IMG/VR virus record: IMGVR_UViG_3300003086_000114
Coordinates: 33,073-97,072 of that record
DNA from: a virus
Lineage: Duplodnaviria > Caudoviricetes
Length of the DNA: 64,000 nucleotides
Direction: 5' to 3' (one strand)
Below, piece by piece: positions 1 to 64,000 of the stretch. The notes beneath the pieces are model-generated. The model saw only the letters and a list, made by a program, of their open reading frames with translations, was not told where the DNA came from and searched no databases. Made by a program: the position numbers and the translations under genes. The number at the start of each line of letters is the position of its first letter. The first letter of the stretch is position 1.

Positions 1-1
1 T

Positions 2-571
2 AGTTTTACGGTTGGAATAGGACAGCCTGTACATGAAAGATGGTCATCGTTGCTAGAACAGCGCATAGGTATTAAAACTATTAATGTTAGTATGGATGGT
101 GCATGCGATAATTGGATATCAAGAAAAGCATCGTATGTGTTAGAGAAAATTAAACCATTGGCAGTGGTTACACAGTGGTCGTATATAGAGAGAAGAGAAT
201 CTAAAGACGATAGTTTACCGGATGAAGAACGAAAATTACACGTAAGGACCGGCGACCTAAAACATATATCAGATCCTGCCTTTTTTTTAAAAAATTGCAA
301 AAACTTTAAAAAGTGTTTTTATAATATAGCAAATAAAGAGATACCTGTAATACATACATTTATACCACAATTCAATTATTGGCACGGCAATGAACCTAAT
401 TGGATGAGGGAAAAAGTTTTTTGGAAGAGTTGTGGTGTAGATCTAGATAATCCGTTAGTAGTAGCAGATTACAACCAACTAGATTTTGCTAGAGATTATC
501 ACCATTATGATATTAAAACAGCATCTCGATATGCAACTGATATAGCTAATTCTCTGAAATATGTTTTATAA
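2..571 (+). CDS. SGNH/GDSL-like hydrolase family protein (5' truncated at window edge)
   Basis: The frame is open from base 2 (SFTVGIGQ..., i.e. block I (GD)SFT), upstream of the called TTG at 50. It has a C-terminal D-x-x-H-like motif (RDYHHY). Confidence 0.6.
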   Translation, partial: SFTVGIGQPVHERWSSLLEQRIGIKTINVSMDGACDNWISRKASYVLEKIKPLAVVTQWSYIERRESKDDSLPDEERKLHVRTGDLKHISDPAFFLKNCKNFKKCFYNIANKEIPVIHTFIPQFNYWHGNEPNWMREKVFWKSCGVDLDNPLVVADYNQLDFARDYHHYDIKTASRYATDIANSLKYVL

Positions 572-977
572 AATATTAATAATGGGGTTGCCGGGATCTG
601 GTAAAACTACGTTAGCAAAGAAACTAATTAAAAAACTGCCATCAGTGCAATGGATAAATGCTGATGATGTTAGGCGATTGCACAATGATTGGGATTTCTC
701 ATCAGAAGGAAGAGTAAGACAAGCTAACAGACTAGCAGATTTAGCAAATAACTCAGATAGTGATTATGTTGTTTGTGACTTTATAGCACCTCTTTATGAG
801 TCGCGCGACGTATTCAATCCTGATTATCTTGTGTGGATGGACACTGTTAGTAAAGGCCGGTTTAACGATACAAATCAGGCATTTCTGCCACCGTTGCGTT
901 ATGACTATCGAGTACCAAACTATAATGATGCTCACGTTGATAATATACTCAGTAATATACAATTGAATAATAAATAA
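561..977 (+). CDS. cysC: Adenylyl-sulfate (APS) kinase-like P-loop kinase
   Basis: Walker A GLPGSGKTT, NADDVR, DWDFSSEGRVRQ and CDFIAP are typical of short phage CysC-like proteins. Confidence 0.75.
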   Translation: MFYKILIMGLPGSGKTTLAKKLIKKLPSVQWINADDVRRLHNDWDFSSEGRVRQANRLADLANNSDSDYVVCDFIAPLYESRDVFNPDYLVWMDTVSKGRFNDTNQAFLPPLRYDYRVPNYNDAHVDNILSNIQLNNK

Positions 978-1075
978 TTAAACTAAATATTTTATTACTT
1001 TACTTTTTATGTATAATCACAAAACACTGTAAAAAGAGCAAAGATAATTAACCTAACAAGTATAAGGATCGAACT

Positions 1076-3370
1076 ATGCAGACAAACCCAGAGATTGAGC
1101 AAATAACTGACTATGCTATTCATATTGCTAGAAAAAAGCAGAACGAATACGTATTAGTAGAGCATTTACTACTAAGTTTAATAAGACATGAACCGTTTAA
1201 TAAATGCTTAGTAAATTTTGGTACTAATGTAGATAATCTAGACTTAGATCTAGATCAGTACTTAGATAATGTTCCAAACCAAAGCGCACGCAGTGCTTCT
1301 CCCAAAAAGACTAATGCATTAGAACGTGTATTTAACAGGGCTGTTACACAAGTATTGTTTACAGGGCGCAAGTACGTAACAACTATAGACTTATATCTAA
1401 GTATTACTAGTGAATCAAATAGTCACGCTTCTTATTTCTTAATGAAATATAATATTAAAAAGAACGAGTTTACTAACTTCTGGAACTCAAACTACAAAGA
1501 GACAGAAGTTAAATTAAGTGATACTCAGGCTAAAGAAATGCTAGAGGAGTTCTGTACTAACTTAAACGAACTAGCAAGAAACGATAAACTAGAGCCGTTA
1601 ATTGGCAGATCAGCAGAAGTACGTGATGCTATTGATATTCTTGCTAAGAAATTTAAAGCAAATGTATTGATGGTTGGTGATCCAGGTGTTGGTAAGACTG
1701 CTATTGCTGAAGGGCTAGCACAATTACTAGAAACAGATAATGGCCCAGAGTTCTTAAAGGATCATGAAGTATGGTCGCTTAACATTAGTGACATACTAGC
1801 AGGTAGTAAGTACCGTGGAGACTTTGAAGAGAAGTTCAAACAGATTATTAAAGCATTAGAAGCTGTAGAGAAAGGCATCTTGTTTATTGATGAAGCACAT
1901 ACTATGTCAGGTGCAGGTAGCACAACTGGTAGTAACTTAGACTTTGCTAACATGCTTAAACCAGCAATTACTAAAGGCACACTTAAAGTAGTAGCAAGCA
2001 CAACATGGGAAGAGTTCTACGAAACGTTTGAGCAAGACCGTGCATTAATGCGTAGATTCTACATACTAAACATCGATGAGCCAGATAAAGAAACAACACT
2101 TAAAATCCTAACAGGAGTTAGCAAACGTTTAGAAGAGTTCCACAACGTTATTATCGATGAAGAAGCTATTAGTATGTCATACGATTTAAGCAATCGTTAC
2201 ATGCATGATAGAAAGAATCCAGATAAAGGCATTGACTTATTAGATGCGGCATGTGCTAAACAACGTGCGCAAGGCAACGCTGGTACCCATATTACTAAAG
2301 AGCGCATATATGATAGAGTTAATAAACTAACTGATATCCCTGTAGAGCGTTTAAACAACGAGAACGATGAACATTTATCTCAACTAGAGGATAACATTAA
2401 AGCTAAGTTGTACGGACAAGATCCAGCACTAGAAGAAATGCTAGAAAGAATCTACGTTAGCTTTAGTGGCATCGGTAAAGCTGATAAGCCAGTTGCAAGT
2501 TTCTTATTACTAGGACCAACAGGTTGCGGTAAAACAGAATGTGCTAAGTTATTAAGCGAGAACCTAGATATGAAACTGCTACGCTATGATATGTCAGAAT
2601 TCCAGGAAAAACATTCAGTTAGTACACTAATTGGTGCTCCTCCGGGCTATGTTGGGTATGAAGACGGGCAGTTAAGTGGTGGTAAATTAATATCAGACCT
2701 TAGTAAGCATCCTTACTCAATCATACTGTTTGACGAGATTGAAAAAGCACACCCTGATGTTAGTAACATCTTACTACAGATGCTAGACGAAGGTACTATT
2801 ACTAGTTCATCAGGCAAGACTGTAAAGGTCACTAACTGTATGATTTTACTTACGTCTAATTTAGGTGCAAAAGACAACGAGATGAACAACATTGGCTTTG
2901 GTCAAGACTTAGAAAAATCAGGTGAAGAGGACAAAGCAGTTAAAGACTTCTTTAAGCCTGAGCTAAGAAACAGACTCGATGCTATTATTAAGTTTAAGAA
3001 GCTAGACACACTAAGCGTTAAGAAGGTTGTTGTTAAGTTTATTAACGAACTTAAAGAGTCGCTTGCTCCTAAGAAGATTGAGCTTAATGTTACTGAGACA
3101 GTTATTGAACATTTAGCAAACATTGGTTACGATAGCAAGATGGGTGCTAGACCAATTAGCAGAAAGATTGACGAGGTACTACGTGTACCACTGAGTAAAA
3201 AAATACTGTTTGATAAGTTAACGAACTGTAACGTTAACGCTATATGTAACGCTGATAAGATACACTTTGAAATTGTGTATAACAACTATGTAGACCCAGA
3301 TGCAATGGCACCGACATCTAAAGTAACTGACGACGGGCTAATAGTATTAGACCAATTCAAACCAAAATAA
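1076..3370 (+). CDS. clpA: ATP-dependent Clp protease ATP-binding subunit ClpA
   Basis: Clp N-domain (EHLLLSL), two AAA+ modules (GDPGVGKT/LFIDEAH and GPTGCGKT/LFDEIEKAHPDV), GAPPGYVG pore loop, IGF loop (NNIGFG) and GARP. Confidence 0.95.
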   Translation: MQTNPEIEQITDYAIHIARKKQNEYVLVEHLLLSLIRHEPFNKCLVNFGTNVDNLDLDLDQYLDNVPNQSARSASPKKTNALERVFNRAVTQVLFTGRKYVTTIDLYLSITSESNSHASYFLMKYNIKKNEFTNFWNSNYKETEVKLSDTQAKEMLEEFCTNLNELARNDKLEPLIGRSAEVRDAIDILAKKFKANVLMVGDPGVGKTAIAEGLAQLLETDNGPEFLKDHEVWSLNISDILAGSKYRGDFEEKFKQIIKALEAVEKGILFIDEAHTMSGAGSTTGSNLDFANMLKPAITKGTLKVVASTTWEEFYETFEQDRALMRRFYILNIDEPDKETTLKILTGVSKRLEEFHNVIIDEEAISMSYDLSNRYMHDRKNPDKGIDLLDAACAKQRAQGNAGTHITKERIYDRVNKLTDIPVERLNNENDEHLSQLEDNIKAKLYGQDPALEEMLERIYVSFSGIGKADKPVASFLLLGPTGCGKTECAKLLSENLDMKLLRYDMSEFQEKHSVSTLIGAPPGYVGYEDGQLSGGKLISDLSKHPYSIILFDEIEKAHPDVSNILLQMLDEGTITSSSGKTVKVTNCMILLTSNLGAKDNEMNNIGFGQDLEKSGEEDKAVKDFFKPELRNRLDAIIKFKKLDTLSVKKVVVKFINELKESLAPKKIELNVTETVIEHLANIGYDSKMGARPISRKIDEVLRVPLSKKILFDKLTNCNVNAICNADKIHFEIVYNNYVDPDAMAPTSKVTDDGLIVLDQFKPK

Positions 3371-3380
3371 GGATAAATAT

Positions 3381-3545
3381 ATGGCAAGATTAAACTCGAA
3401 AAAGATTGTAGTTAAAGTAAGTAAACTACAGAAAGATAACGAGGAAGACGATCAGCTATTATCAAGCGAAGCGATTGAACAGTTAGAAGCTATTATCGCA
3501 GAGCTGGCAGGTGCCGGAGTTATAGTAGAAATAGAGGAAGAGTAA
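3381..3545 (+). CDS. Small acidic hypothetical protein (54 aa, MARLNSKKIVVKVSKL...VEIEEE)
   Basis: Translated by hand; not in the ORF track. Clean ATG-TAA frame filling the gap after clpA. Confidence 0.7.
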   Translation: MARLNSKKIVVKVSKLQKDNEEDDQLLSSEAIEQLEAIIAELAGAGVIVEIEEE

Positions 3546-3549
3546 CAAA

Positions 3550-3645
3550 ATGGAACATATAAGCAGAGTAAAATTCTTCACAGGATTGTTAGCAGGAGCA
3601 TTAGCTACGATACTATTTGTATACGTTAGTATAATTTCCTTATAA
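3550..3645 (+). CDS. 31-aa single-TM membrane peptide (MEHISRVKFFTGLLAGALATILFVYVSIISL)
   Basis: Translated by hand. It fills the gap exactly between its neighbours and has one hydrophobic helix. Confidence 0.5.
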   Translation: MEHISRVKFFTGLLAGALATILFVYVSIISL

Positions 3646-3647
3646 AC

Positions 3648-3947
3648 ATGAAAACATTAACGCTTTTAAGCAATGCAACTTCAACAACCACAGGCACTGC
3701 ACAAAAAGCGTCTGCGTTTTATAATACAAGCAACACGCAAACAGTAGCAATAACAGGCACATTTATTGGTACTGTTGTTATACAAGGCACACTTGCAAAA
3801 GAACCCACTGCTGATGACAGTGACTACGTTGTTTTAGCAACTGTAACTGCATCGGAATCAACAGTTATACCTGGCAACTTCACTTATATTAGAGCAAAAG
3901 TCACAGCATACACATCAGGTACGATAAGTAGCACTTTAAGTTATTAA
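3648..3947 (+). CDS. Small beta-rich putative virion protein
   Basis: Thr/Ala/Ser-rich beta-strand pattern (GTVVIQGTL...GNFTYIRAKVT). Confidence 0.5.
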   Translation: MKTLTLLSNATSTTTGTAQKASAFYNTSNTQTVAITGTFIGTVVIQGTLAKEPTADDSDYVVLATVTASESTVIPGNFTYIRAKVTAYTSGTISSTLSY

Positions 3948-3955
3948 AGGGTAGT

Positions 3956-4408
3956 ATGGAAACTGTAAAATTCGCATGTAACATTGAGGTCAATGTTCCC
4001 TCAATGCCACTTGATTTTAAGATTCTCATAAATGATCAAACTGTGTTTAATGAAGCTACTGATCAACCTACCTATCAAGTATCGACTGATATTAAAGTAG
4101 AAGACGGCAAGGAATATACAGTTAAGTTTGTACTAGCAGGAAAAACCGACCAGCACAGCATTATAAACGATAATAAAGAAATTGTTGAATCAGCACAAAT
4201 TACAATAACAGATGTGAGTCTTGAAGACATAGCTATTGCTGACATCTTCCTTTCAAACGACGACCTTGCGATGTACACTCACGATACCAACGGTTACAGT
4301 GACGAAGTAACTGTAACATTTGACTTCTGTATGGGGTGCAACGGTAGTGCTGAGTTCACATTTTCAACACCTGTTTACATCTGGATGCTAGAAAACATGC
4401 AACTATAA
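3956..4408 (+). CDS. Hypothetical protein (beta-rich, acidic)
   Basis: Well-formed ORF in a tight operon; C-terminal MGCNG...FSTPVYIWMLENM. Confidence 0.6.
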   Translation: METVKFACNIEVNVPSMPLDFKILINDQTVFNEATDQPTYQVSTDIKVEDGKEYTVKFVLAGKTDQHSIINDNKEIVESAQITITDVSLEDIAIADIFLSNDDLAMYTHDTNGYSDEVTVTFDFCMGCNGSAEFTFSTPVYIWMLENMQL

Positions 4409-4411
4409 ATA
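4404..4411 (+). promoter_or_regulatory. T4-type late promoter TATAAATA
   Basis: Exact TATAAATA ending 5 nt before the ATG at 4417. Confidence 0.7.
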
Positions 4412-4416
4412 GTTAC

Positions 4417-5127
4417 ATGAACTTACAAGAACTAGACAATTATATATTAGATGACGCAATAAACTTTCATACGGATCTTAATTCAGCGATTTGGAATCAT
4501 AAAGAGAGAATGCGCCCTGAGGTACGCAAAGCGTTACTTGATATCGCTGACGACTTTAGAGAATTTTTAGGAATACAGTACTTAGCACTAACTGACATCA
4601 CAGTTAGCGGCTCTAACGCGGCATATAGCTATACACCGTATAGTGATATAGATTTACACCTAGTTGTTGATTTTAAGAAAATAAGTAACGACGAGGTCTA
4701 CAAAGAATTGTTTGATGCTAAAAAATATCAATACAATGATCAACATGACATCAAAATACGTAGTTACGATGTAGAACTATACGTACAAGATATAGACCAA
4801 AGGCACGAATCACTAGGTGAATATAGCCTAATGAAAGATGATTGGAATAGGATCCCTACACAACGACGTGCAAATATAGACGATAATGCTACATACTTAA
4901 AATACAATAAATTACACGATTTGATTATATTAGCACTAGCTGGTGATAATTTAGAACACACTGAACAAGCAATAGATATTCTAAAACGTTATCGACAAGC
5001 AGGACTAGCAAAGAAAGGCGAATTTAGTCCTGAAAACTTAGCGTTTAAAATTCTACGTAAAAGAGGATTCGTACAAAAACTGTACGATAAACGAGATGCA
5101 TTAGAAGATGCCGTATTGAGTATATGA
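4417..5127 (+). CDS. Pol-beta superfamily nucleotidyltransferase
   Basis: hGS...DxD motif (TVSGSNAAYSYTPYSDIDLHLVVD) and a third acidic residue in a later strand (DVELYVQD). Confidence 0.8.
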   Translation: MNLQELDNYILDDAINFHTDLNSAIWNHKERMRPEVRKALLDIADDFREFLGIQYLALTDITVSGSNAAYSYTPYSDIDLHLVVDFKKISNDEVYKELFDAKKYQYNDQHDIKIRSYDVELYVQDIDQRHESLGEYSLMKDDWNRIPTQRRANIDDNATYLKYNKLHDLIILALAGDNLEHTEQAIDILKRYRQAGLAKKGEFSPENLAFKILRKRGFVQKLYDKRDALEDAVLSI

Positions 5128-5131
5128 TAAA

Positions 5132-5335
5132 ATGAGAGTTATTGAGATTATCGAAGGTGTTGGTATAATTACTAAACAGAATCAAACAAGTGATGTAGGA
5201 CCAAATCAAACCAAAATCGAAGCCGCAAAGTTTGGTCTTAAAGTAGACAAAGGTGGGAACCCACCGTTACTGCACAAGACAGCGGCTAAAAATTCAAATC
5301 CAAACAAACTCGATAATGTAGGAATTGGCAAATAA
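5132..5335 (+). CDS. Small protein with capsid-targeting-like leader (MRVIEIIE)
   Basis: ORF track; leader matches the shared motif. Confidence 0.6.
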   Translation: MRVIEIIEGVGIITKQNQTSDVGPNQTKIEAAKFGLKVDKGGNPPLLHKTAAKNSNPNKLDNVGIGK

Positions 5336-5345
5336 CACTAATAAT

Positions 5346-6419
5346 ATGTTAGTGCCACTACCAGTTAGCGGCACATTACATGAATTCAGGGACAACGGTT
5401 ATCCAGGATACGAATGGATTAATAAGCTACCCAATAAAAACATATACCTAGCATTATTTCAACGTTGGCCCGAACAGGATTTGCCGTCAGACCATGATAT
5501 TTACATAGTTAGTTTTCACTTAGAGCCTGTTGATATAGAATGGCTTACGAAACAAAGTAAGATTACTAACGGTGAAATACTTGTGCTATTTGATGGGACA
5601 AGTAATAACTACACAATTCCTAGGGTAAGATTTTTATCATATTACTATTGGCACATACAACTAGATAGAATGTTAGAGTGGTTTGGGTGTGACGATAAAC
5701 CTAAAATTATAACACACAAAGCAAGCGCATTTTGCAATAGGATTACCACTACTAAATTAATTACATTTACAGCACTACTAGAGTATTTCGGAACTGATGA
5801 TTGTATGCTCGTGCTCCATGATTGGTTAGAAAATAAAAACATATTACAGGAAGATGAGTACGCTCCACCTCTAGTAAAAGAGTTATTTAATATCTTTTTT
5901 AGTAAGTATTATGGCAATGAATATAAAATTGATAATTTTAATAATGACTTGAATTATCAACAACATACTGCAAATCCTTGGCAGCCAGCATACCAAAATT
6001 GTGCGTTACATTTTACTAACGAAAGCTTTAATATTAGCGATCTACGCAGTCCAGCATTGTATTCACACCCTGGTCCGTTTATAACAGAAAAGACATTGAA
6101 GTGCTTACTAGGTAGGACGGCATTTGTACCAGTTGGTCAATATGATACTTATGGTGCGTTAAGAAGATTAGGGTTACAATTTGATTATAACTTTGATACT
6201 TCTTTTGATAGCATAATACCTGATCAAGATAGATTGATCGCTACTATAGAATTAATAAAAAATCTAGTTGACATGTCCTCGGAAGAGATTTATAACGGTA
6301 CTAGGGAATCTTGTGATTTTAATTTTAATTATATCACTGGTGGAAGATTCTATATAGACTGCGAACAACTAAATCAACACACTGTAGATCAAATCTTTGA
6401 GCATATCAGTTTAGCATAA
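5346..6419 (+). CDS. Glycosyltransferase-like protein (GT10-like E..TEK motif family)
   Basis: NESF...FITEKTLK...LRRLG.QFDYNFDTSFD; paralogous to 22782-24035, 31159-32148 and 61602-62579. ATG 5346 preferred over TTG 5325. Confidence 0.55.
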   Translation: MLVPLPVSGTLHEFRDNGYPGYEWINKLPNKNIYLALFQRWPEQDLPSDHDIYIVSFHLEPVDIEWLTKQSKITNGEILVLFDGTSNNYTIPRVRFLSYYYWHIQLDRMLEWFGCDDKPKIITHKASAFCNRITTTKLITFTALLEYFGTDDCMLVLHDWLENKNILQEDEYAPPLVKELFNIFFSKYYGNEYKIDNFNNDLNYQQHTANPWQPAYQNCALHFTNESFNISDLRSPALYSHPGPFITEKTLKCLLGRTAFVPVGQYDTYGALRRLGLQFDYNFDTSFDSIIPDQDRLIATIELIKNLVDMSSEEIYNGTRESCDFNFNYITGGRFYIDCEQLNQHTVDQIFEHISLA

Positions 6420-6422
6420 ATA
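6415..6422 (+). promoter_or_regulatory. Late-promoter-like CATAAATA heading the 6450-16410 gene run
   Basis: TAAATA core in the only intergenic gap ahead of a tightly coupled operon. Confidence 0.55.
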
Positions 6423-6449
6423 TGCTAAACATGTACTTAAAGGTCAAAA

Positions 6450-6878
6450 ATGAGATTAAGTGAAATAATAGTTAACGAAGATGATCTAAAGATTCCAAAG
6501 ATAAGCGATGATTTTCGAGTTGATCATACTGTAAAGAATCCAGAACCTAGAATCAATCATGTAGCTTTCCAAGGAAATACACTAGCTAATAAAGCAATTA
6601 CTCCGGACACTTCAAACCAGTTCAACAAGTCTAACCAGTTCAACAAGTTCAACAAGTACAACAAGTTCAACAAGTTCAACTGGAGACATGCAATGCCAAA
6701 AACAACTGAAGAAATAGCAGATTATAAGAACTTTGTTCGTAACAATCGCAACGCAATAAAGAATTCAATTAAAGATAACGTACCATATTCGGAGTATTTT
6801 TTACCTGTATTAGGGGCATGGAACGACTACAGTAAAGGAAAGTCTGTAGATTTATTTAAATGGAAAATGCCATTCTAA
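6450..6878 (+). CDS. Hypothetical protein with leader MRLSEIIVNE and internal (NKF)n repeat
   Basis: ORF track; leader motif; NQFNKSNQFNKFNKYNKFNKFN. Confidence 0.6.
   Translation: MRLSEIIVNEDDLKIPKISDDFRVDHTVKNPEPRINHVAFQGNTLANKAITPDTSNQFNKSNQFNKFNKYNKFNKFNWRHAMPKTTEEIADYKNFVRNNRNAIKNSIKDNVPYSEYFLPVLGAWNDYSKGKSVDLFKWKMPF
6615..6680 (+). repeat. Imperfect 9-bp coding tandem repeat (AACAAGTTC)n
   Basis: aaccagttc aacaagtct aaccagttc aacaagttc aacaagtac aacaagttc aacaagttc aac. Confidence 0.85.
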
Positions 6879-6890
6879 AGAGAGAACATA

Positions 6891-7505
6891 ATGAGAATAA
6901 GTGAACTAATAACTAAAGAAGATCTACTAACCGATAAGGACGATCGCTTCAAACATATGGTTGATAGGATTAGCGATAAAGCGGGTAAAGAACTTAGCCA
7001 GCCAAGATCAAAAATAGTATGCAAGCCTGTTAGGAGGACTGATAATACTCGTAAGCGTAAAGGTCGTTTTCTCGAAGGGCTTGAACGACAAATATCTCAA
7101 CAAGATGTAGATCAACTAGATAGGTTTGCAGACAAGGTATTTGCTAGAGTTGGCATTGATGTTAAATTCACTAGGAATTTCTTACAACGTGTAAACGACG
7201 ATAGAAACGGCAAACAAATTACCATGTCTGAATTAACTAAACTCTTTAAACAAGAAGCTAATAAGCATGGTAAGCCAATTGCTAGGTTAGGTCCGGATAC
7301 AGAAGCAGTACTAAGTGATATGCAGACTGATATTAATGCTCCATTTGTTTTGCAGTACGATAGAGAAAACGATGAACTTGACTTAGTTGTTAAGACTATA
7401 ATTCGTAACCCAGACTTTGAAACTAGCGACCAAGTATTTGCAGTTGAGCGCAAGCTATCTAAAAGCGAAAAGGAGAGCGCAACTAACATGGCGAAGAAAA
7501 AATGA
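6891..7505 (+). CDS. Hypothetical protein with leader MRISELITKE; C-terminal domain possibly RelE/BECR-like
   Basis: VKFTRNFLQRVNDDRN...LVVKTIIR pattern; the fold call is tentative. Confidence 0.5.
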   Translation: MRISELITKEDLLTDKDDRFKHMVDRISDKAGKELSQPRSKIVCKPVRRTDNTRKRKGRFLEGLERQISQQDVDQLDRFADKVFARVGIDVKFTRNFLQRVNDDRNGKQITMSELTKLFKQEANKHGKPIARLGPDTEAVLSDMQTDINAPFVLQYDRENDELDLVVKTIIRNPDFETSDQVFAVERKLSKSEKESATNMAKKK

Positions 7506-8635
7506 AATTTAATGAATTTAAATTAAACGAAAAACACGGTGAAGGTGGTACTCTACCTAGGCTAAGCGATGATCCTAGTGGATGGCTAGATTATGTCAGT
7601 GACATGGGTCCAGGTGGTCTTAGTGACGCAATGGATAACACTAACTATGATAAACGAACAGAAAAGGATAGAAGATCAGGCACAGCATATACTCCTGAAC
7701 TAGCACCTGAACAGCCATTAAAGTTTACAAAACCAGGTCCAAATATAACAACATCTAGTGAAAAGCCTCCCGAAAGTGATAGTGAGATTGGTGCACAAAT
7801 ACATAAAATAATAAACGGACATAGTATACACGGGTGGAATGTTGATGCGTCGGATGCAGACAGAGCGAAGTTGAAACAAAGCATAGAACAGTTAGCTAAG
7901 GATTATGGTGTAAATCCTAGAGCTCTTACAGGCAACCAAGATAGCTGGATAAAGATGGTAGGAGGGTTCGATGATGACACAACTACAGATGCTCGACACT
8001 CTATGATATTTGATAAAGATAAACCATACGGATCTCATATACAATTTAAAGACCCAGAAAGATCTTTACCACACGAGTTTGCACATCATGCTAGTATGAA
8101 TTTTGCCGCAGTAGATGATAAAGGTGGCATGAGAATTGCAGATCCTGATAACATAGCGCATAAGTCAGAGAACACTTTTATTACAGGATTTGGTGGTGAG
8201 GATGCGGAAGACAAGTATCTATCTATGGCAGAGAGATACAGAGATGCTGAAGGAAACTTAGATAAAAAAGGTCTTAGAGGCGCATTATATAAAAACGTAT
8301 TTGATAGAGAAACTAACAAACAACGTCCAGAACTAAAGCACGCATTGGCTACTGCTGTATCATACATATTATCAGATTCAACCTTATTAACAAATGCAGA
8401 TGAGACTAGTTTTAAAATAGGGTACCAATATGATCCTGAAGAACTATGGGCAAGAGGATTTGCTGAGTTCAGTAGATTAAAACGACTGCCAGTTGAAGAA
8501 AGATTTGATGGTGATACTATTATAAGACCTGAAACTTATATTAAAATACAAAAGCTAATGAACAACATTAAAGTTGTAAACCGCAATACAATGGCTAAAG
8601 GTAAAGGCAGAGATACAGGAACAAGAACGGCATGA
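7502..8635 (+). CDS. Zincin-like (HExxH) metallopeptidase-domain protein with leader MKFNEFKLNE
   Basis: LPHEFAHH and distal PEELWARGFAE; tandem paralogue of the next gene. Confidence 0.65.
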   Translation: MKFNEFKLNEKHGEGGTLPRLSDDPSGWLDYVSDMGPGGLSDAMDNTNYDKRTEKDRRSGTAYTPELAPEQPLKFTKPGPNITTSSEKPPESDSEIGAQIHKIINGHSIHGWNVDASDADRAKLKQSIEQLAKDYGVNPRALTGNQDSWIKMVGGFDDDTTTDARHSMIFDKDKPYGSHIQFKDPERSLPHEFAHHASMNFAAVDDKGGMRIADPDNIAHKSENTFITGFGGEDAEDKYLSMAERYRDAEGNLDKKGLRGALYKNVFDRETNKQRPELKHALATAVSYILSDSTLLTNADETSFKIGYQYDPEELWARGFAEFSRLKRLPVEERFDGDTIIRPETYIKIQKLMNNIKVVNRNTMAKGKGRDTGTRTA

Positions 8636-9702
8636 GATATAATGAGTTTAAGTTAACCGAAACACATACATCAGGTGCACCGATGCCTGCTGATAATGAT
8701 ATTGAGGCATGGGGAGAATACTTCGCAGATCTAGGTGCTAGTACTAGCAGTGGTGTTAAAAGAGTATTGCCTAAACCTGAAGGAACATATACTAAATCTC
8801 CAGAACCAAAAAAGCCATCAAAGTATACAACGCCAGGAAAAAATATAGGATCCTATGCAGACTGGGGTATTACTGGGTACGCAGATGCGCATGGCTGGAA
8901 TGTAGACGGTGGAGAAGAAGAGGCGAAAAAGATCAAAACAAGCATAGGCAAAGTAGCTAAAGACTACGGTGTTGAGCCAAGAGCGTTTACAGCTAACCAA
9001 CAAGGAAGTATGAAATTGTCTAAAAATCAATCGGACCACCGGGTAGGTGCCGGACAAAGCATGACTTATGCAAAGCATAATCCTTATATGTCTGCTGTAG
9101 ATTTAACAGATCTAGAGAAACACATGTCACATGAACTAGCACATCACAATAGTATGAATTTTGCCGCGGTAGATGCAGAAGGTGGCATGAGAATTGCAGA
9201 TCCTGATAACATAGCGCATAAGTCAGAACACAATTATATCACAGGATTCGGCTTAGAAGATGCAGAAGGTAAGTATCTAACAATGGCAAACAAGTACATT
9301 AGCGATGATGGTACGTTAGATGAAAAAGGATTTAGACAAGAACTATACAAAAACGTGTTTGGCAGAAAAACGAATAAACAACGTCCAGAACTAAAGCATG
9401 CGTTAGCTACTACTGTATCGTATATATTAACAGATAAGAGCTTACTTAAACACGCAAGTGATAATACATGGCTTAAAGATGAAGCTGATTATCAATATGA
9501 TCCTGAAGAACTATGGGCAAGGGGATTCGCTGAATTCAGTAGAATGAAACGTCTAGACCCAAAAGAACGATTCAGAGATAAAGATATAATTACACCAGAG
9601 ACTTATAATAAAATACAAAAAATGATGGACACTATTAAAGTCAAGCACGGCAACGTAATGACTAAAGGTAGAGGAAGAGACACAGGAACAAGAACGTCAT
9701 GA
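8632..9702 (+). CDS. Zincin-like (HExxH) metallopeptidase-domain protein with leader MRYNEFKLTE
   Basis: MSHELAHH and PEELWARGFAE; long near-identical blocks shared with 7502-8635. Confidence 0.65.
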   Translation: MRYNEFKLTETHTSGAPMPADNDIEAWGEYFADLGASTSSGVKRVLPKPEGTYTKSPEPKKPSKYTTPGKNIGSYADWGITGYADAHGWNVDGGEEEAKKIKTSIGKVAKDYGVEPRAFTANQQGSMKLSKNQSDHRVGAGQSMTYAKHNPYMSAVDLTDLEKHMSHELAHHNSMNFAAVDAEGGMRIADPDNIAHKSEHNYITGFGLEDAEGKYLTMANKYISDDGTLDEKGFRQELYKNVFGRKTNKQRPELKHALATTVSYILTDKSLLKHASDNTWLKDEADYQYDPEELWARGFAEFSRMKRLDPKERFRDKDIITPETYNKIQKMMDTIKVKHGNVMTKGRGRDTGTRTS

Positions 9703-11111
9703 GGCTAAGGGAATTCATATTACTAGAGTATAAAAGAGATAAGACTGCTCAGAACCTCGGTCATAAGTTAGTAGTTAGGCTACGAGACGATATGTCTTTT
9801 ATAAGAATACATCAGTACAACCAGCCAGAATTAGCGGATTACTATAATAGTAAACGACGCAATGCGGCAAACGTGCCTCAAGACCCAACAGAAAATCCAG
9901 CACTAGTGTCAAAAATAGTTAATGATGCATTAAGTGGATTAGAAGAAATAGACCCTAGTCCAAATAAACAATACGTACAATGGTTAGCCTTACGCTACTT
10001 AGATGGCACATTTAGACTATGGGAAGATGCAATAGGCGGGCATATTGTTGAAGTACTTCAACAGTTCCACGAATTGAAGCAACGCCAACAGCTACCCCCA
10101 GAACTAGCCGATATCAATAGAGTCAAAGGACGTGACAAGTTGGGACTCTTTGCATCAGATGTTAGAGATTTGTACGACGACTTCAAAAAAGCAAAAGGCG
10201 AAGATGAAGAAAAAGCACAATTAGCTAAAGGCGATGCTAACGAAGTCTTTAGTGACGGACACGTTAGAGTAATTGTTCCAGAAGATAAACAAGCGGCTTG
10301 CTATTACGGACAAGGCACACAGTGGTGTACAGCGGCAACGCAAGGTGCTAACTACTTTGGTGAATACAACCATGACGGCAATTTGTACATACTACTTCCG
10401 ACTAAGCCACAATACGATGGTGAGAAGTATCAACTGCATTTTGCTAGTGGACAATACATGGATGAAACAGACACTCCACAAGATCTCCATAGCATATTAG
10501 ACGGTCGTTTTCGTGACTCGGGATTACTTGAGTTCTTCCGTAAAAAAGAACCAACAGTAAACAATCTTATACAGTTTGCTCCAGAAGGACTGCTAATGGA
10601 TGTAATTCAAAAAATTAATGAGTACGTGAAGTATGAGGTAGTAGGTGAAATGGTATCAAGATGGGAGGCGGACGATGATTACTTTTACACTTGGTTAACG
10701 GACGAAGGATATGTAACCGATGACGAAGTGTCAGATGATGCACCAAGCTATGCAGAATACAACGATGAAGTAGGCGACTTTGAAGCAACAATTCAAAACT
10801 TAGTTGACTTAAACAAAGATGAGTTAGATGACATAAGTGCAGAATATACTGCAGAAACGGAATCAACAACAGTAATAAAAGATATTGCTGAACTCATTGC
10901 ATGGCACCTAAAAGATGAAGCTGGAAGGTACGAGTTTGACAGTGCAATTGAAAGTGTAGCTGAAGATATAGAGAAACACCTTGTAGTAAAAGTACAATGG
11001 GGTGGCGACGGTCAACCATCAGGGTTCCAACTAATATACGGATGGATGACTATAGAAGACGGCAGAAACAAATGGAACGAGCGAGTTCACGCTGAGAAGA
11101 GTTACACATGA
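9699..11111 (+). CDS. GTQWCTA-motif (PcfJ-related) protein with leader MRLREFILLE
   Basis: DPSPNKQYVQW and AACYYGQGTQWCTA...EKYQLHF; paralogue of 15019-16410. Confidence 0.6.
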   Translation: MRLREFILLEYKRDKTAQNLGHKLVVRLRDDMSFIRIHQYNQPELADYYNSKRRNAANVPQDPTENPALVSKIVNDALSGLEEIDPSPNKQYVQWLALRYLDGTFRLWEDAIGGHIVEVLQQFHELKQRQQLPPELADINRVKGRDKLGLFASDVRDLYDDFKKAKGEDEEKAQLAKGDANEVFSDGHVRVIVPEDKQAACYYGQGTQWCTAATQGANYFGEYNHDGNLYILLPTKPQYDGEKYQLHFASGQYMDETDTPQDLHSILDGRFRDSGLLEFFRKKEPTVNNLIQFAPEGLLMDVIQKINEYVKYEVVGEMVSRWEADDDYFYTWLTDEGYVTDDEVSDDAPSYAEYNDEVGDFEATIQNLVDLNKDELDDISAEYTAETESTTVIKDIAELIAWHLKDEAGRYEFDSAIESVAEDIEKHLVVKVQWGGDGQPSGFQLIYGWMTIEDGRNKWNERVHAEKSYT

Positions 11112-11344
11112 GACTAGAAGAAGTAAATTATAAAACTGGAATAGCACTACTTGAAGAGTTTGTACAATCAAGTTGGATTGCAGATCTTACGTACGACGAA
11201 GATATGGGATCTGTTATAATGACAACATTAGGCGGTGGGAGTTATGAAATTCCTGACGTGCCAAAAGAAGAATACGACGCATGGATAGCCGCTGGCAGTA
11301 AAGGAAAGCATTGGTGGAGCGACATAAAAGGAATTTACACATGA
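11108..11344 (+). CDS. KTSC domain protein with leader MRLEEV...LLEE
   Basis: SSWIADLTYD...GGSYEIPDVPKEEYDAWIAAGSKGKHW matches the KTSC pattern (SS.I..i.Yd...G..Y.Y..VP...y..l..A.S.G). Confidence 0.8.
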   Translation: MRLEEVNYKTGIALLEEFVQSSWIADLTYDEDMGSVIMTTLGGGSYEIPDVPKEEYDAWIAAGSKGKHWWSDIKGIYT

Positions 11345-14300
11345 ATCTTACAGAACGATTAAACAAAGAACTAAACAAATTATCAAACGTATTAGTAGAA
11401 ACTAGAACTCCTAACCAAATACTACTTGAGTTAAACGTAATTAACGCAGATGCTATTGATGTATTCTTAAATAGTATTGCTGAAAACTTACCAAGTGACG
11501 CACTAAAGAAGTGGCTTACATCAAGAGCTAAAAAGTACTTAATTAACAGTGAAGAAGATAATTCAGTTATTACACAGTTTAGTAATAAAGCTGAGCCGTG
11601 GATGAAAGCTAGACAGAAAGAAGGTGTAGCACTATACAGATTCAATCCAAGTACAACACTAAACAATAAACTTACACACATTGTAGATTGGCTAAAGGCC
11701 GCAAATGATACAGCAACCGGTATAACACCAGCAGACCAACAGTCAGTTACACGTGCAAAGAAAACACTCAAAGGTATAAACAACGTATCTATTACACAAG
11801 CGTTTGAGCATGCTGAGCTCTGGGTTAAAGAACTTAACTCAAAAGGTAGCAGTGAATTAGTTAGAGCGGCAGATGAAACTGGTCTAGTACCAGTATTAGC
11901 ACATGGTGAATTTAAATGGTACAGACTAACGGACCAAGAATGCTTATCCCGTGAAGGTGATGTAATGGGTCACTGTGTTGCTAGTTACGGCAATGATGTT
12001 AAAAAAGGCGATACAGTTATATACAGTCTTAGAGATAGACAGAATTATCCACACGTTACATTAGAAGTAAGAAGTGGGCAGTTAGAACAAGTAAAAGGCA
12101 AGCAAAACAGACCACCAGTAGAAAAGTACGAACGTGCTACTATTGAAATGTTGAACTCATTAGATGTAGAACCAAATAGAACTGGTATGAGCGACATTAA
12201 AGGTATGAACCTGTTGTACAATTCTGCCAATCACAGATATGGACATTTAAGAGATGTAGCAACTGCTATAACTACCATTGACGGTAAACTTAACATATTA
12301 GCAAATAGCGGATCAGGTCCTAGAAGTGGCACATCATACTACGGCTACGTTGGAGATAACGAAGTCTTTAGTATAGACTGGGACGGTTATGAGTACGAAC
12401 TTGGAACTAAGAACGAACCAGGTATTGCTGAAGTTAATATTGAAGGTGCAAAATACGCAGACAATCAGTACAAAATAGCAAAAGTAATTTCAATGCTGTC
12501 TACACAGCTAATGGATCCCGATACTGGAGAATTTGCGAATTGGAGTAGATATAATGCAGGTCGTCAAGGGTTAGGTGATTACCTTATATCATCTGAGAAT
12601 AATGATAGTCTTATTATGTACGAAGACCAAGGTGAAGAACTGTATGATGATCGTTCTGGCAATACACTACGAAAAGGCAGTAACATAACAACTAAAAGTT
12701 CATGGAGTTCAGATACCGGACCTATGATCATACATATAAAGAACGGTAAGTTAAAAGATAAAGTAAGTTACATTGAAGAAAATGGCAAGGAAATATGGAA
12801 AGCAGGTAGCTATTCAATAAGTGATGATTCATCAACAGTATTCGTTAACTACATTAATTCATTAAACCCAGACGCTAGACCTTACCTTGCTGATTATGGT
12901 ATCTACCAAAATGTAGACAATCGCTCAGCATCAGAAACAATTTCAAAGGTAGCGAAACCGTTAGCAAAGTCTAGAAAGGTTGCACTGTATCATACAACAA
13001 GTCCTAGTATATATAGCACTCCAGAGCAAACAAAACGTTATGTTGTAGCACTAGAAAATCAACAACTCATCAACATAAATTACGGTGATGATGCTAGCGC
13101 CGGTACTGACTTTAGACTTGATTGGCCAGATGAACAAACTGTTACAGATGTCGCCAAGCATATAGTAACTGTTCTCAATAAGGTGAACTTAGGTGAGAAA
13201 TTCCCGTTCAATGATGCAGGTAAGGTATCAGCAATGGAATCTGTAGGTATTTACTTCAGTAGAGATAAACGAATATTCACTACAGACCATAGTGTAGCTG
13301 GTGAGCACTACGAACACGAAGACAAGAACTTTACTGCAATCAGAACGCACAACCATTTAAAAATATATAACGAAGGTATTGAGCTTGCACAGTTTGGACT
13401 ACAAACAGCTTACAGAGACGGCAAGACAATAGCAACAATTACAGAGTTCACAGTTAAAGATCGTTTACAGTTACTAAATAATCTAAGGAAAGTAGCTGAC
13501 ACATTAAACAGCTATAACGTACTAAGAGATAAAGACGGGTACGGATCACAAGAAAGAGCGAACAAGGCAATGACTGCTATTGGCTTTAAGTATGGTCCCG
13601 CAAAAGGTTGGACTGGTATGAAGACTTCGCCAACATCAGAATCAACCGGCGAAGCTGAAGGTACACCATACGAAGTCTTTAAGTTCAGAAAAGAATACTT
13701 ACTTAAGAATTCAGAAACAGGTAATTTAATAGCTACCCTGCCAACAGTTAAAGAAAGCGGATACGACAAAGATGTACTCTATAATATCGAAATGGAGTCA
13801 ATTAAAGGCAGTGCAATTGATATAGTTGCTCAAGTCATAATGGACTTATCAGAAAAAGGTGAGATACACCTAAGACTAAACGATGACGAAGAAGACTTAA
13901 AGTTCAAAATGAAAGACAAAGGCTTCTTCGTGTCAGGCGGAAAATTAGAAAAGATATCAGACGTACATCCAACTAGTGTTGTGTCAAAAGGACCAGGTGG
14001 TACCTGGGTAGAAGAAGCATATACTACAGCAGTAGATGAAAAGATACATAACATGCAGGAGAAAGCTGACACCGGCGGATACACAACACGAGATCAGAAC
14101 CCTGTGAGCAAGTACCATAGAGGCAGAATGGCCGCAACAGGCGAGCAGTACACGCTATATAACAATAAAAAACCAGTTTTAAGAGTTATAGCAAGAAATC
14201 AAGATATTCAAATAATCTACAGCATCAATAATAGTACAGCCAAGTACGATAAAGAGAGTGTAGCTGTTGGTGTCGAAACTAACAGAGATTTATTAATGTC

Positions 14301-14682
14301 AATACATAAAAAGACATTAGACAGATTAGTAAAGAAATTGAACTTGAATGCAGGCAAGTACCTAACAGACATGGGCTTGTATGTAGCTAAAGGCAAGCTT
14401 TCAAGCATAGCTGATAATCCAAAGCTTAAAGGCTTTATGGATGGTGAGATTGTATACGAAGATGGACATAAGTGGAAAAAATCTAGATTCAATAAATGGG
14501 TATTATCAATGCCTAATGAACAAGGACGCGAAGTGGACCTTATAACAGTAGAAGTCAACGAGGGCGGTATTGAAGAGATTAGATTTAGAGATAGAAAAGT
14601 TAAACGACAAACTAAACTATACAGAGCGTTTCTTAACGATATGATGGATATCAGTGACGAACTATACGGACTAGATGAATGA
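11341..14682 (+). CDS. Large (~1113 aa) protein with PcfJ-like domain
   Basis: LSREGDVMGHCVASY...IYSLRD...PHVTLEV...QVKGKQN. ATG 11341 overlaps the upstream stop (ATGA) and is preferred to 11311. Confidence 0.7.
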   Translation: MNLTERLNKELNKLSNVLVETRTPNQILLELNVINADAIDVFLNSIAENLPSDALKKWLTSRAKKYLINSEEDNSVITQFSNKAEPWMKARQKEGVALYRFNPSTTLNNKLTHIVDWLKAANDTATGITPADQQSVTRAKKTLKGINNVSITQAFEHAELWVKELNSKGSSELVRAADETGLVPVLAHGEFKWYRLTDQECLSREGDVMGHCVASYGNDVKKGDTVIYSLRDRQNYPHVTLEVRSGQLEQVKGKQNRPPVEKYERATIEMLNSLDVEPNRTGMSDIKGMNLLYNSANHRYGHLRDVATAITTIDGKLNILANSGSGPRSGTSYYGYVGDNEVFSIDWDGYEYELGTKNEPGIAEVNIEGAKYADNQYKIAKVISMLSTQLMDPDTGEFANWSRYNAGRQGLGDYLISSENNDSLIMYEDQGEELYDDRSGNTLRKGSNITTKSSWSSDTGPMIIHIKNGKLKDKVSYIEENGKEIWKAGSYSISDDSSTVFVNYINSLNPDARPYLADYGIYQNVDNRSASETISKVAKPLAKSRKVALYHTTSPSIYSTPEQTKRYVVALENQQLININYGDDASAGTDFRLDWPDEQTVTDVAKHIVTVLNKVNLGEKFPFNDAGKVSAMESVGIYFSRDKRIFTTDHSVAGEHYEHEDKNFTAIRTHNHLKIYNEGIELAQFGLQTAYRDGKTIATITEFTVKDRLQLLNNLRKVADTLNSYNVLRDKDGYGSQERANKAMTAIGFKYGPAKGWTGMKTSPTSESTGEAEGTPYEVFKFRKEYLLKNSETGNLIATLPTVKESGYDKDVLYNIEMESIKGSAIDIVAQVIMDLSEKGEIHLRLNDDEEDLKFKMKDKGFFVSGGKLEKISDVHPTSVVSKGPGGTWVEEAYTTAVDEKIHNMQEKADTGGYTTRDQNPVSKYHRGRMAATGEQYTLYNNKKPVLRVIARNQDIQIIYSINNSTAKYDKESVAVGVETNRDLLMSIHKKTLDRLVKKLNLNAGKYLTDMGLYVAKGKLSSIADNPKLKGFMDGEIVYEDGHKWKKSRFNKWVLSMPNEQGREVDLITVEVNEGGIEEIRFRDRKVKRQTKLYRAFLNDMMDISDELYGLDE

Positions 14683-15029
14683 GATTTAGAGAACTACTAA
14701 CAGAATCAACTGAAATAGAGTTCGTCTGTGCTAACCCAGATTATTGCGATGCTACTTCTCCCAAAAGACAACGTAGTCTATTTAAAGCATTAAAAAGTGT
14801 TCCTGGAGTAGTTGTATATAAACAAGACTTTGGTGCTGGAGAAGTTAGCATGGCAGTAATACTAAAATCGTCTGCTAATAAACACACAGTAAACCAAATA
14901 AACCAAATAGCATCAGACAACGGTGTTGCAATTGACCTTACATCTGCTGTAAGTGATATGTTCGTCGACAGTATATATACTGGTGATTTAGAAAATTTAG
15001 CAGATTGGTACGATAGCGATGAGATTTAG
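14679..15029 (+). CDS. Hypothetical protein with leader MRFRELLTE
   Basis: ORF track; ATGA overlap; leader motif. Confidence 0.65.
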   Translation: MRFRELLTESTEIEFVCANPDYCDATSPKRQRSLFKALKSVPGVVVYKQDFGAGEVSMAVILKSSANKHTVNQINQIASDNGVAIDLTSAVSDMFVDSIYTGDLENLADWYDSDEI

Positions 15030-16410
15030 AGAACTACTAGAATACAAAAGAGATAAAACTGCTACCAACTTAGGTGAACAGTTAATTAACACGATAGTGC
15101 AATCTGTACAAAGTCCGATTGGCAACACTAGTCAAACACTGCAACGTATTATTCCAGGAATAACTTACTTTTCTCCTAGTTCGAGACCAGATGATGCAGA
15201 ATTGCAAGAAATCCATGCGACACTAGGCGCTCATATACATAACGTATTACAGTTCTTTGAAGATGCTGACCCTACACCAAACAAGCAATACACTGAATGG
15301 ATTATTAGACGATACATAGACGGTGGCATTAGATACTTAGAAGATGTGGATAGCACAGTAGCAGAGAACTTAGCAATATATCACGAACTTAAAACGCGCA
15401 GAATGATACCACCTGAGTTAATGGATATCGGCAAAATTAAAGGTGATACTGGTAATAACAGTGTAGCAAGATTCTTCCGTAATGTATATAACATATACAG
15501 AGATCTACCAGAGCAACAAGAGAAGATAGACAAAGGTTCATCTAAAGAAGTCTACGAAGATGATGAAATAAGAATAGTACATCCAGCAGATCAAAAAGCG
15601 GCTTGTTATTACGGGCAAGGAACACAATGGTGTACTGCTAGTACTAAGTCACGTAACTACTTCAAAGATTATAACGATGATGGTGCATTGTATATTATAT
15701 TACCAAAGAAGCCAGGTCACAGAGGCGAGAAGTACCAACTGCATTTTGAGACTGACTCATACATGAATGAGAACGATGTGGGTGTGCCGTTATATTCTTT
15801 AATAAAAAGGTGGCCTCAACTACACAAAATATTTAAAGGAAATATATTTAATGCATATCGTGGTGATGAGGATATCCCAACAGGTAATCCATCTATACTA
15901 TTAGCAGAACCAGAGACTTTAGAGAATTGGTTAGACATTACAGCAGACAAGATAGTACCAAAGATTGAGAAAGAGCTAGCAAGCCCAACAAGTGTTTATA
16001 ATTGGTTAGATTTGTCTCAGATAGAAGATAGTATACAAAGCGGTCTTGATAGCCCGGACTTAACTAAAGACCAAAAATTCACAATGGAGAAAAAGTTAGA
16101 TGGATTGTATAGCATTATTAATCACATCTCAGAAAATAAACAAAATACTACTAACGTAATTTATCCTCTAATTGACGACTTAGACGAACTTGAAAAGTCA
16201 TTAAAAAATCATGGCGATGCAACAAGTACTATGATAAACAATATTCCTAGAATGTTCCCTGGTATGGATACTATGATGAATGACATAGGTGATAGATATG
16301 TAACTAGCGATCTTAGAATTAAAGTTATGAATAAGGTGTGGTACGCTCTTACTAGAGAACTAAACCCTTACTTTGCTAACGCATGGGATCCATTATCTAA
16401 GTATCGTTAG
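15019..16410 (+). CDS. GTQWCTA-motif (PcfJ-related) protein with leader MRFRELLE
   Basis: DPTPNKQYTEW, AACYYGQGTQWCTA and EKYQLHF; paralogue of 9699-11111. Confidence 0.6.
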   Translation: MRFRELLEYKRDKTATNLGEQLINTIVQSVQSPIGNTSQTLQRIIPGITYFSPSSRPDDAELQEIHATLGAHIHNVLQFFEDADPTPNKQYTEWIIRRYIDGGIRYLEDVDSTVAENLAIYHELKTRRMIPPELMDIGKIKGDTGNNSVARFFRNVYNIYRDLPEQQEKIDKGSSKEVYEDDEIRIVHPADQKAACYYGQGTQWCTASTKSRNYFKDYNDDGALYIILPKKPGHRGEKYQLHFETDSYMNENDVGVPLYSLIKRWPQLHKIFKGNIFNAYRGDEDIPTGNPSILLAEPETLENWLDITADKIVPKIEKELASPTSVYNWLDLSQIEDSIQSGLDSPDLTKDQKFTMEKKLDGLYSIINHISENKQNTTNVIYPLIDDLDELEKSLKNHGDATSTMINNIPRMFPGMDTMMNDIGDRYVTSDLRIKVMNKVWYALTRELNPYFANAWDPLSKYR

Positions 16411-16442
16411 TAGCAATAAACAGTTATGATTGATTGCACTCG

Positions 16443-16449
16443 ATAAATA
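16443..16449 (+). promoter_or_regulatory. Late-promoter-like ATAAATA
   Basis: Lies 7 nt before ATG 16457, with no Shine-Dalgarno in between. Confidence 0.5.
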
Positions 16450-16456
16450 ATTTTAT

Positions 16457-17386
16457 ATGAAAATTATTTTTAGAGAATCATCAGGTAATGTAATAATCAA
16501 CAACCAACTTTGGTCCATTAACGATCATTGTGTAGAACTCAATATACCGCATAAATGGCAACTACTTGAGTTTCAAAGCGATAGTTATATAAAAATTCTA
16601 AATGTAGAACTAGATGGACAAAAGATCGATTACCTGTTGTACATTATGTTTGACGATGACAAAAGATGCACGTTCGGAGATATATCCAAAGGAACAACTC
16701 AATATCTGCCTATCCATCCAAACTATGCTATTTTTAGATCCACTGTGTGTCAACAGTTACCTAACGGGTGGTACGGTAAACAGATCTATGAACATTTTGA
16801 ATTCTGTATAGACAGACCTGTTACATTTTCGTCTACGCAACCCAAACATATTCAGGATTATTTTGCAATGGACACAGGAGCACATTGGATCAAAAAATAT
16901 CACAAAGATAGTAGTTGGTTTTTCAATGAAACACACGATGTTGCTCAAGTCAAACAGTCAATCGATCTTAGCCTGTTTGAAATTGATGCCGCAGGCGGAG
17001 ATACTAACAGTGGATGGACTATGCGTACCTTAAAAGGTGTAAGCATAGACAAATTAAAGCCGATGGGTTTGACATTTTTTTATGATTTGGCCGTGAAACA
17101 CAAATTTATTAGAATTCCAACACTTAGTTGCAACACACTAGAGCCCGGAGGTCATATTGGCATACACATAGATCGTGGTCCAGATAAACCCCTTAGGAAA
17201 AAAATATATCTCAGTCTTGACCCCAGCGATGATGTATATTTTAAATTCAGCACAACAGGTCTAGTGCCGATGAACACACAAAAAAGCATGTGGTTAAACA
17301 CAGATGGACATGTTCATGCTGTGGTTAATGACAGCACAACGTCAAGACAGGTTATCAGTATATGTGGCGATGCTGATTGGACTTAA
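16457..17386 (+). CDS. Protein with C-terminal AspH-like 2OG-Fe(II) oxygenase (DSBH) domain
   Basis: LEPGGHIGIHID (HxD)...WLNTDGHVHAVVN...R. Confidence 0.7.
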   Translation: MKIIFRESSGNVIINNQLWSINDHCVELNIPHKWQLLEFQSDSYIKILNVELDGQKIDYLLYIMFDDDKRCTFGDISKGTTQYLPIHPNYAIFRSTVCQQLPNGWYGKQIYEHFEFCIDRPVTFSSTQPKHIQDYFAMDTGAHWIKKYHKDSSWFFNETHDVAQVKQSIDLSLFEIDAAGGDTNSGWTMRTLKGVSIDKLKPMGLTFFYDLAVKHKFIRIPTLSCNTLEPGGHIGIHIDRGPDKPLRKKIYLSLDPSDDVYFKFSTTGLVPMNTQKSMWLNTDGHVHAVVNDSTTSRQVISICGDADWT

Positions 17387-17545
17387 TATAATCATATCAT
17401 AATTAATTAATAAATAATGGCACAACGCCACGATTATGTGACGCCGGAATAAACTTGGACGCTTTGGTTAATTTAACCATTTATCGAATCAGTAACGCCC
17501 TTCCGTACGATACAGTTCTGTATCTAGTATTAACCAGGAAAAATA

Positions 17546-18181
17546 ATGGATAATATAAACATATTGGATAATCGATGGGACGATGCTAGGGTACAGAGGG
17601 GTTTAGATAAGAAGCCTATACAAACCGACTATGAGTACATAGGACGGATGGAAGTAGACTTTGAAAAAATCAAATCTGACTTAATAGATCATGATTGGCT
17701 TAGAACCGATTGGTACGGGATGAACTGGAGAGTCAAAGCCCAACAGGAACAAACAGCGTTCCCTAGAAACGAAAGCACTAAGTACGTTGACAAGAAACAG
17801 GTCGTGTTCACCGAACTACCAAGCGAAATCTGCAAGAAACCCTACGAACCATTTGACAAACTAGCTAAGGATCTTGGCGTGTACATGCCCGAAGAATACA
17901 AAGACACAGAATACTCTCTAGTTAAAATAAACAGACAGATGCCCGGCGACGTGCTATGGATGCATTATGATTTTATGGCAGATTCTGATTGGGTCAAGTA
18001 TTTGGTTTTTTTAAATGATTGGGCTCCAGGTCAAGTTTCGTTATGGGGCGAAGAGGCTATAGTTGGTTGGAAGAGTGGTGACTGCTACAAAGTAGATGTC
18101 TTAACTACTCCACACGGCGCTGTAAATTGTGGCCCGGAAGAACGTTGGTTAGCAACAGTCAGAGGGAAATCGATCAACTGA
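17546..18181 (+). CDS. 2OG-Fe(II) oxygenase-like DSBH protein
   Basis: QMPGDVLWMHYD...LNDWAPGQ...WKSGD...PHGAVNCGPEER. Confidence 0.7.
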   Translation: MDNINILDNRWDDARVQRGLDKKPIQTDYEYIGRMEVDFEKIKSDLIDHDWLRTDWYGMNWRVKAQQEQTAFPRNESTKYVDKKQVVFTELPSEICKKPYEPFDKLAKDLGVYMPEEYKDTEYSLVKINRQMPGDVLWMHYDFMADSDWVKYLVFLNDWAPGQVSLWGEEAIVGWKSGDCYKVDVLTTPHGAVNCGPEERWLATVRGKSIN

Positions 18182-18328
18182 TCGTTTATAACTCAAAACA
18201 ACAAAATTTATTAATTTATTAATTTAATAGCAATTAGTATGTATACTACTTGTCAAGCAACGCGAAGAATACACCTGCTTCGTTTTGTTTTTAACTTTTA
18301 ACAGGTGGAAAAAAGGAGATATTATCTT

Positions 18329-19246
18329 ATGAAAAAGATAACCGGATTAGTTGCAATTGGGTTCGCCACAGCACTAACAACAGTAACAGCAGGAAATTGG
18401 TTCACAGATGGGTTTGACTGGAACAATTCCAGCAAAGATATGGATATAATTGTTAATGGATCTTTAACAGGGTCTACAAACGCAATTGCACAACTTATTG
18501 CTAAGGATAGCCAATCTGGTACATTCCCTGGTATTAAGTTAACTGCTGTAGCACCAGGAAACGCTTGTAAGGGTTTCGCGCTAATTAAGCAGAGACCAGC
18601 TGATGAAACGTTTGTAACTTACTATGAGAACTACTATCAATTAGTTGCTAAACAAAAAAATGATGCATCTTGTCCGTATATCAGTTTTGAAAATGCAACA
18701 CCGATCGTTTCTTATGTACAATCATTGTACTTAATAACTAACGAAAAAACATTAGCAGACTTTGGTAAGCAGAAACTAAAGATTGGTTATTCGGGTACTG
18801 GACCTGAAAAAGATTGGCACGATAAACTTACTCAAAATTTCGGCCAGGATCATACTTTTGTAGCATATTCAGGTACTGGTAATCTGAGATCAGGAATGGC
18901 ATCGGGTGAAGTTGATGCTATTTGGACAACATATAGACACTTTTTGAAATTAAAAGATCAAAAAGACCAGTATACAATTGTTATGCGAACCTTAGATACG
19001 TTAGATGTTGATGCGCCGATCCTAGCGGAATACTTCAATGACACATCATTATCAAGAGCATTCTTGAGTGGCTGGTACGTGTTCAACGATGACGGTACTG
19101 CTAAAACGATTTCAGATAAGTTAGCAAGCGATGTTAAGAATAACACTGGTGAATTTGGCAAATACGCTAACACTAAGAAACTTATCTTAACTTTCGATCA
19201 ACCGACGCAAAAGGAAATGGAAAAGAACCTTAGCTGGGACCAATAA
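18329..19246 (+). CDS. tctC: TctC/Bug-like periplasmic substrate-binding protein
   Basis: Signal peptide (MKKITGLVAIG...), GSLTGSTNAIAQ, VAPGN, IGYSGTG, VAYSGTG...GEVDA; adjacent TctA. Start 18329 follows AAGGAG. Confidence 0.65.
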   Translation: MKKITGLVAIGFATALTTVTAGNWFTDGFDWNNSSKDMDIIVNGSLTGSTNAIAQLIAKDSQSGTFPGIKLTAVAPGNACKGFALIKQRPADETFVTYYENYYQLVAKQKNDASCPYISFENATPIVSYVQSLYLITNEKTLADFGKQKLKIGYSGTGPEKDWHDKLTQNFGQDHTFVAYSGTGNLRSGMASGEVDAIWTTYRHFLKLKDQKDQYTIVMRTLDTLDVDAPILAEYFNDTSLSRAFLSGWYVFNDDGTAKTISDKLASDVKNNTGEFGKYANTKKLILTFDQPTQKEMEKNLSWDQ

Positions 19247-19263
19247 ACTAGAGGACACTGCTT

Positions 19264-19791
19264 ATGCTACAAAAATCAATCGGAAACATTTTCATTGATA
19301 GAGAGACGATACATGAGCAGTGTAATCAGAGTACTGGAAAATACGAGGCGGCCACTGATATTTTATCTAGGCCGCCTTTACCAGGTTCTAATTACACTGA
19401 ATTAAATTCACACTCTTTTCGCTTCGATGAACATATAGTCAGCCCTTTAGTTGATATGGATAAACTTTGGTCTGTTACAAATGCGGATTCTACAAAACCA
19501 AGTCATATGGTTATGTATATGATGAAGCCAGCAATGTTTACTCCTTTACACGCAGATCAAATGCAAACGTACAATAAGAGCCTCAATGACGACGACATAA
19601 CACGCAGACGTAGATGGTGGATTGCAGTTGATGATTGGATGCCGGGACATATTCTTCAGCATGAAGATTGCACTGTTGCACACTATAAGTCAGGAGATGT
19701 ATTTCCTTTTGTCTTTCAAAATAAACATGTTGGAGTAAATGCAAGTCTTACAGATAGGTACTACATTATATTTGCGGCCTTAGCTAAGTAA
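19264..19791 (+). CDS. 2OG-Fe(II) oxygenase-like DSBH protein
   Basis: PLHAD...DDWMPGH...YKSGD...HVGVNASLTDR. Confidence 0.7.
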   Translation: MLQKSIGNIFIDRETIHEQCNQSTGKYEAATDILSRPPLPGSNYTELNSHSFRFDEHIVSPLVDMDKLWSVTNADSTKPSHMVMYMMKPAMFTPLHADQMQTYNKSLNDDDITRRRRWWIAVDDWMPGHILQHEDCTVAHYKSGDVFPFVFQNKHVGVNASLTDRYYIIFAALAK

Positions 19792-19793
19792 AT

Positions 19794-19837
19794 ATGTTAG
19801 TAAAATCATTATAATTGTGTAATGATTTTACTAACAT
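19794..19837. repeat. Perfect 18-bp inverted repeat (8-nt spacer) between paralogous oxygenase genes
   Basis: ATGTTAGTAAAATCATTA-taattgtg-TAATGATTTTACTAACAT. Confidence 0.85.
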
Positions 19838-19860
19838 TTTGAAACTAACACAGGAACATT

Positions 19861-20388
19861 ATGCTACTAAAACCAATTGGAAATATATTTATTGACAAAG
19901 AAAGAATACTCAAGGAGTGTACCCCCGAAGCCGGGACATACGAGGGGGCTGGAGACATCTTATCTAGGCCGAACTTACCGGGATCTAATTACACTTCATT
20001 AAATTCACACTCCATTTTCTTCGATGACGATATTGTTCGTCCTTTAGTTGATATGGATAAACTTTGGGAAATAACTGATGCAGATCCTACAGCACCGAGT
20101 CGACTTATTATGTATGTACAGATGCCGGGTTGCTTCACTCCCCTACATGTGGATTGGATGCAAACTTACAATAAGAGACTCGAAGGTGAAGAAATAAGAC
20201 GCAGAGGCAGATGGTGGCTTTCAGTTAACGACTATATCACAGGACAAGCTATTATGCACGAAGAATATGTAATCGCACATATGAAGTCAGGCGATGTATT
20301 CTCTCTAGATTACAAAGGAGAACACTGCGGAGTAAATGCAAGTCTTGACTATAGATATTACGTTACATTCTCGGCATTAATCAAGTAA
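19861..20388 (+). CDS. 2OG-Fe(II) oxygenase-like DSBH protein (tandem paralogue of 19264-19791)
   Basis: PLHVD...KSGD...HCGVNASLDYR; same length (175 aa) and many identical blocks. Confidence 0.7.
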   Translation: MLLKPIGNIFIDKERILKECTPEAGTYEGAGDILSRPNLPGSNYTSLNSHSIFFDDDIVRPLVDMDKLWEITDADPTAPSRLIMYVQMPGCFTPLHVDWMQTYNKRLEGEEIRRRGRWWLSVNDYITGQAIMHEEYVIAHMKSGDVFSLDYKGEHCGVNASLDYRYYVTFSALIK

Positions 20389-20391
20389 ACT

Positions 20392-21702
20392 ATGATTGAT
20401 CTAGTACAAGTTGCGTTACTTGGTGCAATATTTGGCATAGTAGCTGGATTAATTCCAGGCGTTGGCATATTAGTTGTCATAGCAATGTTGTACCCATTCC
20501 TGTTAGACTTTCAACCCGTAGAGCTGTTGCTATTTTATATCTCTATGGTTAGCAGTGCTCAATACTTCGGCAGTGTAACAGCAATATACCTAGGACTTGC
20601 GGGCGAAGCCAGCAGTTTCCCTGCGGTAATCGAAGGCTACGCATTGTCTAAGCAAGGCAAAGGACAACTGGCGATATTTTTAACAGGTGTTGGCAGTTTC
20701 ATCGGCACAATGTTTGGCTTGGTTTTTATTGCGGTATTAAGTGTATCAGTCTTAGATTTGACACTTACTACCATGGAAAAAATGATTTTATTCATGGCAG
20801 TTGGTCTTAGTTTAATTCTTACAACAAAGAATAAATTACTAACAGATCTAAGTTTAATTCTTTTAGCAATTGGTTTAAGTCATATTGGAGTTAGTATAAA
20901 CAGCAATGTACCTTTAGTCCATTTTGATCTAATGTTTTTAAGTCAAGGTATTAGTTACTTTACATTAGCGGCAGGATTACTTTGCATGAAAGAAGTTATG
21001 CATACTGAGAAAACCAACACAAAAATTATTATTGTAGAAAACTACAATGCTATTAAAGAGTTAGTAAAGCACAAATATTCAATAATCAGAGGCAGTATAA
21101 TTGGTAGTATCGGTGGTATGTTACCAGGGTTAACCACAATTAGTGCTAGTCATTTGGCCTACGTAGCAGAAAAAAGAGTACATAAGGACACATACACAAA
21201 AGGCAACACACATTGTTTAACTAGTAGCGAAACTGCTAACAACAGCGGTAGTATTACCCAACTGTTTCCATTGTTAATGTTTGGTATACCGATAACAGGA
21301 AGTGAAGCCATACTATACCAACTGCTCGGAACGAAAGGGTGGGAAGGATCAGCAACACAGCCGTTAGCATTGTTAGCTAGCAATTGGTGGTTGATAGTAG
21401 GTGTTAACTTAATCATGTTAATCTTAGCAATTAGATTTTCAAGACACTTTGCAAAAATGATCCCTAGCAATGAGCTGTTGTTAAAGTTAGGAATCTTCTT
21501 TATTTTAGCAATCGTGGTTTACGTCGTAGGAGACAAACAAACTGGTTTTGGCTTGTTTAATTTGTTCTTGTTTTTGTTTGCAACAGGCATTGCATATCTA
21601 TTCCCTAAAGTAAACTTTTTACCTTTTGTATTTTGGATGTGCATAGGAGATATATGGCTAGAAAATTTTTACACTTTTTTACAACTTTATGAAATTGCAT
21701 AA
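20392..21702 (+). CDS. tctA: Tripartite tricarboxylate transporter large permease TctA
   Basis: Polytopic hydrophobic protein with GLIPG, QYFGSVTAIYLGLAGEASS...EGYALSKQGKG, GMLPG, SETANNS and FGIP. Confidence 0.85.
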   Translation: MIDLVQVALLGAIFGIVAGLIPGVGILVVIAMLYPFLLDFQPVELLLFYISMVSSAQYFGSVTAIYLGLAGEASSFPAVIEGYALSKQGKGQLAIFLTGVGSFIGTMFGLVFIAVLSVSVLDLTLTTMEKMILFMAVGLSLILTTKNKLLTDLSLILLAIGLSHIGVSINSNVPLVHFDLMFLSQGISYFTLAAGLLCMKEVMHTEKTNTKIIIVENYNAIKELVKHKYSIIRGSIIGSIGGMLPGLTTISASHLAYVAEKRVHKDTYTKGNTHCLTSSETANNSGSITQLFPLLMFGIPITGSEAILYQLLGTKGWEGSATQPLALLASNWWLIVGVNLIMLILAIRFSRHFAKMIPSNELLLKLGIFFILAIVVYVVGDKQTGFGLFNLFLFLFATGIAYLFPKVNFLPFVFWMCIGDIWLENFYTFLQLYEIA

Positions 21703-22756
21703 ACGCACAGGTTGGCAAGTTGGAGATACTTTCTTTAACAATAAGTGGGATGCGATTCAGTATGCAACGGACAATCCGCAATCATATAAAGCCTACTGCA
21801 ACGACGACACGTGGGACAATGCAGATTGGACAATTGAGCCCGAGCAAGATATAAAACAATTAGAGAAAAATCATGCGGAGTATTTAAGAAACAAGTATAA
21901 AACTTTAGCACTTTTTTTTAGTGGTGGTGTAGACAGTAGCACAATATTAGACACATTTATAAAAAATAAAATACCATTGGACTATATTTTTGTTTGGTAT
22001 CAACATGACTACAATGCAAGTTATAGCAAAGATATACGTTTAGCTATGCAATACCTAGAACAAAATAAAAGCAAACTAATGGGTGCTAAAATAATCTGCG
22101 GAGAAAAATTAGATCACTTCGAAGGTAATAGCATTTATAATTTTAAAAATGACGTACGTGATATAAATTGGGGTCTGCGGTTTCATCATTGGGGACATGC
22201 AGAAAATTTAAGATTTAGACAACCCGATATATACGACGAGGTCAACGAAGACGGATGTATCGTTACAGGCAGTAACAAACCCTACGTATTTAAAGACGAA
22301 AAAGGGTTCTATATGCAACATGTTGATCGTGATGATGAAAGTTGGGGACAGCCTTTTTTAGTTGAGATGTTTTGGTTGGGCAAAGATCCAACACTACAGA
22401 TCAAACAATGTCATTTAGCCAAACAATGGTTAGAAGAACACGATCTATCAAATTCTAATAAAATCTACAAAAGTAGCGATACAGAAAAATTTTGGAGTTT
22501 CAACAAAAGTTTCGGAAGAACAAGTATTGATGAATTTTTTTACCAGAAAAATTGTTTTGGAGAGAAAATCGAAGATGAATACTTTTCTCAAGGTTATAGC
22601 AAAGAAAACAGCAACAGTTATTGTGCTGAATACTTTAAAGAATGGCGACATACAGAGTCATACAACAATCTAGTTCTAGAGATAGATAAAATAGATAAAA
22701 AGTTTATCAAAGATGGCGCACTGGGTTGGCTCACAAAGAAAAGATATTTAGAATAA
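21689..22756 (+). CDS. PP-loop (adenine nucleotide alpha-hydrolase / asparagine-synthase-like) protein
   Basis: LFFSGGVDS PP-loop at about residue 78; lacks the QueC Zn-binding Cys cluster. Confidence 0.65.
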   Translation: MKLHKRTGWQVGDTFFNNKWDAIQYATDNPQSYKAYCNDDTWDNADWTIEPEQDIKQLEKNHAEYLRNKYKTLALFFSGGVDSSTILDTFIKNKIPLDYIFVWYQHDYNASYSKDIRLAMQYLEQNKSKLMGAKIICGEKLDHFEGNSIYNFKNDVRDINWGLRFHHWGHAENLRFRQPDIYDEVNEDGCIVTGSNKPYVFKDEKGFYMQHVDRDDESWGQPFLVEMFWLGKDPTLQIKQCHLAKQWLEEHDLSNSNKIYKSSDTEKFWSFNKSFGRTSIDEFFYQKNCFGEKIEDEYFSQGYSKENSNSYCAEYFKEWRHTESYNNLVLEIDKIDKKFIKDGALGWLTKKRYLE

Positions 22757-22781
22757 CCCTTGCAAGTAAGACTCGAAGAAA

Positions 22782-24035
22782 TTAATTAATTAGATTGCTA
22801 TATTTTTTCAATATAGCATCACCCACTTGTTTAGATTTACTATAAGCATATTCTAAAGCCTGTTTATGGCTTCCACATCTTCGAGGCTTAATTCCAAACT
22901 TATTGAGATAGATATTATCGTAATAAAATAACGTTCCACCGGGCATTGTGTAAAACTGTTCTTCTCTTAGTGCTAGTGCTTCTTCAAGGTTATTATGCAA
23001 CTCGTTTTTTAATATTTTATAAAACTTGTCACTATAAAAATGTTTTCTGTTAAATTCTACAATTTTAGTTGTCTGTTGTATTAATTTCTTGTATTCAGTT
23101 GGGTTTAAGTTATTTAAATAACTGATCAAATCAGTTATTTTTTTAAATCTTGCATCTGTATCTTCTTCGTAGTCGTAGCTTTCATCCCATATATGGTCAA
23201 ATGTCTTAAAACCGTAACTTTTTAAGTACTTAATAGAATGTGGTCCGCCAAATAAAATAAACGGCTGTTGCATAACAATAGGTTTAAATATTTTCTCAGT
23301 TAAATGTACTTTTTCTGTATCGAACATAGTCTCTGGAACAATGTGTATATCAAATTTGCTCTGGTCTTTCCACTCTATTGTTGCACTTAAATCACTTGAT
23401 AACTCAATATTGTGTTTATCTAAAATCGGACAATACACATCTATATTTGAATTTTTTAACAGTTGCAGTATATCTTTTCTGTATTTGCGTGTACCGCTAA
23501 CACCTCTTATATAACACCCGAATTTATTTTTATTACTGTTGTTTACAGGTGATAGCATTTCATACATGCTATACCAGTATCTGCTTAAAAACGCATTAGA
23601 CCAAAAATGAAACGGTATATGAAAGTTGTCCGAAACCCAAGATACATCCTTGCTGTTAATTTCACTTACAGCAATTATTGGGGTATATATACCCCTACTC
23701 CTAAACAAAAAGAATTCGTTGTTTGGTAAGTCGATGTGCTTACTAGCAATGGCATTATCATTGGTTAAATGTTCTTTAGTAACTTCACAGTACGCATGTA
23801 TATCCAACGGCTCTTGATCAAACATAACTAGTGTTCCGTTTGACTCGCGTTCTGTAATAAGTTCGGGTTGAGATGAATCTGATTGCATATTTTCTGGAAA
23901 ATATGGAGTTGTTGCATGAACTAAGTCATGTAGGTTTTTGGACCCTAAATCGGTAAAATGTAAAACCTCTACGTTTTTTTTGTTGATGTAGCAGTAATAG
24001 CGTAGGTAGTCGTATAATTGATTAGGGGAAAGCAT
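22782..24035 (-). CDS. Glycosyltransferase-like protein (GT10-like ET..TEK family)
   Basis: IVPETMF...HLTEKIFKPIVMQQPF...GFKTFDHIWDESYD. Likely start is ATG 24035 (MLSPNQ), downstream of a minus-strand GTAAATA at 24061-24067. Confidence 0.6.
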   Translation of the reverse strand: MLSPNQLYDYLRYYCYINKKNVEVLHFTDLGSKNLHDLVHATTPYFPENMQSDSSQPELITERESNGTLVMFDQEPLDIHAYCEVTKEHLTNDNAIASKHIDLPNNEFFLFRSRGIYTPIIAVSEINSKDVSWVSDNFHIPFHFWSNAFLSRYWYSMYEMLSPVNNSNKNKFGCYIRGVSGTRKYRKDILQLLKNSNIDVYCPILDKHNIELSSDLSATIEWKDQSKFDIHIVPETMFDTEKVHLTEKIFKPIVMQQPFILFGGPHSIKYLKSYGFKTFDHIWDESYDYEEDTDARFKKITDLISYLNNLNPTEYKKLIQQTTKIVEFNRKHFYSDKFYKILKNELHNNLEEALALREEQFYTMPGGTLFYYDNIYLNKFGIKPRRCGSHKQALEYAYSKSKQVGDAILKKYSNLIN

Positions 24036-24159
24036 ATAATGAATAAAAATATTAGTATGATATTTACCCGAGGGAGTTAAACATAGTAAATGTTTGTGAA
24101 GTAGCACACCAACTAGCAAAGGCGAAAAGTTAATAGAAGTGTGCTAATACAAAACCAGC

Positions 24160-24166
24160 ATAAATA
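24160..24166 (+). promoter_or_regulatory. Late-promoter-like ATAAATA
   Basis: Intergenic, upstream of the 24195 gene. Confidence 0.55.
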
Positions 24167-24194
24167 CTGATAATAAAAATATTTGGATTATGCA

Positions 24195-27100
24195 ATGAAG
24201 CCTGTACTTATACCTGACATCGTTTACACTGATTTACGTGAAACTCTAAACAAACTAGACAACGTACTAGTAGAGAAACAAACAAAGTTCTCTTTTAAGA
24301 CACTTAATCGTTGGGGTCCATGGGCATCTGATGTTGCTGATTACATGACTAATCAATTAGATGTTAGTCAAGGTGTTCCGAGCGACGTACAAACATTCGT
24401 AAAGCAGTCAACGTTTAGTGATGAGAAGAAACAGCAGATACTAAATGATCCGTACTACGCCAGGAACCTAGCTCAAGTCGCTAGTGCAGTAAACAGAGGC
24501 GACATGGCACCTTTAGGCAATACAGGGCCACAACATTCAGGTGGTACTAGTTTTGGTGGCGGTTCTGGTGTAGGGTTTGAAGGATTATCTAAAGAATTAA
24601 AAAAACTACAAGACATAGTAAAGCGAAAGAAGAGTTCTGATGAAGGCGGTACTAAGGCGTTTTATACACCGTTACCTCCAGAAGATTTAGAATGGGTGTT
24701 ACACGGTCAACCTGCTGATCCAATTCCCCAGACAGGTTCAGTAACTGATAAAGTTGATCCAACATGGGACGGGCAAACAGCAGATGAACTTAGGGCAGAA
24801 TTAGATAAGTCTTACGGCGGCCGTGAAAATTGGGAAGGAACAAAAGAATTTGAATCTCCAGAGACAGAACCTAGCGAATATGTACCATCGGACAAAGACG
24901 ACTATAAAAGTTCGTATGAAGCAGAACTAGGACTTGATACTGGCGAACTTACTACTAGACCTTCTCCGCAAGCTAGAGCAGACGACGAGTCAGATACTAG
25001 AAGCGACTACGAAAAAGAACTAGATAGAAGAGTTAAACAGCAACTTAAAAAGTCTCCAGAAGAGGAGTTCGCTAGATGGTTAAAGCGTTTTGCTTTCACA
25101 GACGATGAAACATTCGCTGACTACGACGAAGAGTTTATTAGATCAAGTTTCGGCGATCAAGCCGCAGAGGCATTTTTAGCATCGCAACAAGAGAGAGAAT
25201 CATTTATAGATACCGAAGTAGATACTGCTCCAGAGACAGAAGTAGATACTGCTCCAGAGACAGAAGTAGATACTGCTCCAGAGACAGAAGTAGATACTGC
25301 TCCAGAGACTGAGGTCGATGATGAGTACTCATTAGGTGATAGTGAAGATTATTCACTTGACACGTGGAAAAAACTGTTCAAGTTCATGGATGCAGATCAT
25401 TTTGCTAATTTTGATGAAGACTTTCTCAGGGCAAACTATAGTGACACAGCCGCTGATGCATTCTTAGCTACTGAAAGACCTATCCCAGATCCAGTTCCAG
25501 ATCCAGAGCCTTCAACTGAAGATATCGCTTCATGGAAAAAACATTACACTGATATGGATCCTGAGGATCTTGAGACAATTACCCCTGAAGATGCTAAAGC
25601 TTACGGACCTGCATCAGTTAAGGCATACGTAGATGCTAAATTAGAAAAGGTACAAAAAACAAAAGACGTAGCAGATGCTTATACGGACGCCGATACACAA
25701 GATACTGATGATAACGTTGTAACCCAAGATCCACCTGAATCAGAATACTATGAATGGTTAAAGCGTTTTGCTAATACAGATGACGAAACATTCAATAGCT
25801 TTGATACAGATTTTATTAGATCAAATTTTGGCGATCAAGCCGTAGAGGCATTTGAAGTTGCACAACAAGAGAGAGAATCATCCACAGAGCCAGAGGTTGA
25901 TTTAACACCAGAGCCTGAAGTAGAAGTAGAGCCTGAAGTAGAAGTAGATACTAACGATGAAAGATTTGCAAAATGGAAAAAACGCTTTGCCGATACAGAC
26001 GATGAAACATTTTCTGAGTATGATGTAGAATTTATTAAATCAAACTTTGGCTCCGATGCGGCACAAGCATTTTTAGCATCGCAACAAGAGAGAGCAGGAA
26101 TTGTAGAGCCTGAAGTAGATACTAGCGATGCAGATCTAAACAGAATAAGGGACCTAGCTGGAGTACTAACTCCAGAGCCACAAGCTAAAGCAGATGAGTT
26201 TGAGACTGCACCAGTATTAACAACAGAATTGCCAGACTTCAGCACAATGACGCAGGAAGAATTCGTAGCTTGGGAAGACAAAGCAATGGACAACTTCATT
26301 GACAATTGGGAGTCAAATCCTAGGTACGCTGGCATGTCAGAAGAAGAAGCAAATGATCAGTTCAATAGTGATTTAGTAAACTTTGAAGAAAGAGTAGGTA
26401 AAAAAGAACCACAAGCTAAAGCAGACGACACTGATATAGACGCAGACATAGACGATCTAAATACAGCAATAGATGACTTAGATAAAACACAATCTATAAC
26501 AACTGATCCGTACGACACTTCAAACTTCGGACACATGACACAAGAAGAATTTGATAGGTGGGAAGAAAGTTTCATAGACGCAGAACTTGATAAAATGTAT
26601 GATAATGATGGTAACCAAGTAATAAGCGATGAAGATTTTGATGCTAATTTAGATACTAACACAACTAAACTCTACCAGCAGTACCAAAAAGCTCGTGAAG
26701 AACAACCAGAAGTCGATGCACAAAAAGTATTTACTGATGCTAACGTAGATCAACAAATGCAAATGCCAGGTGAAAGTACGGCAGACTTCTTAACACGAAC
26801 AACCAAGATTGATGCAGATAACAGAGCTAAACAAGCACAACAAAAAATAGACGATCAGGCAGTACTCGATGCATTAGAAAAAGCAGGCAGAAGTAGTAAA
26901 GCAAAAGGCGTGTTTAGAAAACCTATGGCAAAAGATGATACTCCTGTTAATAAAACGTATACATCAGCTAAACCAGAAACTGATGTCAGTAGAGCAATCG
27001 ACACCATATCAGATGCTATTCCAGATAGTGTTAAAGATACAGCAGGCGATGTCTGGGCTGATGTAAAAGGTTACTTCCAAGGTAGTGAAGCAGATAAAGA

Positions 27101-27689
27101 TCTCGGTACAGCCAAAGATGCAATTGGAGATGCATACGATTATGTTACAGGTGATGAGCTTGGTAACGATGCTTCAAGATTAAAGAAATACATACTGAGT
27201 ACACAATCACGTAAAGATGCTCAAGCCAAAGGTGAAGAGCATAGAGGGGCAATAGATAAGAAGGTTACTGATACTAAAACAGGTATAACTGACTACTTTA
27301 CCAAAGGTGGACTTACCGGTGACTTAGGTGATGCGGCTGATTGGATTGGTGATGCGTATACTAAACAAATGGACCACATTGATAAACAATTTAAATACGC
27401 AGATAAAGTAAACAAAGAAAGAGAAGAGTTTTTAGCTAAAAGCAAAGCAACGTTCGCAAGAGAAAAAGCGGCAAGTCAACCTAAAAAAGATGCAGAAGCT
27501 AAGAGAAGAGCTGAAATCGAAGCTCAAGATCCTAGAGGATTTTGGGAGAAAACCAAATCTGGTTGGGATAAAGGCTTTAGAGATGCGGCTAGACAAAAAG
27601 CAGAAAGAGAAGCTATATATAAGAAACAACGTGAAGGCCAGCCTAAAAAACCAGAGAATCCAAGTTGGTTCGATAGCTTATGGGACTAG
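24195..27689 (+). CDS. Very acidic repeat-rich ~1164-aa protein, putative internal/ejected virion protein
   Basis: Five ~45-aa W-K-K/R-F helical repeats, (EVDTAPET)x4, PQAKAD motifs and an amphipathic/basic C-terminus. ATG 24195 preferred over TTG 24183. Confidence 0.6.
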   Translation: MKPVLIPDIVYTDLRETLNKLDNVLVEKQTKFSFKTLNRWGPWASDVADYMTNQLDVSQGVPSDVQTFVKQSTFSDEKKQQILNDPYYARNLAQVASAVNRGDMAPLGNTGPQHSGGTSFGGGSGVGFEGLSKELKKLQDIVKRKKSSDEGGTKAFYTPLPPEDLEWVLHGQPADPIPQTGSVTDKVDPTWDGQTADELRAELDKSYGGRENWEGTKEFESPETEPSEYVPSDKDDYKSSYEAELGLDTGELTTRPSPQARADDESDTRSDYEKELDRRVKQQLKKSPEEEFARWLKRFAFTDDETFADYDEEFIRSSFGDQAAEAFLASQQERESFIDTEVDTAPETEVDTAPETEVDTAPETEVDTAPETEVDDEYSLGDSEDYSLDTWKKLFKFMDADHFANFDEDFLRANYSDTAADAFLATERPIPDPVPDPEPSTEDIASWKKHYTDMDPEDLETITPEDAKAYGPASVKAYVDAKLEKVQKTKDVADAYTDADTQDTDDNVVTQDPPESEYYEWLKRFANTDDETFNSFDTDFIRSNFGDQAVEAFEVAQQERESSTEPEVDLTPEPEVEVEPEVEVDTNDERFAKWKKRFADTDDETFSEYDVEFIKSNFGSDAAQAFLASQQERAGIVEPEVDTSDADLNRIRDLAGVLTPEPQAKADEFETAPVLTTELPDFSTMTQEEFVAWEDKAMDNFIDNWESNPRYAGMSEEEANDQFNSDLVNFEERVGKKEPQAKADDTDIDADIDDLNTAIDDLDKTQSITTDPYDTSNFGHMTQEEFDRWEESFIDAELDKMYDNDGNQVISDEDFDANLDTNTTKLYQQYQKAREEQPEVDAQKVFTDANVDQQMQMPGESTADFLTRTTKIDADNRAKQAQQKIDDQAVLDALEKAGRSSKAKGVFRKPMAKDDTPVNKTYTSAKPETDVSRAIDTISDAIPDSVKDTAGDVWADVKGYFQGSEADKDLGTAKDAIGDAYDYVTGDELGNDASRLKKYILSTQSRKDAQAKGEEHRGAIDKKVTDTKTGITDYFTKGGLTGDLGDAADWIGDAYTKQMDHIDKQFKYADKVNKEREEFLAKSKATFAREKAASQPKKDAEAKRRAEIEAQDPRGFWEKTKSGWDKGFRDAARQKAEREAIYKKQREGQPKKPENPSWFDSLWD
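25215..25310 (+). repeat. 24-bp coding tandem repeat x4 (EVDTAPET)
   Basis: GAAGTAGATACTGCTCCAGAGACA three times plus a fourth copy ending GAGACT. Confidence 0.9.
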
Positions 27690-27690
27690 T

Positions 27691-28023
27691 ATGAAGATAA
27701 CTGAAATAACAGACAAGAGCAGATTAGACGAATTTGGTCCATTACTTAATGTACCTCTGGGAGTGCAAGTATTAGCTAGTAGACTTGCTCCTTATGTTCC
27801 TGGTGCATTAGCTGTTGCACACGGAGCACTAAAGTTTGGTCATCCAGCTCTTGGTACTGCAGGCGTGACAGCTAACACTGTGGGAAATACTATTGATAGT
27901 ATTGATACTGCAACTGATACTGCGGCTAGCTACTTTGATGACGAAGGTAGACAAGCAGTGGCTAAAGCAACTGATGATGATATTCCGCAGTTAGATCCCG
28001 AAATAGATATACCGAGTGAGTAA
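27691..28023 (+). CDS. Protein with leader MKITEITDKSRLDE followed by a hydrophobic/amphipathic segment
   Basis: True start is ATG 27691, immediately after the upstream stop; the track start 27490 overlaps the previous gene. Confidence 0.7.
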   Translation: MKITEITDKSRLDEFGPLLNVPLGVQVLASRLAPYVPGALAVAHGALKFGHPALGTAGVTANTVGNTIDSIDTATDTAASYFDDEGRQAVAKATDDDIPQLDPEIDIPSE

Positions 28024-28052
28024 AAGTAACTTTTTCTACGGTAAATAGTAGA

Positions 28053-28355
28053 ATGAGTACTAAATTTGTAAAAATATTATTTGATTTGCACTGTAATTGG
28101 GAAGGTATTCCTCCTGACTATAGAGTATATTTAAATGATGAGTTATTTACAGAAAGAACATATAGATTTGAAGATCCAGTCTACTTAACAGAAATACTAC
28201 AAGTACAAGCTAAACCAGGAACATATAGATTTAAGCTAGAGAAGGTAGGTCCGCAAATAAGTAAATTCAGTATATCAAATACTAGAGTAGAATACGGACC
28301 AGGTGAGATAGTAGATAAACATACATTTAAAATATTAGAAGAAGATGAGAGCTAA
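28053..28355 (+). CDS. Hypothetical beta-rich protein (PPDYRVYLNDELFTERT)
   Basis: ORF track; GTAAATA at 28041-28047 lies 5 nt upstream. Confidence 0.65.
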   Translation: MSTKFVKILFDLHCNWEGIPPDYRVYLNDELFTERTYRFEDPVYLTEILQVQAKPGTYRFKLEKVGPQISKFSISNTRVEYGPGEIVDKHTFKILEEDES

Positions 28356-28932
28356 CGAATTTATAACCGAAAACCCATTCATAACCAGGGGTTCGCCGTA
28401 CCTAAAAGATATACCGCATATAACTGACAAGATATCTCAGTTCTTTCAAACGTATACAGAGCTCGATTACGATGGCATACGTAATAACTTAGGCATTGAC
28501 GGTAATCGCAGGCCACTAGCAAAAGCAGATGGCGATGATATTCCAATAATAGATTTTGATGATGATGACGGCCGCGACGAAGATTTTGATTGGGATGATG
28601 ATATTCCGCAGTTAGATCCCGAAGTTAGTAGTATACCGATTGATAAGAGTAAAGAAAAAGTAGTATTGCCTATAATATCTAATCCATATGGGTTTCCCGC
28701 TAAAAATGAAAATAAATTACGTGAATTTGATTCTAAACTATTCTACAATAATTTATACAATAATATATTAAATAATTGGGATTCTATGCGGCGCGATGAT
28801 TGGGATGTCTTTAAGAATCGCAAGTCTGAAAAGAAACCAGAGAAAACAGAGAACCCAGAGAAAACAGAGAACCCAGAGAAACCAATTAAACACGATGAAT
28901 GGAACTTGCCTAAAGGTCAAGCATCTGTGTAG
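28345..28932 (+). CDS. Hypothetical protein with leader MRANEFITE, acidic centre and PEKTEN repeats
   Basis: ORF track; leader motif. Confidence 0.6.
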   Translation: MRANEFITENPFITRGSPYLKDIPHITDKISQFFQTYTELDYDGIRNNLGIDGNRRPLAKADGDDIPIIDFDDDDGRDEDFDWDDDIPQLDPEVSSIPIDKSKEKVVLPIISNPYGFPAKNENKLREFDSKLFYNNLYNNILNNWDSMRRDDWDVFKNRKSEKKPEKTENPEKTENPEKPIKHDEWNLPKGQASV

Positions 28933-28945
28933 AGGAGAAATTAAT

Positions 28946-29164
28946 ATGCGTTTACATGAATTTTTAAACTTAGAAGAAGAAGTTAAATGGTGGAACCCCA
29001 CTACATGGCTTGACGAACCAAAGTTTAATCCTGACATTACTCCTATGAAAAAAGGATATAAAAAGATGAAAAAGAAAATGTCAACAGACCCTGAATACGC
29101 GAAGAAAATTCTGTCTGGCAATAAGATTAAAAAATCCACACGTTTAGACGATATCATAACATAG
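28946..29164 (+). CDS. Small basic protein with leader MRLHEFLNLEEE
   Basis: ATG 28946 preceded by GAGGAG; the track start 28796 overlaps the previous gene. Confidence 0.65.
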   Translation: MRLHEFLNLEEEVKWWNPTTWLDEPKFNPDITPMKKGYKKMKKKMSTDPEYAKKILSGNKIKKSTRLDDIIT

Positions 29165-29172
29165 GTGAACTA

Positions 29173-29481
29173 ATGAAAATAAATGAAATAACAGATAACA
29201 ACCGGCTAGATGAAGCTTTGCCTGCATTACCATTAGTTTTAGGCACGGTGGCGGCTGGAGTTGCTAAGAATGCTCCGCGCATTGTAAGAGCAGTTAAGAA
29301 CATGTTTAAAAAAGCACCCGATTCAGCGAAGAAAAAAGGCATTACTAAAGGCGACAGCAGAGTAGATATTAATAGAAAATCAAGTACAGAATTTGATTCT
29401 TTACCGTTACCAAAGAAAGTAACTGGCAACGTATACGGTGATCCTAAAATTAATAAATGGAAAAATGACATTTTCTATTAA
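29173..29481 (+). CDS. Basic protein with leader MKINEITDNNRLDE and an amphipathic peptide
   Basis: LDE|ALPALPLVLGTVAAGVAKNAPRIVRAVKNMFKK. Confidence 0.65.
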   Translation: MKINEITDNNRLDEALPALPLVLGTVAAGVAKNAPRIVRAVKNMFKKAPDSAKKKGITKGDSRVDINRKSSTEFDSLPLPKKVTGNVYGDPKINKWKNDIFY

Positions 29482-29505
29482 TAGTAAATTAAAATATCAA
29501 TCAAA

Positions 29506-30243
29506 ATGAGATCACATGAATTCACACAATTAGATGAAGCTTTGCCATTTTTCGCAGGTGCGGCGGCTGCGGCTGCGAAGTACGGACCAAAAGCTTTAAA
29601 AGCTCTTAAAAGCTTTACAAAGAAAAAAGTAGATCCTGCGTCGATTGGGCAAGGCGTGGCTGCCACCGCAACTGGTGTAGGTTTAGCTGGAATGGCAGTT
29701 GATAAGTTATCAAGTGAGAAGACACCAAACGGTATAGATTACGACAAAGCCTACAACGCGTTTAATGCCGCTGAGATGTCAAGTGTTGATGCAGGTAAGG
29801 ACGGCTCAGGACATTACATACGTACACACGGTGCTAAAAAAGGCACGCAAGCATATAAAACAGGTTCAAGCGCATACGGTCCTACACAGTTAAACAAAAC
29901 AACAGCCCAAGACTTCACTACACGATATCCAAAAGCATTTAAAGGGCAAGAGGATTACGCAAAGAAGTACATACATCAAGGTTCGCATTTTAACAAACAT
30001 AAAAGAGGAACTGATTCAAAATATAAGTATGGTGGTAAGGGTGACTTATCAGGGACCGAATACCATGCACCATATAAAAAGTTCAATCAAACTATTATGC
30101 GACAAATGGGCAACGAGCTTAAAAGTAAAAACCCACAATCGGGTATCAAAGACTTAGTACAAAGATGGCGTGGTAAATCAGCCTCTGAAGATCCTAGGTA
30201 CTACGACGAGTTCTTTAATAGATATAATCAACAACAACCTTAG
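29506..30243 (+). CDS. Putative virion lytic transglycosylase (lysozyme-like) with leader MRSHEFTQLDE and amphipathic N-terminus
   Basis: Helix ending AAEMSS (candidate catalytic Glu), then SSAYGPTQLNKTTA, resembling the SLT GAxGLMQLMPxTA motif. Confidence 0.55.
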   Translation: MRSHEFTQLDEALPFFAGAAAAAAKYGPKALKALKSFTKKKVDPASIGQGVAATATGVGLAGMAVDKLSSEKTPNGIDYDKAYNAFNAAEMSSVDAGKDGSGHYIRTHGAKKGTQAYKTGSSAYGPTQLNKTTAQDFTTRYPKAFKGQEDYAKKYIHQGSHFNKHKRGTDSKYKYGGKGDLSGTEYHAPYKKFNQTIMRQMGNELKSKNPQSGIKDLVQRWRGKSASEDPRYYDEFFNRYNQQQP

Positions 30244-30245
30244 TC

Positions 30246-30252
30246 ATAAATA
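30246..30252 (+). promoter_or_regulatory. Late-promoter-like ATAAATA
   Basis: Lies 5 nt before ATG 30258. Confidence 0.6.
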
Positions 30253-30257
30253 CACTT

Positions 30258-30413
30258 ATGAAAGTACGCGAAATAATGGAAACAACATCAGGCGGTATCG
30301 CAACAGTATCAGCGCCATTGGGCGGAACTATTAAGAGGGGCAATCCTAGCATTTACCCTACTGTATCGAAATCTAAGAAAAAGTACGCTAATAGCGTAAA
30401 GGCTAAGAAATGA
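30258..30413 (+). CDS. 51-aa basic protein with leader MKVREIME
   Basis: Translated by hand (MKVREIMETTSGGIATVSAPLGG...KAKK); its stop overlaps the next ATG (ATGA). Confidence 0.7.
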   Translation: MKVREIMETTSGGIATVSAPLGGTIKRGNPSIYPTVSKSKKKYANSVKAKK

Positions 30414-30787
30414 AACTATTTGAATTATTCGAAGACGACAAGGAAAATAGTCAAGACGTAAAAATCCGTGATCCTTTAGCTAGACGCTTAATGGATAAGG
30501 CACGAGCCCAGTATGCGTACACAGACTCAGATATGGAAGCTTTTGTTAAGCTAATGGCTGATGAGCAAGAACGTGATAAGAAAAACATTAACAGCTTAGA
30601 AGATAGCGTCGCCCACGCTGACGAAGTAAACAAACAGCAGTCACGACAACTTGCAATACTAAAACAACAAGAAAAAGAAGATCGTAGATCACTTGATCAA
30701 CATCGTGCTAAAATAGATGCAATCAAAGCAGAAATCGACAGCATAGAAGATAGAACAGACTTGTTATCGTTAAATTCACAATATTAA
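30410..30787 (+). CDS. Coiled-coil protein with leader MKLFELFE
   Basis: ORF track; heptad-like C-terminal half. Confidence 0.65.
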   Translation: MKLFELFEDDKENSQDVKIRDPLARRLMDKARAQYAYTDSDMEAFVKLMADEQERDKKNINSLEDSVAHADEVNKQQSRQLAILKQQEKEDRRSLDQHRAKIDAIKAEIDSIEDRTDLLSLNSQY

Positions 30788-30885
30788 CCTAACTCATTAA
30801 CTTTAATTAGGTGCTATATGCATCTTTTTTATTCTGTATAGTAGTATAATATTAGGTAATTACAATTTATTACCTAGGAGACACT

Positions 30886-31149
30886 ATGCCAGATTCAACG
30901 ATATTCACCCCAGAACAAAAAAAGAAGTTAGAGCAACTGTTTAAAGAGGGCATTAGTGTAATGTCGGAAGTTCAAATCCTTAACGAAGGATTAGCAGACA
31001 CAATTAAAGCAATTGCAGAAGAAATGGAAGTTAAGCCTGGCGTACTAAAGAAAGCCGTTAGAGTGGCTTATAAGGTAAATTTTCAGCAAGCAGTTGACGA
31101 CCACGAGCTACTAGAAACTATCTTAGAAACAGTGGGTCGCACTGACTAG
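30886..31149 (+). CDS. T4 DsbA-like double-stranded DNA-binding protein
   Basis: 87-aa helical protein (IKAIAEEMEVKPGVLKKAVRVAYK) with AGGAG RBS, upstream of the polymerase. Confidence 0.55.
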   Translation: MPDSTIFTPEQKKKLEQLFKEGISVMSEVQILNEGLADTIKAIAEEMEVKPGVLKKAVRVAYKVNFQQAVDDHELLETILETVGRTD

Positions 31150-31158
31150 AAGACCACA

Positions 31159-32148
31159 ATGATGAAGCCACGTATTTCTAAAGATCATATCACATGGGGT
31201 AGTAATTACGCTATGATGCATGACAACCTTACAAGGAAAATAAAAAAACAAAAATATACAATTTTACCAATGGATACTATATTCAGATGCGTAAAATTAA
31301 CCAATGCATCTATTGTGCTTTTGAGATTTGGTGATGTTCCTTGCGACAGATTAAACTTAGTAGAAATGGATAAGATAGCAGAACAGCAAAATCTTAAATT
31401 TACAATAATTACAGATGTATTCTATACTGAAGAATTTGAAAGTAGTTTTATTAAAATTTTATTTGTGAAAGAATTCTACGGAGTATATTACAACGACTAT
31501 GTAAGTTCAGACCTGTTAACTTACGATAAATTATACAATTTTTTAGTACAGAGGACAGAAGAGAACAGGACTCATCAATTTTATGAATTTTTTAAACATA
31601 ATTTAATTGATCTAGGAAAAGTTAGTCTTTTAGCATATCAGATAGACAGCAATGTATCTCCAAGCGATATTGTTAATGATATTAACAAAGAAGCTGGGTA
31701 TATATACAGCGATATGATAGATAGATTAACTTTTCCATTTGCAAACTTTGACGAACCTGATACTTTATTCGAGTTAGAATCTAGCACAAAATACTCTATT
31801 GTTTTTGAAACTTACAACGATTTACATAACCTTCAATGGTGCGTGTTCACTGAAAAAACAATGAGAAGTCTACAGGTTGCAAACATTTCTATATTACAAA
31901 ATAAAACAGGATCAGTTAAAATATTAGAAGAAATGGGATTTAAAGTACATCCTATTAACCACGTATTAGATCAAATGACAGGATGTTTGTTGCAGGCTAA
32001 ATTTGTTATTAAATTATTAGAGCATGATATGTTTGGCTTTGATAACATAATCGAAACCGCAGAACATAACCAAGCATTACTAAAATCTTGGTACGATGAG
32101 TTACAGACTGAGGAATTTTATAATAACGTAGTTGATCAAGTATTATGA
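31159..32148 (+). CDS. Glycosyltransferase-like protein (ET..TEK family)
   Basis: IVFETY...VFTEKTMR...LEEMGF...AEHNQ. Confidence 0.5.
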   Translation: MMKPRISKDHITWGSNYAMMHDNLTRKIKKQKYTILPMDTIFRCVKLTNASIVLLRFGDVPCDRLNLVEMDKIAEQQNLKFTIITDVFYTEEFESSFIKILFVKEFYGVYYNDYVSSDLLTYDKLYNFLVQRTEENRTHQFYEFFKHNLIDLGKVSLLAYQIDSNVSPSDIVNDINKEAGYIYSDMIDRLTFPFANFDEPDTLFELESSTKYSIVFETYNDLHNLQWCVFTEKTMRSLQVANISILQNKTGSVKILEEMGFKVHPINHVLDQMTGCLLQAKFVIKLLEHDMFGFDNIIETAEHNQALLKSWYDELQTEEFYNNVVDQVL

Positions 32149-32187
32149 AATTTTTATCGGTTTTAAATAACACATATAATACATAAC

Positions 32188-34890
32188 ATGGCATATATTG
32201 ACGCAATTTACGATCACGAGCATGACAAGATACATGTGGTAGAACGAGTAGATGGAAAACGTAAATTAATAATTTACAACCCTAAGTACGAATTTTATTA
32301 TGACGATCTTGCAGGCAAGTACCTTAACGTATTTGGTAACCCTGTAAGTAAAGTTAAGGCAAGAAACAAAGGTGAATTTCGTAAAGAAGTAGCTATTCAT
32401 GATAACAAGAAGACATACGAAAGTGATATTAATGTTGTTAACAAGTGCCTAGAAGAGAACTATAAAAATGCCGATTCACCGGAATTACATACAATATTCT
32501 TTGATATTGAAGTAGATTTTGATTTAGAGAAAGGCTTTAGTCCGCCTAAAGATCCGTTCAATCCAGTTACAGCAATTGCACTTTATCTATCATGGACTAA
32601 GCAACTTATATGTCTTGCAGTGCCACCCAAGGGCATGCTACGTGAAAAGGCAGATGAGATTGCGGACAAGTTTGAGAACACTATAATCTGCGACACCGAG
32701 AAAGAAATGTTAATAGCGTTTCTAGACTTAATTGAAGATGGCGATATATTAAGCGGTTGGAACAGTGAAGGATTTGATATACCGTACATGGTTAATCGCA
32801 TTACTAGAGTACTAAGTAAAAACGATACAAGACGCTTTTGTTTATGGGATAAGTTCCCTAGAAAGCGTAAATTTGAACGTTACGGGGCAGAGCAAGAAAC
32901 GTACGACTTACACGGCAGGGTACACGTTGACTATATGCAACTGTACAGAAAGTACACATATCAAGAAATGCATTCTTATTCACTAGATGCTATATCAGAG
33001 TATGAGCTAGGTGAAACTAAGGTAGCATACGCAGGTACATTAGATCAATTGTACAATCAAGACTTTGAAAAGTTCATTGACTATAACAGACAAGATACAA
33101 TGCTGTTAGCGAAGATGGAAGAGAAGCTTAAATTCTTAGAACTAGCAAATGAATTAGCACATTCAAACACAGTATTAATACCAGCTACAATGGGTACTGT
33201 TGCTACTGTAGAACAAGCTATCATTAACGAAGCACATGAACGTGGTATGGTAGTGCCAGATAGGATTAGATCCGAAGGCAACACACAAGCCGCTGGTGCG
33301 TATGTAGCAAAACCTAAAAAAGGAGTACATAAATGGATAGGATCAGTTGATATCAACAGCTTGTATCCATCTGTTATTAGATCGTTAAATATGGCTCCTG
33401 AAACTATCATAGGACAATTCAGACCTATAGAAACTGACAAACATGTTGCAAGTAAAATGGGAGATCAATTCCGCAACGGTAAAAAGTATGTAGGTGCTTC
33501 ATTTGCAGGTGCATGGGAAGGACTATTTGGCTCATTTGAATACACAGCAGTAATGGAAAGAAGAATTGACTTTAGTGTTACTGTTGATTGGATTAACGGT
33601 GACGAAACACAACACTCAGCAAAAGAGATACATGATATTATTTTTAACCAAGGTAGCAACTGGTCATTAAGTGCTAACGGCACTATATTTTCATATGAAA
33701 AAGCAGGTATTATACCAGGACTATTAGAGCGTTGGTACGCAGAACGCAAAGAACTACAAGCAAAACTACGCAAATCAGAAACCGAAGAAGATAAATCGTT
33801 TTGGGACAAGAGACAGCTTATTAAAAAGATTCTATTAAACAGCTTGTACGGTGCAATTCTTAACCCGCACTGTAGATTCTTTGATAAGCGCATAGGACAG
33901 TCAACTACATTAACAGGTAGAGCAATTGCAAAACATATGGATGCACATGTTAACGAATGTTTAACTGGCGAATATGATCATGTAGGTAAATGTATTATAT
34001 ACGGTGATACAGACTCAGCATACTTTAGTGCTTGGCCAGTAATGGAAGAAGCAGTTGCAAATGGTGCTGAGTGGGATAAAGAAATAGCAACTGCATTGTA
34101 CGAAGGATTAGCAGATGATGTAAATGTTAGTTTTCCTCTTTATATGGAACGCGCACATAACGTACCTATAGAGAAAGGCGAAATTATTAAGTGTGGTCGC
34201 GAGATAACCGGCGAAAGTGGCTTATTCATTAAGAAGAAACGTTACGCTATAATGGTATACGACAGTGAAGGCACACGATATGATATAGATAATAAACCAG
34301 GCAAAGTTAAAGCTATGGGGTTAGATTTAAAACGCAGTGATACTCCTGTAGTAATACAAGACTTCTTGAAGGATATATTAAACGATTTGCTTACAAATAG
34401 AAATGAGGAGTTCATTATTGAGAAGATTATAGACTTTAAAAAAAGTTTTAAAGACAAGCCTAGTTGGGAAAAGGGATCACCAAAACGTGTTAATAAATTA
34501 ACACACTACCGTAAAATAATGCAGACCGAAAAAGTAGAGAGGGGAAAAGGTAACAAGGTACCTACTATTCCAGGACATGTTAGAGCGGCAGTAAATTGGA
34601 ATACCTTGCGTAACATGCACAGAGATAACTACAGTATAGAAATACAAGATGGCATGAAAACTGTTGTGTGTAAACTTAAAGATAATCCTCTAGGATTCAA
34701 AAGCATAGGTATTCCAACTGATGAAACTAATATACCAGAATGGTACAAAGAATTACCGTTCGACGACGAACTAATGGAAACAGCTCTTATTGATAAAAAA
34801 GTTGAAAATTTACTAGGTGTACTAAATTGGGATATATCTAGAAGAACAGACATTAGCAACACATTCCAACAGCTATTCGACTTCAAATGA
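32188..34890 (+). CDS. Family B DNA polymerase (T4 gp43-like) with 3'-5' exonuclease
   Basis: ExoI FFDIEV, ExoII GWNSEGFDIPY, ExoIII YNRQD; polymerase motifs DINSLYPS, KILLNSLYG, YGDTDS and KKRY. Confidence 0.97.
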   Translation: MAYIDAIYDHEHDKIHVVERVDGKRKLIIYNPKYEFYYDDLAGKYLNVFGNPVSKVKARNKGEFRKEVAIHDNKKTYESDINVVNKCLEENYKNADSPELHTIFFDIEVDFDLEKGFSPPKDPFNPVTAIALYLSWTKQLICLAVPPKGMLREKADEIADKFENTIICDTEKEMLIAFLDLIEDGDILSGWNSEGFDIPYMVNRITRVLSKNDTRRFCLWDKFPRKRKFERYGAEQETYDLHGRVHVDYMQLYRKYTYQEMHSYSLDAISEYELGETKVAYAGTLDQLYNQDFEKFIDYNRQDTMLLAKMEEKLKFLELANELAHSNTVLIPATMGTVATVEQAIINEAHERGMVVPDRIRSEGNTQAAGAYVAKPKKGVHKWIGSVDINSLYPSVIRSLNMAPETIIGQFRPIETDKHVASKMGDQFRNGKKYVGASFAGAWEGLFGSFEYTAVMERRIDFSVTVDWINGDETQHSAKEIHDIIFNQGSNWSLSANGTIFSYEKAGIIPGLLERWYAERKELQAKLRKSETEEDKSFWDKRQLIKKILLNSLYGAILNPHCRFFDKRIGQSTTLTGRAIAKHMDAHVNECLTGEYDHVGKCIIYGDTDSAYFSAWPVMEEAVANGAEWDKEIATALYEGLADDVNVSFPLYMERAHNVPIEKGEIIKCGREITGESGLFIKKKRYAIMVYDSEGTRYDIDNKPGKVKAMGLDLKRSDTPVVIQDFLKDILNDLLTNRNEEFIIEKIIDFKKSFKDKPSWEKGSPKRVNKLTHYRKIMQTEKVERGKGNKVPTIPGHVRAAVNWNTLRNMHRDNYSIEIQDGMKTVVCKLKDNPLGFKSIGIPTDETNIPEWYKELPFDDELMETALIDKKVENLLGVLNWDISRRTDISNTFQQLFDFK

Positions 34891-35837
34891 AAGATCCTTT
34901 AAGCTATTTTGTAAAATACAAAACTATCGTTGATAACACATCAGTCGATGCTATTACTAAACAAGTAGATAATGCTTTATCGTCTACATTAAATGCATTA
35001 GGCAAATCTGCATTTAATGTAGAATTAAAAGATGAACTATTAAAAAAGAAAATAGAAGTAATAAACCAGATTAATGAGTTCGATGAACTTTTATCTGAAT
35101 TTAAAGACAGTACTGCTAATAGGTTAAAAAAAGAGGAGTCTGGATACTTATCAACAAGTTATAAAATATACGAAGATAGCAAGGATCAAGATGATTCAAC
35201 ATATATATTAGATCGTGTATTATTTCAAGCTCTAATATATCGGGATGAAATAGATGAAGGATTTTTTAATCGAATACATTATCATAGTAGTTGGAAACAC
35301 ACAGGTATGTTTATTCGTCCTGAATATGGAAAATATATAGATAAGATGACATCGTCAGATCCACTATACGTAGTTGACGAATCTGAAGAGCTTCTTAAGC
35401 CTATAAAAAGTCATTGGACTAAACAATATCAAGACAGGCTAAGATATCGAGTCATCGACGAAGAAAAAGATATAATTTTTAAAAACTTTCCGCTAGGGCA
35501 GTTTGGATTTATTGTTGCTATGAACTTTTTTAACCATAAACCATTGGATGTTATTAGACAATACTTAACAGAGATATATGATTTATTAAAACCTGGAGGG
35601 GTGTTGTTGTTTACTTACAATAACTGTGATTTTCCTATTGCTGTGCAAAATTTCGAAAAATCGTTGTATTCATATACACCTGGAGCACTAGTAGAACCAC
35701 TGACAGAATTAATAGGTTTTGAAATTCTTAAATCATTTGGCGACCCCGAGACCAATGTTAGTTGGTTAGAACTTAAAAAGTCTGGCAAACTAACTTCATT
35801 AAGGGGCGGACAATGTTTGGCCAAAATAAACAGTTAA
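34887..35837 (+). CDS. Class I SAM-dependent methyltransferase-like protein with N-terminal coiled coil
   Basis: FGFIVAMNFFNH...YLTEIYDLLKPGGVLLFTY; motif I is degenerate. Confidence 0.6.
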   Translation: MKDPLSYFVKYKTIVDNTSVDAITKQVDNALSSTLNALGKSAFNVELKDELLKKKIEVINQINEFDELLSEFKDSTANRLKKEESGYLSTSYKIYEDSKDQDDSTYILDRVLFQALIYRDEIDEGFFNRIHYHSSWKHTGMFIRPEYGKYIDKMTSSDPLYVVDESEELLKPIKSHWTKQYQDRLRYRVIDEEKDIIFKNFPLGQFGFIVAMNFFNHKPLDVIRQYLTEIYDLLKPGGVLLFTYNNCDFPIAVQNFEKSLYSYTPGALVEPLTELIGFEILKSFGDPETNVSWLELKKSGKLTSLRGGQCLAKINS

Positions 35838-35902
35838 GGTTACAATCGCCTAAATAAACCTATATAATATTTTTATAATTTAACTTTTTAAAGGAGAAAA
35901 AA

Positions 35903-36637
35903 ATGAAGGATTACCTTTTAGACCTAGTTAGTCACACACATGACTTAGGTTGTATTGATCTAGTAAAGATCACAGGAAACGACGAATTTACAGAAATTAA
36001 CGGTTTAGCAGACGATCGAAGTGTAGTAGTACAAGCACAATTCGCAACTCCAGTACTAGAATTCAAAGGCACATTTGGTATGCCAGACCTAAGTAACCTA
36101 AAACGGTTGCTTACTATTCCAGAGTACTTAAAGGACGCTAACATTACAGTAAAACGCCAGGATAGAGGTGAAGATAAGAATACGCCTGTAGGCTTACATT
36201 TTGAGAATAAAGGAGCAGATTTTAACAACGACTATCGCTTTATGGTAAGTGAAATTGTTAATGATAAACTTAAAGCAGTTAAGTTCAAAGGTGCTAATTG
36301 GGACGTAGAGTTTACACCTGTAGAGATGAGCATACAGCGTTTAAAGTATCAAGCAGACGTGAGTCCTAACGAAACTACATTTAAAGCAAAAACAGAAGAT
36401 GGTAACCTAGTGTTTATGTTTGGTGATCATAGTACACATGCAGGACACTTTGTATTTCAAGCAGGCATAGAAGGCACATTAAAGGGAGCATGGCATTGGC
36501 CTATCAAACATGTTATTAGTATTCTTAATCTAACAGGTACTAAGACGATGAGGATTAGTGACAACGGTGCGGCAGAGATTACAGTTGATAGCGGTATAGC
36601 AGTGTACAATTACATTCTACCAGCACAGAGTAAGTAA
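35903..36637 (+). CDS. Putative DNA polymerase sliding clamp (gp45-like)
   Basis: 244 aa, two-domain beta/alpha pattern, AAGGAG RBS, located next to the polymerase. Confidence 0.6.
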   Translation: MKDYLLDLVSHTHDLGCIDLVKITGNDEFTEINGLADDRSVVVQAQFATPVLEFKGTFGMPDLSNLKRLLTIPEYLKDANITVKRQDRGEDKNTPVGLHFENKGADFNNDYRFMVSEIVNDKLKAVKFKGANWDVEFTPVEMSIQRLKYQADVSPNETTFKAKTEDGNLVFMFGDHSTHAGHFVFQAGIEGTLKGAWHWPIKHVISILNLTGTKTMRISDNGAAEITVDSGIAVYNYILPAQSK

Positions 36638-36640
36638 GTA

Positions 36641-38092
36641 ATGAACAAAGATCTAACTAAGGCACAGAACGACTATGCTATATTTTTACCTGCTATTAGT
36701 AGCTTTTACAGTACATACATAGGTAAACAACAGCATGGCGAGTACGTTCCTAAATCTAGGATGCCAACAGGTATTCCAGAAATGGAGAACATGAATTTCT
36801 TTAACAAAAAGAAAGGACACTTTACATATAAGTGGGGCTTATACTCTGCAGGACATGCCAAGTTAGATATGGATAAAGACGAGCCAGGGGAAAGCATGTT
36901 ACGTAATCGTAGTTCAGATACGTTCTTAATTGCTGACTCTGGAGGTTTCCAAATTGGTAAGGGCGTGTGGAAAGGTAAGTGGAATGATCCTAGTGATGCC
37001 GATGCAGAGAAACGACGTGCATTAGTACTTAAATGGTTATGTAAGATATCTGATTACAGTATGGTGCTTGATATACCATCTTGGTCATACCAGAACCCTG
37101 AGGTAGCAGAAGCTATAGGCATACACAGCTTTGAAGATGCAGTAAGTGCAACAAAGTACAACAACGAGTACTTCATTAAAAACAGAACAGGCGATACTAA
37201 GTTCTTAAACGTACTGCAAGGTGGTAATCACCATGAAGCAGATCTTTGGTACGATGAGATGAAAGACTACTGCGATCCAACAAAACACGACAATCATTTT
37301 AATGGCTGGGGTATGGGAGGACAGAACATGTGTGACATTCACTTGGTCCTGAAACGCCTTGTTACGCTAATATATGACGGTCTGCTAGTAGAAGGAATAC
37401 ATGACTGGATGCACTTCTTAGGCACTAGTAAACTAGAATGGGCAACACTATTAACTGATATACAACGTTCAGTACGTAAGTATCACAACCCTAACTTTAC
37501 TATATCATTTGACTGTGCTAGTCCGTTCTTAGCAACAGCAAATGGACAGATATACCACAACACTGAAACAAAAGATAGAACTAAGTGGGTATATAGAATG
37601 TCACCTACAGCAGATGATAAGAAGTACGCAAGTGACACACGTAAGTTTAGTGATGGTTGTATAGCCGATGGCATACATAAGACATTCCAAAATAGTCCTA
37701 TTAGTGAACAGCTACTAATAAAAGATATCTGTGTGTACGCACCGGGTGACTTAAACAAGATAGGCAAAGAAGGTAAGACAAGTTGGGATAGTTTCAGTTA
37801 TGCGTTAATGATGGGGCATAATGTATGGTTCCACATTAATGCAGTACAAGAAGCCAATAGACAGTATGATGCCGGTAATACACCAAACATGCTTATTAAC
37901 GATACGTTTACTGCTGTAAGATTTAAAGACTTAGTAAACGATATTTTTAGTGCAGGCTCTAAGCAGGCAAGTATGGATATTATCGAGAACAACTCTAGGT
38001 ACTGGCAAAGTATAATAGGAACTAGAGGATTTACAGGCAAGCGCAACGTTAACGCAAGTGCGCAATTTAATAACTTATTTGAGATGGCATAA
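36641..38092 (+). CDS. dpdA: TGT-family guanine transglycosylase, probably DNA-acting DpdA
   Basis: ADSGGFQ, MVLDIP, NVLQG, GWGMGG, HFLGTS and SFDCASP; clustered with folE and queE. Confidence 0.85.
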   Translation: MNKDLTKAQNDYAIFLPAISSFYSTYIGKQQHGEYVPKSRMPTGIPEMENMNFFNKKKGHFTYKWGLYSAGHAKLDMDKDEPGESMLRNRSSDTFLIADSGGFQIGKGVWKGKWNDPSDADAEKRRALVLKWLCKISDYSMVLDIPSWSYQNPEVAEAIGIHSFEDAVSATKYNNEYFIKNRTGDTKFLNVLQGGNHHEADLWYDEMKDYCDPTKHDNHFNGWGMGGQNMCDIHLVLKRLVTLIYDGLLVEGIHDWMHFLGTSKLEWATLLTDIQRSVRKYHNPNFTISFDCASPFLATANGQIYHNTETKDRTKWVYRMSPTADDKKYASDTRKFSDGCIADGIHKTFQNSPISEQLLIKDICVYAPGDLNKIGKEGKTSWDSFSYALMMGHNVWFHINAVQEANRQYDAGNTPNMLINDTFTAVRFKDLVNDIFSAGSKQASMDIIENNSRYWQSIIGTRGFTGKRNVNASAQFNNLFEMA

Positions 38093-38631
38093 TGATTAGA
38101 GATTATCAAGACGGTGTAAAGGGTGACGTTAAGTTCTTTGTAGGCAAAGAGGTAGAACACACTGCTACACACGGACAAAAAACCCTATTTGTAGCTGGTA
38201 TGCCGGATATAGTAGAGATATCAGAAAAGCTACAGTACAAAACTGTATGCAAAGATATCAAACACATCTATTTTGGTGCTAATCAAAGCTTTAACATTAA
38301 AAAATGGGATGAGTTTAGAGCATGGGAAGAAGTAATAAACCATTTCTTAATATTAGACTATTGGTGTACCTTAGACTTTGATGTAAAACTAATAGACATA
38401 CTTAATGAGTCGCTTTTGGTAGAGCACAATAGGTTTATACCTATGATCTCTGTTAAACTACCTTTTGCACGCAACTTAGGTTACAATGCAACTGTTAAGA
38501 TAGACGATAGTGATTACAGTCATTCTAACCCTGGTGTATGGTGTCACCAACTGCACGACTTAATGTCTAAAGACAACTTTACAAGCTGGGACGAATATAC
38601 AAGCGATACAATACTAGGTGACTACAACTAA
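38092..38631 (+). CDS. Hypothetical protein translationally coupled to dpdA
   Basis: TAATG overlaps at both ends; motifs GKEVEHT, HIYFGANQSF and KIDD...NPGVWCH. Confidence 0.7.
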   Translation: MIRDYQDGVKGDVKFFVGKEVEHTATHGQKTLFVAGMPDIVEISEKLQYKTVCKDIKHIYFGANQSFNIKKWDEFRAWEEVINHFLILDYWCTLDFDVKLIDILNESLLVEHNRFIPMISVKLPFARNLGYNATVKIDDSDYSHSNPGVWCHQLHDLMSKDNFTSWDEYTSDTILGDYN

Positions 38632-39071
38632 TGGATGAACAACGCAAAGAAGCAATAGACGAAGAGATAACTAGGATTGCATTATCTTCAAGAACTATGA
38701 TTTTTGTTACTTTTCAGAAGGAAGGCATACACGCTTATCCTGCGGCACTAACTGATCCTAATCTAGAAGATGTAAGTTTTTTAGGTAATCCGCATAGACA
38801 CATGTTTCACTTTACTGTAAGTATAGAAGTTGTACACAGTGATAGAGATATAGAATTTATACAGTTTAAACGTTGGTTAGAAAGCTTATACGCAGACGAT
38901 ATACTACAGCTAGACAATAAGTCGTGTGAAATGATGTGCGATGCATTATACCAACAAATAGGCAGAAAGCATCCGGGCCGAGATGTACATATTACTATTA
39001 GCGAAGATGGGGAAAACGGTGCTACTGTAGAATATAATCGATACGTACCTATGCAATCAATGAAAATATGA
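38631..39071 (+). CDS. dpdL: QueD-like T-fold protein, probable DpdL-type CDG decarboxylase
   Basis: EGIHAYP...LGNPHRHMF (LxxxHRHxF)...DRDIEF...SCE...SEDGENGA; lacks the QueD CxxxHGH motif. Confidence 0.65.
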   Translation: MDEQRKEAIDEEITRIALSSRTMIFVTFQKEGIHAYPAALTDPNLEDVSFLGNPHRHMFHFTVSIEVVHSDRDIEFIQFKRWLESLYADDILQLDNKSCEMMCDALYQQIGRKHPGRDVHITISEDGENGATVEYNRYVPMQSMKI

Positions 39072-40153
39072 TACATATTATACCTATCGAACCTATAGAA
39101 ACACGATATACTAAGCAGTGGTATGAGCATTTGCCTAAAAGTTTAGGTAATTGTAATGTTATACACGGCATGGAAGTACCGGAAAAACCAACAGAAGGTG
39201 CGTTTTTAGACTTTGCGGCTACTAATATGTATAAGTCTAGCCAACTTATTAAAGTTGCTGAGATGTTCCGTGACAATAAGTTTAAAGATGGCGATCATAT
39301 ATTAATTACAGACGCCTGGAACCCTATCGTTATACAAATTAAGTATATGGTTGACTTATTAGGTGTAGATGTTAAGTTACATGGGCTTTGGCATGCAGGT
39401 AGTTATGATCCAGCTGACTTCTTAGGCAGACTAATAAAAGATAAAGCTTGGTCTTACGCTAGCGAACGTGCTATGTTTGAATGCTTTGATTGTAACTACT
39501 TTGCAACGCAATTTCACATTAAGATGTTCCAAGAAACACTAGGTATATCAAATACTCCTAAGAAATCAGGGTGGCATGTAGTAAACGACATAGAACCACC
39601 GTCTATATTAGACCCTACAAAGATATACAGAACAGGCTGGCCTATGGACTATATGCCTAGCACGTTAGATGACTACAAAGATTTAGAAAAAAGAGATCTT
39701 ATACTATTTCCGCATAGAATATCAGTAGAAAAACAACCTGAGATTTTTAAAGACTTAGCAGAATCGATGCCGCAGTACGAGTTTGTTGTATGCCAGGAAC
39801 AAGAGTTAACTAAACACGAGTACCATACACTGTTAGGACAAGCTAAACTAGTGTTCTCAGCAAACTTACAAGAGACGTTAGGCATTAGTTTATATGAAGG
39901 TGCATTAGTTGGTGCTATACCAATGGCACCTGATAGATTAAGTTACCACGAAATGTACATGGAAAATTTCTTATATCCAAGTGAATGGACTGAAGATTGG
40001 GATAGTTACATAGCACACAAAGAAATGGTAATGGAGTGTATAAATGTCTATATGGGGAACTATGAGAAATATAGAAACACAATTGATATACAAGCAACTA
40101 TGCTAGATACTAACTTCTTTACTGCAACACATTTATTTGAAAAATTAAAATGA
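39068..40153 (+). CDS. GT-B (GT4-like) retaining glycosyltransferase
   Basis: FPHRISVEKQPE and the E-X7-E motif ETLGISLYE. Confidence 0.8.
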   Translation: MIHIIPIEPIETRYTKQWYEHLPKSLGNCNVIHGMEVPEKPTEGAFLDFAATNMYKSSQLIKVAEMFRDNKFKDGDHILITDAWNPIVIQIKYMVDLLGVDVKLHGLWHAGSYDPADFLGRLIKDKAWSYASERAMFECFDCNYFATQFHIKMFQETLGISNTPKKSGWHVVNDIEPPSILDPTKIYRTGWPMDYMPSTLDDYKDLEKRDLILFPHRISVEKQPEIFKDLAESMPQYEFVVCQEQELTKHEYHTLLGQAKLVFSANLQETLGISLYEGALVGAIPMAPDRLSYHEMYMENFLYPSEWTEDWDSYIAHKEMVMECINVYMGNYEKYRNTIDIQATMLDTNFFTATHLFEKLK

Positions 40154-40779
40154 TTACGATAGAGGATTATAACAATCCGTTTGATGTAGTTACAGTCTTT
40201 GAAGAAGCACTAGCAGAATACACAGGTGCACCATATGTAGTTACAACAGATTGCTGTTCGCATGCTATGGAGTTATGCTTTAGATGGATACTATTACACA
40301 CTAATCCGTATCTTGTAACTATTCCAAATAGAACATACCTAAGTGTGCCTATGGTTTTTCATAAGTTAGGCATGCAATGCTCGTACAAGGACATAGAGTG
40401 GAAAGGCGAATACCGCATCGAGCCTACTATTGTTTGGGATAGTGCTAGAAAGCTAACACATAATATGTATAAGCAAGGACAATTTCAGTGTCTAAGCTTT
40501 GGCAGGACAAAACCGTTAGAAATAGGACGAGGCGGTGCTATCCTGCTAGACAATAAAGAAGCATATAATTGGCTTAAACGTGCAAGTTATGATGGAAGAG
40601 ATTTGAGTATAAGTCCTTGGCAAAATCAAAAAGAATTTCAAGTTGGGTACCATTATATGATGCGACCAGAAGAATGCATTATAGGACTGGACAAATTAAA
40701 CAACAATGATATTAATACTGCACAGGATTTTACATATCCTGATGTTAGTCGAATAAATATAGATGTTACACAAAGGTAA
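40150..40779 (+). CDS. Short DegT/DnrJ/EryC1/StrS-family PLP aminotransferase
   Basis: FEEALAEYTG...CSHAMEL, WDSA, CLSFGRTKPLEIGRGGAIL and GYHYMM; only 209 aa. Confidence 0.75.
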   Translation: MITIEDYNNPFDVVTVFEEALAEYTGAPYVVTTDCCSHAMELCFRWILLHTNPYLVTIPNRTYLSVPMVFHKLGMQCSYKDIEWKGEYRIEPTIVWDSARKLTHNMYKQGQFQCLSFGRTKPLEIGRGGAILLDNKEAYNWLKRASYDGRDLSISPWQNQKEFQVGYHYMMRPEECIIGLDKLNNNDINTAQDFTYPDVSRINIDVTQR

Positions 40780-40823
40780 CAAACTACAATTTAATAAATT
40801 ATCCGAGTTAGGAAGGAGACAAG

Positions 40824-41498
40824 ATGTCATATAACAAGACAAAGACAGACCCGATTCTAGGGAAAAAAGTACATGAGCATTTAACGAAGGCAGGGGTAGA
40901 AACCCCTACTAGAGAATCTATGCTCTCTAGAACAGAAAAGATTGATAAAATTGAAGAACACTTCACTGGTATTATGTCTGTACTAGGGTTAGACCTAGAA
41001 GATGATAGTCTAACAGATACACCTAAGCGTGTTGCTAAAATGTACACAAATGAGATATTCTGGGGGTTAGACTACGAAGCATTTCCTAAATGCACAGCAG
41101 TATCAAACAAAATAGAATATGATGAAATGGTAGTAGAGCGTGGTATTAACGTGCAAAGCAATTGCGAACATCACTTTGTTATTATAGATGGTACAGCTAC
41201 AGTTGCATACATTCCAAACAGAAAGGTATTAGGACTATCTAAAATGAATAGAATAGTAGAGTACTTCTCTAAACGTCCTCAAATACAAGAACGCTTAACA
41301 GCACAAATTTGGCATGCTTTAGAATACATACTAGAAACTGATAACATTGCTGTAGTTATAGATGCACAACATTTCTGTGTTAAGTCAAGAGGAGTAGAAG
41401 ATGTCGGTAGCAGTACTACTACTAGTAAACTAGGCGGTGCATTTAAACGTGATCCTGTTACTAGAAGTGAGTTTATGTCTCTAGCTCGCAAGAATTAA
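40824..41498 (+). CDS. folE: GTP cyclohydrolase I
   Basis: DTPKRVAKMY, SNCEHHF, GLSKMNRIV, RPQIQERLT and HFCVKSRG. Confidence 0.97.
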   Translation: MSYNKTKTDPILGKKVHEHLTKAGVETPTRESMLSRTEKIDKIEEHFTGIMSVLGLDLEDDSLTDTPKRVAKMYTNEIFWGLDYEAFPKCTAVSNKIEYDEMVVERGINVQSNCEHHFVIIDGTATVAYIPNRKVLGLSKMNRIVEYFSKRPQIQERLTAQIWHALEYILETDNIAVVIDAQHFCVKSRGVEDVGSSTTTSKLGGAFKRDPVTRSEFMSLARKN

Positions 41499-42040
41499 TG
41501 GATAAGATATGGGTTGCTGGACATATTAATCCGTGGTGGAATAATCTACATCGAAAACTTAATTATCAAAACGAACCGTTTAATAATACAAAAGATACCG
41601 AGAGGTGGCGTACTATAGGGTTTACGCATGATCAGTTTACAGGTGACATGTATGATATGCGTAACTCAGTACCATCTTGGATGGACCTAGATCGATTACA
41701 AAAAGAATTCCAGTTTGAATATATAAGTTGGAGTTTTTATTGTATGACACCTGGTGTTATTTTGCCAGAACACGTCGACACATTTAACAGATTTAAGCAG
41801 TTGTACAATACAAAAAACAAGGTAATTGTTCGGGCATTGATAATGTTAGAGGATTGGCATCAAGGGCATTATTTAGACATGGACGGAACAGCAAGTACAA
41901 ATTGGAAAGCTGGTGATTATTATATATGGGAAGAAGCATGCCCTCATTGTGCGGCAAATATTGGTACAACTAATCGATACACATTGCAGTTAACCGGATT
42001 ACTTAACAAACCACTAACGCAACATTGCCCGCAACATTAG
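41498..42040 (+). CDS. 2OG-Fe(II) oxygenase-like DSBH protein
   Basis: TPGVILPEHVD...LEDWHQGH...WKAGD...PHCAANIGTTNRYTLQLTG; TAATG-coupled to folE. Confidence 0.75.
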   Translation: MDKIWVAGHINPWWNNLHRKLNYQNEPFNNTKDTERWRTIGFTHDQFTGDMYDMRNSVPSWMDLDRLQKEFQFEYISWSFYCMTPGVILPEHVDTFNRFKQLYNTKNKVIVRALIMLEDWHQGHYLDMDGTASTNWKAGDYYIWEEACPHCAANIGTTNRYTLQLTGLLNKPLTQHCPQH

Positions 42041-42144
42041 TTTAAAAAGATGTTATTATGGTTATGGTAAGTAAAACAACAGAGAAAATAATATAACATA
42101 ATAAATGCATTGTTCTATTATTAACATGGTATAGGGGTTAAACG

Positions 42145-42354
42145 ATGAAAGCGAAACTATTAGAGTTAAGGTGCAACAAACAAAAAGCATTAGTTAAGTT
42201 CAACGAAGAAAACGACGAATGGGGAGTAATTGACGACCCCAAAAAACAAATTCATATAGCCGCTGAGGTTGTGGTACTCACTATCACCACAACTGGTGAA
42301 GAAGTTGTTGTAAAGTTCGACGATGTTGTGATGGTAGTCCCAAATGAAAGATAA
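42145..42354 (+). CDS. Small hypothetical protein
   Basis: ORF track; AGGGG RBS. Confidence 0.5.
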   Translation: MKAKLLELRCNKQKALVKFNEENDEWGVIDDPKKQIHIAAEVVVLTITTTGEEVVVKFDDVVMVVPNER

Positions 42355-42454
42355 CAGTTTTGTAGTGTATCATTGGTTTAAACCTGGCCAATAAAATATA
42401 TATTCCGCACAAACAAGGCTATATAATAGAATAAAAGTAACTAAGGAATTACAA

Positions 42455-42934
42455 GTGAAAAAAGTCTATTATACCTGGGAAGAAATCGACAACGCAGTTA
42501 ACGATATTGTTTTACAAATGTATAACGATAGCTGGCGCCCCGAATACATTGTAGGACTAACACGAGGTGGACTAGCACCTGCTGTTATGATAAGTAACAA
42601 AACAGGCATTCCTATGTATACGTTAGACGTAAGGTTACGTGATACACACAATGGATATAAACCAGAAAGTAGTGAGCATCTTGCTACAAAAGGTAAACAA
42701 GGGCATAAAATTCTTATAGTTGATGATATTAATGATACTGGTGAAACTTTACATTGGATATGGAACGATTGGCAAGGGGACTGGACGTGTAAAGAATCTA
42801 AAGAAATGTGGCATCACTGTGTAAAAACTGCGACAATAACAAACAACGAAGCAAGTAATTTTGAAGTTGACTACTCTGTTCTACAGATTAATAAAGTAGA
42901 AGAAGATTGTTGGATTGTATTTCCTTGGGAATAA
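42455..42934 (+). CDS. Purine phosphoribosyltransferase (Gpt-like type I PRTase)
   Basis: IVGLTRGGLAPA, PRPP loop ILIVDDINDTGET, and C-terminal WIVFPWE. Confidence 0.88.
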   Translation: MKKVYYTWEEIDNAVNDIVLQMYNDSWRPEYIVGLTRGGLAPAVMISNKTGIPMYTLDVRLRDTHNGYKPESSEHLATKGKQGHKILIVDDINDTGETLHWIWNDWQGDWTCKESKEMWHHCVKTATITNNEASNFEVDYSVLQINKVEEDCWIVFPWE

Positions 42935-42964
42935 TTAGAGTATTAATCATCCCCAAGGAAATAC

Positions 42965-42991
42965 ATTCAGCCTGCAATATACAGGCTGAAT
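42965..42991. terminator. Probable bidirectional terminator hairpin between convergent genes
   Basis: ATTCAGCCTG-caatata-CAGGCTGAAT, a perfect 10-bp stem. Confidence 0.7.
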
Positions 42992-43008
42992 ATAAATCTT
43001 ACTATTAG

Positions 43009-43410
43009 TTAGAATCGGGCACGATTTTCTATTACAGGAAAATTATAGTTGCTATCATATCCGTCATTTACCTCATTAGCTAAATTTGCCATTTCTTTAA
43101 CAACCCAGCGCGGCTCGCCGTAGTTATATGGATTATAATTAAGAATACCGTTATCAGAAACGCTAACACCTTTCTCTATTTGATGTACGTGTGATGGTGT
43201 TTTTGTATTCAAGTCATTATCAAATTCATTAAATAAATTTGCCATTTCTTTAGTGAACCAACGTGGTTCGCCGTAGTTATACGGGTTGTAACTAAAAATA
43301 CCGTTATCAGAATCACTACCGTCATTCCAAGTATTTGTGTTCCAGAACGCATTTGCTGAACTAACTGTTATTAAAAGTGCTGTTGACACTAGGGTGATAA
43401 TTTTTTTCAT
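43009..43410 (-). CDS. Secreted aromatic/Asn-rich protein with internal duplication (sulfur-globule-protein-like?)
   Basis: Signal peptide ...SSANA|FWN; two copies of SDNGI..YNPYNYGEPRW..KEMANL.NE; AAGGAG RBS; minus-strand ATAAATA at 43491-43497. Confidence 0.6.
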   Translation of the reverse strand: MKKIITLVSTALLITVSSANAFWNTNTWNDGSDSDNGIFSYNPYNYGEPRWFTKEMANLFNEFDNDLNTKTPSHVHQIEKGVSVSDNGILNYNPYNYGEPRWVVKEMANLANEVNDGYDSNYNFPVIENRARF

Positions 43411-43538
43411 TTTAACTTCTCCTTGAGAATTATATTAAAGTATAAAATATATTAATATTTTATAATATTAGCAGTTGCTAATATACTTTTTATTTATGCT
43501 TTTGATAAAAAAATAATTAATTAGTTTTAAAACTACGA

Positions 43539-43547
43539 TGTTATAAT
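43539..43547 (+). promoter_or_regulatory. Extended -10 promoter TGnTATAAT
   Basis: TG-T-TATAAT upstream of gene 43608. Confidence 0.55.
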
Positions 43548-43607
43548 ACTTAGGTCCAGAAGTGTGCAACACATTCAGAGGCATTTTTAAACTGCATAGG
43601 AGACTAT

Positions 43608-44072
43608 ATGTCTGATCTAAAAGAGAAAGAAGAGAAACTAGTAATTGTTTCTACTCAAAACAACGGCAAAACACGTAACAATAACATCGAGAGAATGATG
43701 AGAGATGTTCCAGATGTTGCTGACAAGATTGTACCTGTTCTTAGGGTGCAAGCAGAAAAAGGCAACAGAAATAACGATGATACTACAATCGAATACGGTG
43801 TATTACACAACGCATTTGGTTGGGGTGCTGGGCAAACAAATGATCGACTTCATGTATTATCTGTTTTTTGTACAGTTAACAATCTTCCGCAATTAAATCA
43901 TCTTGTTGTAAGTAAGAAAACCGGAGTAGCAGGCGATCATTCAACGAGTTCGGGGTCAGTTAGCGAACGCTTAGATGAACAGAAACTAATTGCTAATATC
44001 AATTGGGCTACTATTGATATGTCAAGAGAAGCATTACGTCTTGCTTTAATCAAACAAGCAGAGTTTGTTTAA
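43608..44072 (+). CDS. Hypothetical protein, possible winged-helix domain
   Basis: TIEYGVL...FCTVNNLPQLNHLVVSKKTG; AGGAG RBS; has its own promoter and terminator. Confidence 0.55.
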   Translation: MSDLKEKEEKLVIVSTQNNGKTRNNNIERMMRDVPDVADKIVPVLRVQAEKGNRNNDDTTIEYGVLHNAFGWGAGQTNDRLHVLSVFCTVNNLPQLNHLVVSKKTGVAGDHSTSSGSVSERLDEQKLIANINWATIDMSREALRLALIKQAEFV

Positions 44073-44088
44073 TAGCTTGTAGTTAGTT

Positions 44089-44115
44089 AAAAAGCACCTT
44101 TCGGGGTGCTTTTTT
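44089..44115 (+). terminator. Rho-independent terminator with TTCG loop
   Basis: AAAAAGCACCT-TTCG-GGGTGCTTTTTT. Confidence 0.9.
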
Positions 44116-44147
44116 GTGATCTGTAAAGACCGTTTTTAATAAACTGG

Positions 44148-44176
44148 TTGACCTTTTTAACAACCTAAGGTATAAT
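44148..44176 (+). promoter_or_regulatory. Near-consensus sigma70 promoter
   Basis: TTGACC-N17-TATAAT, 31 nt upstream of ATG 44208. Confidence 0.85.
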
Positions 44177-44207
44177 ACACGCATACTTAACAAAAGAGAG
44201 TATAGAT

Positions 44208-47200
44208 ATGATGACTTTGGGGAAACTGCTAACAACTGTATTAATTGCAATTACATTAACTGCTTGTGGTGGCGGTGGCGGTGGTTCATCCATTACTGTT
44301 GTTTTGGAAGATGATATTACTTGGGAAAACGGTATATATGATGAATGGACATTTACTTCAACTACTGTCTCAAGCACAGATATAAATTGCACTGTTGACA
44401 TCTATAGTAGATATATATGGTGGGAAAAACACATTAACGGAGTTGCTACTGGAATTAAAGGCTCGTTAATCGGAACTAACACAGAAGAACGTAATGAGCA
44501 ATGCGTAATACCTGTAACGTTAGATAGTTCAGTAGACAACACAAGTTCAGTAGACACAATAACTAACGAAACAGCAATCGATGTTACAACCTACGTAGAT
44601 GAAGACAGAACTACTACTGATTTTAATGGTAGTACTGTAATTAAAACTTATCGGGTCTATACAGATACAACAACTACACCTATAACCACTACAACTACAA
44701 TAACAACTACACGTACTAATACATATAGTGATGGCACAGTTACTAGTGAAGTTATTAATATAAGTTCAAGCAATGTAGTTAACAACTCAGTAACTACTGC
44801 TACCAGAGAAGAACTAACTAATACTGTTGTAACTGCTAATCTTATTAATACCACAGACAGTACAGCAACTACGTCATCGGTTAATTCTATCCCTGTGGTT
44901 ACAACCACAAGCACCACAGAAAATAGAGTAAGCACTGATGCAAATGGTAGCACTGTAACTAAAACGTTCGTTGTCTACTCAGATAAAACAACGACAGCGT
45001 CAACAACAACGACCGTTGCAACAACGACAACGATCAATACATATAGCGACGGTAGTACAACCGCAACTATTGCTAATCCGGTTACAACTACTTCAACATT
45101 AGATGTAGTAACTATTTCTACCAGAGAAGAACTAACTAATACTGTTGTTACACCTAATGTAGCAAGTACAAGTGATACTAATAGTACAGCAACTACGTCG
45201 AGTAATAGTAACCCTGTTGTTACTACTACAAGTGTAGATGACACAAGAACAAGTACAGATGCTAATGGCAGTACAGTAACTAAAGTGTATAAAGTCTACA
45301 CAGATAAAACCACAATAACTATCACTACTGTAACAACAATAACCACAACACAAACTACTCTTTGGACAGACAGTTCAGCTACTAGTGACGTTATTTCCAC
45401 TTCAACAAGTACCGCTAATAACGACAACGTAACATCAGCAACACGTGAGGAACTTATTAGTACTACAGTAACCGCTAATATAGCAAGTACAAGTGATACC
45501 GATAGTACAAGTACATCCACTACAGAAGGAACAGCAATAACGATTACCACTTCAGCAACAGAAGATAGAACAAGCACAGATGCTAACGGAAGTACTGTAG
45601 TTAAGACATTTACTATCTATACAGATACAACAACTACTCCAAATGCTACTGTAACAACTATAATAACAACACGTACAACACTATGGACTAATGGAACTTC
45701 AACAAGTGCAGTTATTAATACTGCAGAAACGGTTGCAGAAGAAGATGTAGAAACGGTTGCAACACGTGAAGTATTAACCAATACAGTGGTTACACCTAAC
45801 ATAGCAAGTACAAGTGATAGTGATAGTGATAGTGCAAGCACATCAAATGGAACTACTACAACAGTTACCACTTCAGCAACAGAAAATAGAACAAGTACAG
45901 ATGCTAATAGTAGCACTGTAGTTAAGACATTTACTATCTATACAGATACAACTACTGCACCTGTTACAACAATTACAATTACAACTACAACACGCACAAC
46001 ATTGTGGACAGATAGCACAAGTACAAGCGAAATTGTTAATACTAGTACAAGTGAATCGGTCACTAACACTGTAACAACTGCAACTAGAGAAGAACTAACT
46101 AATACTGTTGTAACTGCTAATGTATCAAGTACAAGTGATAGCGATAGTACAACTACAAGCACATCAAATGGAACTGTTAATGTAACCACTACAAGTACTA
46201 CAGAAGATAGAACAAGCACAGATGCTAACGGAAGTACTGTAGTTAAGACATTTACTATCTATACAGATACAACTACTGCACCTGTTACAACTATAATAGA
46301 AGTAACTACTACTAGAACTACTCTATGGACAACCGGAACATCAACAAGTGAAATTATTAATACTACTAGCACAAATAGTACATCTAACACCGTAACAACT
46401 GCAACTAGAGAAGAACTAACTAATACTGTTGTAACTGCTAATGTATCAAGTACATCAACTGTTTACTTAAACGAACGTAACTTAGGTACAATTAAAAGTG
46501 ATTTAATCTCAGAATTATACGGTACTAACTCCGATACTATCACTGTAGGTACTGACGCTGACGGTAATCCAATTCAACAACAAGTTACATTGTATTACTA
46601 CAGTTGGCACAAGACTGTGTACGATAAGATACTCAAAGATAAGTACACAAGAACTACATACACAGACGGATCAGTTATTGATACGTTAGTAACAGCAGAT
46701 GTTGATTTCTCAACTACGCTAACAAAAGAATACTTGCTAGACCCTTGGGGCGGTAAACGAACCACTTCACAACGTGTTCCAGTCGGAGAAACATTTATTG
46801 GTAATCCTGTAGCACCAGATGGTTCTAGTGGTTCATCGGGTGTTTATACGTACGCACAACGTGATGCAGACCATAGTGTAACTAATTATGACACCACAAC
46901 ATACTACAACGACACAGCACTAGGAACTCCAACTGTGGACGTTAATAATGATCCTGCTACATACGAAACAACAGAAGCAGAAAACGGTGCTGTGCTAGTA
47001 ACATACGCTAACCATGCTTACGCTAGAGGTTGGACAGGTAAAGGTTCTACAGCACTTATCATAGACACAGGCATCGACCAAGACCATCCGGAATTTGCAG
47101 GAAAAATTAAATATCTCTGGGATGCAGGTTTTGCAACTCCTTACGAAGATGAACATGGGCATGGTTCACACGTAGCAGGTATTGTATCTGCTAACAAAGA

Positions 47201-48785
47201 TGGAGTAGGAGTACATGGTGTTGCATTTGATACAGATTTAGCAATTGCTAAAGTTTCGGATAATGGAATGGGTGGATTATCTGCCGCCAAACAAGCACTT
47301 GAATGGGCAAAGGCATTTGATGATATTGTAGTTGCTAATTTAAGTATTAATACTTCATACGATGATACATATAAAAATGCAATGACTGACCAAGGCAATG
47401 GTGTATTTACTAATAGTCATTCAGATTATGGCGGCACTAATTACTATAATTTAGAAGATGCGAGTACTTGGGCAGACGTATTACCAAGCGAACTTGTACT
47501 TGTTGTAAGTGCAGGTAATACAGAAGCAGGATATGTACAAAATCCTGCGACGCTAGCAAGTGCAGTTGATGCTAATGGAGTATTAGAATTAGATGGCAGA
47601 ATGCTTATTGCTGGTAATTGGAACACAAGTACACAAACAATCGATGGTGCTAAGTCAGGACACGTATGTAAAGATTACACTACACAATGTAACGACACTT
47701 ATAAAACTAGTGACTTTTACTTATTAGCGCCAGGCACTAATATTAATAGTATTGATAATGGCGGTGGCTACACAAGAATGTCCGGAACAAGCATGGCGGC
47801 ACCAGTTATTACTGCTGGAGTATCAATTGTACATCAAATGTGGCCTTATATGGAAGGTAGTAATATTGCACAAGTACTGCTACAAACTGCTGATAAAAAC
47901 TTATCAAATTATAGTGTCGACACTCATGGACAAGGGTTACTTGATTTAGATCAAGCAACACAGCCGGTCGGCACATTGGGAATTAGTACTACTGGTCGTA
48001 CAGGCAATACTGCTAATGTTAGTGGAACTATTTCAGTTAGCGGGTTGGATAGTGCTAGTGTTAGTTCTGTTAGTGCTGTGGATGATTTCGACAGAGACTT
48101 TACAGTTGATTTAAGTAGCATGGTTACTGATAGTAATACATCATTAGAACATCTTAATCATAAGCCGGGACAGTCTTGGGGTATTAAGTACGCAAATATT
48201 AGCACACAAGAGTATAAAAACTTTACTGTAGGTACAAACAGTAAAGGATCTTACGCACTTGGTTATAAGCACAATTTAAATAATAATTTAGATTTAAGCG
48301 TTACGTACAGTAAGTCCAACACAAGTCCATGGATTGACATGTCTGGTGTATGGGGTGAAGTTAATGGTGCTACTACTATCGATACCAATCTTACTTGGAA
48401 AAGAAACAACGTGTGGGCACAAGCAGGCGTAATGAATACTAAAACAGATATTAAGAAAGGACTAGTAGTTAATATCGACGATGCAATTTCTGCTTATGCT
48501 ATTGGCGGACTTACTTTAGATGACTTTACGTTATATGCTGGTATTAAACCAACAGTAATTAAAGGCAGACTTGACTTATCTGTTCCGAATAGTGTTGATT
48601 TGGATGGTGTTATGCATTATAATTCAACATCCAATAATTATGGAACAGATACAATACCATTTATCGGTGTCAAATCTGTACTTTACTTTAACGAGAATAG
48701 TACAGATTTAAGTTTGCGCACAGATGTAATTGCAGATGAAAACGGAAAGCACTTGTTTAACATGGTAGTTGAATATAAATTTTAA
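44208..48785 (+). CDS. Lipoprotein S8 (subtilisin) protease with Thr-rich repeats and probable C-terminal outer-membrane beta-barrel
   Basis: Lipobox LTAC followed by poly-Gly; catalytic triad IIDTGI / HGSHVAG / SGTSMAAP; beta-strand C-terminus ending VEYKF. Confidence 0.88.
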   Translation: MMTLGKLLTTVLIAITLTACGGGGGGSSITVVLEDDITWENGIYDEWTFTSTTVSSTDINCTVDIYSRYIWWEKHINGVATGIKGSLIGTNTEERNEQCVIPVTLDSSVDNTSSVDTITNETAIDVTTYVDEDRTTTDFNGSTVIKTYRVYTDTTTTPITTTTTITTTRTNTYSDGTVTSEVINISSSNVVNNSVTTATREELTNTVVTANLINTTDSTATTSSVNSIPVVTTTSTTENRVSTDANGSTVTKTFVVYSDKTTTASTTTTVATTTTINTYSDGSTTATIANPVTTTSTLDVVTISTREELTNTVVTPNVASTSDTNSTATTSSNSNPVVTTTSVDDTRTSTDANGSTVTKVYKVYTDKTTITITTVTTITTTQTTLWTDSSATSDVISTSTSTANNDNVTSATREELISTTVTANIASTSDTDSTSTSTTEGTAITITTSATEDRTSTDANGSTVVKTFTIYTDTTTTPNATVTTIITTRTTLWTNGTSTSAVINTAETVAEEDVETVATREVLTNTVVTPNIASTSDSDSDSASTSNGTTTTVTTSATENRTSTDANSSTVVKTFTIYTDTTTAPVTTITITTTTRTTLWTDSTSTSEIVNTSTSESVTNTVTTATREELTNTVVTANVSSTSDSDSTTTSTSNGTVNVTTTSTTEDRTSTDANGSTVVKTFTIYTDTTTAPVTTIIEVTTTRTTLWTTGTSTSEIINTTSTNSTSNTVTTATREELTNTVVTANVSSTSTVYLNERNLGTIKSDLISELYGTNSDTITVGTDADGNPIQQQVTLYYYSWHKTVYDKILKDKYTRTTYTDGSVIDTLVTADVDFSTTLTKEYLLDPWGGKRTTSQRVPVGETFIGNPVAPDGSSGSSGVYTYAQRDADHSVTNYDTTTYYNDTALGTPTVDVNNDPATYETTEAENGAVLVTYANHAYARGWTGKGSTALIIDTGIDQDHPEFAGKIKYLWDAGFATPYEDEHGHGSHVAGIVSANKDGVGVHGVAFDTDLAIAKVSDNGMGGLSAAKQALEWAKAFDDIVVANLSINTSYDDTYKNAMTDQGNGVFTNSHSDYGGTNYYNLEDASTWADVLPSELVLVVSAGNTEAGYVQNPATLASAVDANGVLELDGRMLIAGNWNTSTQTIDGAKSGHVCKDYTTQCNDTYKTSDFYLLAPGTNINSIDNGGGYTRMSGTSMAAPVITAGVSIVHQMWPYMEGSNIAQVLLQTADKNLSNYSVDTHGQGLLDLDQATQPVGTLGISTTGRTGNTANVSGTISVSGLDSASVSSVSAVDDFDRDFTVDLSSMVTDSNTSLEHLNHKPGQSWGIKYANISTQEYKNFTVGTNSKGSYALGYKHNLNNNLDLSVTYSKSNTSPWIDMSGVWGEVNGATTIDTNLTWKRNNVWAQAGVMNTKTDIKKGLVVNIDDAISAYAIGGLTLDDFTLYAGIKPTVIKGRLDLSVPNSVDLDGVMHYNSTSNNYGTDTIPFIGVKSVLYFNENSTDLSLRTDVIADENGKHLFNMVVEYKF
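44530..46460 (+). repeat. Six ~107-aa (~321-bp) Thr-rich coding repeats
   Basis: Recurring RTSTDANGSTVVKTFTIYTDTTT...TREELTNTVVT; identical DNA blocks at 46081 and 46402. Boundaries approximate. Confidence 0.85.
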
Positions 48786-48814
48786 GGAAACTAAATGAAC
48801 GGATTACTAATTAA

Positions 48815-49648
48815 ATGACAACTAATAGCATCAAAACAAATTACAAAACAGCAATCGATCGACTAGACGCTATACGTTCGTGTAAACCATTTGAATATCT
48901 TGTAATAGCAGTTATTATTATCTCTGCACTAGCAATCGGTGCAAACACACACGACATACCACCTTCTGTAATTAGTATATTAGAAGCACTCAATGTTTTT
49001 ATTACTGTGTTTTTTGCAATTGAAATTGCTATTAGGATGTTGGTAACTCCACGATTTAAAGATTTCTTTAAAAGTGGATGGAATGTGTTTGACACTATCA
49101 TTGTTGCTGGAAGTTTGATTCCAATCGATGACAACGAAATGGTGCTACTTGCTAGACTATTGCGTATTTTTAGAGTACTGCGATTAATTTCATTTATTCC
49201 TGAACTTCGTATGCTCGTAGGTGCATTGCTTAAAGCCATCCCTAGGATGGGCTACATTGTGTTGCTCATGTTTGTTATTTTTTATATGTACGCCGCAGTT
49301 GGTAGTATGTTCTTCAACACAATCAATCCTGTGTTGTGGGGAGACATTTCGATATCCATGCTAACACTGTTCAGAATAGTCACGTTTGAAGACTGGACTG
49401 ACATTATGTACGAAACAATGGTTGTGTATGGACTTAGTTGGATTTACTACTTGAGTTTTATATTTCTAGCAGGGTTCGTGTTCTTGAACATGATGATTGG
49501 TGTTGTTATTGACGTATTCAGCAAAGAACACAATCAACAGAGTAGAGATTCCGGCGAAGGTGAAGCATATCAAGTAGACCAAATATATAACCGTATGCCA
49601 GAGATTGAAGAAAAACTAGACAGCATTATCAAATCACTTGCAAAATGA
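48815..49648 (+). CDS. Bacterial-type voltage-gated cation channel (BacNav family, 6TM)
   Basis: S2 FAIEIAIR, S3 WNVFDTII, S4 RLLRIFRVLRL, filter TFEDWTD, S6 LNMMIGVVI and a C-terminal coiled coil. Confidence 0.9.
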   Translation: MTTNSIKTNYKTAIDRLDAIRSCKPFEYLVIAVIIISALAIGANTHDIPPSVISILEALNVFITVFFAIEIAIRMLVTPRFKDFFKSGWNVFDTIIVAGSLIPIDDNEMVLLARLLRIFRVLRLISFIPELRMLVGALLKAIPRMGYIVLLMFVIFYMYAAVGSMFFNTINPVLWGDISISMLTLFRIVTFEDWTDIMYETMVVYGLSWIYYLSFIFLAGFVFLNMMIGVVIDVFSKEHNQQSRDSGEGEAYQVDQIYNRMPEIEEKLDSIIKSLAK

Positions 49649-49762
49649 GAAGTAGTAAAGTAGTAAAATAATAATCACAAAAAAGAGGAGAATATCAATG
49701 AGAAAAGTTTCAATTAAGAAAGAGAAAATTAGTTATGATTAAACGCGCCCGTTAACACATTC

Positions 49763-50326
49763 GTGTTTAATAATAACGCAAAACATATTATCGTGCTTTT
49801 TGCACCTAATTCCCGAGGTAATTTTGTTAAAAATTGCCTAACATTTTCAAATGGAACTGCAGATTCTAGTTATAAATGCACACCAATAAGTAGTCGTTTA
49901 GAAAGGTACATAAGTGCATTAAATATCAATGATCCAACAGAACCAGCACACGTAGACAAATATAATAATTACAGCAAAAGACGTATCTTGAATGCAGACC
50001 ATTCAAAGTGTTATATACATTCCGGGCACCTATTTGAATTACCACAATGGGATAAAATAGAAACAATGAAATACAAATACAAAAGTTATGTTGTGATTAC
50101 CACATCTCAAGGTTTATATAACGATTATTTGTTTATTAATAGGTTTACTAATACAGAAACTTGGTATAATCTACCGTATCGTGATATATTAAATAAACCT
50201 AAATTCCTGGAGCATTGTTATGCAATTAATAATAATATTGATTTGGGATTAGTAGATGATTATTACAATGTATATTATGATAAATGCATAAAAAATAATA
50301 CAAGAAATATAGAATACAATAGGTAA
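49763..50326 (+). CDS. Hypothetical protein (possible sulfotransferase-like P-loop)
   Basis: IVLFAPNSRGNFVKNCL at the N-terminus; tentative. Confidence 0.4.
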   Translation: MFNNNAKHIIVLFAPNSRGNFVKNCLTFSNGTADSSYKCTPISSRLERYISALNINDPTEPAHVDKYNNYSKRRILNADHSKCYIHSGHLFELPQWDKIETMKYKYKSYVVITTSQGLYNDYLFINRFTNTETWYNLPYRDILNKPKFLEHCYAINNNIDLGLVDDYYNVYYDKCIKNNTRNIEYNR

Positions 50327-50413
50327 CTGCCTTTAACATCAACACTAACTTTAAAATTAACTATGACACATAAACAAAAAGAAACTTGCGGAATGAGATC
50401 AAGGAGCATATAA

Positions 50414-50638
50414 ATGAGTTGGAGTCGAACACTTGAATTATATAGTTATATTTTCTTTTTTGCAATTGTTATTTGGCCTTTAATGGTAGTAGCATGGTCT
50501 TCCTTTTTTGATAACTTTAATATGTTTACTGGAGAGTTTAGGATCAAAGAGGCACCACGTAAAAGAGTTACTGACGAAGACCGTATACAGTTTCGTAAAG
50601 AATTTAATGATTATATAAAGGAGAAAGATAATGGATAA
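50414..50638 (+). CDS. Small membrane protein
   Basis: One TM helix; AAGGAG RBS. Confidence 0.6.
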   Translation: MSWSRTLELYSYIFFFAIVIWPLMVVAWSSFFDNFNMFTGEFRIKEAPRKRVTDEDRIQFRKEFNDYIKEKDNG

Positions 50639-50855
50639 GACAGAAAGAGATGAAGAAATGATTAATTCACTAAGAATGATTAACGACACTCTGAGAGTTT
50701 CCTATGATGAATTAAATCGCTTATATAGTGAGATATTACATGAGTATAGAGATGCAATGAACGACCAATTTGATAAAAGACGAAAAATACTCAGTGAGTT
50801 ACATAGTACCCAAATAAGCCTAGCAATAGCAAAATCCGAGCAATCTTTAGAGTAA
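50631..50855 (+). CDS. Small coiled-coil protein
   Basis: AAGGAG RBS; helical heptads. Confidence 0.6.
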   Translation: MDKTERDEEMINSLRMINDTLRVSYDELNRLYSEILHEYRDAMNDQFDKRRKILSELHSTQISLAIAKSEQSLE

Positions 50856-50891
50856 AGGAAATATTAGAAACCATATGATACTAATTGATCG

Positions 50892-51170
50892 ATAAGATGC
50901 TATAATACAGCACTAAGAGAAACTAAAATTAACAACAACATAGAAGACTATGAAAACAAAAAGAAAAGATTTCTTATCTTATAGGAAAGCAAAACAAGTA
51001 GTTGAAAAATATAGTAGCTCTTGTATGGATATCAATAATATACTTGACTACAAATATTCATATAAAGAAGCTCACAAAAATCTTCCAGCTAACCCAGACC
51101 AGATTTATAAAGAAGAATGGGTTGGATGGAACGATTTTTTAGGGAAGCAATAAGATGCTATAATACAGCA
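50892..51170 (+). promoter_or_regulatory. Two identical 21-bp extended -10 promoter cassettes (50892-50912 and 51150-51170)
   Basis: ATAAGATGCTATAATACAGCA occurs twice; each copy contains TGnTATAAT. Confidence 0.75.
50950..51153 (+). CDS. Single integrase-repeat-unit-like small protein
   Basis: FLSYRKAK...LPANPDQIYKEEWVGWNDFLG pattern. Confidence 0.6.
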   Translation: MKTKRKDFLSYRKAKQVVEKYSSSCMDINNILDYKYSYKEAHKNLPANPDQIYKEEWVGWNDFLGKQ

Positions 51171-51184
51171 GTACGGAGATTAAC

Positions 51185-51343
51185 ATGGCAGTATTTAAGA
51201 AAACACAGGTTGTCTATCCTGAAAATAGTGAGTTAGGCAAGACAAGAGAAGGAATATTAAAAGCAAGAGCTAAACTAAGAAGAATAGCAAAAGAACAGGA
51301 GGTTCAAAACAAACTATCACAATTTTTCGAAAGAATAAATTAG
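51185..51343 (+). CDS. 52-aa basic hypothetical protein (MAVFKKTQ...)
   Basis: Translated by hand; GGAG RBS; directly downstream of the promoter cassette. Confidence 0.55.
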   Translation: MAVFKKTQVVYPENSELGKTREGILKARAKLRRIAKEQEVQNKLSQFFERIN

Positions 51344-51411
51344 AAGAGATGATATCGCAGTAAGCGAGTAAGTTAATAAACACTAAATGAAAATAACCCA
51401 CGGAGAATAAA

Positions 51412-51789
51412 ATGATTAAAGTAAACCCCGATATGTCTAACGTAACACTTTCTAGACTTTCAGACACACTTTTAGTTGAAGAAGATAAACACGGAATTCA
51501 CGTTACATTAAACTGCGCAAGTATGAAGAGAGAAATTATAAAACAATTGCTAGGACTTCGTATGATACACGGCATTAAATCAGTTAGGCGCACAGAGTTG
51601 CACGAACTAGCATCTAAAGCACACGGACTATTAAAAACTGACTCTGGATGGTCTATACATTCTATCGAAACACCATTTGATGAATTAGTAGCTGAAGGAG
51701 TTATTGAGCGCATTAAATACACTTCACCTAAAAAAGCAACGTATATACGCTTAACTAGTAAATTTGCTAACGAACACATAAAAAAATAA
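51412..51789 (+). CDS. Hypothetical protein, possible C-terminal winged helix
   Basis: GGAG RBS; FDELVAEGVIER...TYIRLT. Confidence 0.55.
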   Translation: MIKVNPDMSNVTLSRLSDTLLVEEDKHGIHVTLNCASMKREIIKQLLGLRMIHGIKSVRRTELHELASKAHGLLKTDSGWSIHSIETPFDELVAEGVIERIKYTSPKKATYIRLTSKFANEHIKK

Positions 51790-51801
51790 CAAAGGAGAAA
51801 C

Positions 51802-52041
51802 ATGACCAAATATCAGAAAACTGCAATTTACAACAACTACATCATTGCACAAGTTGAAGGAGGAACCGATTTAAGTAGGCCTATTCGGTTATTTAAAGAC
51901 ACTTCGTTTGTTGCTCATGGAGATGTTAAAGGTGAACTTCGAAAGATTGCTAGCAAAATTAATGTCAGCATTAATACTTCAGAAGGCAAAGAAAAAACCA
52001 CTCAACAATTAGGTAATAACATTATTAATGAGTTAGCTTAA
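51802..52041 (+). CDS. Small hypothetical protein
   Basis: AAGGAG RBS. Confidence 0.6.
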   Translation: MTKYQKTAIYNNYIIAQVEGGTDLSRPIRLFKDTSFVAHGDVKGELRKIASKINVSINTSEGKEKTTQQLGNNIINELA

Positions 52042-52063
52042 TATCGGAATAGGAGAGAATAAA

Positions 52064-52735
52064 ATGTCAGAATTAACAGTACAAGTTTTTGGTTATGGCG
52101 CTGAAGTAGGGCATATCGAAGTTTCAAAAGAAGCATACACATGGTGGAAAAAAACTAACGAAGAAGATGAAGATGCATTAGTGAGTTACTTGAACTCATG
52201 GGAATTAAGCGATTACGAAGGGCCAGAAGTTCCAAAAGAAGCGGAATTTTTAAGACGTGAAGAAGGCAGTAAAGTATATTGGGCTGACAGTGAAAATTTA
52301 ATCGACCAGTACTGGCAACAGACAGCAGATTGTAGCAGTGTCAAAATCGAAGTTGATGGAAAAAGCGTGTTCGCTGAAGATAATACTTCGCCTAAATTCT
52401 CAGATGTTGTTATTGGTGACGCAGACGATACAAATAACAAAGACATCGCAATGAGTTACACTCGTAGCCCTTACACACACGAATCATTTAAAGACGCAGT
52501 GTACGTTATTACATTCGAGAGTTCGGAAAAAGGTATGTTTATTGATTCTGCTACTAATATCGATAGCGACTTTGATAAGTCTAAATTAGTGTTTTATGTA
52601 GAAGAAGATTGGTCGGGAAATGGTACGATTGCAGGCGTAGATTACAACGGCGAAGACTTTGATACTACTAGCGAACCCGAAGACACAGTAGGAAAGGGAA
52701 TTTACGCACACGTTTGGAAATCAGGAGAAGAATAA
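52064..52735 (+). CDS. Acidic hypothetical protein (tandem paralogue A)
   Basis: AGGAG RBS; shares ELT.QV.G.G.E, ES.EKG.F and GKGIYAHVWK with the next gene. Confidence 0.7.
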   Translation: MSELTVQVFGYGAEVGHIEVSKEAYTWWKKTNEEDEDALVSYLNSWELSDYEGPEVPKEAEFLRREEGSKVYWADSENLIDQYWQQTADCSSVKIEVDGKSVFAEDNTSPKFSDVVIGDADDTNNKDIAMSYTRSPYTHESFKDAVYVITFESSEKGMFIDSATNIDSDFDKSKLVFYVEEDWSGNGTIAGVDYNGEDFDTTSEPEDTVGKGIYAHVWKSGEE

Positions 52736-52736
52736 A

Positions 52737-53384
52737 ATGGCAGAATTAACAATACAGGTATACGGAGCAGGCTCGGAAACGTGTCACGTATCATTAACAA
52801 AAAAAGCATACACGTGGTGGGAACAACAAGACACTGATATGCTCGAAACATATATTTCATCATGGAGTGATGATGATTACGACTTCGAAGTTCCTGAATT
52901 TGCAAACTTTTTAGAAGGAGGAGCGGTTTACGATGCAGATGGTATGATTGATCATTATTTTCGTATTGGGTGGGAAGAAGCACGCATAGAAATCGAAGTT
53001 GATGGGAAAAGCGTGTTCGCTGAAGATGATACCTATATAATGGTTGGAGACGTAGTTATCGGCGATGAACAAGACCCTGATGAAGTGGATATTAGAAGTA
53101 GTACTACGTGGACAAAGGAAGAACAATCAATACTGGATAAAATACAAGACAAAAAGTATATGGTTACATACGAAAGTGTAGAGAAAGGAACTTTCTTTGA
53201 CGCTACTGTTAAAATCGATGATAAGTTTGATAAGGCAAGTCTTACAGTTTTTACTGCCGAAGATTGGCGCACAGGCGAAGATAAAATCGCGGATATAACG
53301 TACAACGGCAAAAACTTAGATAATGACGGTGGTGACTCAACCGGAAAGGGAATTTACGCACACGTTTGGAAACACGGAGAATAA
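52737..53384 (+). CDS. Acidic hypothetical protein (tandem paralogue B)
   Basis: Shares the ELT.QV.G.G.E, ES.EKG.F and GKGIYAHVWK blocks with 52064-52735. Confidence 0.7.
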   Translation: MAELTIQVYGAGSETCHVSLTKKAYTWWEQQDTDMLETYISSWSDDDYDFEVPEFANFLEGGAVYDADGMIDHYFRIGWEEARIEIEVDGKSVFAEDDTYIMVGDVVIGDEQDPDEVDIRSSTTWTKEEQSILDKIQDKKYMVTYESVEKGTFFDATVKIDDKFDKASLTVFTAEDWRTGEDKIADITYNGKNLDNDGGDSTGKGIYAHVWKHGE

Positions 53385-53385
53385 C

Positions 53386-53703
53386 ATGGAAAATAAAACT
53401 GTAGATGTATATGTTGTAATGGACGGTCTTGATATTATGGGCGTTTACGATACACTTAATGAATCAGAACGAATGACAAATAGTTATCACGATGCAGTAG
53501 TTGAAGGTCCCGAACCAATGGAGATTACAAATCACGACAAACCAACAAAGGATATGGTTAGTGTACATGTGCTTACAGAAGGCGATTCTGTATTGGGCGT
53601 GTTTGACGACAAAGACGAAGCAGAGCGTATGTGTAACAACTACTATGATTCGGAAGTTTCGGAAGAATTTATTTTAGAATTCACACACACAGAAAATGTC
53701 TAA
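53386..53703 (+). CDS. Acidic protein with two-fold internal repeat (V.V...GV(Y/F)D...E.ERM)
   Basis: Start 53386 follows GGAG. Confidence 0.6.
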   Translation: MENKTVDVYVVMDGLDIMGVYDTLNESERMTNSYHDAVVEGPEPMEITNHDKPTKDMVSVHVLTEGDSVLGVFDDKDEAERMCNNYYDSEVSEEFILEFTHTENV

Positions 53704-53869
53704 CAAGAACCGCAAGTTATCTAAAGTAGAAAAGAAAGCAATTATGGACAAACATCCTAGTGCTTCTGCCGATGAAATTTATACAGATGAAGAGTGGGCA
53801 AGGATTATGTTTGCTGGTCATTCTGAAATTTCAAACGTAATGCAAGATATTGAGAAGAAGAAACAATAG
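53696..53869 (+). CDS. 57-aa hypothetical protein (MSNKNRKLSK...)
   Basis: Translated by hand; fills the gap between neighbours. Confidence 0.5.
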   Translation: MSNKNRKLSKVEKKAIMDKHPSASADEIYTDEEWARIMFAGHSEISNVMQDIEKKKQ

Positions 53870-53909
53870 TACAGATTTTAAAATATTTAACAAATTACGG
53901 AGAATAAAC

Positions 53910-54251
53910 ATGTTAAAAATAACAACAAAACAGTTAGTTTTATCAACAGCAATAGCATTGTCAACAACAGTTAACGCAGTAACGTCTAGTGAGTTAATAG
54001 CTAATAACAAAGTAACATTAACTGCATTCGGAGTTGTTGATTATTACACGTATAACTGTGCAGGACTAACTGCGATCGGTCAGAGAATGGTTATGAAACA
54101 GTTGTATAGCACTAAGCTAAACCAGTTAACCGCAACACAATTAATGAACACAGATGAATTTAGAAAAGGATTTATCACTTCTGCACGTTATACATGCAAT
54201 AGTCTACGAAGTCAGTTAACTGATGCAGGTATTGGTCTGTTTATTCGGTAG
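53910..54251 (+). CDS. Small secreted protein with two Cys
   Basis: Signal peptide MLKITTKQLVLSTAIALSTTVNA; start 53910 follows GGAG. Confidence 0.6.
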   Translation: MLKITTKQLVLSTAIALSTTVNAVTSSELIANNKVTLTAFGVVDYYTYNCAGLTAIGQRMVMKQLYSTKLNQLTATQLMNTDEFRKGFITSARYTCNSLRSQLTDAGIGLFIR

Positions 54252-54264
54252 GCATGATTGTTGA

Positions 54265-54939
54265 ATGAATCGACTACTCACCTCAGGATGTAGCTTCACA
54301 AATTATTGCTGGAGTACTTGGGCAGACATACTAGGTGAACATTATGGCTGGCATAAAAGATTAGGTGTCGGTGGTGCCGACAATGCTACTATTGCTAGAA
54401 GAATATTATCTACAGCAAGGAAAGACGACACTGTGGTTATTATGTGGACTGGCTACGATCGTTGGAGTTCGTATAATAACGGATGGCAACATAACGGGTG
54501 TCTAGTAGGTAATAAAGATTTTTACACAAACTATTATAATCCTGTAGAGAGATTTACTACAACAATGGATTATGCACAAATGGTAGATAACCACTCTAAG
54601 ATTAAAGGCTACACATGCTACCACTTTAGTGCATTTCCGTGGTTATTATCAGAGATGCATACAGAAATACTACCGGAACTAGTAGACATCTACGAAGATT
54701 ACAGTATAGATAATTGGTATGTTTCAGAAACAAGCCTATTAGAGTTCCAAGAAAAAAATAACGAGGTGTTTGTGACTTCTAATAAGTACGACCAAAAAGA
54801 TACGCATCCTACTCCAATAACACATTGGAAGTATTTAAATCAAGTTATTGCTAACAAAATTAAAATTGATATAAATCAAAACATAGAACAGCATATAATA
54901 CAAGAACAACAAGACGTAATAGCAGGTAATATAAATTGA
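54265..54939 (+). CDS. SGNH-like protein
   Basis: TSGCSFT, GGADN and DTHPTP..H. Confidence 0.65.
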
Positions 54940-55790
54940 AAATTAGATACAGCGAAGTATTTTATAGCATACAAGGTGAAGGTAAATGGGTAGGAACACC
55001 TAGTGTATTCCTAAGGACCTTTGGATGTAACTTAGAGTGTAACGGGTTTGGGCAACCAAGAGATAATCATATGCCTATAGAGGATATGCCTTATAACCGA
55101 ATAGATATATCACAGTACGACTCAGTTGAGCTATTGCCAGTGGTTGATATAGGCTGTGACTCTAGTGCTTCGTGGGGCAAGAAGTACAAACACTTATCGC
55201 CGTTTGGCACTACAGAAGAGATAGCAGAGAAAATCTCTAGCTACGCTCCTTGGAGTACTAATAACCATTTGGTTATTACAGGTGGCGAACCACTGTTAGG
55301 ATGGCAGAAAGCATACGCTGAATTATTAGATCATTCAAGTATGAGCAAATTACAGCACCTTACGTTTGAAACTAACGGGTCTAAGATGGTTCAAGAGGAC
55401 TTTATAACATACCTTAACATGCGACCTTACAAAATACGTAACTTAGAAGTAACATGGATGTGTAGTCCTAAGTTATCATTAACAGGTGAAGACCAAGGCA
55501 TTACGATTAATGCTGATGTGTTGTTATCAATGAATGCAGTTAAAGACTCTAATATTAACTTAAAATTTGTTATTAGAGATAAGGTAGATATTGTAGAGGT
55601 AGAGCAAGCACTTGATAAGTATGAGAAAGAGGGTGTAAAAATAGAAGATGTATTTTTAATGCCTGAAGGAGCCACTATAGAGGGGCAAGAACTAACAGAG
55701 AGAAATGTTGCTGACTTATGCATGAAGCATGGTTACAAATTTAGTCCAAGACTTCACATTTCACTCTACGGAAATTCATGGGGTACATAA
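54936..55790 (+). CDS. queE: 7-carboxy-7-deazaguanine synthase (radical SAM)
   Basis: [22 protein letters not shown]...GCDS, ITGGEP, FETNG, CSPKL and FSPRLH. Confidence 0.9.
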
Positions 55791-56885
55791 ATGAGAGAAG
55801 GTAATTACATTTTTACCAGCGAGAGCGTTGGTAGAGGGCATCCAGATAAAGTAGCAGATCAAATTAGTGATGCATTTGTAGATGCAGGTCTCAAAAGTGG
55901 CGACAAATCAACACGGGTAGCTGTTGAAACGCTAGTAACTACCAATTGTGTAATATTAGCAGGCGAAGTAAAGAACTTTAATGTAAGTAATACTGATATC
56001 ATTGATATCGTACGCGATGTGATTAAAGATATCGGTTATGAACAAGACGGGTTTCATTGGAAAACCGTAGTAATTAATAATAAAATACACTCTCAATCAA
56101 GTGATATAGCGTTAGGAACTGATAACTTCGGTGCTGGTGATCAAGGTATTATGTTTGGCTACGCATGTGATGATACTCCAAGTCTAATGCCAGCACCAAT
56201 ACACTATTCACATGAGATATTAAAGCACTTAGATGTACTAAGATCAGACAATAAAGATATACTAAGACCTGATTGCAAAAGCCAAGTATCTATACAATAC
56301 AGAAACGGTAAACCAGATTATGCCACAACAGTAGTGCTAAGTACACAACATGCTAGCGGCAGACAAGAAGAAGCAAAAGGATTAGCACTACATACCATAA
56401 TCAACGAGTTAGGAGACTTATACAAACCAGGTCTTACAAAGTTGCATTTAAACCCAACTGGTAGCTTTGTTATTGGCGGACCTGATGGCGATACTGGTTT
56501 AACAGGTAGAAAGATCATAGTTGATACATATGGTGGCTCTGCGCCGCATGGTGGTGGTGCATTTAGTGGTAAAGACCCTACTAAAGTAGATCGTTCTGCG
56601 GCTTACATGGCTAGATGGTTAGCGAAGAATGCAGTAGGTAAAGGCTTTGCTAATTGGTGCAATGTGCAATTATCGTATGCGATCGGCATAGAAGAGCCTA
56701 CATCGGTATACGTTGATAGCAACGGCAACAATCAAGAAATACAAGATTGGATTAAAACGATAGACTTAACACCATATGGCATTATTAAGCGTTTTGATCT
56801 GTTTAACTTTACAAACTATAGTAAGCAATGTACATACGGACATTTTGGCAGTAACAACGTACCATGGGAATCAATAGATGTTTAA
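55791..56885 (+). CDS. metK: S-adenosylmethionine synthetase
   Basis: FTSESV..GHPDK, GAGDQG, GLTGRKIIVDTYGG and GGGAFSGKDPTKVDRSAAY. Confidence 0.97.
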   Translation: MREGNYIFTSESVGRGHPDKVADQISDAFVDAGLKSGDKSTRVAVETLVTTNCVILAGEVKNFNVSNTDIIDIVRDVIKDIGYEQDGFHWKTVVINNKIHSQSSDIALGTDNFGAGDQGIMFGYACDDTPSLMPAPIHYSHEILKHLDVLRSDNKDILRPDCKSQVSIQYRNGKPDYATTVVLSTQHASGRQEEAKGLALHTIINELGDLYKPGLTKLHLNPTGSFVIGGPDGDTGLTGRKIIVDTYGGSAPHGGGAFSGKDPTKVDRSAAYMARWLAKNAVGKGFANWCNVQLSYAIGIEEPTSVYVDSNGNNQEIQDWIKTIDLTPYGIIKRFDLFNFTNYSKQCTYGHFGSNNVPWESIDV

Positions 56886-57174
56886 TCCATTTAAGAAAAA
56901 GCCAACACCTGAGAAGAAGGCACCGAAGAAGTCTGAAAAACAAATAGCTAATGAAGCAGGTGAGCCATGGGTTAGTGTACTAGGTATGGAAGTCGACCCT
57001 AAGCAGTTAGATAACGGAGCATTTGAGTTAGATTGGAATGACATCTTTATTGCTAGATTAGTTAAAGCAGGTTACCAAGGAAAAACAGATTCAGACCTAG
57101 TAGACCAATGGTTCCAGAACGTTTGTAGAAACGTAGTAATGGAAACCTACGAGCAGGACCAAGCAATTAAATAA
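56878..57174 (+). CDS. Hypothetical phage protein
   Basis: ORF track; EPWV...FELDWN motif. Confidence 0.65.
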   Translation: MFNPFKKKPTPEKKAPKKSEKQIANEAGEPWVSVLGMEVDPKQLDNGAFELDWNDIFIARLVKAGYQGKTDSDLVDQWFQNVCRNVVMETYEQDQAIK

Positions 57175-57181
57175 GTAAAAC

Positions 57182-57847
57182 ATGATATTGTATGATAATA
57201 GTGATAGCCATACTAAGGGTGCTGAGTTAAACAACAACGATAAGAGCTTTGTGACCTTAGTTGCTGAGCATTTTAACTTACAAGAAATTAACCAAGCAAA
57301 AGGTGGTGGCAGTAATCATCGTGTTGTACGTACTACTAAAAAATGGATAGAAAATAATAAAAATTATTTTGTTCTTATAGGGTGGAGTACTTGGGAAAGA
57401 GAGGAATGGCTAATCGACGAGACATATTATCAGATTAATGCTAGCGGGACCGTTTCTATTCCAGACTCGCATAAACAAAGATATAAAGAATACATTTCTA
57501 ACCAATCCTACCAAACGATGTTAACTAAAGGAACACAATGGAATGAGATCATATGGAAGTTTCATAACGAGTTAAATCAGAATAATGTAAAACATCTATT
57601 TTTTAATACCTTTTTACCGTGCATTTACAGTGACGCAGGCCGTGCTAGAGTTCGGGATAGAAAGTATATTAATGATTGGGGAGTCGAATATATTAGCCCG
57701 TATGATAGCAACCTGACTTATCACCAATATCTAATCAATGCAGGATACCGACATATTAGTGACCGCAATTATCATTATGCCCAAGACGGTCATCAAGAGT
57801 GGGCTAACTTTTTAATTAATCATATAGAAGAGCATAATCTATTATGA
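57182..57847 (+). CDS. SGNH-like protein (paralogue A)
   Basis: NSDSHT, GGSN, GWSTWEREEW and HY..DGH. Confidence 0.65.
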   Translation: MILYDNSDSHTKGAELNNNDKSFVTLVAEHFNLQEINQAKGGGSNHRVVRTTKKWIENNKNYFVLIGWSTWEREEWLIDETYYQINASGTVSIPDSHKQRYKEYISNQSYQTMLTKGTQWNEIIWKFHNELNQNNVKHLFFNTFLPCIYSDAGRARVRDRKYINDWGVEYISPYDSNLTYHQYLINAGYRHISDRNYHYAQDGHQEWANFLINHIEEHNLL

Positions 57848-58536
57848 TGTTATATGTTAATGGGGACAGCCATACTGCGGCCGCAGAAGCAGTTAATCCG
57901 CATGCATTCTGCGAAGATGATCAAAAATATAAACACTTAGGAAGACTACCCCATCCTGATAATTTATTAGTTTCGTGGGGTAAGCAATTAGCAGGATTAA
58001 CTAAAATGACTTTCTTCTGCGATGCTGAAAGTGCCGCTAGCAACGACAGGATTGTTAGAACTACTAAACAATGGATTGAAAATTATCCCGGAAAACCTGA
58101 TAATTTATTTGTTATAATTGGATGGAGTACATGGGAGAGAGAAGAATGGCTAATCGATGATATCTACTATCAAGTTAACGCTAGTGGTATAGATTATGTA
58201 CCAGAATCTCATATTATTAAATATAAGCAATATATCGCTAGCGTAGACTGGAATCAAAAAACAATAGATTGGCATTATAAAATACATGCATTGCATGATT
58301 GGTTAGACGAGAACGGTGTGAAACATATTTTCTTTAACTGTAACAATAATTTTAGCGAGATACAAGACCGGGAAGACTGGGGGGATAGTTATATTAGTCC
58401 TTATTCTGATACTTACGATTCTTATCTAAGACAACAAGGACAGATACCATTAAACAGCTATCACTACGATGAACATGGTCATAGTATATGGTCGAAGTTT
58501 TTATTAATGCATATCTTAAAAAATAACTTATTGTGA
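57844..58536 (+). CDS. SGNH-like protein (paralogue B)
   Basis: NGDSHT, AASN, GWSTWEREEW and HY..HGH. Confidence 0.65.
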   Translation: MMLYVNGDSHTAAAEAVNPHAFCEDDQKYKHLGRLPHPDNLLVSWGKQLAGLTKMTFFCDAESAASNDRIVRTTKQWIENYPGKPDNLFVIIGWSTWEREEWLIDDIYYQVNASGIDYVPESHIIKYKQYIASVDWNQKTIDWHYKIHALHDWLDENGVKHIFFNCNNNFSEIQDREDWGDSYISPYSDTYDSYLRQQGQIPLNSYHYDEHGHSIWSKFLLMHILKNNLL

Positions 58537-59282
58537 GTGACGGATGGGTCTTATTAGTCGGGGATAGTTGGGGATGCGGCGAAATAGATCGAGATCAAGA
58601 CGGTAGCATTGTTGTTAGCCACAAAGGAGTAGCACACTATTACCAAGGTAATATTATTAATATATCTGTAATAGGTTCAAGCAATTGGGAAATATACTGC
58701 CGTCTCCACTCGTTCTTAATAACAAATACACTTAAGATTAAACAAGTTTTAATAGTGCAATCAGAATATTCTCGAGATATGCGTAAAGATGGTGATGTCT
58801 CATTAGTTAATAAAGAGTGGTATAACACCATCAATAATACCACCAATATAACGGATTTCGAAATTGCAGTTTTAACTAAATTCTACTCGATATTATCTAA
58901 ACTAGCAGTAATACACGATTTACAATTCTATCTAATCGGTGGTGTTGCTGACATGCTATCATATCCCGACTTTAATAATGATTTTCCGAATTTAACTGTT
59001 GTATGCCAAAGCTGGACAAATCTAATCATAACTGGAAATCCTAATATGCAATATGATCGATGCATCTATTCTTGGTATACCAAAAAGGATAGTACACTGA
59101 TAGATGATATTAAAAGTAAATATGGCGATGTAGAAAGTATCTTAAATTGTATCAGCAAAGGAAAAGAAAGGTATAACTTATTAAGAAGTAACCCGGAGTA
59201 TTTTTACCCCGATGGAGTGCATCCTAATCGTAAAGGGCATAAGGTTTTATTTGATTATTTGGAAGATAACCATTATCTCTAA
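58533..59282 (+). CDS. SGNH/GDSL hydrolase family protein
   Basis: LVGDSW, GSSN and DGVHPNRKGH. Confidence 0.75.
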   Translation: MSDGWVLLVGDSWGCGEIDRDQDGSIVVSHKGVAHYYQGNIINISVIGSSNWEIYCRLHSFLITNTLKIKQVLIVQSEYSRDMRKDGDVSLVNKEWYNTINNTTNITDFEIAVLTKFYSILSKLAVIHDLQFYLIGGVADMLSYPDFNNDFPNLTVVCQSWTNLIITGNPNMQYDRCIYSWYTKKDSTLIDDIKSKYGDVESILNCISKGKERYNLLRSNPEYFYPDGVHPNRKGHKVLFDYLEDNHYL

Positions 59283-59306
59283 CCTTAATACCGTTATAAT
59301 AACAGC

Positions 59307-60311
59307 ATGAAAAAGTATATTCTTGTCGACTTCTTAAACCTATTCTTCAGAGCCAGGCATTCTGCGCACAGAGCAAGCGACACATGGTCTAAATTAGGGT
59401 TTAGCTTACATATAATGCTAAGTGCAGTTAATAAAGTACACAGAGTTCACGGAGGCGATCATATAGTCTTTCTCTTAGATGGTAGAAGCTGGCGTAAAGA
59501 CTTTTATGAACCATATAAGAAGAACAGAAAAGAAGCACGCGATGCAAGAACAGAAAAAGAAGCAGAAGAGGACGAACAGTTCTTTGAAGTTTTTAACGAT
59601 TTTGGTAAATACATAGAAGATAAGACAAACTGTACTATTCTTCGTAACAGTGAAGCCGAAGCAGATGATTTAATTGCAAGGTGGATTTCGTTACACCCAG
59701 ATGACGAGCATGTTATCGTTAGTAGTGATTCAGACTTTTACCAGTTAATCACTAATCAAGTTGTGCAATACAACGGCATTACAGATCAATTGATCACCCT
59801 CGAAGGCTTCTTTGACTACAAAAATCAGCCTGTTATCGATAAGAAAACTAAAAGCCCTAAAGAGCTCCCTAACCCTAAATGGCTTTTATTTGAAAAATGT
59901 ATACGAGGTGATTCAGCAGATAACGTGTTTAGTGCGTTTCCTGGAGTCAGGAAAAAGAGTACTAAAAAGCGTATCGGCTTGTTAGAAGCATTTGAAGATA
60001 TGCATACCCAAGGGTATGCATGGAACAATCTTATGCTACAGCACTGGACTGATCATAATGCCGTAGAGCACCTTGTTAAAGACGATTACGAGCGGAATAG
60101 ACATTTGATTGATTTAACTCAACAGCCGGATGACATTAAACAGTCCGTTGACACTACAATCACAGAAGGAGTATCTGCAAACGCTATAAATGGCGTAGGC
60201 ATTCACTTCCTTCGTTTTTGCGGAAAATACGAATTGGTTAACATAGCAAAATACCCCGAGCAATACGGGATCTGGCTAAACAAAACATACCAAGGAGTAC
60301 TACATGATTAA
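59307..60311 (+). CDS. rnh: T4 RNase H-like 5'-3' exonuclease (FEN1/PIN family)
   Basis: ILVD, SWRK, YKKNR, EADDLIA, SSDSDFYQL and GDSADNV. Confidence 0.9.
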   Translation: MKKYILVDFLNLFFRARHSAHRASDTWSKLGFSLHIMLSAVNKVHRVHGGDHIVFLLDGRSWRKDFYEPYKKNRKEARDARTEKEAEEDEQFFEVFNDFGKYIEDKTNCTILRNSEAEADDLIARWISLHPDDEHVIVSSDSDFYQLITNQVVQYNGITDQLITLEGFFDYKNQPVIDKKTKSPKELPNPKWLLFEKCIRGDSADNVFSAFPGVRKKSTKKRIGLLEAFEDMHTQGYAWNNLMLQHWTDHNAVEHLVKDDYERNRHLIDLTQQPDDIKQSVDTTITEGVSANAINGVGIHFLRFCGKYELVNIAKYPEQYGIWLNKTYQGVLHD

Positions 60312-60747
60312 AGCAAAATCGGTTATATCAAATAAATTTTGGATCTTACACGATGAGAACCGTAAAATAGGAGAAGTAAACGCAGTCCAGAGAGGCTATG
60401 CAGTAAACGTCAAAGACAGAGAAACTACTATCTTTAGCACGCTTGCATCTCTCACTGACAAAACAGGTATTAAGTTCTCAGATGAGGCGCCTACTATTAG
60501 CGATACACTACCTAATGATGTACATGGTTACCCGGCCTCAGGCGAAGTACATAATCCAGTATGGAATACAGAACTTGAGTTACCACTATATAATAAAAAA
60601 GAAATAAGCAAGAGTTGGTTTGCCGCTGGGTATTACATTGTAAAGGTTAAAGATGAGTGGAGAACGTTACTTGCACCTAAGTTGATCGTATTAGAGCGTA
60701 ATGACTACCAAGGGCCGTATTACTCTATACCAAGGAAAGACGCATAG
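60304..60747 (+). CDS. Hypothetical phage protein
   Basis: ORF track; AGGAG RBS; overlaps the rnh stop. Confidence 0.65.
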   Translation: MIKAKSVISNKFWILHDENRKIGEVNAVQRGYAVNVKDRETTIFSTLASLTDKTGIKFSDEAPTISDTLPNDVHGYPASGEVHNPVWNTELELPLYNKKEISKSWFAAGYYIVKVKDEWRTLLAPKLIVLERNDYQGPYYSIPRKDA

Positions 60748-60950
60748 TGATCCACATCAATAGGTTTATTGATAAAATTAAGTTTTTCGAAGCTAAACAT
60801 AGCAAAGATTTTATTATACCAATGAAAGATGCTAAAGACTTGCACGGAGATATCACTAAACTATTACTAGCACTACAAGAATATGAGCAACGTGCAAAAC
60901 GTGCAGTTCAAGTACCTACTGACATACAGCTAAACGGAGGAGACTGGTAG
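60747..60950 (+). CDS. Small hypothetical protein
   Basis: GTG start overlapping the upstream stop. Confidence 0.55.
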   Translation: MIHINRFIDKIKFFEAKHSKDFIIPMKDAKDLHGDITKLLLALQEYEQRAKRAVQVPTDIQLNGGDW

Positions 60951-60960
60951 CAAATAAGCA

Positions 60961-60967
60961 ATAAATA
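60961..60967 (+). promoter_or_regulatory. Late-promoter-like ATAAATA
   Basis: Intergenic, followed by AAGGGAG and ATG 60988. Confidence 0.55.
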
Positions 60968-60987
60968 CATAAGGGAGATTATGATTT

Positions 60988-61281
60988 ATGGCACCGAGAC
61001 CAGCACCAGCAGTTTTACTAGAAGTAGTAAATGAGAAAACATACAAACGAGACCAAGTACTAAAGAGTGATGGTATTTGGGCAGTGTACCATGATGGTAG
61101 TCCTATTAATCTTAAGACCCAACATGCACTAACACAATATCCAGGTCCTAAATATAAGAAGGTTTCATTCTCTAATAGTGGACACGCAATAAACCTTGCT
61201 AAAAAACTAAACAAGCAGTTTAATACAAAAAAATTCACAGTAGTGTTCTTACGTCATGGTGACACAGTTTACTCTGAATAA
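60988..61281 (+). CDS. Basic hypothetical phage protein
   Basis: ORF track; PGPKYKKVSFSNSGHA motif. Confidence 0.65.
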   Translation: MAPRPAPAVLLEVVNEKTYKRDQVLKSDGIWAVYHDGSPINLKTQHALTQYPGPKYKKVSFSNSGHAINLAKKLNKQFNTKKFTVVFLRHGDTVYSE

Positions 61282-61639
61282 GAAAGTTATAGTAACGCAA
61301 GAAATGCTAAATGCAGTTCCTGAAAAGCATTACGATTTTAGAACAGCATTGCTTAAATGGTGGATTAATTCTAGACGAAACGGCGGACTACGACTAACAA
61401 GGTCTGGGTTCGGGCTATTAGATAAAATGGACTATAGTAGTTATACATTCCAAGCTACCCATTTAACTACACCTAAAAACTTGTTAACGCTAGATAAAAA
61501 CTTAGAATGTCCGTACTATATAGATGGTATAGGTGGACCTAAATCACAAATCATACTACTAGGCGGCAGAGAAGCAATGATGATTAAGTTATACGGTAAT
61601 TTTAATTCGTACCTTGCAACACTTCAGTTGACTGACTAA
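61256..61639 (+). CDS. Hypothetical phage protein
   Basis: ORF track; WW.N.R..GGLRLT..G motif. Confidence 0.6.
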   Translation: MVTQFTLNKKVIVTQEMLNAVPEKHYDFRTALLKWWINSRRNGGLRLTRSGFGLLDKMDYSSYTFQATHLTTPKNLLTLDKNLECPYYIDGIGGPKSQIILLGGREAMMIKLYGNFNSYLATLQLTD

Positions 61640-62579
61640 GAAAGTTAGATACTAATAAATCTAAATAGCCATTTAGCAGATACTCTTGGTTACGTTTTAA
61701 ACGCGGTAATAATTCCTGGTAATTAAACTTATTGTCCAGTATATGCGAGTTAGAATCAATCGCCGCTTTCCATCTAACTTCGTTAGGCATGTTATCATAA
61801 CTAGTATCAATTATATCGTCAAACGTATCAAACCCATAACGCCTAGCATCAGCAACAGCCCCTTTGTATGCTATTATAATAGGCAATTGCAAACTAGCAA
61901 AAGCTTGTAGCAACTTTTCAGATAGAATACCAGTAGGTTGATAATACAGTGTTTCTGTTACTATGTTAACTGAACACATCTGATATAAATGTGCTAATTC
62001 TATAAAGTTTTTAACATTATCAAAACTATAATCTTCGTATAGCGGTATACCGTAATCATTTGGTTCACTAGATATAGAAACAATAGCGTCTGTATACAAG
62101 TTCTTTAAATAATTGTAGATATCAACTCTATGTCGTCTGAGTCTTCCGTTTAAACACATAAACTTCGATGTATGTGTTTTGTTGTTTACATGTTTCCATT
62201 CACTGTATTGATTCTTAAAGTTTTGTACAAAGTCAAAACTATGTGTTGGGAACTCTACTAGTTTAATTGGACCTTTATACAGATGTTTAAGATTATGATC
62301 CCAGTGTACTACTACAATGTCTATATTTGTATCGTTGTAGAACTCTTCAATTTCTATAAGTTCTGCTACTTTTCCATCTTCATATACAGTTAAGTGATCT
62401 TGAGCGTGTAAAACTATTCCTTTTTGGTCTATAACTTTTGGTAACGCAAGTATCCAACTATGATCAGGTTTAAATCCATGCTGTAATATACTAGGAAAAA
62501 AGTTATACTCAGGAAACGCATTAGGTATTATCGAATTAAACTGTACAATTCCATTGTATTTTTGATACTTATCTAGCAT
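61602..62579 (-). CDS. Glycosyltransferase-like protein (GT10-like ET..SEK family)
   Basis: FMCLNGRLRRHR...NIVTET...LSEKLLQ...YGFDTFDDIIDTSYD. Likely start is 62579, 4 nt downstream of a minus-strand TATAAATA (62584-62591). Confidence 0.6.
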   Translation of the reverse strand: MLDKYQKYNGIVQFNSIIPNAFPEYNFFPSILQHGFKPDHSWILALPKVIDQKGIVLHAQDHLTVYEDGKVAELIEIEEFYNDTNIDIVVVHWDHNLKHLYKGPIKLVEFPTHSFDFVQNFKNQYSEWKHVNNKTHTSKFMCLNGRLRRHRVDIYNYLKNLYTDAIVSISSEPNDYGIPLYEDYSFDNVKNFIELAHLYQMCSVNIVTETLYYQPTGILSEKLLQAFASLQLPIIIAYKGAVADARRYGFDTFDDIIDTSYDNMPNEVRWKAAIDSNSHILDNKFNYQELLPRLKRNQEYLLNGYLDLLVSNFLSQSTEVLQGTN

Positions 62580-62607
62580 CTGATATTTATATACCATTTC
62601 TTAGCTC

Positions 62608-62635
62608 TTGACTTTTAGCCGCATTGCAGTATAAT
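62608..62635 (+). promoter_or_regulatory. sigma70-like promoter
   Basis: TTGACT-N16-TATAAT upstream of the HTH gene array. Confidence 0.65.
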
Positions 62636-62670
62636 AGGCTACTATATAATATAAAAATTAAAGATAAAAA

Positions 62671-63201
62671 ATGTTAATAGAGCCGCGTGTTTCCACAGTA
62701 TATACTGTAGAAGATAAACAATATACTGCTAAAGAATTAGCTAAAATATTAGGATGTACAGATAGTAGTGCTAGAAGCAGGCTAAAAAAGTGCAGAACAT
62801 TAGAAGAGCTACTAAAACCGCCAAGCTATCGCGGTGACCGATCGGTGACTTATATTATCGAAGGCAAGAAATACACTGCAAAATCACTATGTGCAGAAAT
62901 AGGCTGTTCACACTCGTCGGCTCTCCAGCGATTATCTAGATGCACAACACTAGAACAATTATATAAGCCACGTAACCAACAACAAAAATTAATCGAAGGG
63001 CAACACTATACTATACAGCAAGTAGCAGATAAACTAATGTGCAAATATAATACAGCGGCAGCGAGGTTGTTCCAATCTAACACAATAGCAGAATTATTTA
63101 GACCTGTTATTAACCGTAATCAGTTAGTGAGAAACAAGCATAACGAGAAATTATTAAATCCAGAAGATCCTATTTTTAAACTAACATACGGAAAATGGTA
63201 A
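62671..63201 (+). CDS. Protein with three HTH-like repeats (array member 1)
   Basis: Repeated IEG..YT...L...GC....A..RL..C.TLE.L..P; tail LLNPEDPIFKLTYGKW. Confidence 0.7.
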   Translation: MLIEPRVSTVYTVEDKQYTAKELAKILGCTDSSARSRLKKCRTLEELLKPPSYRGDRSVTYIIEGKKYTAKSLCAEIGCSHSSALQRLSRCTTLEQLYKPRNQQQKLIEGQHYTIQQVADKLMCKYNTAAARLFQSNTIAELFRPVINRNQLVRNKHNEKLLNPEDPIFKLTYGKW

Positions 63202-63614
63202 TGTCAGAAGTATTTACAATCGAAGGAAAAGAATTTACTGCTAGACAGTTAGCTAAGATGATAGGAAAGTCTCGACAAACCGCAATGTATAGACTAAGGA
63301 CCTATAAGACTATCGAGGAGTTACTCGGTGCTGAAAATTCTAATTTGAAAACGTACACGATCGAAGGGAAAGGGATTACTGTTCTTGATATAATGAGAGA
63401 AGCAAAGTGCGGAATTAATACAGCGAGATCTAGACTAAGAGAAGGAAGATGCAAAACTCTTAAAGAATTATTTAGACCTTTAGGTGAACCGTTAATCAGT
63501 GATAAGGTTCAAAGGGCTAGAAAAAATCAAACATATAAACGACATCCAGCCAACGCTAAATTATTAAATCCGGAAGATCTTATTTTTAAACTAACATACG
63601 GTAAATGGTCTTAA
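63201..63614 (+). CDS. Protein with two HTH-like repeats (array member 2)
   Basis: TAATG-coupled start; tail LLNPEDLIFKLTYGKWS. Confidence 0.7.
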   Translation: MSEVFTIEGKEFTARQLAKMIGKSRQTAMYRLRTYKTIEELLGAENSNLKTYTIEGKGITVLDIMREAKCGINTARSRLREGRCKTLKELFRPLGEPLISDKVQRARKNQTYKRHPANAKLLNPEDLIFKLTYGKWS

Positions 63615-63616
63615 CT

Positions 63617-64000
63617 ATGAGAGCGCATAATGCAAAAGTATACGAGATCGAAAACGAGACTTACACTATTAAAAAAGTTAAGGCGTTGTTGAGTTGTAGT
63701 GAATCTACAGCAAAAAGACGCTTGTTAAACAGTACTACTACAGATGAACTACTCCGCCCACTAGAAAAACTAGTCTGCAAAGAGTTTATAATCGAAGGAC
63801 AAGTGATTACTTCAGCTATGGTAGTAGATAGGGTAGGCTGTACGCCTAAGACTGCTATATTAAGACTAAACTCTTGTACAACATTAGAAGACGTATATAG
63901 AGCTATGGGCGTACACGTTAACTTTAAATGCAACTCGTACAATAAAAAACTATTAAATCCAGAAGATCTTATTTTTAAACTAACATACGAAAAATGGTAA
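63617..64000 (+). CDS. Protein with two HTH-like repeats (array member 3)
   Basis: Start 63617; tail LLNPEDLIFKLTYEKW; the stop ends at the last base of the window. Confidence 0.7.
   Translation: MRAHNAKVYEIENETYTIKKVKALLSCSESTAKRRLLNSTTTDELLRPLEKLVCKEFIIEGQVITSAMVVDRVGCTPKTAILRLNSCTTLEDVYRAMGVHVNFKCNSYNKKLLNPEDLIFKLTYEKW

Follow-up and report, generated by a model that had tools for sequence, protein, structure and literature searches.

In bacteriophage T4, the internal proteins IPI, IPII and IPIII and the protein Alt carry an N-terminal capsid targeting sequence (CTS) that the prohead protease gp21 cleaves off (Mullaney and Black 1996; PMC9026906, PMC5694885, PMC3012670). In IPIII, residues 4 and 7 serve targeting, and residues 8 and 10 serve processing (PMC9026906). 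A 2022 review already proposes the CTS as a loading route for varied proteins of T4-like phages (PMC9026906). Here we analyse a 64,000-nucleotide stretch of viral DNA (hereafter the window) from a 97-kb contig that is ~28% complete according to CheckV and derives from an uncultured jumbo myophage of the T4 superfamily. At least 16 mostly unrelated proteins of this phage bear a short N-terminal tag closely resembling the head-loading tag of T4, which would make a packaged protein set readable from sequence; the tagged proteins are probably that packaged, and probably injected, set. The loading principle is already known from T4, and its scale here is larger. Our literature search found no published account of such a leader set for this phage clade.

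Results

Sixteen genes in two arrays share an N-terminal leader

The leader genes lie in two arrays on the + strand, listed below with their neighbours and promoter-like boxes.

Array 1
4404-4411, + strand: TATAAATA box matching the T4 late-promoter consensus; the array's first gene follows after 6 nt
4417-5127, + strand: 236 aa, variant leader MNLQELDNYILDD; may be additional cargo, and resembles nucleotidyltransferases in a weak match
5132-5335, + strand: leader MRVIEIIE, 67 aa; predicted mature form basic, pI 9.7
5325-6419, + strand: 364 aa, TTG start, no leader, within array 1; G001 counterpart at 37% identity
6416-6422, + strand: ATAAATA box, 28 nt before 6450
6450-6878, + strand: leader MRLSEIIVNE, 142 aa, basic
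6891-7505, + strand: leader MRISELITKE, 204 aa, basic
7502-8635, + strand: leader MKFNEFKLNE, 377 aa; leader, ~100 disordered residues, then a putative zincin-fold domain with an invariant HExxH
8632-9702, + strand: leader MRYNEFKLTE, 356 aa; paralogue of 7502, 51% identity
9699-11111, + strand: leader MRLREFILLE, 470 aa; large metagenomic family
11108-11344, + strand: leader MRLEEVNYKTGIALLE(E), 78 aa; body is a KTSC domain
11341-14682, + strand: 1113 aa, PcfJ-like domain; N-terminus of a second type with NVLVE at its end; may be a large cargo
14679-15029, + strand: leader MRFRELLTE, 116 aa, acidic
15019-16410, + strand: leader MRFRELLE, 463 aa; paralogue of 9699

Array 2
24160-24166, + strand: ATAAATA box (CATAAATA) heading the array, 17 nt ahead of the 24183 ORF
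24195-27689, + strand: 1164 aa, N-terminus ending LNKLDNVLVE; possible large cargo with the second leader type
27691-28023, + strand: leader MKITEITDKSRLDE, 110 aa; paralogue of 29173
28345-28932, + strand: leader MRANEFITE, 195 aa
28946-29164, + strand: leader MRLHEFLNLEE, 72 aa, basic
29173-29481, + strand: leader MKINEITDNNRLDE, 102 aa, basic, pI 10.0
29506-30243, + strand: leader MRSHEFTQLDE, 245 aa, basic
30246-30252, + strand: ATAAATA box, 6 nt before 30258
30258-30413, + strand: leader MKVREIME, 51 aa, basic, pI 10.4; kept in G001
30410-30787, + strand: leader MKLFELFE, 125 aa, helical; the G001 homologue starts MNFYELFE

A preliminary description of this DNA had listed 16 such starts, and all 16 are present at the positions given there. 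For 13 of them, the longest ORF offers no earlier start. At 27691 and 28946 the ATG that opens the motif is the first one past an upstream stop (at 27689 and 28932, respectively); the sole competitor of the 29173 ORF is an antisense ORF, and all genes of this region lie on the + strand. Of the 138 genes called automatically on the complete 97-kb contig, 13 begin with the strict motif M-[KR]-x-x-E-[FILV], where position-specific frequencies predict 0.73 (binomial p 8.5e-13); the motif is present at none of 607 internal Met residues. Such starts had also been described as missing from 31-64 kb; indeed, this region contains no match, nor do the 33 kb upstream of the window.

A downstream [ILV]-x-E had been noted on nearly all leaders. 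Consistently, [ILVMF]-x-E ending at residue 8-17 was found in 15 of the 16 leader genes versus 18 of 125 other genes (Fisher p 2e-10). The exception, 6891, has T-K-E at this site, and all 16 match if T is allowed at P3. The leaders are 8-17 residues long and have the layout M-[KR]-hydrophobic-x-E-[FILV], then [ILVMF]-x-E; 14 of 16 have a hydrophobic or aromatic residue at position 3, and all have F, I, L or V at position 6. The conserved residues are encoded by differing codons (AGA/AGG/CGT/AAA, GAA/GAG, TTT/TTC/ATA/CTA), and this synonymous variation points to selection on the peptide rather than on the RNA. Genes 14679 and 15019 are identical over their first 21 nt, and their bodies are unrelated. 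Only three paralogue pairs occur among the 16 bodies (7502/8632, 9699/15019 and 27691/29173), the rest showing no similarity at E 1e-3. In AlphaFold2 (AF2) models the leader is disordered (residues 1-6 of 9699; residues 1-106 of 7502).

The TAAATA late-type boxes reported to precede the arrays were recovered as ATAAATA at 4405, 6416, 24160 and 30246, and both arrays are headed by such boxes, which are close to the T4 late promoter. The exact TATAAATA form, on the other hand, occurs just twice in the window, versus 11.7 expected. ATAAATA sites number 14 on the + strand versus 3 on the - strand, and most of the + strand sites directly precede gene starts.

The leaders precede diverse bodies

Among the cargo domains proposed earlier, zincin (7502/8632) and KTSC (11108) are supported for leader genes, whereas the PcfJ-like and lysozyme-like domains are not. 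The PcfJ-like domain (Pfam PcfJ, PF14284, 41.9 bits versus a cut-off of 25, residues 185-264) belongs to gene 11341, which has a differing N-terminus lacking the M[KR]xxE leader and is not a listed leader gene. No lysozyme-like match was found, and the 30410 protein gave weak coiled-coil matches only.

The 7502 protein contains HEFAH at residue 191, and H191, E192 and H195 are invariant in nine sequences. In a structural comparison (VIA), only zincin peptidases rank at the top (M34 lethal factor, Z 8.6; PPEP-2, 7.8; PPEP-3, 7.5); these Z scores are modest, the AF2 model has a mean pLDDT of 64 (below 50 for residues 1-106), and Foldseek E values are 0.03 or worse. In the 11108 protein, the Pfam KTSC match (PF13619, 30.9 bits versus a cut-off of 25) spans residues 20-77, so that the domain begins 2-3 residues after the predicted cut at E16 or E17. 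The family of 9699 has 589 homologues, and 77 of 120 among the matches listed start with M[KR]xx[ED][FILVM]; its AF2 model reaches a pLDDT of 90, and a comparison with the PDB returned no fold match.

Pfam and PHROG searches with the 6450 protein gave no match, and the phrog_23027 match of the 6891 protein is confined to residues 62-182. The variant-leader protein 4417 matches phrog_36119 (E 7.5e-40) and, under the curated cut-off, Pfam NTP_transf_2 (E 0.0022); it is kept in G001, G002 and G003, and MNLxE[LI] starts recur in G001. The N-termini of the 11341 and 24195 proteins have LNKLxNVLVE in common, and a Pfam search assigned no significant family to the latter.

Relatives carry the leader and the protease, and leader proteins occur in PA5oct virions

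We compared the contig with G001, G002, G003, PA5oct, T4, CBB and Vibrio phage 2.275.O. G001 shares 51 of 134 proteins with the contig, and both G001 and G002 carry the same leader on ~15-20 genes each, with a different cargo set. The leader is kept across related phages while the cargo changes. The G001 orthologue of 5132 starts MKVSEIINE, and a near-copy of the 28345 leader, MRANEFISE, stands in G001 on a different protein of 153 aa. In G003, at least 23 of 172 genes have one of three other leaders, each with [ILM]-x-E at its end.

A gp21-like protease had been predicted to lie elsewhere in the genome or in relatives. No Peptidase_S77, capsid or scaffold genes were found on the 97-kb contig, from which the head module is absent, but in G002, PA5oct and G003 a Peptidase_S77 gene neighbours those for portal, scaffold and capsid; because the 97-kb fragment lacks one, we infer the protease from these relatives. 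The small gene that separates portal from protease begins with MKLFEMFD in G002, MKINDIITE in PA5oct and MKLVELFE in Vibrio phage 2.275.O. CBB and Vibrio phage 2.275.O, Rak2-like phages with the nearest DNA polymerases among the phages scanned, have the protease and no leader expansion, so this set of tags is specific to a lineage.

Among the cultured phages found, PA5oct is the nearest relative (23 of 134 proteins in common, mean identity 42%) and has ~10 leader-type starts in 287 kb. Six of these 10 proteins (EST35_0150, 0205, 0230, 0238, 0380 and 0381) are in the virion by ESI-MS/MS, which does not distinguish head from tail, versus 93 of 461 proteins overall (Fisher p 0.006); the other four were not detected in virions by this method. 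EST35_0205, structural by ESI-MS/MS, is a homologue of the 9699 family and starts MKLFEVFTLYE.

Discussion

A T4-type targeting sequence is the likely identity of the leader

We consider it likely that the leader is a T4-type capsid targeting sequence that the prohead protease removes. The T4-like layout, the [ILV]-x-E end, the unrelated bodies, and the S77 protease and virion data of relatives all favour, by an indirect route, the address-tag system put forward in the preliminary description. The concept itself is not new (PMC9026906). The proposed excess over T4 was borne out: the same scan gives at least 16 leaders here versus ~5 in T4 (MKTYQEFIAE twice, MKTFKEFTS...ITE, MKTFKEFIKE and MELITELFDG). 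In the mechanism we propose, the leader would attach to the scaffold core during assembly, and any protein bearing it would be incorporated in the prohead. Cleavage after the Glu of [ILV]-x-E by a gp21-type (Peptidase_S77) prohead protease would follow, and the mature body would stay in the head together with the DNA. Among the tagged proteins would be small basic proteins resembling the T4 internal proteins, two putative zincin-fold proteins, one KTSC protein, the widespread 470-aa family and several others, and a second leader type may mark the two ~1100-aa proteins. Core binding, processing of the leader in this phage, ejection into its host and any effector role are inferences. Against this reading stand the lack of a Peptidase_S77, capsid or scaffold gene on the 97-kb fragment, the four PA5oct leader proteins not detected in virions, the missing leader expansion in CBB and Vibrio phage 2.275.O, and the one-residue difference from the T4 CTS.

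The tagged proteins might instead be scaffold or core blocks in the manner of T4 gp22, gp67 and gp68, targeted to the prohead and then degraded and expelled at maturation, rather than delivered cargo. This idea is in keeping with the small leader gene of G002, PA5oct and Vibrio phage 2.275.O, whose place between portal and protease is that of T4 genes 67 and 68, and with some low-complexity or helical bodies. It is nevertheless unlikely, since the PA5oct homologues persist in mature virions, the zincin, KTSC and 470-aa family (pLDDT 90) bodies are folded and resemble enzymes more than scaffold, and the set differs between relatives, unlike core assembly genes. Stable presence in PA5oct virions also speaks against a tag or degron read by a phage AAA+ chaperone or protease system instead of the capsid. 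A ClpA/B-like AAA+ protein (1076-3370) does lie ~1 kb upstream of array 1, GroES- and GroEL-like genes are on the contig (by N-terminal sequences only), and PA5oct encodes ClpX, ClpA, ClpS and ClpP; but T4 has a near-identical tag without any Clp system and the [ILV]-x-E end fits S77 protease specificity, making this reading very improbable.

We give equally little credence to the view that the common start acts at the level of mRNA or translation initiation, for instance as a translational operator or through favoured early codons, and is no protein signal. AAA and AGA are frequent codons at position 2, and many leader genes are translationally coupled without a clear Shine-Dalgarno sequence; yet other strongly coupled genes have no leader, every conserved residue shows synonymous and conservative codon variation, the second protein-level motif [ILV]-x-E follows at a variable distance, and the peptide is kept in homologues at ~35-45% identity. 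Paralogy or chance, with one much-duplicated family recognisable only at its N-terminus, is extremely unlikely: three paralogue pairs and the 21 identical nucleotides of the 14679/15019 leaders point that way, but the other bodies lack similarity at E 1e-3, range from 51 to 470 aa and vary in charge, fold and Pfam family, and the start enrichment has p about 1e-12.

A broader reading may hold, and we offer it tentatively, as about an even prospect or slightly less: across a large and widespread clade of uncultured T4-related jumbo phages, short lineage-specific leader dialects would form a sequence-readable capsid-cargo code. The dialect MRxxEF...LxE occurs here and in G001, G002 and PA5oct, the three other leaders of G003 would be further dialects, and dialects may co-evolve with scaffold and protease. 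Were this so, at least 10% of genes would encode packaged, probably injected proteins, including zincin-like and nucleotidyltransferase-like ones, and cargo sets would turn over fast, perhaps via recombination at leader-coding DNA.

Comparison with known systems

The phiKZ-like giants SPN3US and phiKZ resemble this phage in packaging many head-internal proteins with their DNA and in having a T4-related prohead protease that cuts at x-x-E, with propeptides thought to be prohead-targeting (PMC5694885, PMC10052503). They differ in that their propeptides are mostly 80-130 residues long with no single common short tag, and they belong to a different phage lineage. PA5oct (Arenbergviridae; PMC7318152) has the same leader type and a Peptidase_S77 protease, EST35_0152, but only ~10 starts, and its published analysis makes no mention of the leader or of N-terminal processing (PMC7318152).

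The T4 CTS is likewise a short N-terminal propeptide (10-19 aa, versus 8-17 aa here) that starts with Met, has a basic residue, flanks a Glu with two hydrophobic positions at a spacing of three (Y4 and F7 in IPIII) and closes with [ILV]-x-E. In both systems the tag is common to unrelated, often basic proteins, leader DNA can be identical in two genes, loci vary among related phages, genes follow ATAAATA late-type boxes, and the protease is of the gp21 family, here in relatives. In contrast to T4, the E-F pair comes one residue earlier in the leader of this phage (MRxxEF versus MKTYQEF), shifting the register by one, and position 2 is mostly Arg. The predicted cargo here includes larger enzyme-like proteins and long disordered linkers, and at least 16 genes are tagged in ~28% of a genome, as against ~5 in all of T4.

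A shared leader on genes of two arrays

The preliminary description had named sixteen genes, in two arrays, whose products begin with M-[KR]-x-x-E-[FILV], followed in nearly all by [ILV]-x-E, and all sixteen starts were confirmed at their positions. In a purely mechanical gene call, starts of the type M-[KR]-x-x-E-[FILV] were carried by 13 of the 138 contig genes versus 0.73 expected (p = 8.5e-13), and by none of 607 internal Met residues. The remaining three leader genes (27691, 28946 and 29173; handles are window start positions) lie outside this count: 27691 and 28946 start at the first ATG past the preceding stop, and 29173 competes only with an antisense ORF. An [ILVMF]-x-E ending at residue 8–17 was present in 15 of the sixteen (in all sixteen when T-K-E is counted) versus 18 of the 125 other genes (p = 2e-10). 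Position 3 is hydrophobic or aromatic in 14 of the sixteen, and the leader can therefore be written as M-[KR]-hydrophobic-x-E-hydrophobic, then [ILV]-x-E. The codons of the conserved residues vary from gene to gene, which argues that the constraint acts on the peptide. As had also been proposed, no such start was found at 31–64 kb of the window; the 33 kb upstream of the window likewise contain none.

The leader is joined to mostly unrelated bodies

The protein bodies behind the leader include only three paralogous pairs (7502/8632, 9699/15019 and 27691/29173). They measure 51 to 470 aa, and the pI of the predicted mature forms ranges from 4.2 to 10.4. In 11108 (78 aa), the Pfam KTSC domain spans residues 20–77, its onset 2–3 residues past the predicted cut after E16 or E17 of ...IALLEE. 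The AF2 model of the 470-aa protein (9699; pLDDT 90) shows residues 1–6 as disordered, and that of the 377-aa protein (7502) has a folded domain preceded by a disordered stretch made up of the leader and about 100 linker residues. Genes 14679 and 15019 have identical first 21 nt (ATGAGATTTAGAGAACTACTA; window 14679–14699 and 15019–15039) and unrelated bodies. This resembles T4, in which two ORFs have identical MKTYQEFIAE leaders, and the 21-nt identity may reflect recombination or a copy cassette. Two proteins of ~1100 aa, 11341 (PcfJ-like) and 24195, share a different N-terminus ending in LNKLxNVLVE, and gene 4417 starts with MNLQELDNYILDD; all three may be additional cargo.

Origin of the contig

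The window corresponds to positions 33073–97072 of one IMG/VR virus record of 97,072 bp. CheckV estimated this record to be 28% complete, and the whole genome would therefore be roughly 350 kb. The DNA polymerase is T4-like, and its nearest matches (44–48% identity) belong to the jumbo myophage group of Atu_ph07, CBB, GAP32 and Vibrio 2.275.O. Among seven genomes compared, the uncultured G001 (a 213-kb record) has the most proteins in common with the contig (51 of 134, 49% identity), and of the cultured phages the Pseudomonas jumbo phage PA5oct comes closest (23 of 134, 42% identity). Megablast of window 5–29 kb against phage records returned zero matches. IMG/VR classes the record as a provirus. 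With a T4-like polymerase, virion protein families of jumbo phages and no integrase noticed among its genes, it looks like a fragment of a lytic jumbo phage.

Almost all contig genes lie on the + strand, although 1.4 kb at window 22757–24182 lack a + strand ORF. This segment has a low GC content (0.33) and an antisense ORF of 445 aa with a TTG start and no Pfam match; the ORF could be a genuine antisense gene, or the segment may be non-coding. At window 1076–3370, ~1 kb upstream of the first cargo array, the contig encodes a ClpA/B-type double AAA+ protein, and genes that are GroES- and GroEL-like by their N-terminal sequences occur at contig 5387–7327, outside the window. PA5oct too encodes ClpX, ClpA, ClpS and ClpP together with chaperonin genes.

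Leaders and prohead protease in related phages

Records of relatives were retrieved via the 470-aa protein, and the leader is kept in them. G001 and another relative, G002, each have about 15–20 leader-type starts, mostly clustered. Only part of the cargo (4417, 5132, 9699/15019, 11108, 30258 and 30410) is common to the contig and its relatives, as are the leaderless array genes 5325 and 28053; beyond these, each phage has leader-bearing bodies of its own. Metagenomic homologues of the 470-aa family number 589, and among the 120 of these listed, 77 start with M[KR]xx[ED][FILVM] and many others have Q at position 5.

A gp21-like protease had been expected elsewhere in the genome or in relatives. 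Peptidase_S77, the gp21 family, is indeed encoded by G002, PA5oct and a further relative, G003, but neither it nor Gp23 was found in the 97-kb fragment, which covers an estimated 28% of the genome. In G002 and PA5oct, the protease gene lies inside the run portal, scaffold, protease, scaffold, capsid, and the capsid N-termini contain several L-x-E sites. The small gene after portal starts with MKLFEMFD in G002, MKINDIITE in PA5oct and MKLVELFE in Vibrio phage 2.275.O.

The more distantly related jumbo phage G003, which is AT-rich and encodes the S77 protease, has three other leaders on at least 23 of 172 genes: MKxIIRKILKEE, MKIIITENQFKRLxNE and MKNLQEEIxRIxxMMG, all ending in [ILM]-x-E.

Examples of leader genes in a distant relative
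G003 (L104-L110): 8183, 25558, 34717, 52746, 9516, 18395

We dropped the idea of a system common to all Rak2-like phages, as the leader expansion is missing from Pectobacterium phage CBB and Vibrio phage 2.275.O, both of which encode the protease.

Leader-bearing proteins in the PA5oct virion

Ten annotated PA5oct proteins start with M[KR]xx[ED][FILV]. ESI-MS/MS identifies six (EST35_0150, 0205, 0230, 0238, 0380 and 0381) as virion proteins, compared with 93 of 461 proteins overall (one-sided Fisher p = 0.006). The predicted cuts would fall after I-T-E9 in EST35_0150, L-Y-E11 in 0205, L-V-E9 in 0238, L-I-E10 in 0380 and L-T-E10 in 0381. EST35_0205 is the PA5oct homologue of the 9699 family. 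The PA5oct paper nowhere discusses leaders or processing.

Promoters

Exact TATAAATA is strongly depleted in the window, with 2 sites versus 11.7 ± 3.8 expected; one of the two precedes 4417 by 6 nt. The depletion would fit avoidance of this octamer except at functional sites. Across the whole contig there are 14 copies of the relaxed form ATAAATA on the + strand and 3 on the − strand, and most of them, including those at 4405, 6416, 24160 and 30246, lie 2–30 nt before a gene start. Such placement is consistent with late expression without proving it.

At window 3373, 4405, 16443 and 30246, and at contig 24701 (outside the window), the box is only 2–8 nt before the ATG, leaving no room for a Shine-Dalgarno sequence. 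In T4, late transcripts begin a few bases downstream of the box; if the same holds here, the late mRNAs from these sites would have little or no 5′ leader. Near-identical sigma70-type promoter cassettes (TTGACA, 17 nt, TATAAT, then TATATTAAATAGCAAAAGGGAAC) stand ahead of several genes towards the left end of the contig and are probably early promoters.

Sigma70-type cassette copies
Contig about 420–470, outside the window
Contig about 11500–11560, outside the window
Contig about 13400–13455, outside the window

Predicted functions of the cargo

HExxH is invariant in the 7502 and 8632 bodies. In structure comparisons, the top matches to these bodies are zincin peptidases without exception, with modest Z scores of 8.6 (M34 lethal factor), 7.8 (PPEP-2) and 7.5 (PPEP-3) and Foldseek E values of 0.03 or worse. 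Remoter homologues of this zincin-like cargo (window 7502–8635), P0007 and P0008, start with MSExRKxRHLxxLLEG rather than MRxxEF, the ending still being L-L-E.

PDB sequence searches with 7502 and 9699 gave no matches. The modeled 470-aa family matched no solved structure (best Foldseek E 0.7, highest VIA Z 5.7), and its BFVD hits were limited to uncharacterised proteins of phages and giant viruses plus weak PcfJ-like entries; hhalign against the PcfJ-like 1113-aa protein was negative. Pfam and PHROGs assigned no function to most bodies, and the lysozyme-like cargo named in the preliminary description was not found. Seven bodies are small and basic, as are the T4 internal proteins according to a review (PMC9026906).

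Comparison with the T4 capsid targeting sequence

In the T4 genome, the two ORFs starting with MKTYQEFIAE (100 and 193 aa) are presumably ipII and ipIII; a 95-aa ORF starting with MKTFKEFTS...ITE we take to be ipI, and one starting with MELITELFDG is assumed to be alt. A 54-aa ORF starts with MKTFKEFIKE. The T4 capsid targeting sequence (CTS) and the leader have the same layout, except that T4 has one residue more before the E-F pair. In T4 IPIII, targeting depends on residues 4 and 7 and processing on residues 8 and 10 (PMC9026906). A T4-type capsid targeting and processing leader is the most likely reading, and one we hold with considerable confidence; co-injection and effector roles of the tagged proteins are inferred.

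Should the tag act as its T4 counterpart does, sequence alone would be enough to list the proteins that an uncultured giant phage packages. Such a list would provide candidates for injected anti-defence or host-takeover proteins, and the leader would offer a short natural tag to direct foreign proteins into the heads of jumbo phages. In literature on jumbo phages other than phiKZ-like ones, we found no prior description of such a leader system. A general role for the CTS in the loading of varied proteins by T4-like phages has been proposed before (PMC9026906; also PMC5694885, PMC3012670). With the principle known from T4, what stands out here is its scale and a cultured test system: the reading would extend the CTS to PA5oct-like and related environmental jumbo phages, with a much larger and rapidly changing cargo repertoire, and PA5oct is where the prediction is directly testable.

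Follow-up and report, generated by a model that had tools for sequence, protein, structure and literature searches.

A cassette of large aquatic phages links a diverged TctC-type binding protein to an AsnB-like PP-loop enzyme and may serve to capture organic acids

Introduction

Why would a phage interleave genes for a tripartite tricarboxylate transporter (TTT) with genes for several oxygenase-like proteins and a PP-loop enzyme, and do such genes belong together? The question is raised by IMG/VR record IMGVR_UViG_3300003086_000114, a fragment of ∼ 97 kb, in which we analysed a stretch of 64 000 nt (hereafter the window; all positions are counted from its first letter). The source is a giant marine phage, with jumbo myophages as its closest relatives by PolB, a clamp loader of the gp44-like type, and GC content and strand use that are uniform over the record. 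These features agree with the original prediction that the block is phage-encoded, despite the 'provirus' tag that the record carries in IMG/VR. The gene order proposed there, oxygenase–oxygenase–TctC–oxygenase–oxygenase–TctA–PP-loop enzyme, was recovered with all ORFs on the plus strand, and the overlap described between the last two genes measures 14 nt, in the window and in the related locus L003 alike.

Transporter components

The ORF at 18305/18329–19246 (+; 313 or 305 aa) is open from a GTG at 18305, whereas the ATG at 18329 is backed by homologs and by the family HMM, whose alignment to the protein begins at residue 9. Its product is too diverged to be recognized by Pfam or single-sequence searches and belongs to a tiny family (11 representatives among 1.8 billion proteins). 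Judged by its AlphaFold model (pLDDT 84.7), it appears to be a highly diverged TctC/Bug-type periplasmic solute-binding protein: the 17 top-ranked PDB chains in the Foldseek search are all Bug/TctC proteins (among them 2dvz, 1.5e-13, and 4x9t, TM 0.66–0.71), a profile search of PDB returned only two matches, both of them TctC proteins, and the phage TctC HMM matches it with E-values of 3.6e-6 and 4.1e-7. The N-terminus is signal peptide-like. The Bug/PBP2 fold and the signal peptide-bearing TctC proposed for this gene are thus supported.

The permease gene (20392–21702, +) encodes a short, 436-aa TctA that covers model positions 3–416 of 423 of PF01970 (E 5.3e-65), and its 436-aa homologs form a clade extending down to 45% identity. 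The absence of TctB holds over a wider range than originally claimed: the search for a divergent form found no TctB-like ORF across the whole 97 kb record, and a scan for small multi-TM ORFs found none near the window TctA. The same scan detects a TctB-like ORF adjoining a 494-aa phage TctA in locus L044.

Oxygenase-like proteins

The four remaining plus-strand genes, ox1 (16457–17386, 309 aa), ox2 (17546–18181, 211 aa), ox3 (19264–19791, 175 aa) and ox4 (19861–20388, 175 aa), fall by sequence into AspH/LpxO-like DSBH families, and the HxD...H...R site is invariant in both families (ox1; ox2–4) and in all four proteins. Together with the support from PF05118, this upholds their prediction as oxygenases. 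Ox1 combines an N-terminal domain of ∼ 220 aa without assignment with a C-terminal AspH/LpxO-like DSBH, in which H233, H237-x-D239, H287 and R297 are invariant in the family alignment. PF05118 is matched by five of 11 ox1 family members (best E 6.7e-5), the window copy being below threshold, and is found in a minority of the members of its ESM Atlas neighbours. In an hhalign comparison with the ox2–4 profile the HxD, H and R are aligned (E 1.3e-3), with a probability of only 18%.

The corresponding residues of ox2, invariant in the ox2–4 alignment, are H140-x-D142, H190 and R200; the motifs of ox3 and ox4 read H-A-D...H...R and H-V-D...H...R. The best PDB match of the ox2–4 profile is proline 3-hydroxylase 1e5r (E 0.052, motif columns aligned), followed by AtsK. 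A further, unlinked paralog at 41498–42040 (+, 180 aa) matches PF05118 with a score on its curated threshold (22.6 bits; E 1e-4) and so anchors the ox2–4 family to PF05118, bringing to five the DSBH paralogs with intact 2OG-type sites in the record. Ox3 and ox4 are tandem paralogs (59% identity; the DSBH family HMM matches ox3 with E 4e-43), and their duplication is particular to the window phage, no match to either being found in L003–L009 and L011–L013, the cassette loci that were sampled through TctA and the enzyme. Ox1 homologs accompany the cassette in L003–L005, L006/L007, L012 and L014, and ox2 is kept at 50–73% identity in L003–L005, L006/L007, L011 and L012.

The same DSBH site is shared with other PF05118 proteins and with the 2OG-Fe(II) oxygenase 'AMGs' of marine phages, which commonly occur in multiple copies per genome, and some members of the window-type families reach PF05118. 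In contrast to these relatives, the window copies ox1–ox4 stay below Pfam thresholds, ox1 adds its large N-terminal domain, and the genes sit together within a transporter/ligase cassette instead of being dispersed.

PP-loop enzyme

The last gene of the block (21689–22756, +, 355 aa) carries the predicted PP-loop motif, SGGVDSS. Pfam, NCBIfam and PDB-sequence searches gave no family above threshold, and sequence profiles detect only a generic PP-loop in its family. The structural model (pLDDT 85.8, pTM 0.88) suggests an AsnB/beta-lactam-synthetase-like fold, i.e. that of a carboxylate adenylating/amidating synthetase. VIA-align places AsnB (1ct9) first, with Z 11.1 over 280 residues at ∼ 10% identity, followed by human ASNS (10.2), beta-lactam synthetase (9.2), carbapenam synthetase (8.8) and TsnB9 (8.3), against Z of about 7 for generic PP-loop enzymes. 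AsnB-family synthetase domains adenylate carboxylates.

The phage enzyme shares with AsnB, beta-lactam synthetase, CarA and TsnB9 the SGGxDS PP-loop, the fold over ∼ 280 residues (Z 8–11) and, if the model is right, the chemistry of carboxylate adenylation followed by amide formation. It differs from them in having, at its N-terminus, neither a recognizable Ntn glutaminase domain nor a catalytic Cys, the place of the glutaminase being taken by a conserved, family-specific segment of ∼ 70 aa, and in lying outside the Pfam and NCBIfam families. Catalytic details may differ as well, since the family motif GxDKP is GSNKP in window-type enzymes. The family looks virus-restricted: there are at least 238 relatives in IMG/VR and none among 50 697 GenBank phages, and among 185 579 species genomes only three MAG contigs carry any.

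A conserved core and its accessories

Sampling through the enzyme gave 86 viral loci (reverse samples were small), 56 of which hold a binding protein. A canonical TctC (PF03401, E 8.5e-16) immediately adjoins the enzyme in 43 of 53 cases and lies on its strand in 48. Hydrophobic signal peptide-like N-termini were seen in 46 of the 53 TctC proteins and in none of 110 enzymes, so that the predicted locations are periplasmic for the former and cytoplasmic for the latter. When enzymes are grouped into lineages (clusters at ≥ 50% identity, n = 52), 33 have a binding protein at most three genes away; counted per gene, 38.5% of enzymes have an adjacent one, ∼ 7 times the background of 5.8%. The partner of the enzyme comes from either of two SBP classes, TctC or the TRAP-type DctP (E 9e-48), both of which characteristically bind carboxylates.

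DSBH genes are found in 27 of the 86 loci (13 of 52 lineages), a 60 kb phage contig carries a lone TctC–enzyme pair without any oxygenase, and 25 loci have no binding protein and no TctA within 10 kb of the enzyme. In a motif-based sample that started from TctA, the enzyme adjoins one TctA type but not another; distant short TctAs have TctC and DSBH genes adjoining, and the PP-loop protein is there a different, short one or absent. The conserved core is the pair of binding protein and PP-loop enzyme, with TctA and the oxygenases as frequent but dispensable accessories. The block had been described as a self-contained module, which does not extend to the many relatives that have the binding protein only and would need host membrane components.

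The genes do recur together in other genomes, as the original prediction implied: six architectures, all on phage contigs, retain PBP–TctA–PP-loop, with or without ox1, ox2 and a 445-aa gene, in varying orders and with identities down to 38–50%. Comparison of all ORFs of the 97 kb record with the cassette loci (5–21 kb each) showed that only the module genes are common to both; since the sampled flanks have no other gene in common with the record, the block behaves as a cassette, and it is best read as a conserved, horizontally mobile one of large aquatic phages. The searchable part of the literature holds no account of this layout, in line with the earlier statement that no such phage system had been characterized. 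In a single 20 kb locus the enzyme can have as many as three or four paralogs, beside several of the binding protein and of TctA, which argues for diversified substrates.

Putative signals and the flanking gene

TAAATA boxes are present at 16444, 17411 and 19789, each shifted by one base from the positions first given (16443, 17410 and 19788), but they are not above chance and their suggested role as late promoters or timing cues lacks statistical support: the hexamer occurs 36 times on the plus strand and 28 times on the minus strand, only eight of the 36 precede an ORF of ≥ 100 aa by 40 nt or less, and the one at 19789 is the stop codon of ox3. Promoter and terminator scans gave no sign of a defined operon. 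A perfect 18-bp inverted repeat (19794–19837) forms a hairpin in the ox3–ox4 spacer.

Downstream, in divergent orientation, lies the 445-aa gene (22782–24119, −; about 417 aa from its likely start) of a virus-only family that accompanies the cassette, with members at 12 of the 86 enzyme loci. L006 and L012 have homologs at the flank of the cassette (31–33% identity over ∼ 310 aa), and L008 and L011 show partial matches. PDB and Pfam searches gave no match and the ESM Atlas returned viral clusters only; a GT10 score of 0.82, under the 0.9 reliability line of the tool, offers a weak lead towards a GT10 (fucosyltransferase)-like protein.

Possible functions of the cassette

We give about an even chance to the view that the cassette collects an organic acid from outside the infected cell and keeps it inside by chemical trapping. 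The TctC-type protein, bearing a signal peptide, would be exported to the host periplasm, bind a carboxylate there and hand it to the short TctA that the phage itself encodes without a TctB or, in the many relatives that have no TctA, to membrane components of host TTT or TRAP systems. The PP-loop enzyme, which has no recognizable glutaminase domain, would then use ATP in the cytoplasm to adenylate the imported carboxyl and, with ammonia or a different amine, turn it into an amide, and the AspH/LpxO-like Fe(II)/2OG oxygenase paralogs ox1–ox4 may hydroxylate the substrate or the product. The gene identities, predicted folds and locations, motif conservation and linkage were observed, as described above, whereas we infer the inward flux, the adenylation/amidation chemistry and the action of all these proteins on one molecule. 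Of the two options offered originally, import followed by ATP-dependent ligation is favoured over import of 2OG as a co-substrate by the AsnB/beta-lactam-synthetase-like character of the enzyme. Overall, the proposed identities of the genes, the lack of TctB and the concept of uptake and modification are supported, whereas self-containment and TAAATA timing are not, and TctA and the oxygenases count as accessories to the core.

An island for glycan or envelope modification seems unlikely but is the foremost alternative. The PP-loop enzyme would then be a sugar acid/N-acetyl sugar amidotransferase (WbpS, WbuX/PseA-like), the DSBH proteins LpxO-like lipid or sugar hydroxylases, the 445-aa protein a glycosyltransferase, and the transporter a device for sugar acid salvage or merely co-located. 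PF05118 does include the lipid A hydroxylase LpxO, and such an island, or another biosynthetic one, would fit the recurrent enzyme neighbours: a cytidylyltransferase and a ManC-type cupin protein (17 loci), NAD-dependent epimerase/dehydratase (11), methyltransferases (11), radical SAM enzymes (15 + 10) and a weak aminotransferase-like match, as well as DegT and epimerase in L012 and UDP-glucose dehydrogenase in the P0167 contig. However, these sugar-nucleotide genes are several genes off and missing from most cassette architectures, including that of the window; no NCBIfam sugar amidotransferase or AsnB model matched eight diverse members of the enzyme family; and the GT10-like lead, which would suit this role, falls short of reliability. 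Unless the ligand is a sugar acid, in which case this explanation merges with capture and trapping of an organic acid, the binding protein is left unexplained as the most constant neighbour.

Rather improbable is the reading that the TTT imports 2-oxoglutarate, citrate or another TCA-type acid to feed the oxygenases or, as a classical auxiliary metabolic gene (AMG) would, to boost host metabolism, with an unrelated role for the PP-loop enzyme. Characterized TTT systems take di- and tricarboxylates, the record encodes its five DSBH paralogs with intact 2OG-type sites, and L109 and L110, two distant phage loci, have DSBH genes next to TctA–TctC; moreover, tctA has been listed as an orphan AMG in SUP05 viral contigs, alongside a 2OG-Fe(II) oxygenase (PMC4164917). 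Nevertheless, the binding protein is paired most tightly and most often with the PP-loop enzyme (43 of 53 adjacent) and not with DSBH (27 of 86 loci), a comparison partly biased by sampling through the enzyme; the TctC–enzyme pair also exists without oxygenases, and import of 2OG, already abundant in the cytoplasm, seems unnecessary.

We consider very unlikely a pathway of L-aspartate uptake as by BugD, ammonia-dependent asparagine synthesis and AspH-like beta-hydroxylation of Asp/Asn, free or in proteins. Asparagine synthetase B is the best structural match of the enzyme, the oxygenases belong to the Asp/Asn beta-hydroxylase family PF05118, the Bug proteins BugD and BugE bind Asp and Glu, and 2f5x and 2dvz are among the top fold matches of TctC. 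Yet these family names mirror founding members and not specificity, the enzyme has only ∼ 10% identity to AsnB and its Asp-binding residues could not be mapped, and the paralogs crowded into one 20 kb locus speak against a single substrate. Finally, the genes might be unrelated 'morons' that piled up by chance where a jumbo phage genome is hypervariable. Although compatible with a backbone rich in paralog arrays and genes without assigned function and with the operon scans, this is scarcely credible, because one set of five or six genes is found together repeatedly and makes up the sole genes common to the record and the sampled loci, and enzyme–binding protein adjacency far exceeds the background.

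Comparison with known transporters

Bacterial TctABC systems likewise combine a PF01970 TctA with a signal peptide-bearing, Bug-fold binding protein (such as BugD, BugE, MatC, AdpC or TphC), and their catabolic operons cluster the transporter with enzymes that would process the acid taken up. The cassette differs in being phage-encoded and devoid of TctB, in its short TctA (∼ 436 aa) and very diverged binding protein, and in its partner, an adenylating enzyme of biosynthetic type instead of a catabolic pathway. During infection, the phage probably uses it to scavenge a small organic acid and to trap this chemically. The tctA reports from SUP05 viral contigs (Roux et al., 2014, PMC4164917; reviewed in PMC6359870) gave a domain match without a role and described no binding protein, PP-loop partner or conserved cassette. 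They share with our data a phage-borne marine TctA, and the same contig set includes dsrC; in the cassette relative L012, DsrC is encoded three genes downstream of the cassette.

Gene order of the block

The block comprises seven open reading frames, all on the + strand and in the order originally described: ox1 (16457–17386), ox2 (17546–18181), a TctC-like periplasmic binding protein (18305/18329–19246), ox3 (19264–19791), ox4 (19861–20388), TctA (20392–21702) and a PP-loop enzyme (21689–22756), where ox1–ox4 are oxygenase-like proteins of putative DSBH/2OG-Fe(II) type. The PP-loop frame overlaps that of TctA, as had been noted, by 14 nt. Among the window proteins of the block, searches against Pfam, PHROGs and NCBIfam recognised TctA alone.

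With the exception of the promoters, the original observation held as a whole. The TAAATA boxes are present, each displaced by one base from where it had been placed, but the motif is not enriched, and one of the boxes is merely a stop codon. There are 36 copies of TAAATA on the + strand of the window and 28 on the – strand, and only eight of the 36 have an ORF start within 40 nt. The full T4-type late promoter, TATAAATA, occurs in the window once (at 4404), with no enrichment upstream of genes, and scans for TAAATA late-promoter boxes, sigma-70 promoters and intrinsic terminators all returned counts at or below chance.

The tandem duplication that gave rise to ox3 and ox4 (59% identity) is private to the present phage. 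The spacer between the two genes is filled by a perfect 18-bp inverted repeat with an 8-nt loop (19794–19837), which may form a hairpin in RNA or be a scar left by recombination during the duplication.

The PP-loop enzyme

The 355-aa PP-loop enzyme (21689–22756, + strand) carries the motif SGGVDSS at residues 78–84, with G79, G80 and D82 invariant across 21 family members. In Foldseek its predicted structure (pLDDT 85.8, pTM 0.88) yielded only partial LarE matches, with a TM score of about 0.3. With VIA-align, an exhaustive aligner, the top match was asparagine synthetase B (Z 11.1 over 280 residues), followed by human ASNS, beta-lactam synthetase, carbapenam synthetase and TsnB9; all five are AsnB-family proteins (Z 11.1–8.3, 236–284 aligned residues), whereas other PP-loop enzymes scored about 7. 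The predicted fold is that of an AsnB-type synthetase domain, a relationship that surfaced with the exhaustive aligner alone and not with Foldseek. No Ntn glutaminase domain with an N-terminal catalytic Cys was found in the enzyme, whose PP-loop motif begins as early as residue 78; Cys is found at position 2 in none of the eight diverse family members aligned, M1 being the sole invariant N-terminal residue.

Sequence models place the family less precisely. Neither the Pfam Asn_synthase nor the NCBIfam AsnB models matched any of the 21 + 8 family members, which gave weak generic PP-loop matches to ATP_bind_3 (0.013), TilS_N (0.003) and LarE (0.026), and the enzyme is not claimed by any NCBIfam, Pfam or PDB sequence family. 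The N-acetyl sugar amidotransferases, PP-loop enzymes of the WbuX/WbpG/PseA type, offered a lead; the NCBIfam model of this type was absent from the matches of eight diverse enzymes at E-values up to 0.5, which leaves room for a distant relationship.

A profile of the enzyme recovered no fewer than 238 relatives from IMG/VR, many of them on contigs of 200–357 kb. Searches of 50,697 GenBank phage records with two different members as queries found none. There were three matches in 185,579 species genomes, and in all three cases the contig belonged to a MAG and encoded a binding protein next to the enzyme or close by. The best matches in BFVD were uncharacterised proteins of uncultured Caudovirales.

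Pairing of the enzyme with binding proteins

The identification of the product of 18329–19246 as a TctC-like protein of the Bug fold was supported by its AlphaFold model (pLDDT 84.7), whose 17 top-ranked PDB matches are all Bug/TctC proteins. The profile of its family matched only two PDB sequences, both of them TctC proteins, and it scores E = 3.6e-6 against an HMM derived from canonical phage TctC sequences. In Pfam it has only a sub-threshold match to NMT1 and none to PF03401, and phmmer searches of the PDB with the binding protein and with the PP-loop protein found no match for either. The ATG at 18329 is backed by homologs as the start codon, and the N-terminus is hydrophobic and typical of a signal peptide. 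The protein is thus predicted to be an exported binding protein of the Bug/TctC fold. Its own family is tiny, with 11 representatives among 1.8 billion proteins.

Neighbouring genes were clustered in 86 enzyme-bearing viral loci and the recurrent families were annotated. The commonest neighbour of the enzyme is a canonical TctC (PF03401, E = 8.5e-16), found in 40 loci, while a TRAP-type DctP (E = 9e-48) is present in nine and the window-type TctC in 10. By HMM counts, a binding protein is encoded in 56 of the 86 loci, TctA in 22, both in 17 and DSBH proteins in 27; these loci were collected through the enzyme, and few were sampled in the reverse direction. Of 53 TctC cases, 43 immediately adjoin the enzyme and 48 share its strand. 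The N-terminus resembles a signal peptide in 46 of the 53 TctC proteins but in none of 110 enzymes. Counted per lineage (52 enzyme clusters at ≥50% identity), the binding protein lies within three genes of the enzyme in 33 and next to it in 22; counted per enzyme gene, a binding-protein neighbour is found in 38.5%, compared with a background of 5.8%. No transporter part lies within 10 kb at 25 enzyme loci. In the other direction, a TctA-motif scan yielded only 13 stretches, six of them true TctA genes, too few for a proper reverse test of the pairing.

The pair also occurs in its bare form, TctC plus enzyme, on a 60 kb phage contig binned into a MAG, where it sits between structural and lysis genes. 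In some lineages (L013, L092 and L093) the enzyme is paired with the TRAP-type DctP in place of TctC, and a small membrane protein of the DUF2061 type is often encoded close by. A MoxR-type AAA ATPase (12 loci) and a DUF2201/VWA 'metallopeptidase-like' protein (11 loci) are encoded a few genes from the enzyme, and the two occur as a pair in L016, L036, L039, L055 and L012.

TctA and the missing TctB

The assignment of TctA (20392–21702) is unambiguous (PF01970, E = 5.3e-65, 220 bits against a cut-off of 28.9), with near-full coverage of the model. Its 436-aa homologs form a clade that reaches down to 45% identity. In GenBank phages, neither nucleotide nor TctA-protein searches revealed a relative of the cassette, the latter finding only TctAs of ∼ 25% identity in unrelated records, and a single-sequence TctA scan of IMG/VR gave no match.

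The reported lack of TctB extends beyond the block: a hydropathy scan, which could miss an atypical TctB, found no small multi-TM ORF that might encode a cryptic TctB on the coding strand of the 97 kb record. Nor did it find one beside 21 of 23 short phage TctAs (426–446 aa). The scan has a positive control in L044, a viral locus from another contig, where a 138-aa TctB-like ORF with five TM segments ends 5 nt upstream of the sole long TctA (12223–13707, 494 aa); two PP-loop enzymes, a TctC and a TctA of the short type are also encoded on this contig. It follows that TctA exists in phages in a TctB-dependent form as well as in one that apparently does without TctB. Two distant short TctAs on phage contigs (P0092 and P0041) have a TctC-like gene adjoining and DSBH genes nearby.

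A second TTT set is encoded in the same record just upstream of the window (L010:13496–16923, equivalent to G000:C1:28495–31922). Its TctA2 has 530 aa (PF01970, E = 1.5e-88) and is directly followed by a 386-aa protein with a weak match to the phage TctC HMM (E = 1.7e-5), and a DSBH paralog of 135 aa, the fifth, lies ∼ 250 bp downstream. No other PP-loop enzyme was detected.

Oxygenases

All four proteins originally described as oxygenases keep the catalytic-type HxD...H...R pattern and appear to be AspH/LpxO-like. In ox2, ox3, ox4 and w41498, an unlinked DSBH paralog (41498–42040), residues H140, D142, H190 and R200 (ox2 numbering) are invariant at an overall identity of ∼ 21%, and in the ox1 family the invariant residues are H237-x-D239, H287 and R297. 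These would provide the HxD/E...H iron triad and a basic residue for the C5 carboxylate of 2OG. The best PDB match of the ox2–4 family profile is proline 3-hydroxylase (1e5r), with the motif columns aligned. In Pfam, ox1–ox4 of the window have no match of their own, w41498 scores exactly at the PF05118 cut-off, and five of 11 ox1 homologs match PF05118 (best E = 6.7e-5). Profile–profile comparison gave a weak link of ox1 to the ox2–4 family (E = 1.3e-3, 18% probability). The ox1 profile matched only albumin-binding domains in the PDB, and these matches were judged spurious.

Distribution of the cassette

Genes of the block co-occur elsewhere, as the prediction required, in TctA contexts at 73%, 64%, 60%, 50% and 48% identity, and their order is rearranged. 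The order is ox1-ox2-PBP-TctA-PP in L003-5 and L014, ox2-PBP-TctA-PP in L011, and PBP-TctA-PP in L008/9. In L006/7 it is TctA-ox2-PBP-x-ox1-PP, followed on the opposite strand by the 445-aa gene, a member of a virus-only family that travels with the cassette (22782–24119, – strand, in the window) and whose profile has no match in the PDB. In L012 the 445-aa gene precedes TctA-ox2-PBP-ox1-PP, and MoxR/VWA genes and DsrC follow. When all ORFs of the 97 kb record were compared with the cassette loci (5–21 kb each), the module genes alone were in common. Thus, the block behaves as a cassette, and the sampled flanks of the backbones are otherwise unrelated to the record.

The DsrC gene of L012 (13972–14265) lies three genes downstream of the cassette copy, a hint that some phages with the cassette may infect sulfur-oxidising Gammaproteobacteria. 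It is reminiscent of the SUP05 viral contigs for which tctA was reported, together with a 2OG-Fe(II) oxygenase and dsrC, as an orphan auxiliary metabolic gene of unknown role (PMC4164917; review PMC6359870). In the open-access literature searched we found no description of phage TctC, of its pairing with the enzyme or of the cassette. The component families are known; their combination, virus restriction and breadth are new.

Proposed function

The binding-protein families of TTT and TRAP systems serve carboxylate transporters, and AsnB-family enzymes adenylate carboxylates and form amides. The adjacency of a periplasmic protein and a cytoplasmic enzyme through deep divergence is most simply explained by a small molecule that crosses the membrane and links the two. 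Of the uptake-and-modify function originally suggested for the block, import followed by ATP-dependent conversion is the part that we favour, because of the conserved adjacency, the two carboxylate-type binding families and the carboxylate-adenylating fold predicted for the enzyme. In this proposal, the phage TTT proteins would mediate binding-protein-dependent carboxylate uptake, and an organic acid imported into the cell would then be amidated by the ATP-dependent PP-loop enzyme. Tailoring would fall to the oxygenases, and TctA would be an add-on for hosts without suitable membrane components, the last step of this scheme being one that we infer.

A role in glycan modification is kept alive by the sugar-nucleotide and radical SAM genes that neighbour the enzyme. 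The other suggested function, supply of 2OG as co-substrate for the oxygenases that accompany the transporter genes, is less probable, since no part of the cassette is less constant than these oxygenases.

Returning to import and amidation, a more specific version can be put forward only tentatively, as somewhat more doubtful than not: the virus-restricted, glutaminase-less AsnB-like enzymes might be the dedicated cytoplasmic partner of phage TctC/DctP, so that host transporters are re-aimed at an extracellular carboxylate that is trapped by ATP-dependent amidation. Large aquatic phages would export their own binding protein and sometimes bring a TctB-independent short TctA, and hydroxylases and radical SAM enzymes would elaborate the amidated product.

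Auxiliary metabolic genes of phages are usually single enzymes copied from hosts. The cassette, if this proposal is true, would be a multi-component, phage-specific uptake-and-conversion system made up of a binding protein that is secreted, a permease that is optional and apparently works without canonical TctB, and an enzyme found in cellular genomes only on three MAG contigs. It would represent a previously unrecognised and widespread way for viruses to acquire nutrients or precursors, by which phages change the uptake of infected cells from the surrounding seawater or lake water, and would point to a metabolite of such importance that many large phages have several paralogous sets. The proposal would, in addition, give a testable function to the uncharacterised short TctA and to a large orphan PP-loop family, and provide a natural test of TctA function without TctB.

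Source record and phage setting

The window spans bases 33073–97072 of the IMG/VR record (97 kb), which is labelled 'provirus' and has an estimated completeness of 28%. We reject this label, since the GC content is uniform (∼ 36%) over the whole record, one strand holds nearly all genes, and the gene content, which includes a jumbo-phage PolB and a gp44-like clamp loader, shows no host-like or cellular flank over 97 kb; the host-like TctA genes may have triggered it. The family-B DNA polymerase has 44–48% identity to those of the jumbo myophages Phosso, Atu_ph07, GAP32, CBB and Vibrio phage 2.275.O, whose genomes are 349–490 kb. In our reading, the record is part of the genome of a novel jumbo phage. 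A ClpB-like ATPase is also encoded, and most other genes of the record have no PHROG match. The close homologs of the block genes come from seawater and marine metagenomes.

Several other genes of the window are of unusual size. A 1525-aa protein (44208–48785) contains a subtilase (Peptidase_S8) domain at residues 945–1241 and is unusually large for a phage protease. Giant ORFs with TTG starts lie on either side of the cassette region: one of 1123 aa (11311–14682) with a PcfJ-like domain (E = 1e-10), and one of 1168 aa (24183–27689) with acidic tandem repeats of 24 nt (25208–25309) and 18 nt (25910–25948).

Tandem paralog arrays are found at 7502–11111, 15019–16410, 52064–53384, 57182–58536 and 62671–64000, and may be the leader-tagged arrays between which the block had been placed. 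Identity is 51% for the tandem pair 7502/8632, 45% for 52064/52737 and 40% for 57182/57844, and the last array is a triple one (62671/63195/63605). The paralogs 9699 and 15019 share 41% identity over their first ∼ 270 aa and match PHROGs of unknown function.

Follow-up and report, generated by a model that had tools for sequence, protein, structure and literature searches.

Three neighbouring genes of a jumbo myophage encode proteins in which a short leader ending in L-D-E is followed at once by a hydrophobic stretch. The DNA analysed here (64,000 nucleotides, hereafter the window) belongs to an uncultured phage of the deep sea (marine, hydrothermal-vent) with a T4-type core, and the same type of leader heads 15–16 of its proteins. 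Such a leader, or tag, is likely to be a head-targeting propeptide that is cleaved off, as judged from its sequence. In the three proteins the predicted cut would expose a hydrophobic N-terminus, and we suggest, tentatively, that these mature N-termini act on a membrane at infection.

Three proteins with an L-D-E leader

The motif L-D-E lies within residues 9–14 of the ORFs 27691–28023, 29173–29481, and 29506–30243 (o27691, o29173, and o29506), ending at residue 14 in the first two and at residue 11 in the third, and the stretch that follows is rich in Ala, Gly, Pro, and Leu. In two of the three (o29173 and o29506), a Lys-rich amphipathic helix comes after the hydrophobic stretch. An earlier note on this DNA had described such a layout, L-D-E and then a hydrophobic, Pro-containing segment turning cationic in two of three neighbouring proteins, and the peptides are present as quoted there. 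The features are the following:

27691..28023, plus strand: o27691, 110 aa
27691..27732, plus strand: predicted propeptide of o27691, ending in L-D-E, with Phe after the cut
29173..29481, plus strand: o29173, 102 aa; predicted mature form of 88 aa, pI 10.2, net charge +11
29173..29214, plus strand: predicted propeptide of o29173 (aa 1–14), ending in L-D-E, with Ala after the cut
29215..29265, plus strand: predicted hydrophobic new N-terminus of o29173 (aa 15–31)
29266..29340, plus strand: Lys/Arg-rich amphipathic helix of o29173 (about aa 32–56; muH up to 0.78, net charge +6)
29506..30243, plus strand: o29506, 245 aa; predicted mature form of 234 aa, pI 9.8, net charge +18
29506..29538, plus strand: predicted propeptide of o29506 (aa 1–11), ending in L-D-E, with Ala after the cut
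29539..29628, plus strand: Ala-rich hydrophobic run of o29506 (aa 12–24), then a Lys-rich amphipathic segment (aa 25–41)
29635..29697, plus strand: second, weakly hydrophobic Gly/Ala/Thr-rich segment of o29506 (aa 44–64), preceded by K-K-K
29719..30240, plus strand: conserved C-terminal domain of o29506 (aa 72–245), with a predicted lysozyme/lytic-transglycosylase-like fold

In o27691, the tag (aa 1–14) precedes a Gly/Ala/Pro/Leu-rich hydrophobic region (aa 15–63), a variable patch (aa 64–86), and an acidic tail that ends in D-D-D-I-P-Q-L-D-P-E... The start of this ORF is an internal ATG of a longer frame (27490–28023), 2 nt past the stop of a gene of 1168 aa; independent gene calls on near-identical contigs from vent metagenomes give the same start at 27691 and the same length of 110 aa. 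The only long relatives of the flagged genes are 99.4% identical. Searches with the three ORFs, at the nucleotide and protein levels, gave no PHROG or phage-database matches, and a Pfam search returned only two sub-threshold matches, taken as chance. A profile of the o29173 family, compared with 1.84 billion representatives, recovered only its own small family and a spurious tandem-repeat protein (P0027).

A tag common to unrelated proteins

Among the ~128 plus-strand ORFs on the contig, 15–16 start with M-[KR]-x-x-E-[FILVM] and have [LIVF]-x-E at residue 8–17, against 0.25 expected from composition (P about 4e-24). Internal Met residues never match the pattern (0/554), and none of the minus-strand ORFs has the tag. 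The tag ends in [LIVF]-x-E in all tagged ORFs except 6891 (T-K-E), and the mature parts of the tagged proteins are mutually unrelated; some of those lacking a hydrophobic segment are 350–470 aa long. The leaders of o27691 and o29173 are near-identical as peptides with different codons (AGA/CGG, TTA/CTA, GAC/GAT), which places selection at the level of the peptide and rejects a DNA-level explanation. The T4 late-promoter motif TATAAATA, considered as a clue to timing, is depleted in the window (2 matches vs. 11.7 expected) and uninformative. The other tag-bearing ORFs are:

28345..28932, plus strand: neighbouring ORF, 195 aa, acidic, with the D-D-D-I-P-Q-L-D-P-E motif in common with o27691
28946..29164, plus strand: neighbouring ORF, 72 aa, basic
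30258..30413, plus strand: neighbouring ORF, 51 aa, pI 10.6, kept in relatives
30410..30787, plus strand: neighbouring ORF, 125 aa
5132..16410, plus strand: first tag cluster, nine ORFs (5132, 6450, 6891, 7502, 8632, 9699, 11108, 14679, and 15019), in all of which polar residues follow the predicted cut

Likeness to T4 head propeptides

With its 8–17 residues, a Met-basic start, a core of Glu and an aromatic or aliphatic residue, and an [LI]-x-E end, the tag resembles the capsid-targeting sequences (CTS) of T4, borne by IPI–III, Alt, gp24, and gp22 and cut by gp21. As in T4, a small residue usually follows the predicted cut and the bearers are unrelated, often small and basic proteins. The T4 N-termini in NC_000866 have the same build, with known cuts after Glu (gp24, with a 10-residue propeptide ending in L-R-E; gp22, I-A-E; gp21, L-I-E; gp23, L-T-E-65). 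The capsid-targeting sequence of IPIII is described in PMC8442874, and T4 propeptides of 10–19 residues, with the positions for targeting and processing, in PMC9026906. Because L-D-E ends a leader built in this way, cleavage at head maturation is the best reading, and L-D-E is very probably the maturation site.

The 97-kb fragment, ~28% complete, has neither a gp21-like protease gene (PF03420, Peptidase_S77) nor a capsid gene; the cutting enzyme is inferred from relatives, in which a gp21-type protease adjoins the portal, scaffold, and capsid genes as in T4. In a cultured relative, Vibrio phage 2.275.O, the order is portal, an 80-aa gene, an acidic structural protein, the gp21-like protease (phrog_207, 4e-58), scaffold, and major capsid protein. 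The leader of that 80-aa gene, between the portal and prohead protease genes, is the same as the tag here, with the predicted cut after L-F-E, and is resembled by the leader of the 30410..30787 ORF. The N-terminus of the scaffold ends in L-K-E at residue 10.

The predicted new N-termini

A hydrophobic stretch directly follows the predicted cut in the three flagged proteins and in no other tagged one: averaged over the first 15 mature residues, the Kyte–Doolittle hydropathy is +1.1 to +1.7 in the three and −1.8 to +0.6 in the other 13. No segment of the three proteins attains the mean of 1.6 used as a rule of thumb for transmembrane segments; the maximum over 19 residues is 1.43 in o29173 (aa 15–31), and the 19-residue mean for aa 44–64 of o29506 is 1.31.

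The hydrophobic-moment calculation separates the three. In o29173, the helix has muH 0.78 and net charge +6, and none of 2000 shuffles matches it (likewise 0/2000 for the L002 orthologue, muH 0.83); AlphaFold2 predicts, at low confidence (pLDDT 54), a single helix at aa 18–45. In o29506, the amphipathic segment has muH 0.56 and net charge +6 to +7 (matched by 16/2000 shuffles). In contrast, o27691 (muH 0.31, matched by 605/2000 shuffles) is hydrophobic but not amphipathic, and acidic overall. A cationic amphipathic helix, with a high muH and a net positive charge, thus occurs in o29173 and o29506 and not in o27691. The amphipathic character proposed in the earlier note holds strongly for o29173 and moderately for o29506; it does not extend to o27691, which is neither cationic nor amphipathic, so that the three peptides do not form a uniform class. 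That the exposed segments may act on a membrane is plausible.

The likeness to brevinin and temporin drawn in that note is one of composition. Smith–Waterman scores against brevinin-1 are matched by 228/5000 shuffles in the case of o29506 and by roughly 1800 and 2000 (of 5000) in the other two proteins, and homology to brevinin is rejected by these tests. Cys, dibasic sites, and signal peptides are absent from the N-terminal regions of the three proteins, unlike brevinin/temporin precursors with their Lys-Arg processing site, signal peptide, and, in brevinin, C-terminal disulphide (Cys) box.

The C-terminal domain of o29506

Residues 72–245 of o29506 form, fairly likely, a lysozyme/lytic-transglycosylase (LT)-like domain, an assignment that comes from the predicted model. 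With VIA-align the top matches are MltC (Z 7.0), MltE (6.1), Slt (6.1), MltF (5.8), Slt70 (5.5), and phiKZ gp144 (5.0); the top seven (Z 7.0–5.5, 95–113 residues aligned) consist of six lytic transglycosylases and, in seventh place, the leech lysozyme destabilase. These Z values lie below 8, the model has a mean pLDDT of 59.5, and the LT-like ranking was given only by the exhaustive VIA-align comparison. In the Atlas, structure matches to SLT clusters have TM 0.51–0.53. With Foldseek, neither PDB nor BFVD yielded a match to the model at E ≤ 0.001, a PDB profile search with the domain gave none, and none of 18 homologues of the domain matches Pfam at E ≤ 10; the PF01464 and PF00959 profiles are silent on the contig.

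In the model, the nearly invariant E90 closes the helix 79–91. It lies 22 residues into the aligned range, compared with 20 for E64 of MltE and 24 for E503 of Slt, a comparison of offsets only with the catalytic Glu residues taken from the titles of the structure entries. Distant relatives of the domain adjoin terminase genes. A scan of more distant relatives (L009 and L010) gave no Pfam SLT match. The predicted LT-like domain in this one cargo points to the cell envelope.

Conservation of the layout

The order of tag and hydrophobic stretch is kept in orthologues at 47–78% identity, while the exact hydrophobic residues drift. In the o29173 family the most conserved part is the tag, with M1, K2, I3, N4, E5, T7, R11, D13, and E14 invariant in the eight aligned sequences, and the amphipathicity is kept in orthologues. 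Between relatives of o27691, aa 1–63 are unchanged and the next 23 codons carry 16 replacements. One relative (L004) has an o29173-like N-terminus fused to an o29506-type domain.

Most homologues of o29506 consist of tag and domain without the hydrophobic insert, and in some a hydrophobic stretch precedes the tag, so that the predicted cut would discard it. That upstream stretch shows synonymous changes and an in-frame 6-nt indel and is therefore probably translated. In view of these variants, the role of the hydrophobic segment may lie in export or in a step ahead of cleavage, and not in ejection.

Alternative explanations

The three proteins could be cleaved, head-packaged internal proteins with no membrane role, their Lys-rich helices binding and neutralising packaged DNA and the hydrophobic stretch serving to bind the scaffolding core or to self-associate. 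Basic amphipathic segments would suit DNA binding equally well, but we regard this explanation as rather unlikely. It agrees with the very basic mature forms of o29173 and o29506, with four other small tagged proteins that are basic too and lack hydrophobic ends, with flagged segments whose hydropathy stays under the transmembrane level, and with the internal proteins of T4, which are highly basic and embedded in DNA (PMC8442874, PMC3012670). But it leaves unexplained why Ala/Gly-rich hydrophobic stretches, kept in orthologues, stand exactly at the new N-terminus, as well as the link to a lysozyme-like domain, and o27691 is acidic. Nor is it probable that the stretches behind L-D-E are simply of low complexity and lack a specific function, an explanation we give almost no weight: the Ala and Lys runs are indeed low in complexity and the brevinin likeness is not significant, but the layout is kept across orthologues, the helical periodicity exceeds all of the 2000 shuffles in o29173 and L002, and in o27691 the replacements begin only after 63 unchanged residues.

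Two further explanations deny the tag its place in the head. SAR endolysins (P1 Lyz, phage 21 R) have a Gly/Ala-rich segment of weak hydrophobicity ahead of the muralytic domain, and aa 44–64 of o29506 are alike in composition and in the positive flank (K-K-K). One might then see in o29506 a SAR-type or membrane-tethered endolysin (with aa 44–64 exported), and in o29173 and o27691 holin/antiholin-like proteins, lysis or membrane proteins rather than virion cargo, L-D-E being irrelevant. The segment does adjoin a muralytic-like domain, some homologues have an apparently translated N-terminal hydrophobic stretch directly before the domain, and the charges of o29506 fit together in one topology, with the acidic N-terminus and the domain outside and the cationic loop inside. 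Yet the segment is internal, with an acidic tag and a cationic helix ahead of it, and absent from most homologues, several of which are tag plus domain with no hydrophobic part; the tag is common to non-lysis proteins, heading 13 others without a hydrophobic segment, and fits T4 head propeptides; the flank on the N-terminal side has a net negative charge, in contrast to Sec or SAR signals; and distant relatives of the domain neighbour terminase genes. A lysis function is on these grounds improbable. Finally, Clp recognition signals of an N-terminal Met-basic-hydrophobic type are known, and a gene for a two-ring AAA+ protein (ClpA/B-like, 764 aa, 1076–3370; phrog_4871, 2e-225) lies just upstream of the first tagged cluster, so that the tag might be a degron or unfolding tag for this protein and not a capsid address. 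Position 5 of the tag, an invariant Glu, and its [LIV]-x-E end fit instead the logic of a protease site and the T4 propeptides, and in Vibrio phage 2.275.O a tagged gene lies between the portal and protease genes; we consider a degron very improbable.

Proposed mechanism

We thus keep the reading of a head-targeting propeptide. The tag would dock each precursor to the prohead scaffolding core, and a gp21-type prohead protease would cut after the Glu of L-D-E; the acidic tag would then depart and the mature protein remain with the DNA. In o27691, o29173, and o29506 only, the new N-terminus would be an Ala/Gly/Pro/Leu-rich hydrophobic segment, followed in the latter two by the Lys-rich amphipathic helix; in the precursor, the acidic tag would hold the hydrophobic segment away from the N-terminus. 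Once ejected through the tail, these segments would most likely bind to or insert into the host inner membrane, and o29506 would thereby position its lysozyme/LT-like domain at the cell wall. For the tagged proteins, cleavage, packaging, ejection, and membrane or murein activity are thus steps that we infer, and the explanation as a whole, from cleaved head tags to the domain at the wall, falls a little short of probable.

A bolder version takes the prohead protease as an arming switch: cutting of the tag would turn inert precursors into membrane-inserting peptides stored in the head, one of them tethered to an LT-like enzyme, which on ejection would build or open a passage through the inner membrane for a genome of >300 kb. 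We think this unlikely as it stands. Were it true, a contractile-tailed jumbo phage with a T4 core would have an ejectosome-like device, operating with the logic of adenovirus protein VI; to our knowledge, such devices have so far been found in podoviruses. The passage of large-myovirus DNA across the inner membrane is still poorly understood. If packaged and injected proteins are marked by T4-type tags, sequence is enough to read off such sets in uncultured jumbo phages, and the subset with hydrophobic or amphipathic N-termini would supply candidates for the membrane step, short enough for synthetic peptides. Should the segments prove to be DNA-binding or lysis elements, there would still be a well-defined tag system in a lineage of vent phages.

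Comparison with known systems

T4 has far fewer tagged genes than the ~16 that lie here on a third of the genome, and the conserved Glu of these tags lies one position earlier than in the tag of IPIII. The cleavage of the T4 tags is known; here cleavage and packaging are predicted. Three cargos here have predicted hydrophobic new N-termini and one a lysozyme-like domain; we know of neither in the internal proteins of T4.

A published precedent for membrane action, equally speculative, is gp47 of the Salmonella giant phage SPN3US, an ejection protein in which the prohead protease cuts an N-terminal propeptide after Glu, as predicted here. The mature N-terminus of gp47 is a predicted transmembrane helix, for which its authors speculate on contact with the host membrane (PMC5694885). 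Its propeptide is, unlike the tags here, long (79–111 residues) and cut at A-x-E by a phiKZ-type protease, and the segments in the window, compared with it by layout, are less hydrophobic and followed by cationic amphipathic helices.

In the podovirus T7, the internal head protein gp16 (about 1300 residues) carries a lytic transglycosylase domain, is ejected, and passes into the envelope as infection begins. It has neither a T4-type tag nor a maturation cleavage, and the likeness of o29506 to lytic transglycosylases is at the level of the fold only.

In adenovirus protein VI, the nodavirus gamma peptide, and frog brevinin/temporin, a protease removes an acidic or masking pro-region and exposes a hydrophobic or amphipathic membrane-active peptide. 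The acidic piece of the proteins described here is a phage-type tag, and the precursor logic differs from that of brevinin and temporin; the logic of arming would be alike in all of these systems, with no homology to the proteins of the window.

Probable head-targeting tags

An earlier note had proposed that cleavage at L-D-E unmasks brevinin/temporin-like amphipathic peptides in three neighbouring proteins. L-D-E and the adjoining peptides that it quoted are present in all three ORFs, named here by their starts:

27691–28023, coding strand, o27691 (L-D-E end at residue 14)
29173–29481, coding strand, o29173 (L-D-E end at residue 14)
29506–30243, coding strand, o29506 (L-D-E end at residue 11)

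For o27691, the start is an ATG inside a longer frame, 2 nt past the stop of the 1168-aa gene before it; independent gene calling on the hydrothermal-vent contigs arrives at the same start.

In a scan of the contig, the motif M-[KR]-x-x-E-[FILVM] opens 17 frames. Every one is on the coding strand, and almost all coincide with a true ORF start; 16 of them lie inside the window, in two clusters (5132–16410 and 27691–30787). From composition, 0.25 such starts would be expected among the 128 ORFs of a crude gene set, and the pattern occurs at none of 554 internal Met residues (P about 4e-24). The tags carry an [LIVF]-x-E site at residue 8–17 (the tag at 6891 ends instead in T-K-E). The codons of the conserved tag residues vary from copy to copy: the leaders at 27691 and 29173 are near-identical as peptides, with AGA versus CGG, TTA versus CTA and GAC versus GAT. 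It is therefore the peptide, not the DNA, that is under selection. The mature parts of the 16 tagged ORFs are unrelated, 43 to 460 residues long, and basic in some cases and strongly acidic in the others; these ORFs are a candidate packaged proteome. L-D-E is very probably a prohead-protease site ending a head-targeting tag. A prohead protease gene was not found on the 97-kb fragment (about 28% complete).

The 1123-aa ORF with a PcfJ-like domain (11311–14682; 1e-10) begins inside a tag-bearing ORF of 78 aa (11108–11344). The two may be a single gene with a frameshift, or the start may be mis-called.

Predicted new N-termini of the flagged proteins

In the first 15 residues past the predicted cut, the Kyte–Doolittle means are +1.43, +1.74 and +1.11 in the three flagged proteins, against −1.78 to +0.61 in the other 13 tagged proteins. 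These segments are rich in Ala, Gly, Pro and Leu. No 19-residue Kyte–Doolittle window in the flagged proteins reaches 1.6 and, therefore, they are not classic membrane helices.

The claim of amphipathicity holds for two of the proteins and fails for the third. In o29173, the helix after the hydrophobic stretch has a hydrophobic moment of up to 0.78 with a net charge of +6 (reached by 0/2000 shuffles); in its orthologue on the related contig L002, the moment is 0.83 (0/2000). For o29506 it is 0.56 (16/2000) and for a fused relative on L004, 0.58 (23/2000). With 0.31 (605/2000), o27691 is not amphipathic, and it is acidic overall. The family of o29173 (eight aligned sequences, 47–78% identity) has invariant tag residues and a well kept basic helix; the hydrophobic stretch varies in sequence and keeps its character. 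AlphaFold2 predicts for o29173 one long helix (aa 18–45, low confidence). The likeness to brevinin-1, whose comparison sequence was confirmed in the literature, is compositional: about 5% of shuffles do as well as o29506, and for o27691 and o29173 it is not significant.

Codons 64–86 of o27691 (27880–27948) form a local hypervariable or recombined patch, with 16 replacement and three silent changes from the vent contigs, themselves 99.4% identical overall; the flanking codons are unchanged.

The o29506 domain and its N-terminal partners

Residues 72–245 of o29506 are common to 18 homologues. No sequence method names a family for this domain (Pfam including the 18 homologues, PDB profile search, distant relatives), and the model has no Foldseek match in PDB or BFVD. 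In an exhaustive structural comparison, lytic transglycosylases (LTs) and lysozyme-like enzymes rank top, followed lower down by phi6 lysin, phiKZ gp144 and lambda lysozyme.

Top structural matches of the o29506 model (Z)
MltC, 7.0
Destabilase, 6.2
MltE, 6.1
Slt, 6.1
MltF, 5.8
Cj0843c, 5.7
Slt70, 5.5

A protein-atlas search lists SLT clusters independently, by structure (TM 0.51–0.53) and by features. The nearly invariant E90 is at the end of helix 79–91 in the predicted model and lies 22 residues into the structurally aligned range (20 for E64 of MltE, 24 for E503 of Slt). The model thus points to a lysozyme/LT-like fold, which we rate as fairly probable and no higher because of middling Z values and a model of only partial confidence.

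Most o29506 homologues consist of tag and domain, without the hydrophobic/cationic insert. In one lineage, an o29173-like N-terminus is fused to the o29506-type domain. In several homologues, a hydrophobic stretch precedes the tag in frame; at L006:829–876 and L015:3729–3791, it comprises 16–21 residues immediately before the tag Met. The two differ by an in-frame indel of 6 nt and by synonymous changes, which makes translation of the stretch probable; L015 has a TTG start with a Shine–Dalgarno-like AAGGA. In such homologues, the hydrophobic piece would be lost at the predicted cut. In the distant relative L010, which adjoins a terminase gene, the domain follows an N-terminus rich in Ala/Gly and in Pro/Lys/Arg. 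In P0010 (a 321-aa homologue, probably carried by the related viral contig L005), an insertion of ~100 residues separates the tag (ending E-F-T) from the domain start N-E-D-H, exactly at the predicted cut site. Hydrophobic or basic pieces thus recur on the N-terminal side of the domain, at positions that vary relative to the cut. This weakens a simple rule of the unmasked N-terminus and leaves room for export or assembly-stage roles.

Source contig and relatives

The window covers the final 64 kb of a viral contig 97 kb long, about 28% complete (CheckV). Its family-B DNA polymerase (32188–34890) shares 44–48% identity with the counterparts in the jumbo myophages Sinorhizobium Phosso, Agrobacterium Atu_ph07, Vibrio 2.275.O, Pectobacterium CBB and Cronobacter GAP32. 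Hydrothermal-vent metagenomes include contigs with 99.4% identity to the flagged region. The flagged genes have no match in deposited phages or PHROGs and only two sub-threshold matches in Pfam, taken as chance. Other marine contigs keep the gene order: o28053-like, o29173-like, o29506-like, a 48-aa gene, a 124-aa gene, then the polymerase region.

Further features of the window are:

1076–3370, 764-aa two-ring AAA+ protein (phrog_4871 'ATP-dependent protease', 2e-225), followed shortly downstream by the first tagged cluster
20392–21702, 436-aa ORF, no PHROG match at 1e-5
24183–27689, 1168-aa hyper-acidic protein with tandem P-E-T-E-V-D-T-A repeats

The 1168-aa protein also has four copies of a Trp/Phe-containing repeat of roughly 45 residues; the related contig L002 has a different repeat set. 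The protein contains P-Q-A-K-A-D motifs; related (L/V)-A-K-A-(D/T) motifs are present in both o27691 and the neighbouring o28345, which have D-D-D-I-P-Q-L-D-P-E in common. Transporter genes appear to be among those of the phage: the near-identical counterpart of the 436-aa ORF on L012/L013 (L012:2687–3997) has a precomputed match to TctA (PF01970), and a DctP-type solute-binding protein gene (L002:1823–2761) is inserted in the tagged-gene cluster of a relative. Over the whole window, the T4 late-promoter octamer TATAAATA is rarer than expected (2 observed, 11.7 expected).

Proposed mechanism and alternatives

We infer each functional step of the following mechanism, and as a whole we put it at somewhat short of even chances. 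The flagged proteins would be tagged head-internal proteins; a cut after L-D-E would remove the acidic tag and leave a hydrophobic or amphipathic N-terminus, which would act on the host inner membrane during ejection and, in o29506, position the wall-degrading-like domain.

Internal proteins that bind DNA or core, with no membrane role, are a less probable explanation. Filamentous-phage coat proteins have the same acidic–hydrophobic–basic layout, and their basic end binds DNA; the membrane and DNA readings are, therefore, not mutually exclusive. It is unlikely that o29506 and its neighbours are a SAR-type endolysin with the small membrane proteins of a lysis cassette. That the tag is addressed to the neighbouring phage AAA+ protein seems very improbable, and chance in low-complexity sequence even more so.

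Comparison with known systems

T4-type tags are already known. In T4, the N-termini of the head proteins (taken directly from NC_000866) have the same build as the window tags: gp24 has a 10-residue propeptide ending in L-R-E, gp22 has I-A-E at residue 9, the prohead protease gp21 has L-I-E at residue 9, and gp23 has L-T-E at residue 65, immediately ahead of the known mature Ala66. The capsid-targeting sequence of IPIII is quoted in the literature (PMC8442874). Internal proteins reach the core through docking propeptides of 10–19 residues, which gp21 removes; targeting and processing have separate positions (PMC9026906). In the cultured relative Vibrio phage 2.275.O, the order is portal, an 80-aa gene starting with the same leader as the window tags, an acidic structural protein, a gp21-like protease (phrog_207, 4e-58), a scaffold with an L-K-E end at residue 10, and the major capsid protein.

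For the proposed membrane-acting N-terminus, a published parallel is SPN3US gp47: the protease cut leaves a mature form headed by a predicted transmembrane helix, and the authors speculate that this protein meets the host membrane (PMC5694885). Specific to the present contractile-tailed jumbo phage is a small conserved group of tagged proteins that would gain a hydrophobic or amphipathic end at the predicted cut, with one member joined to a putative LT-like domain.
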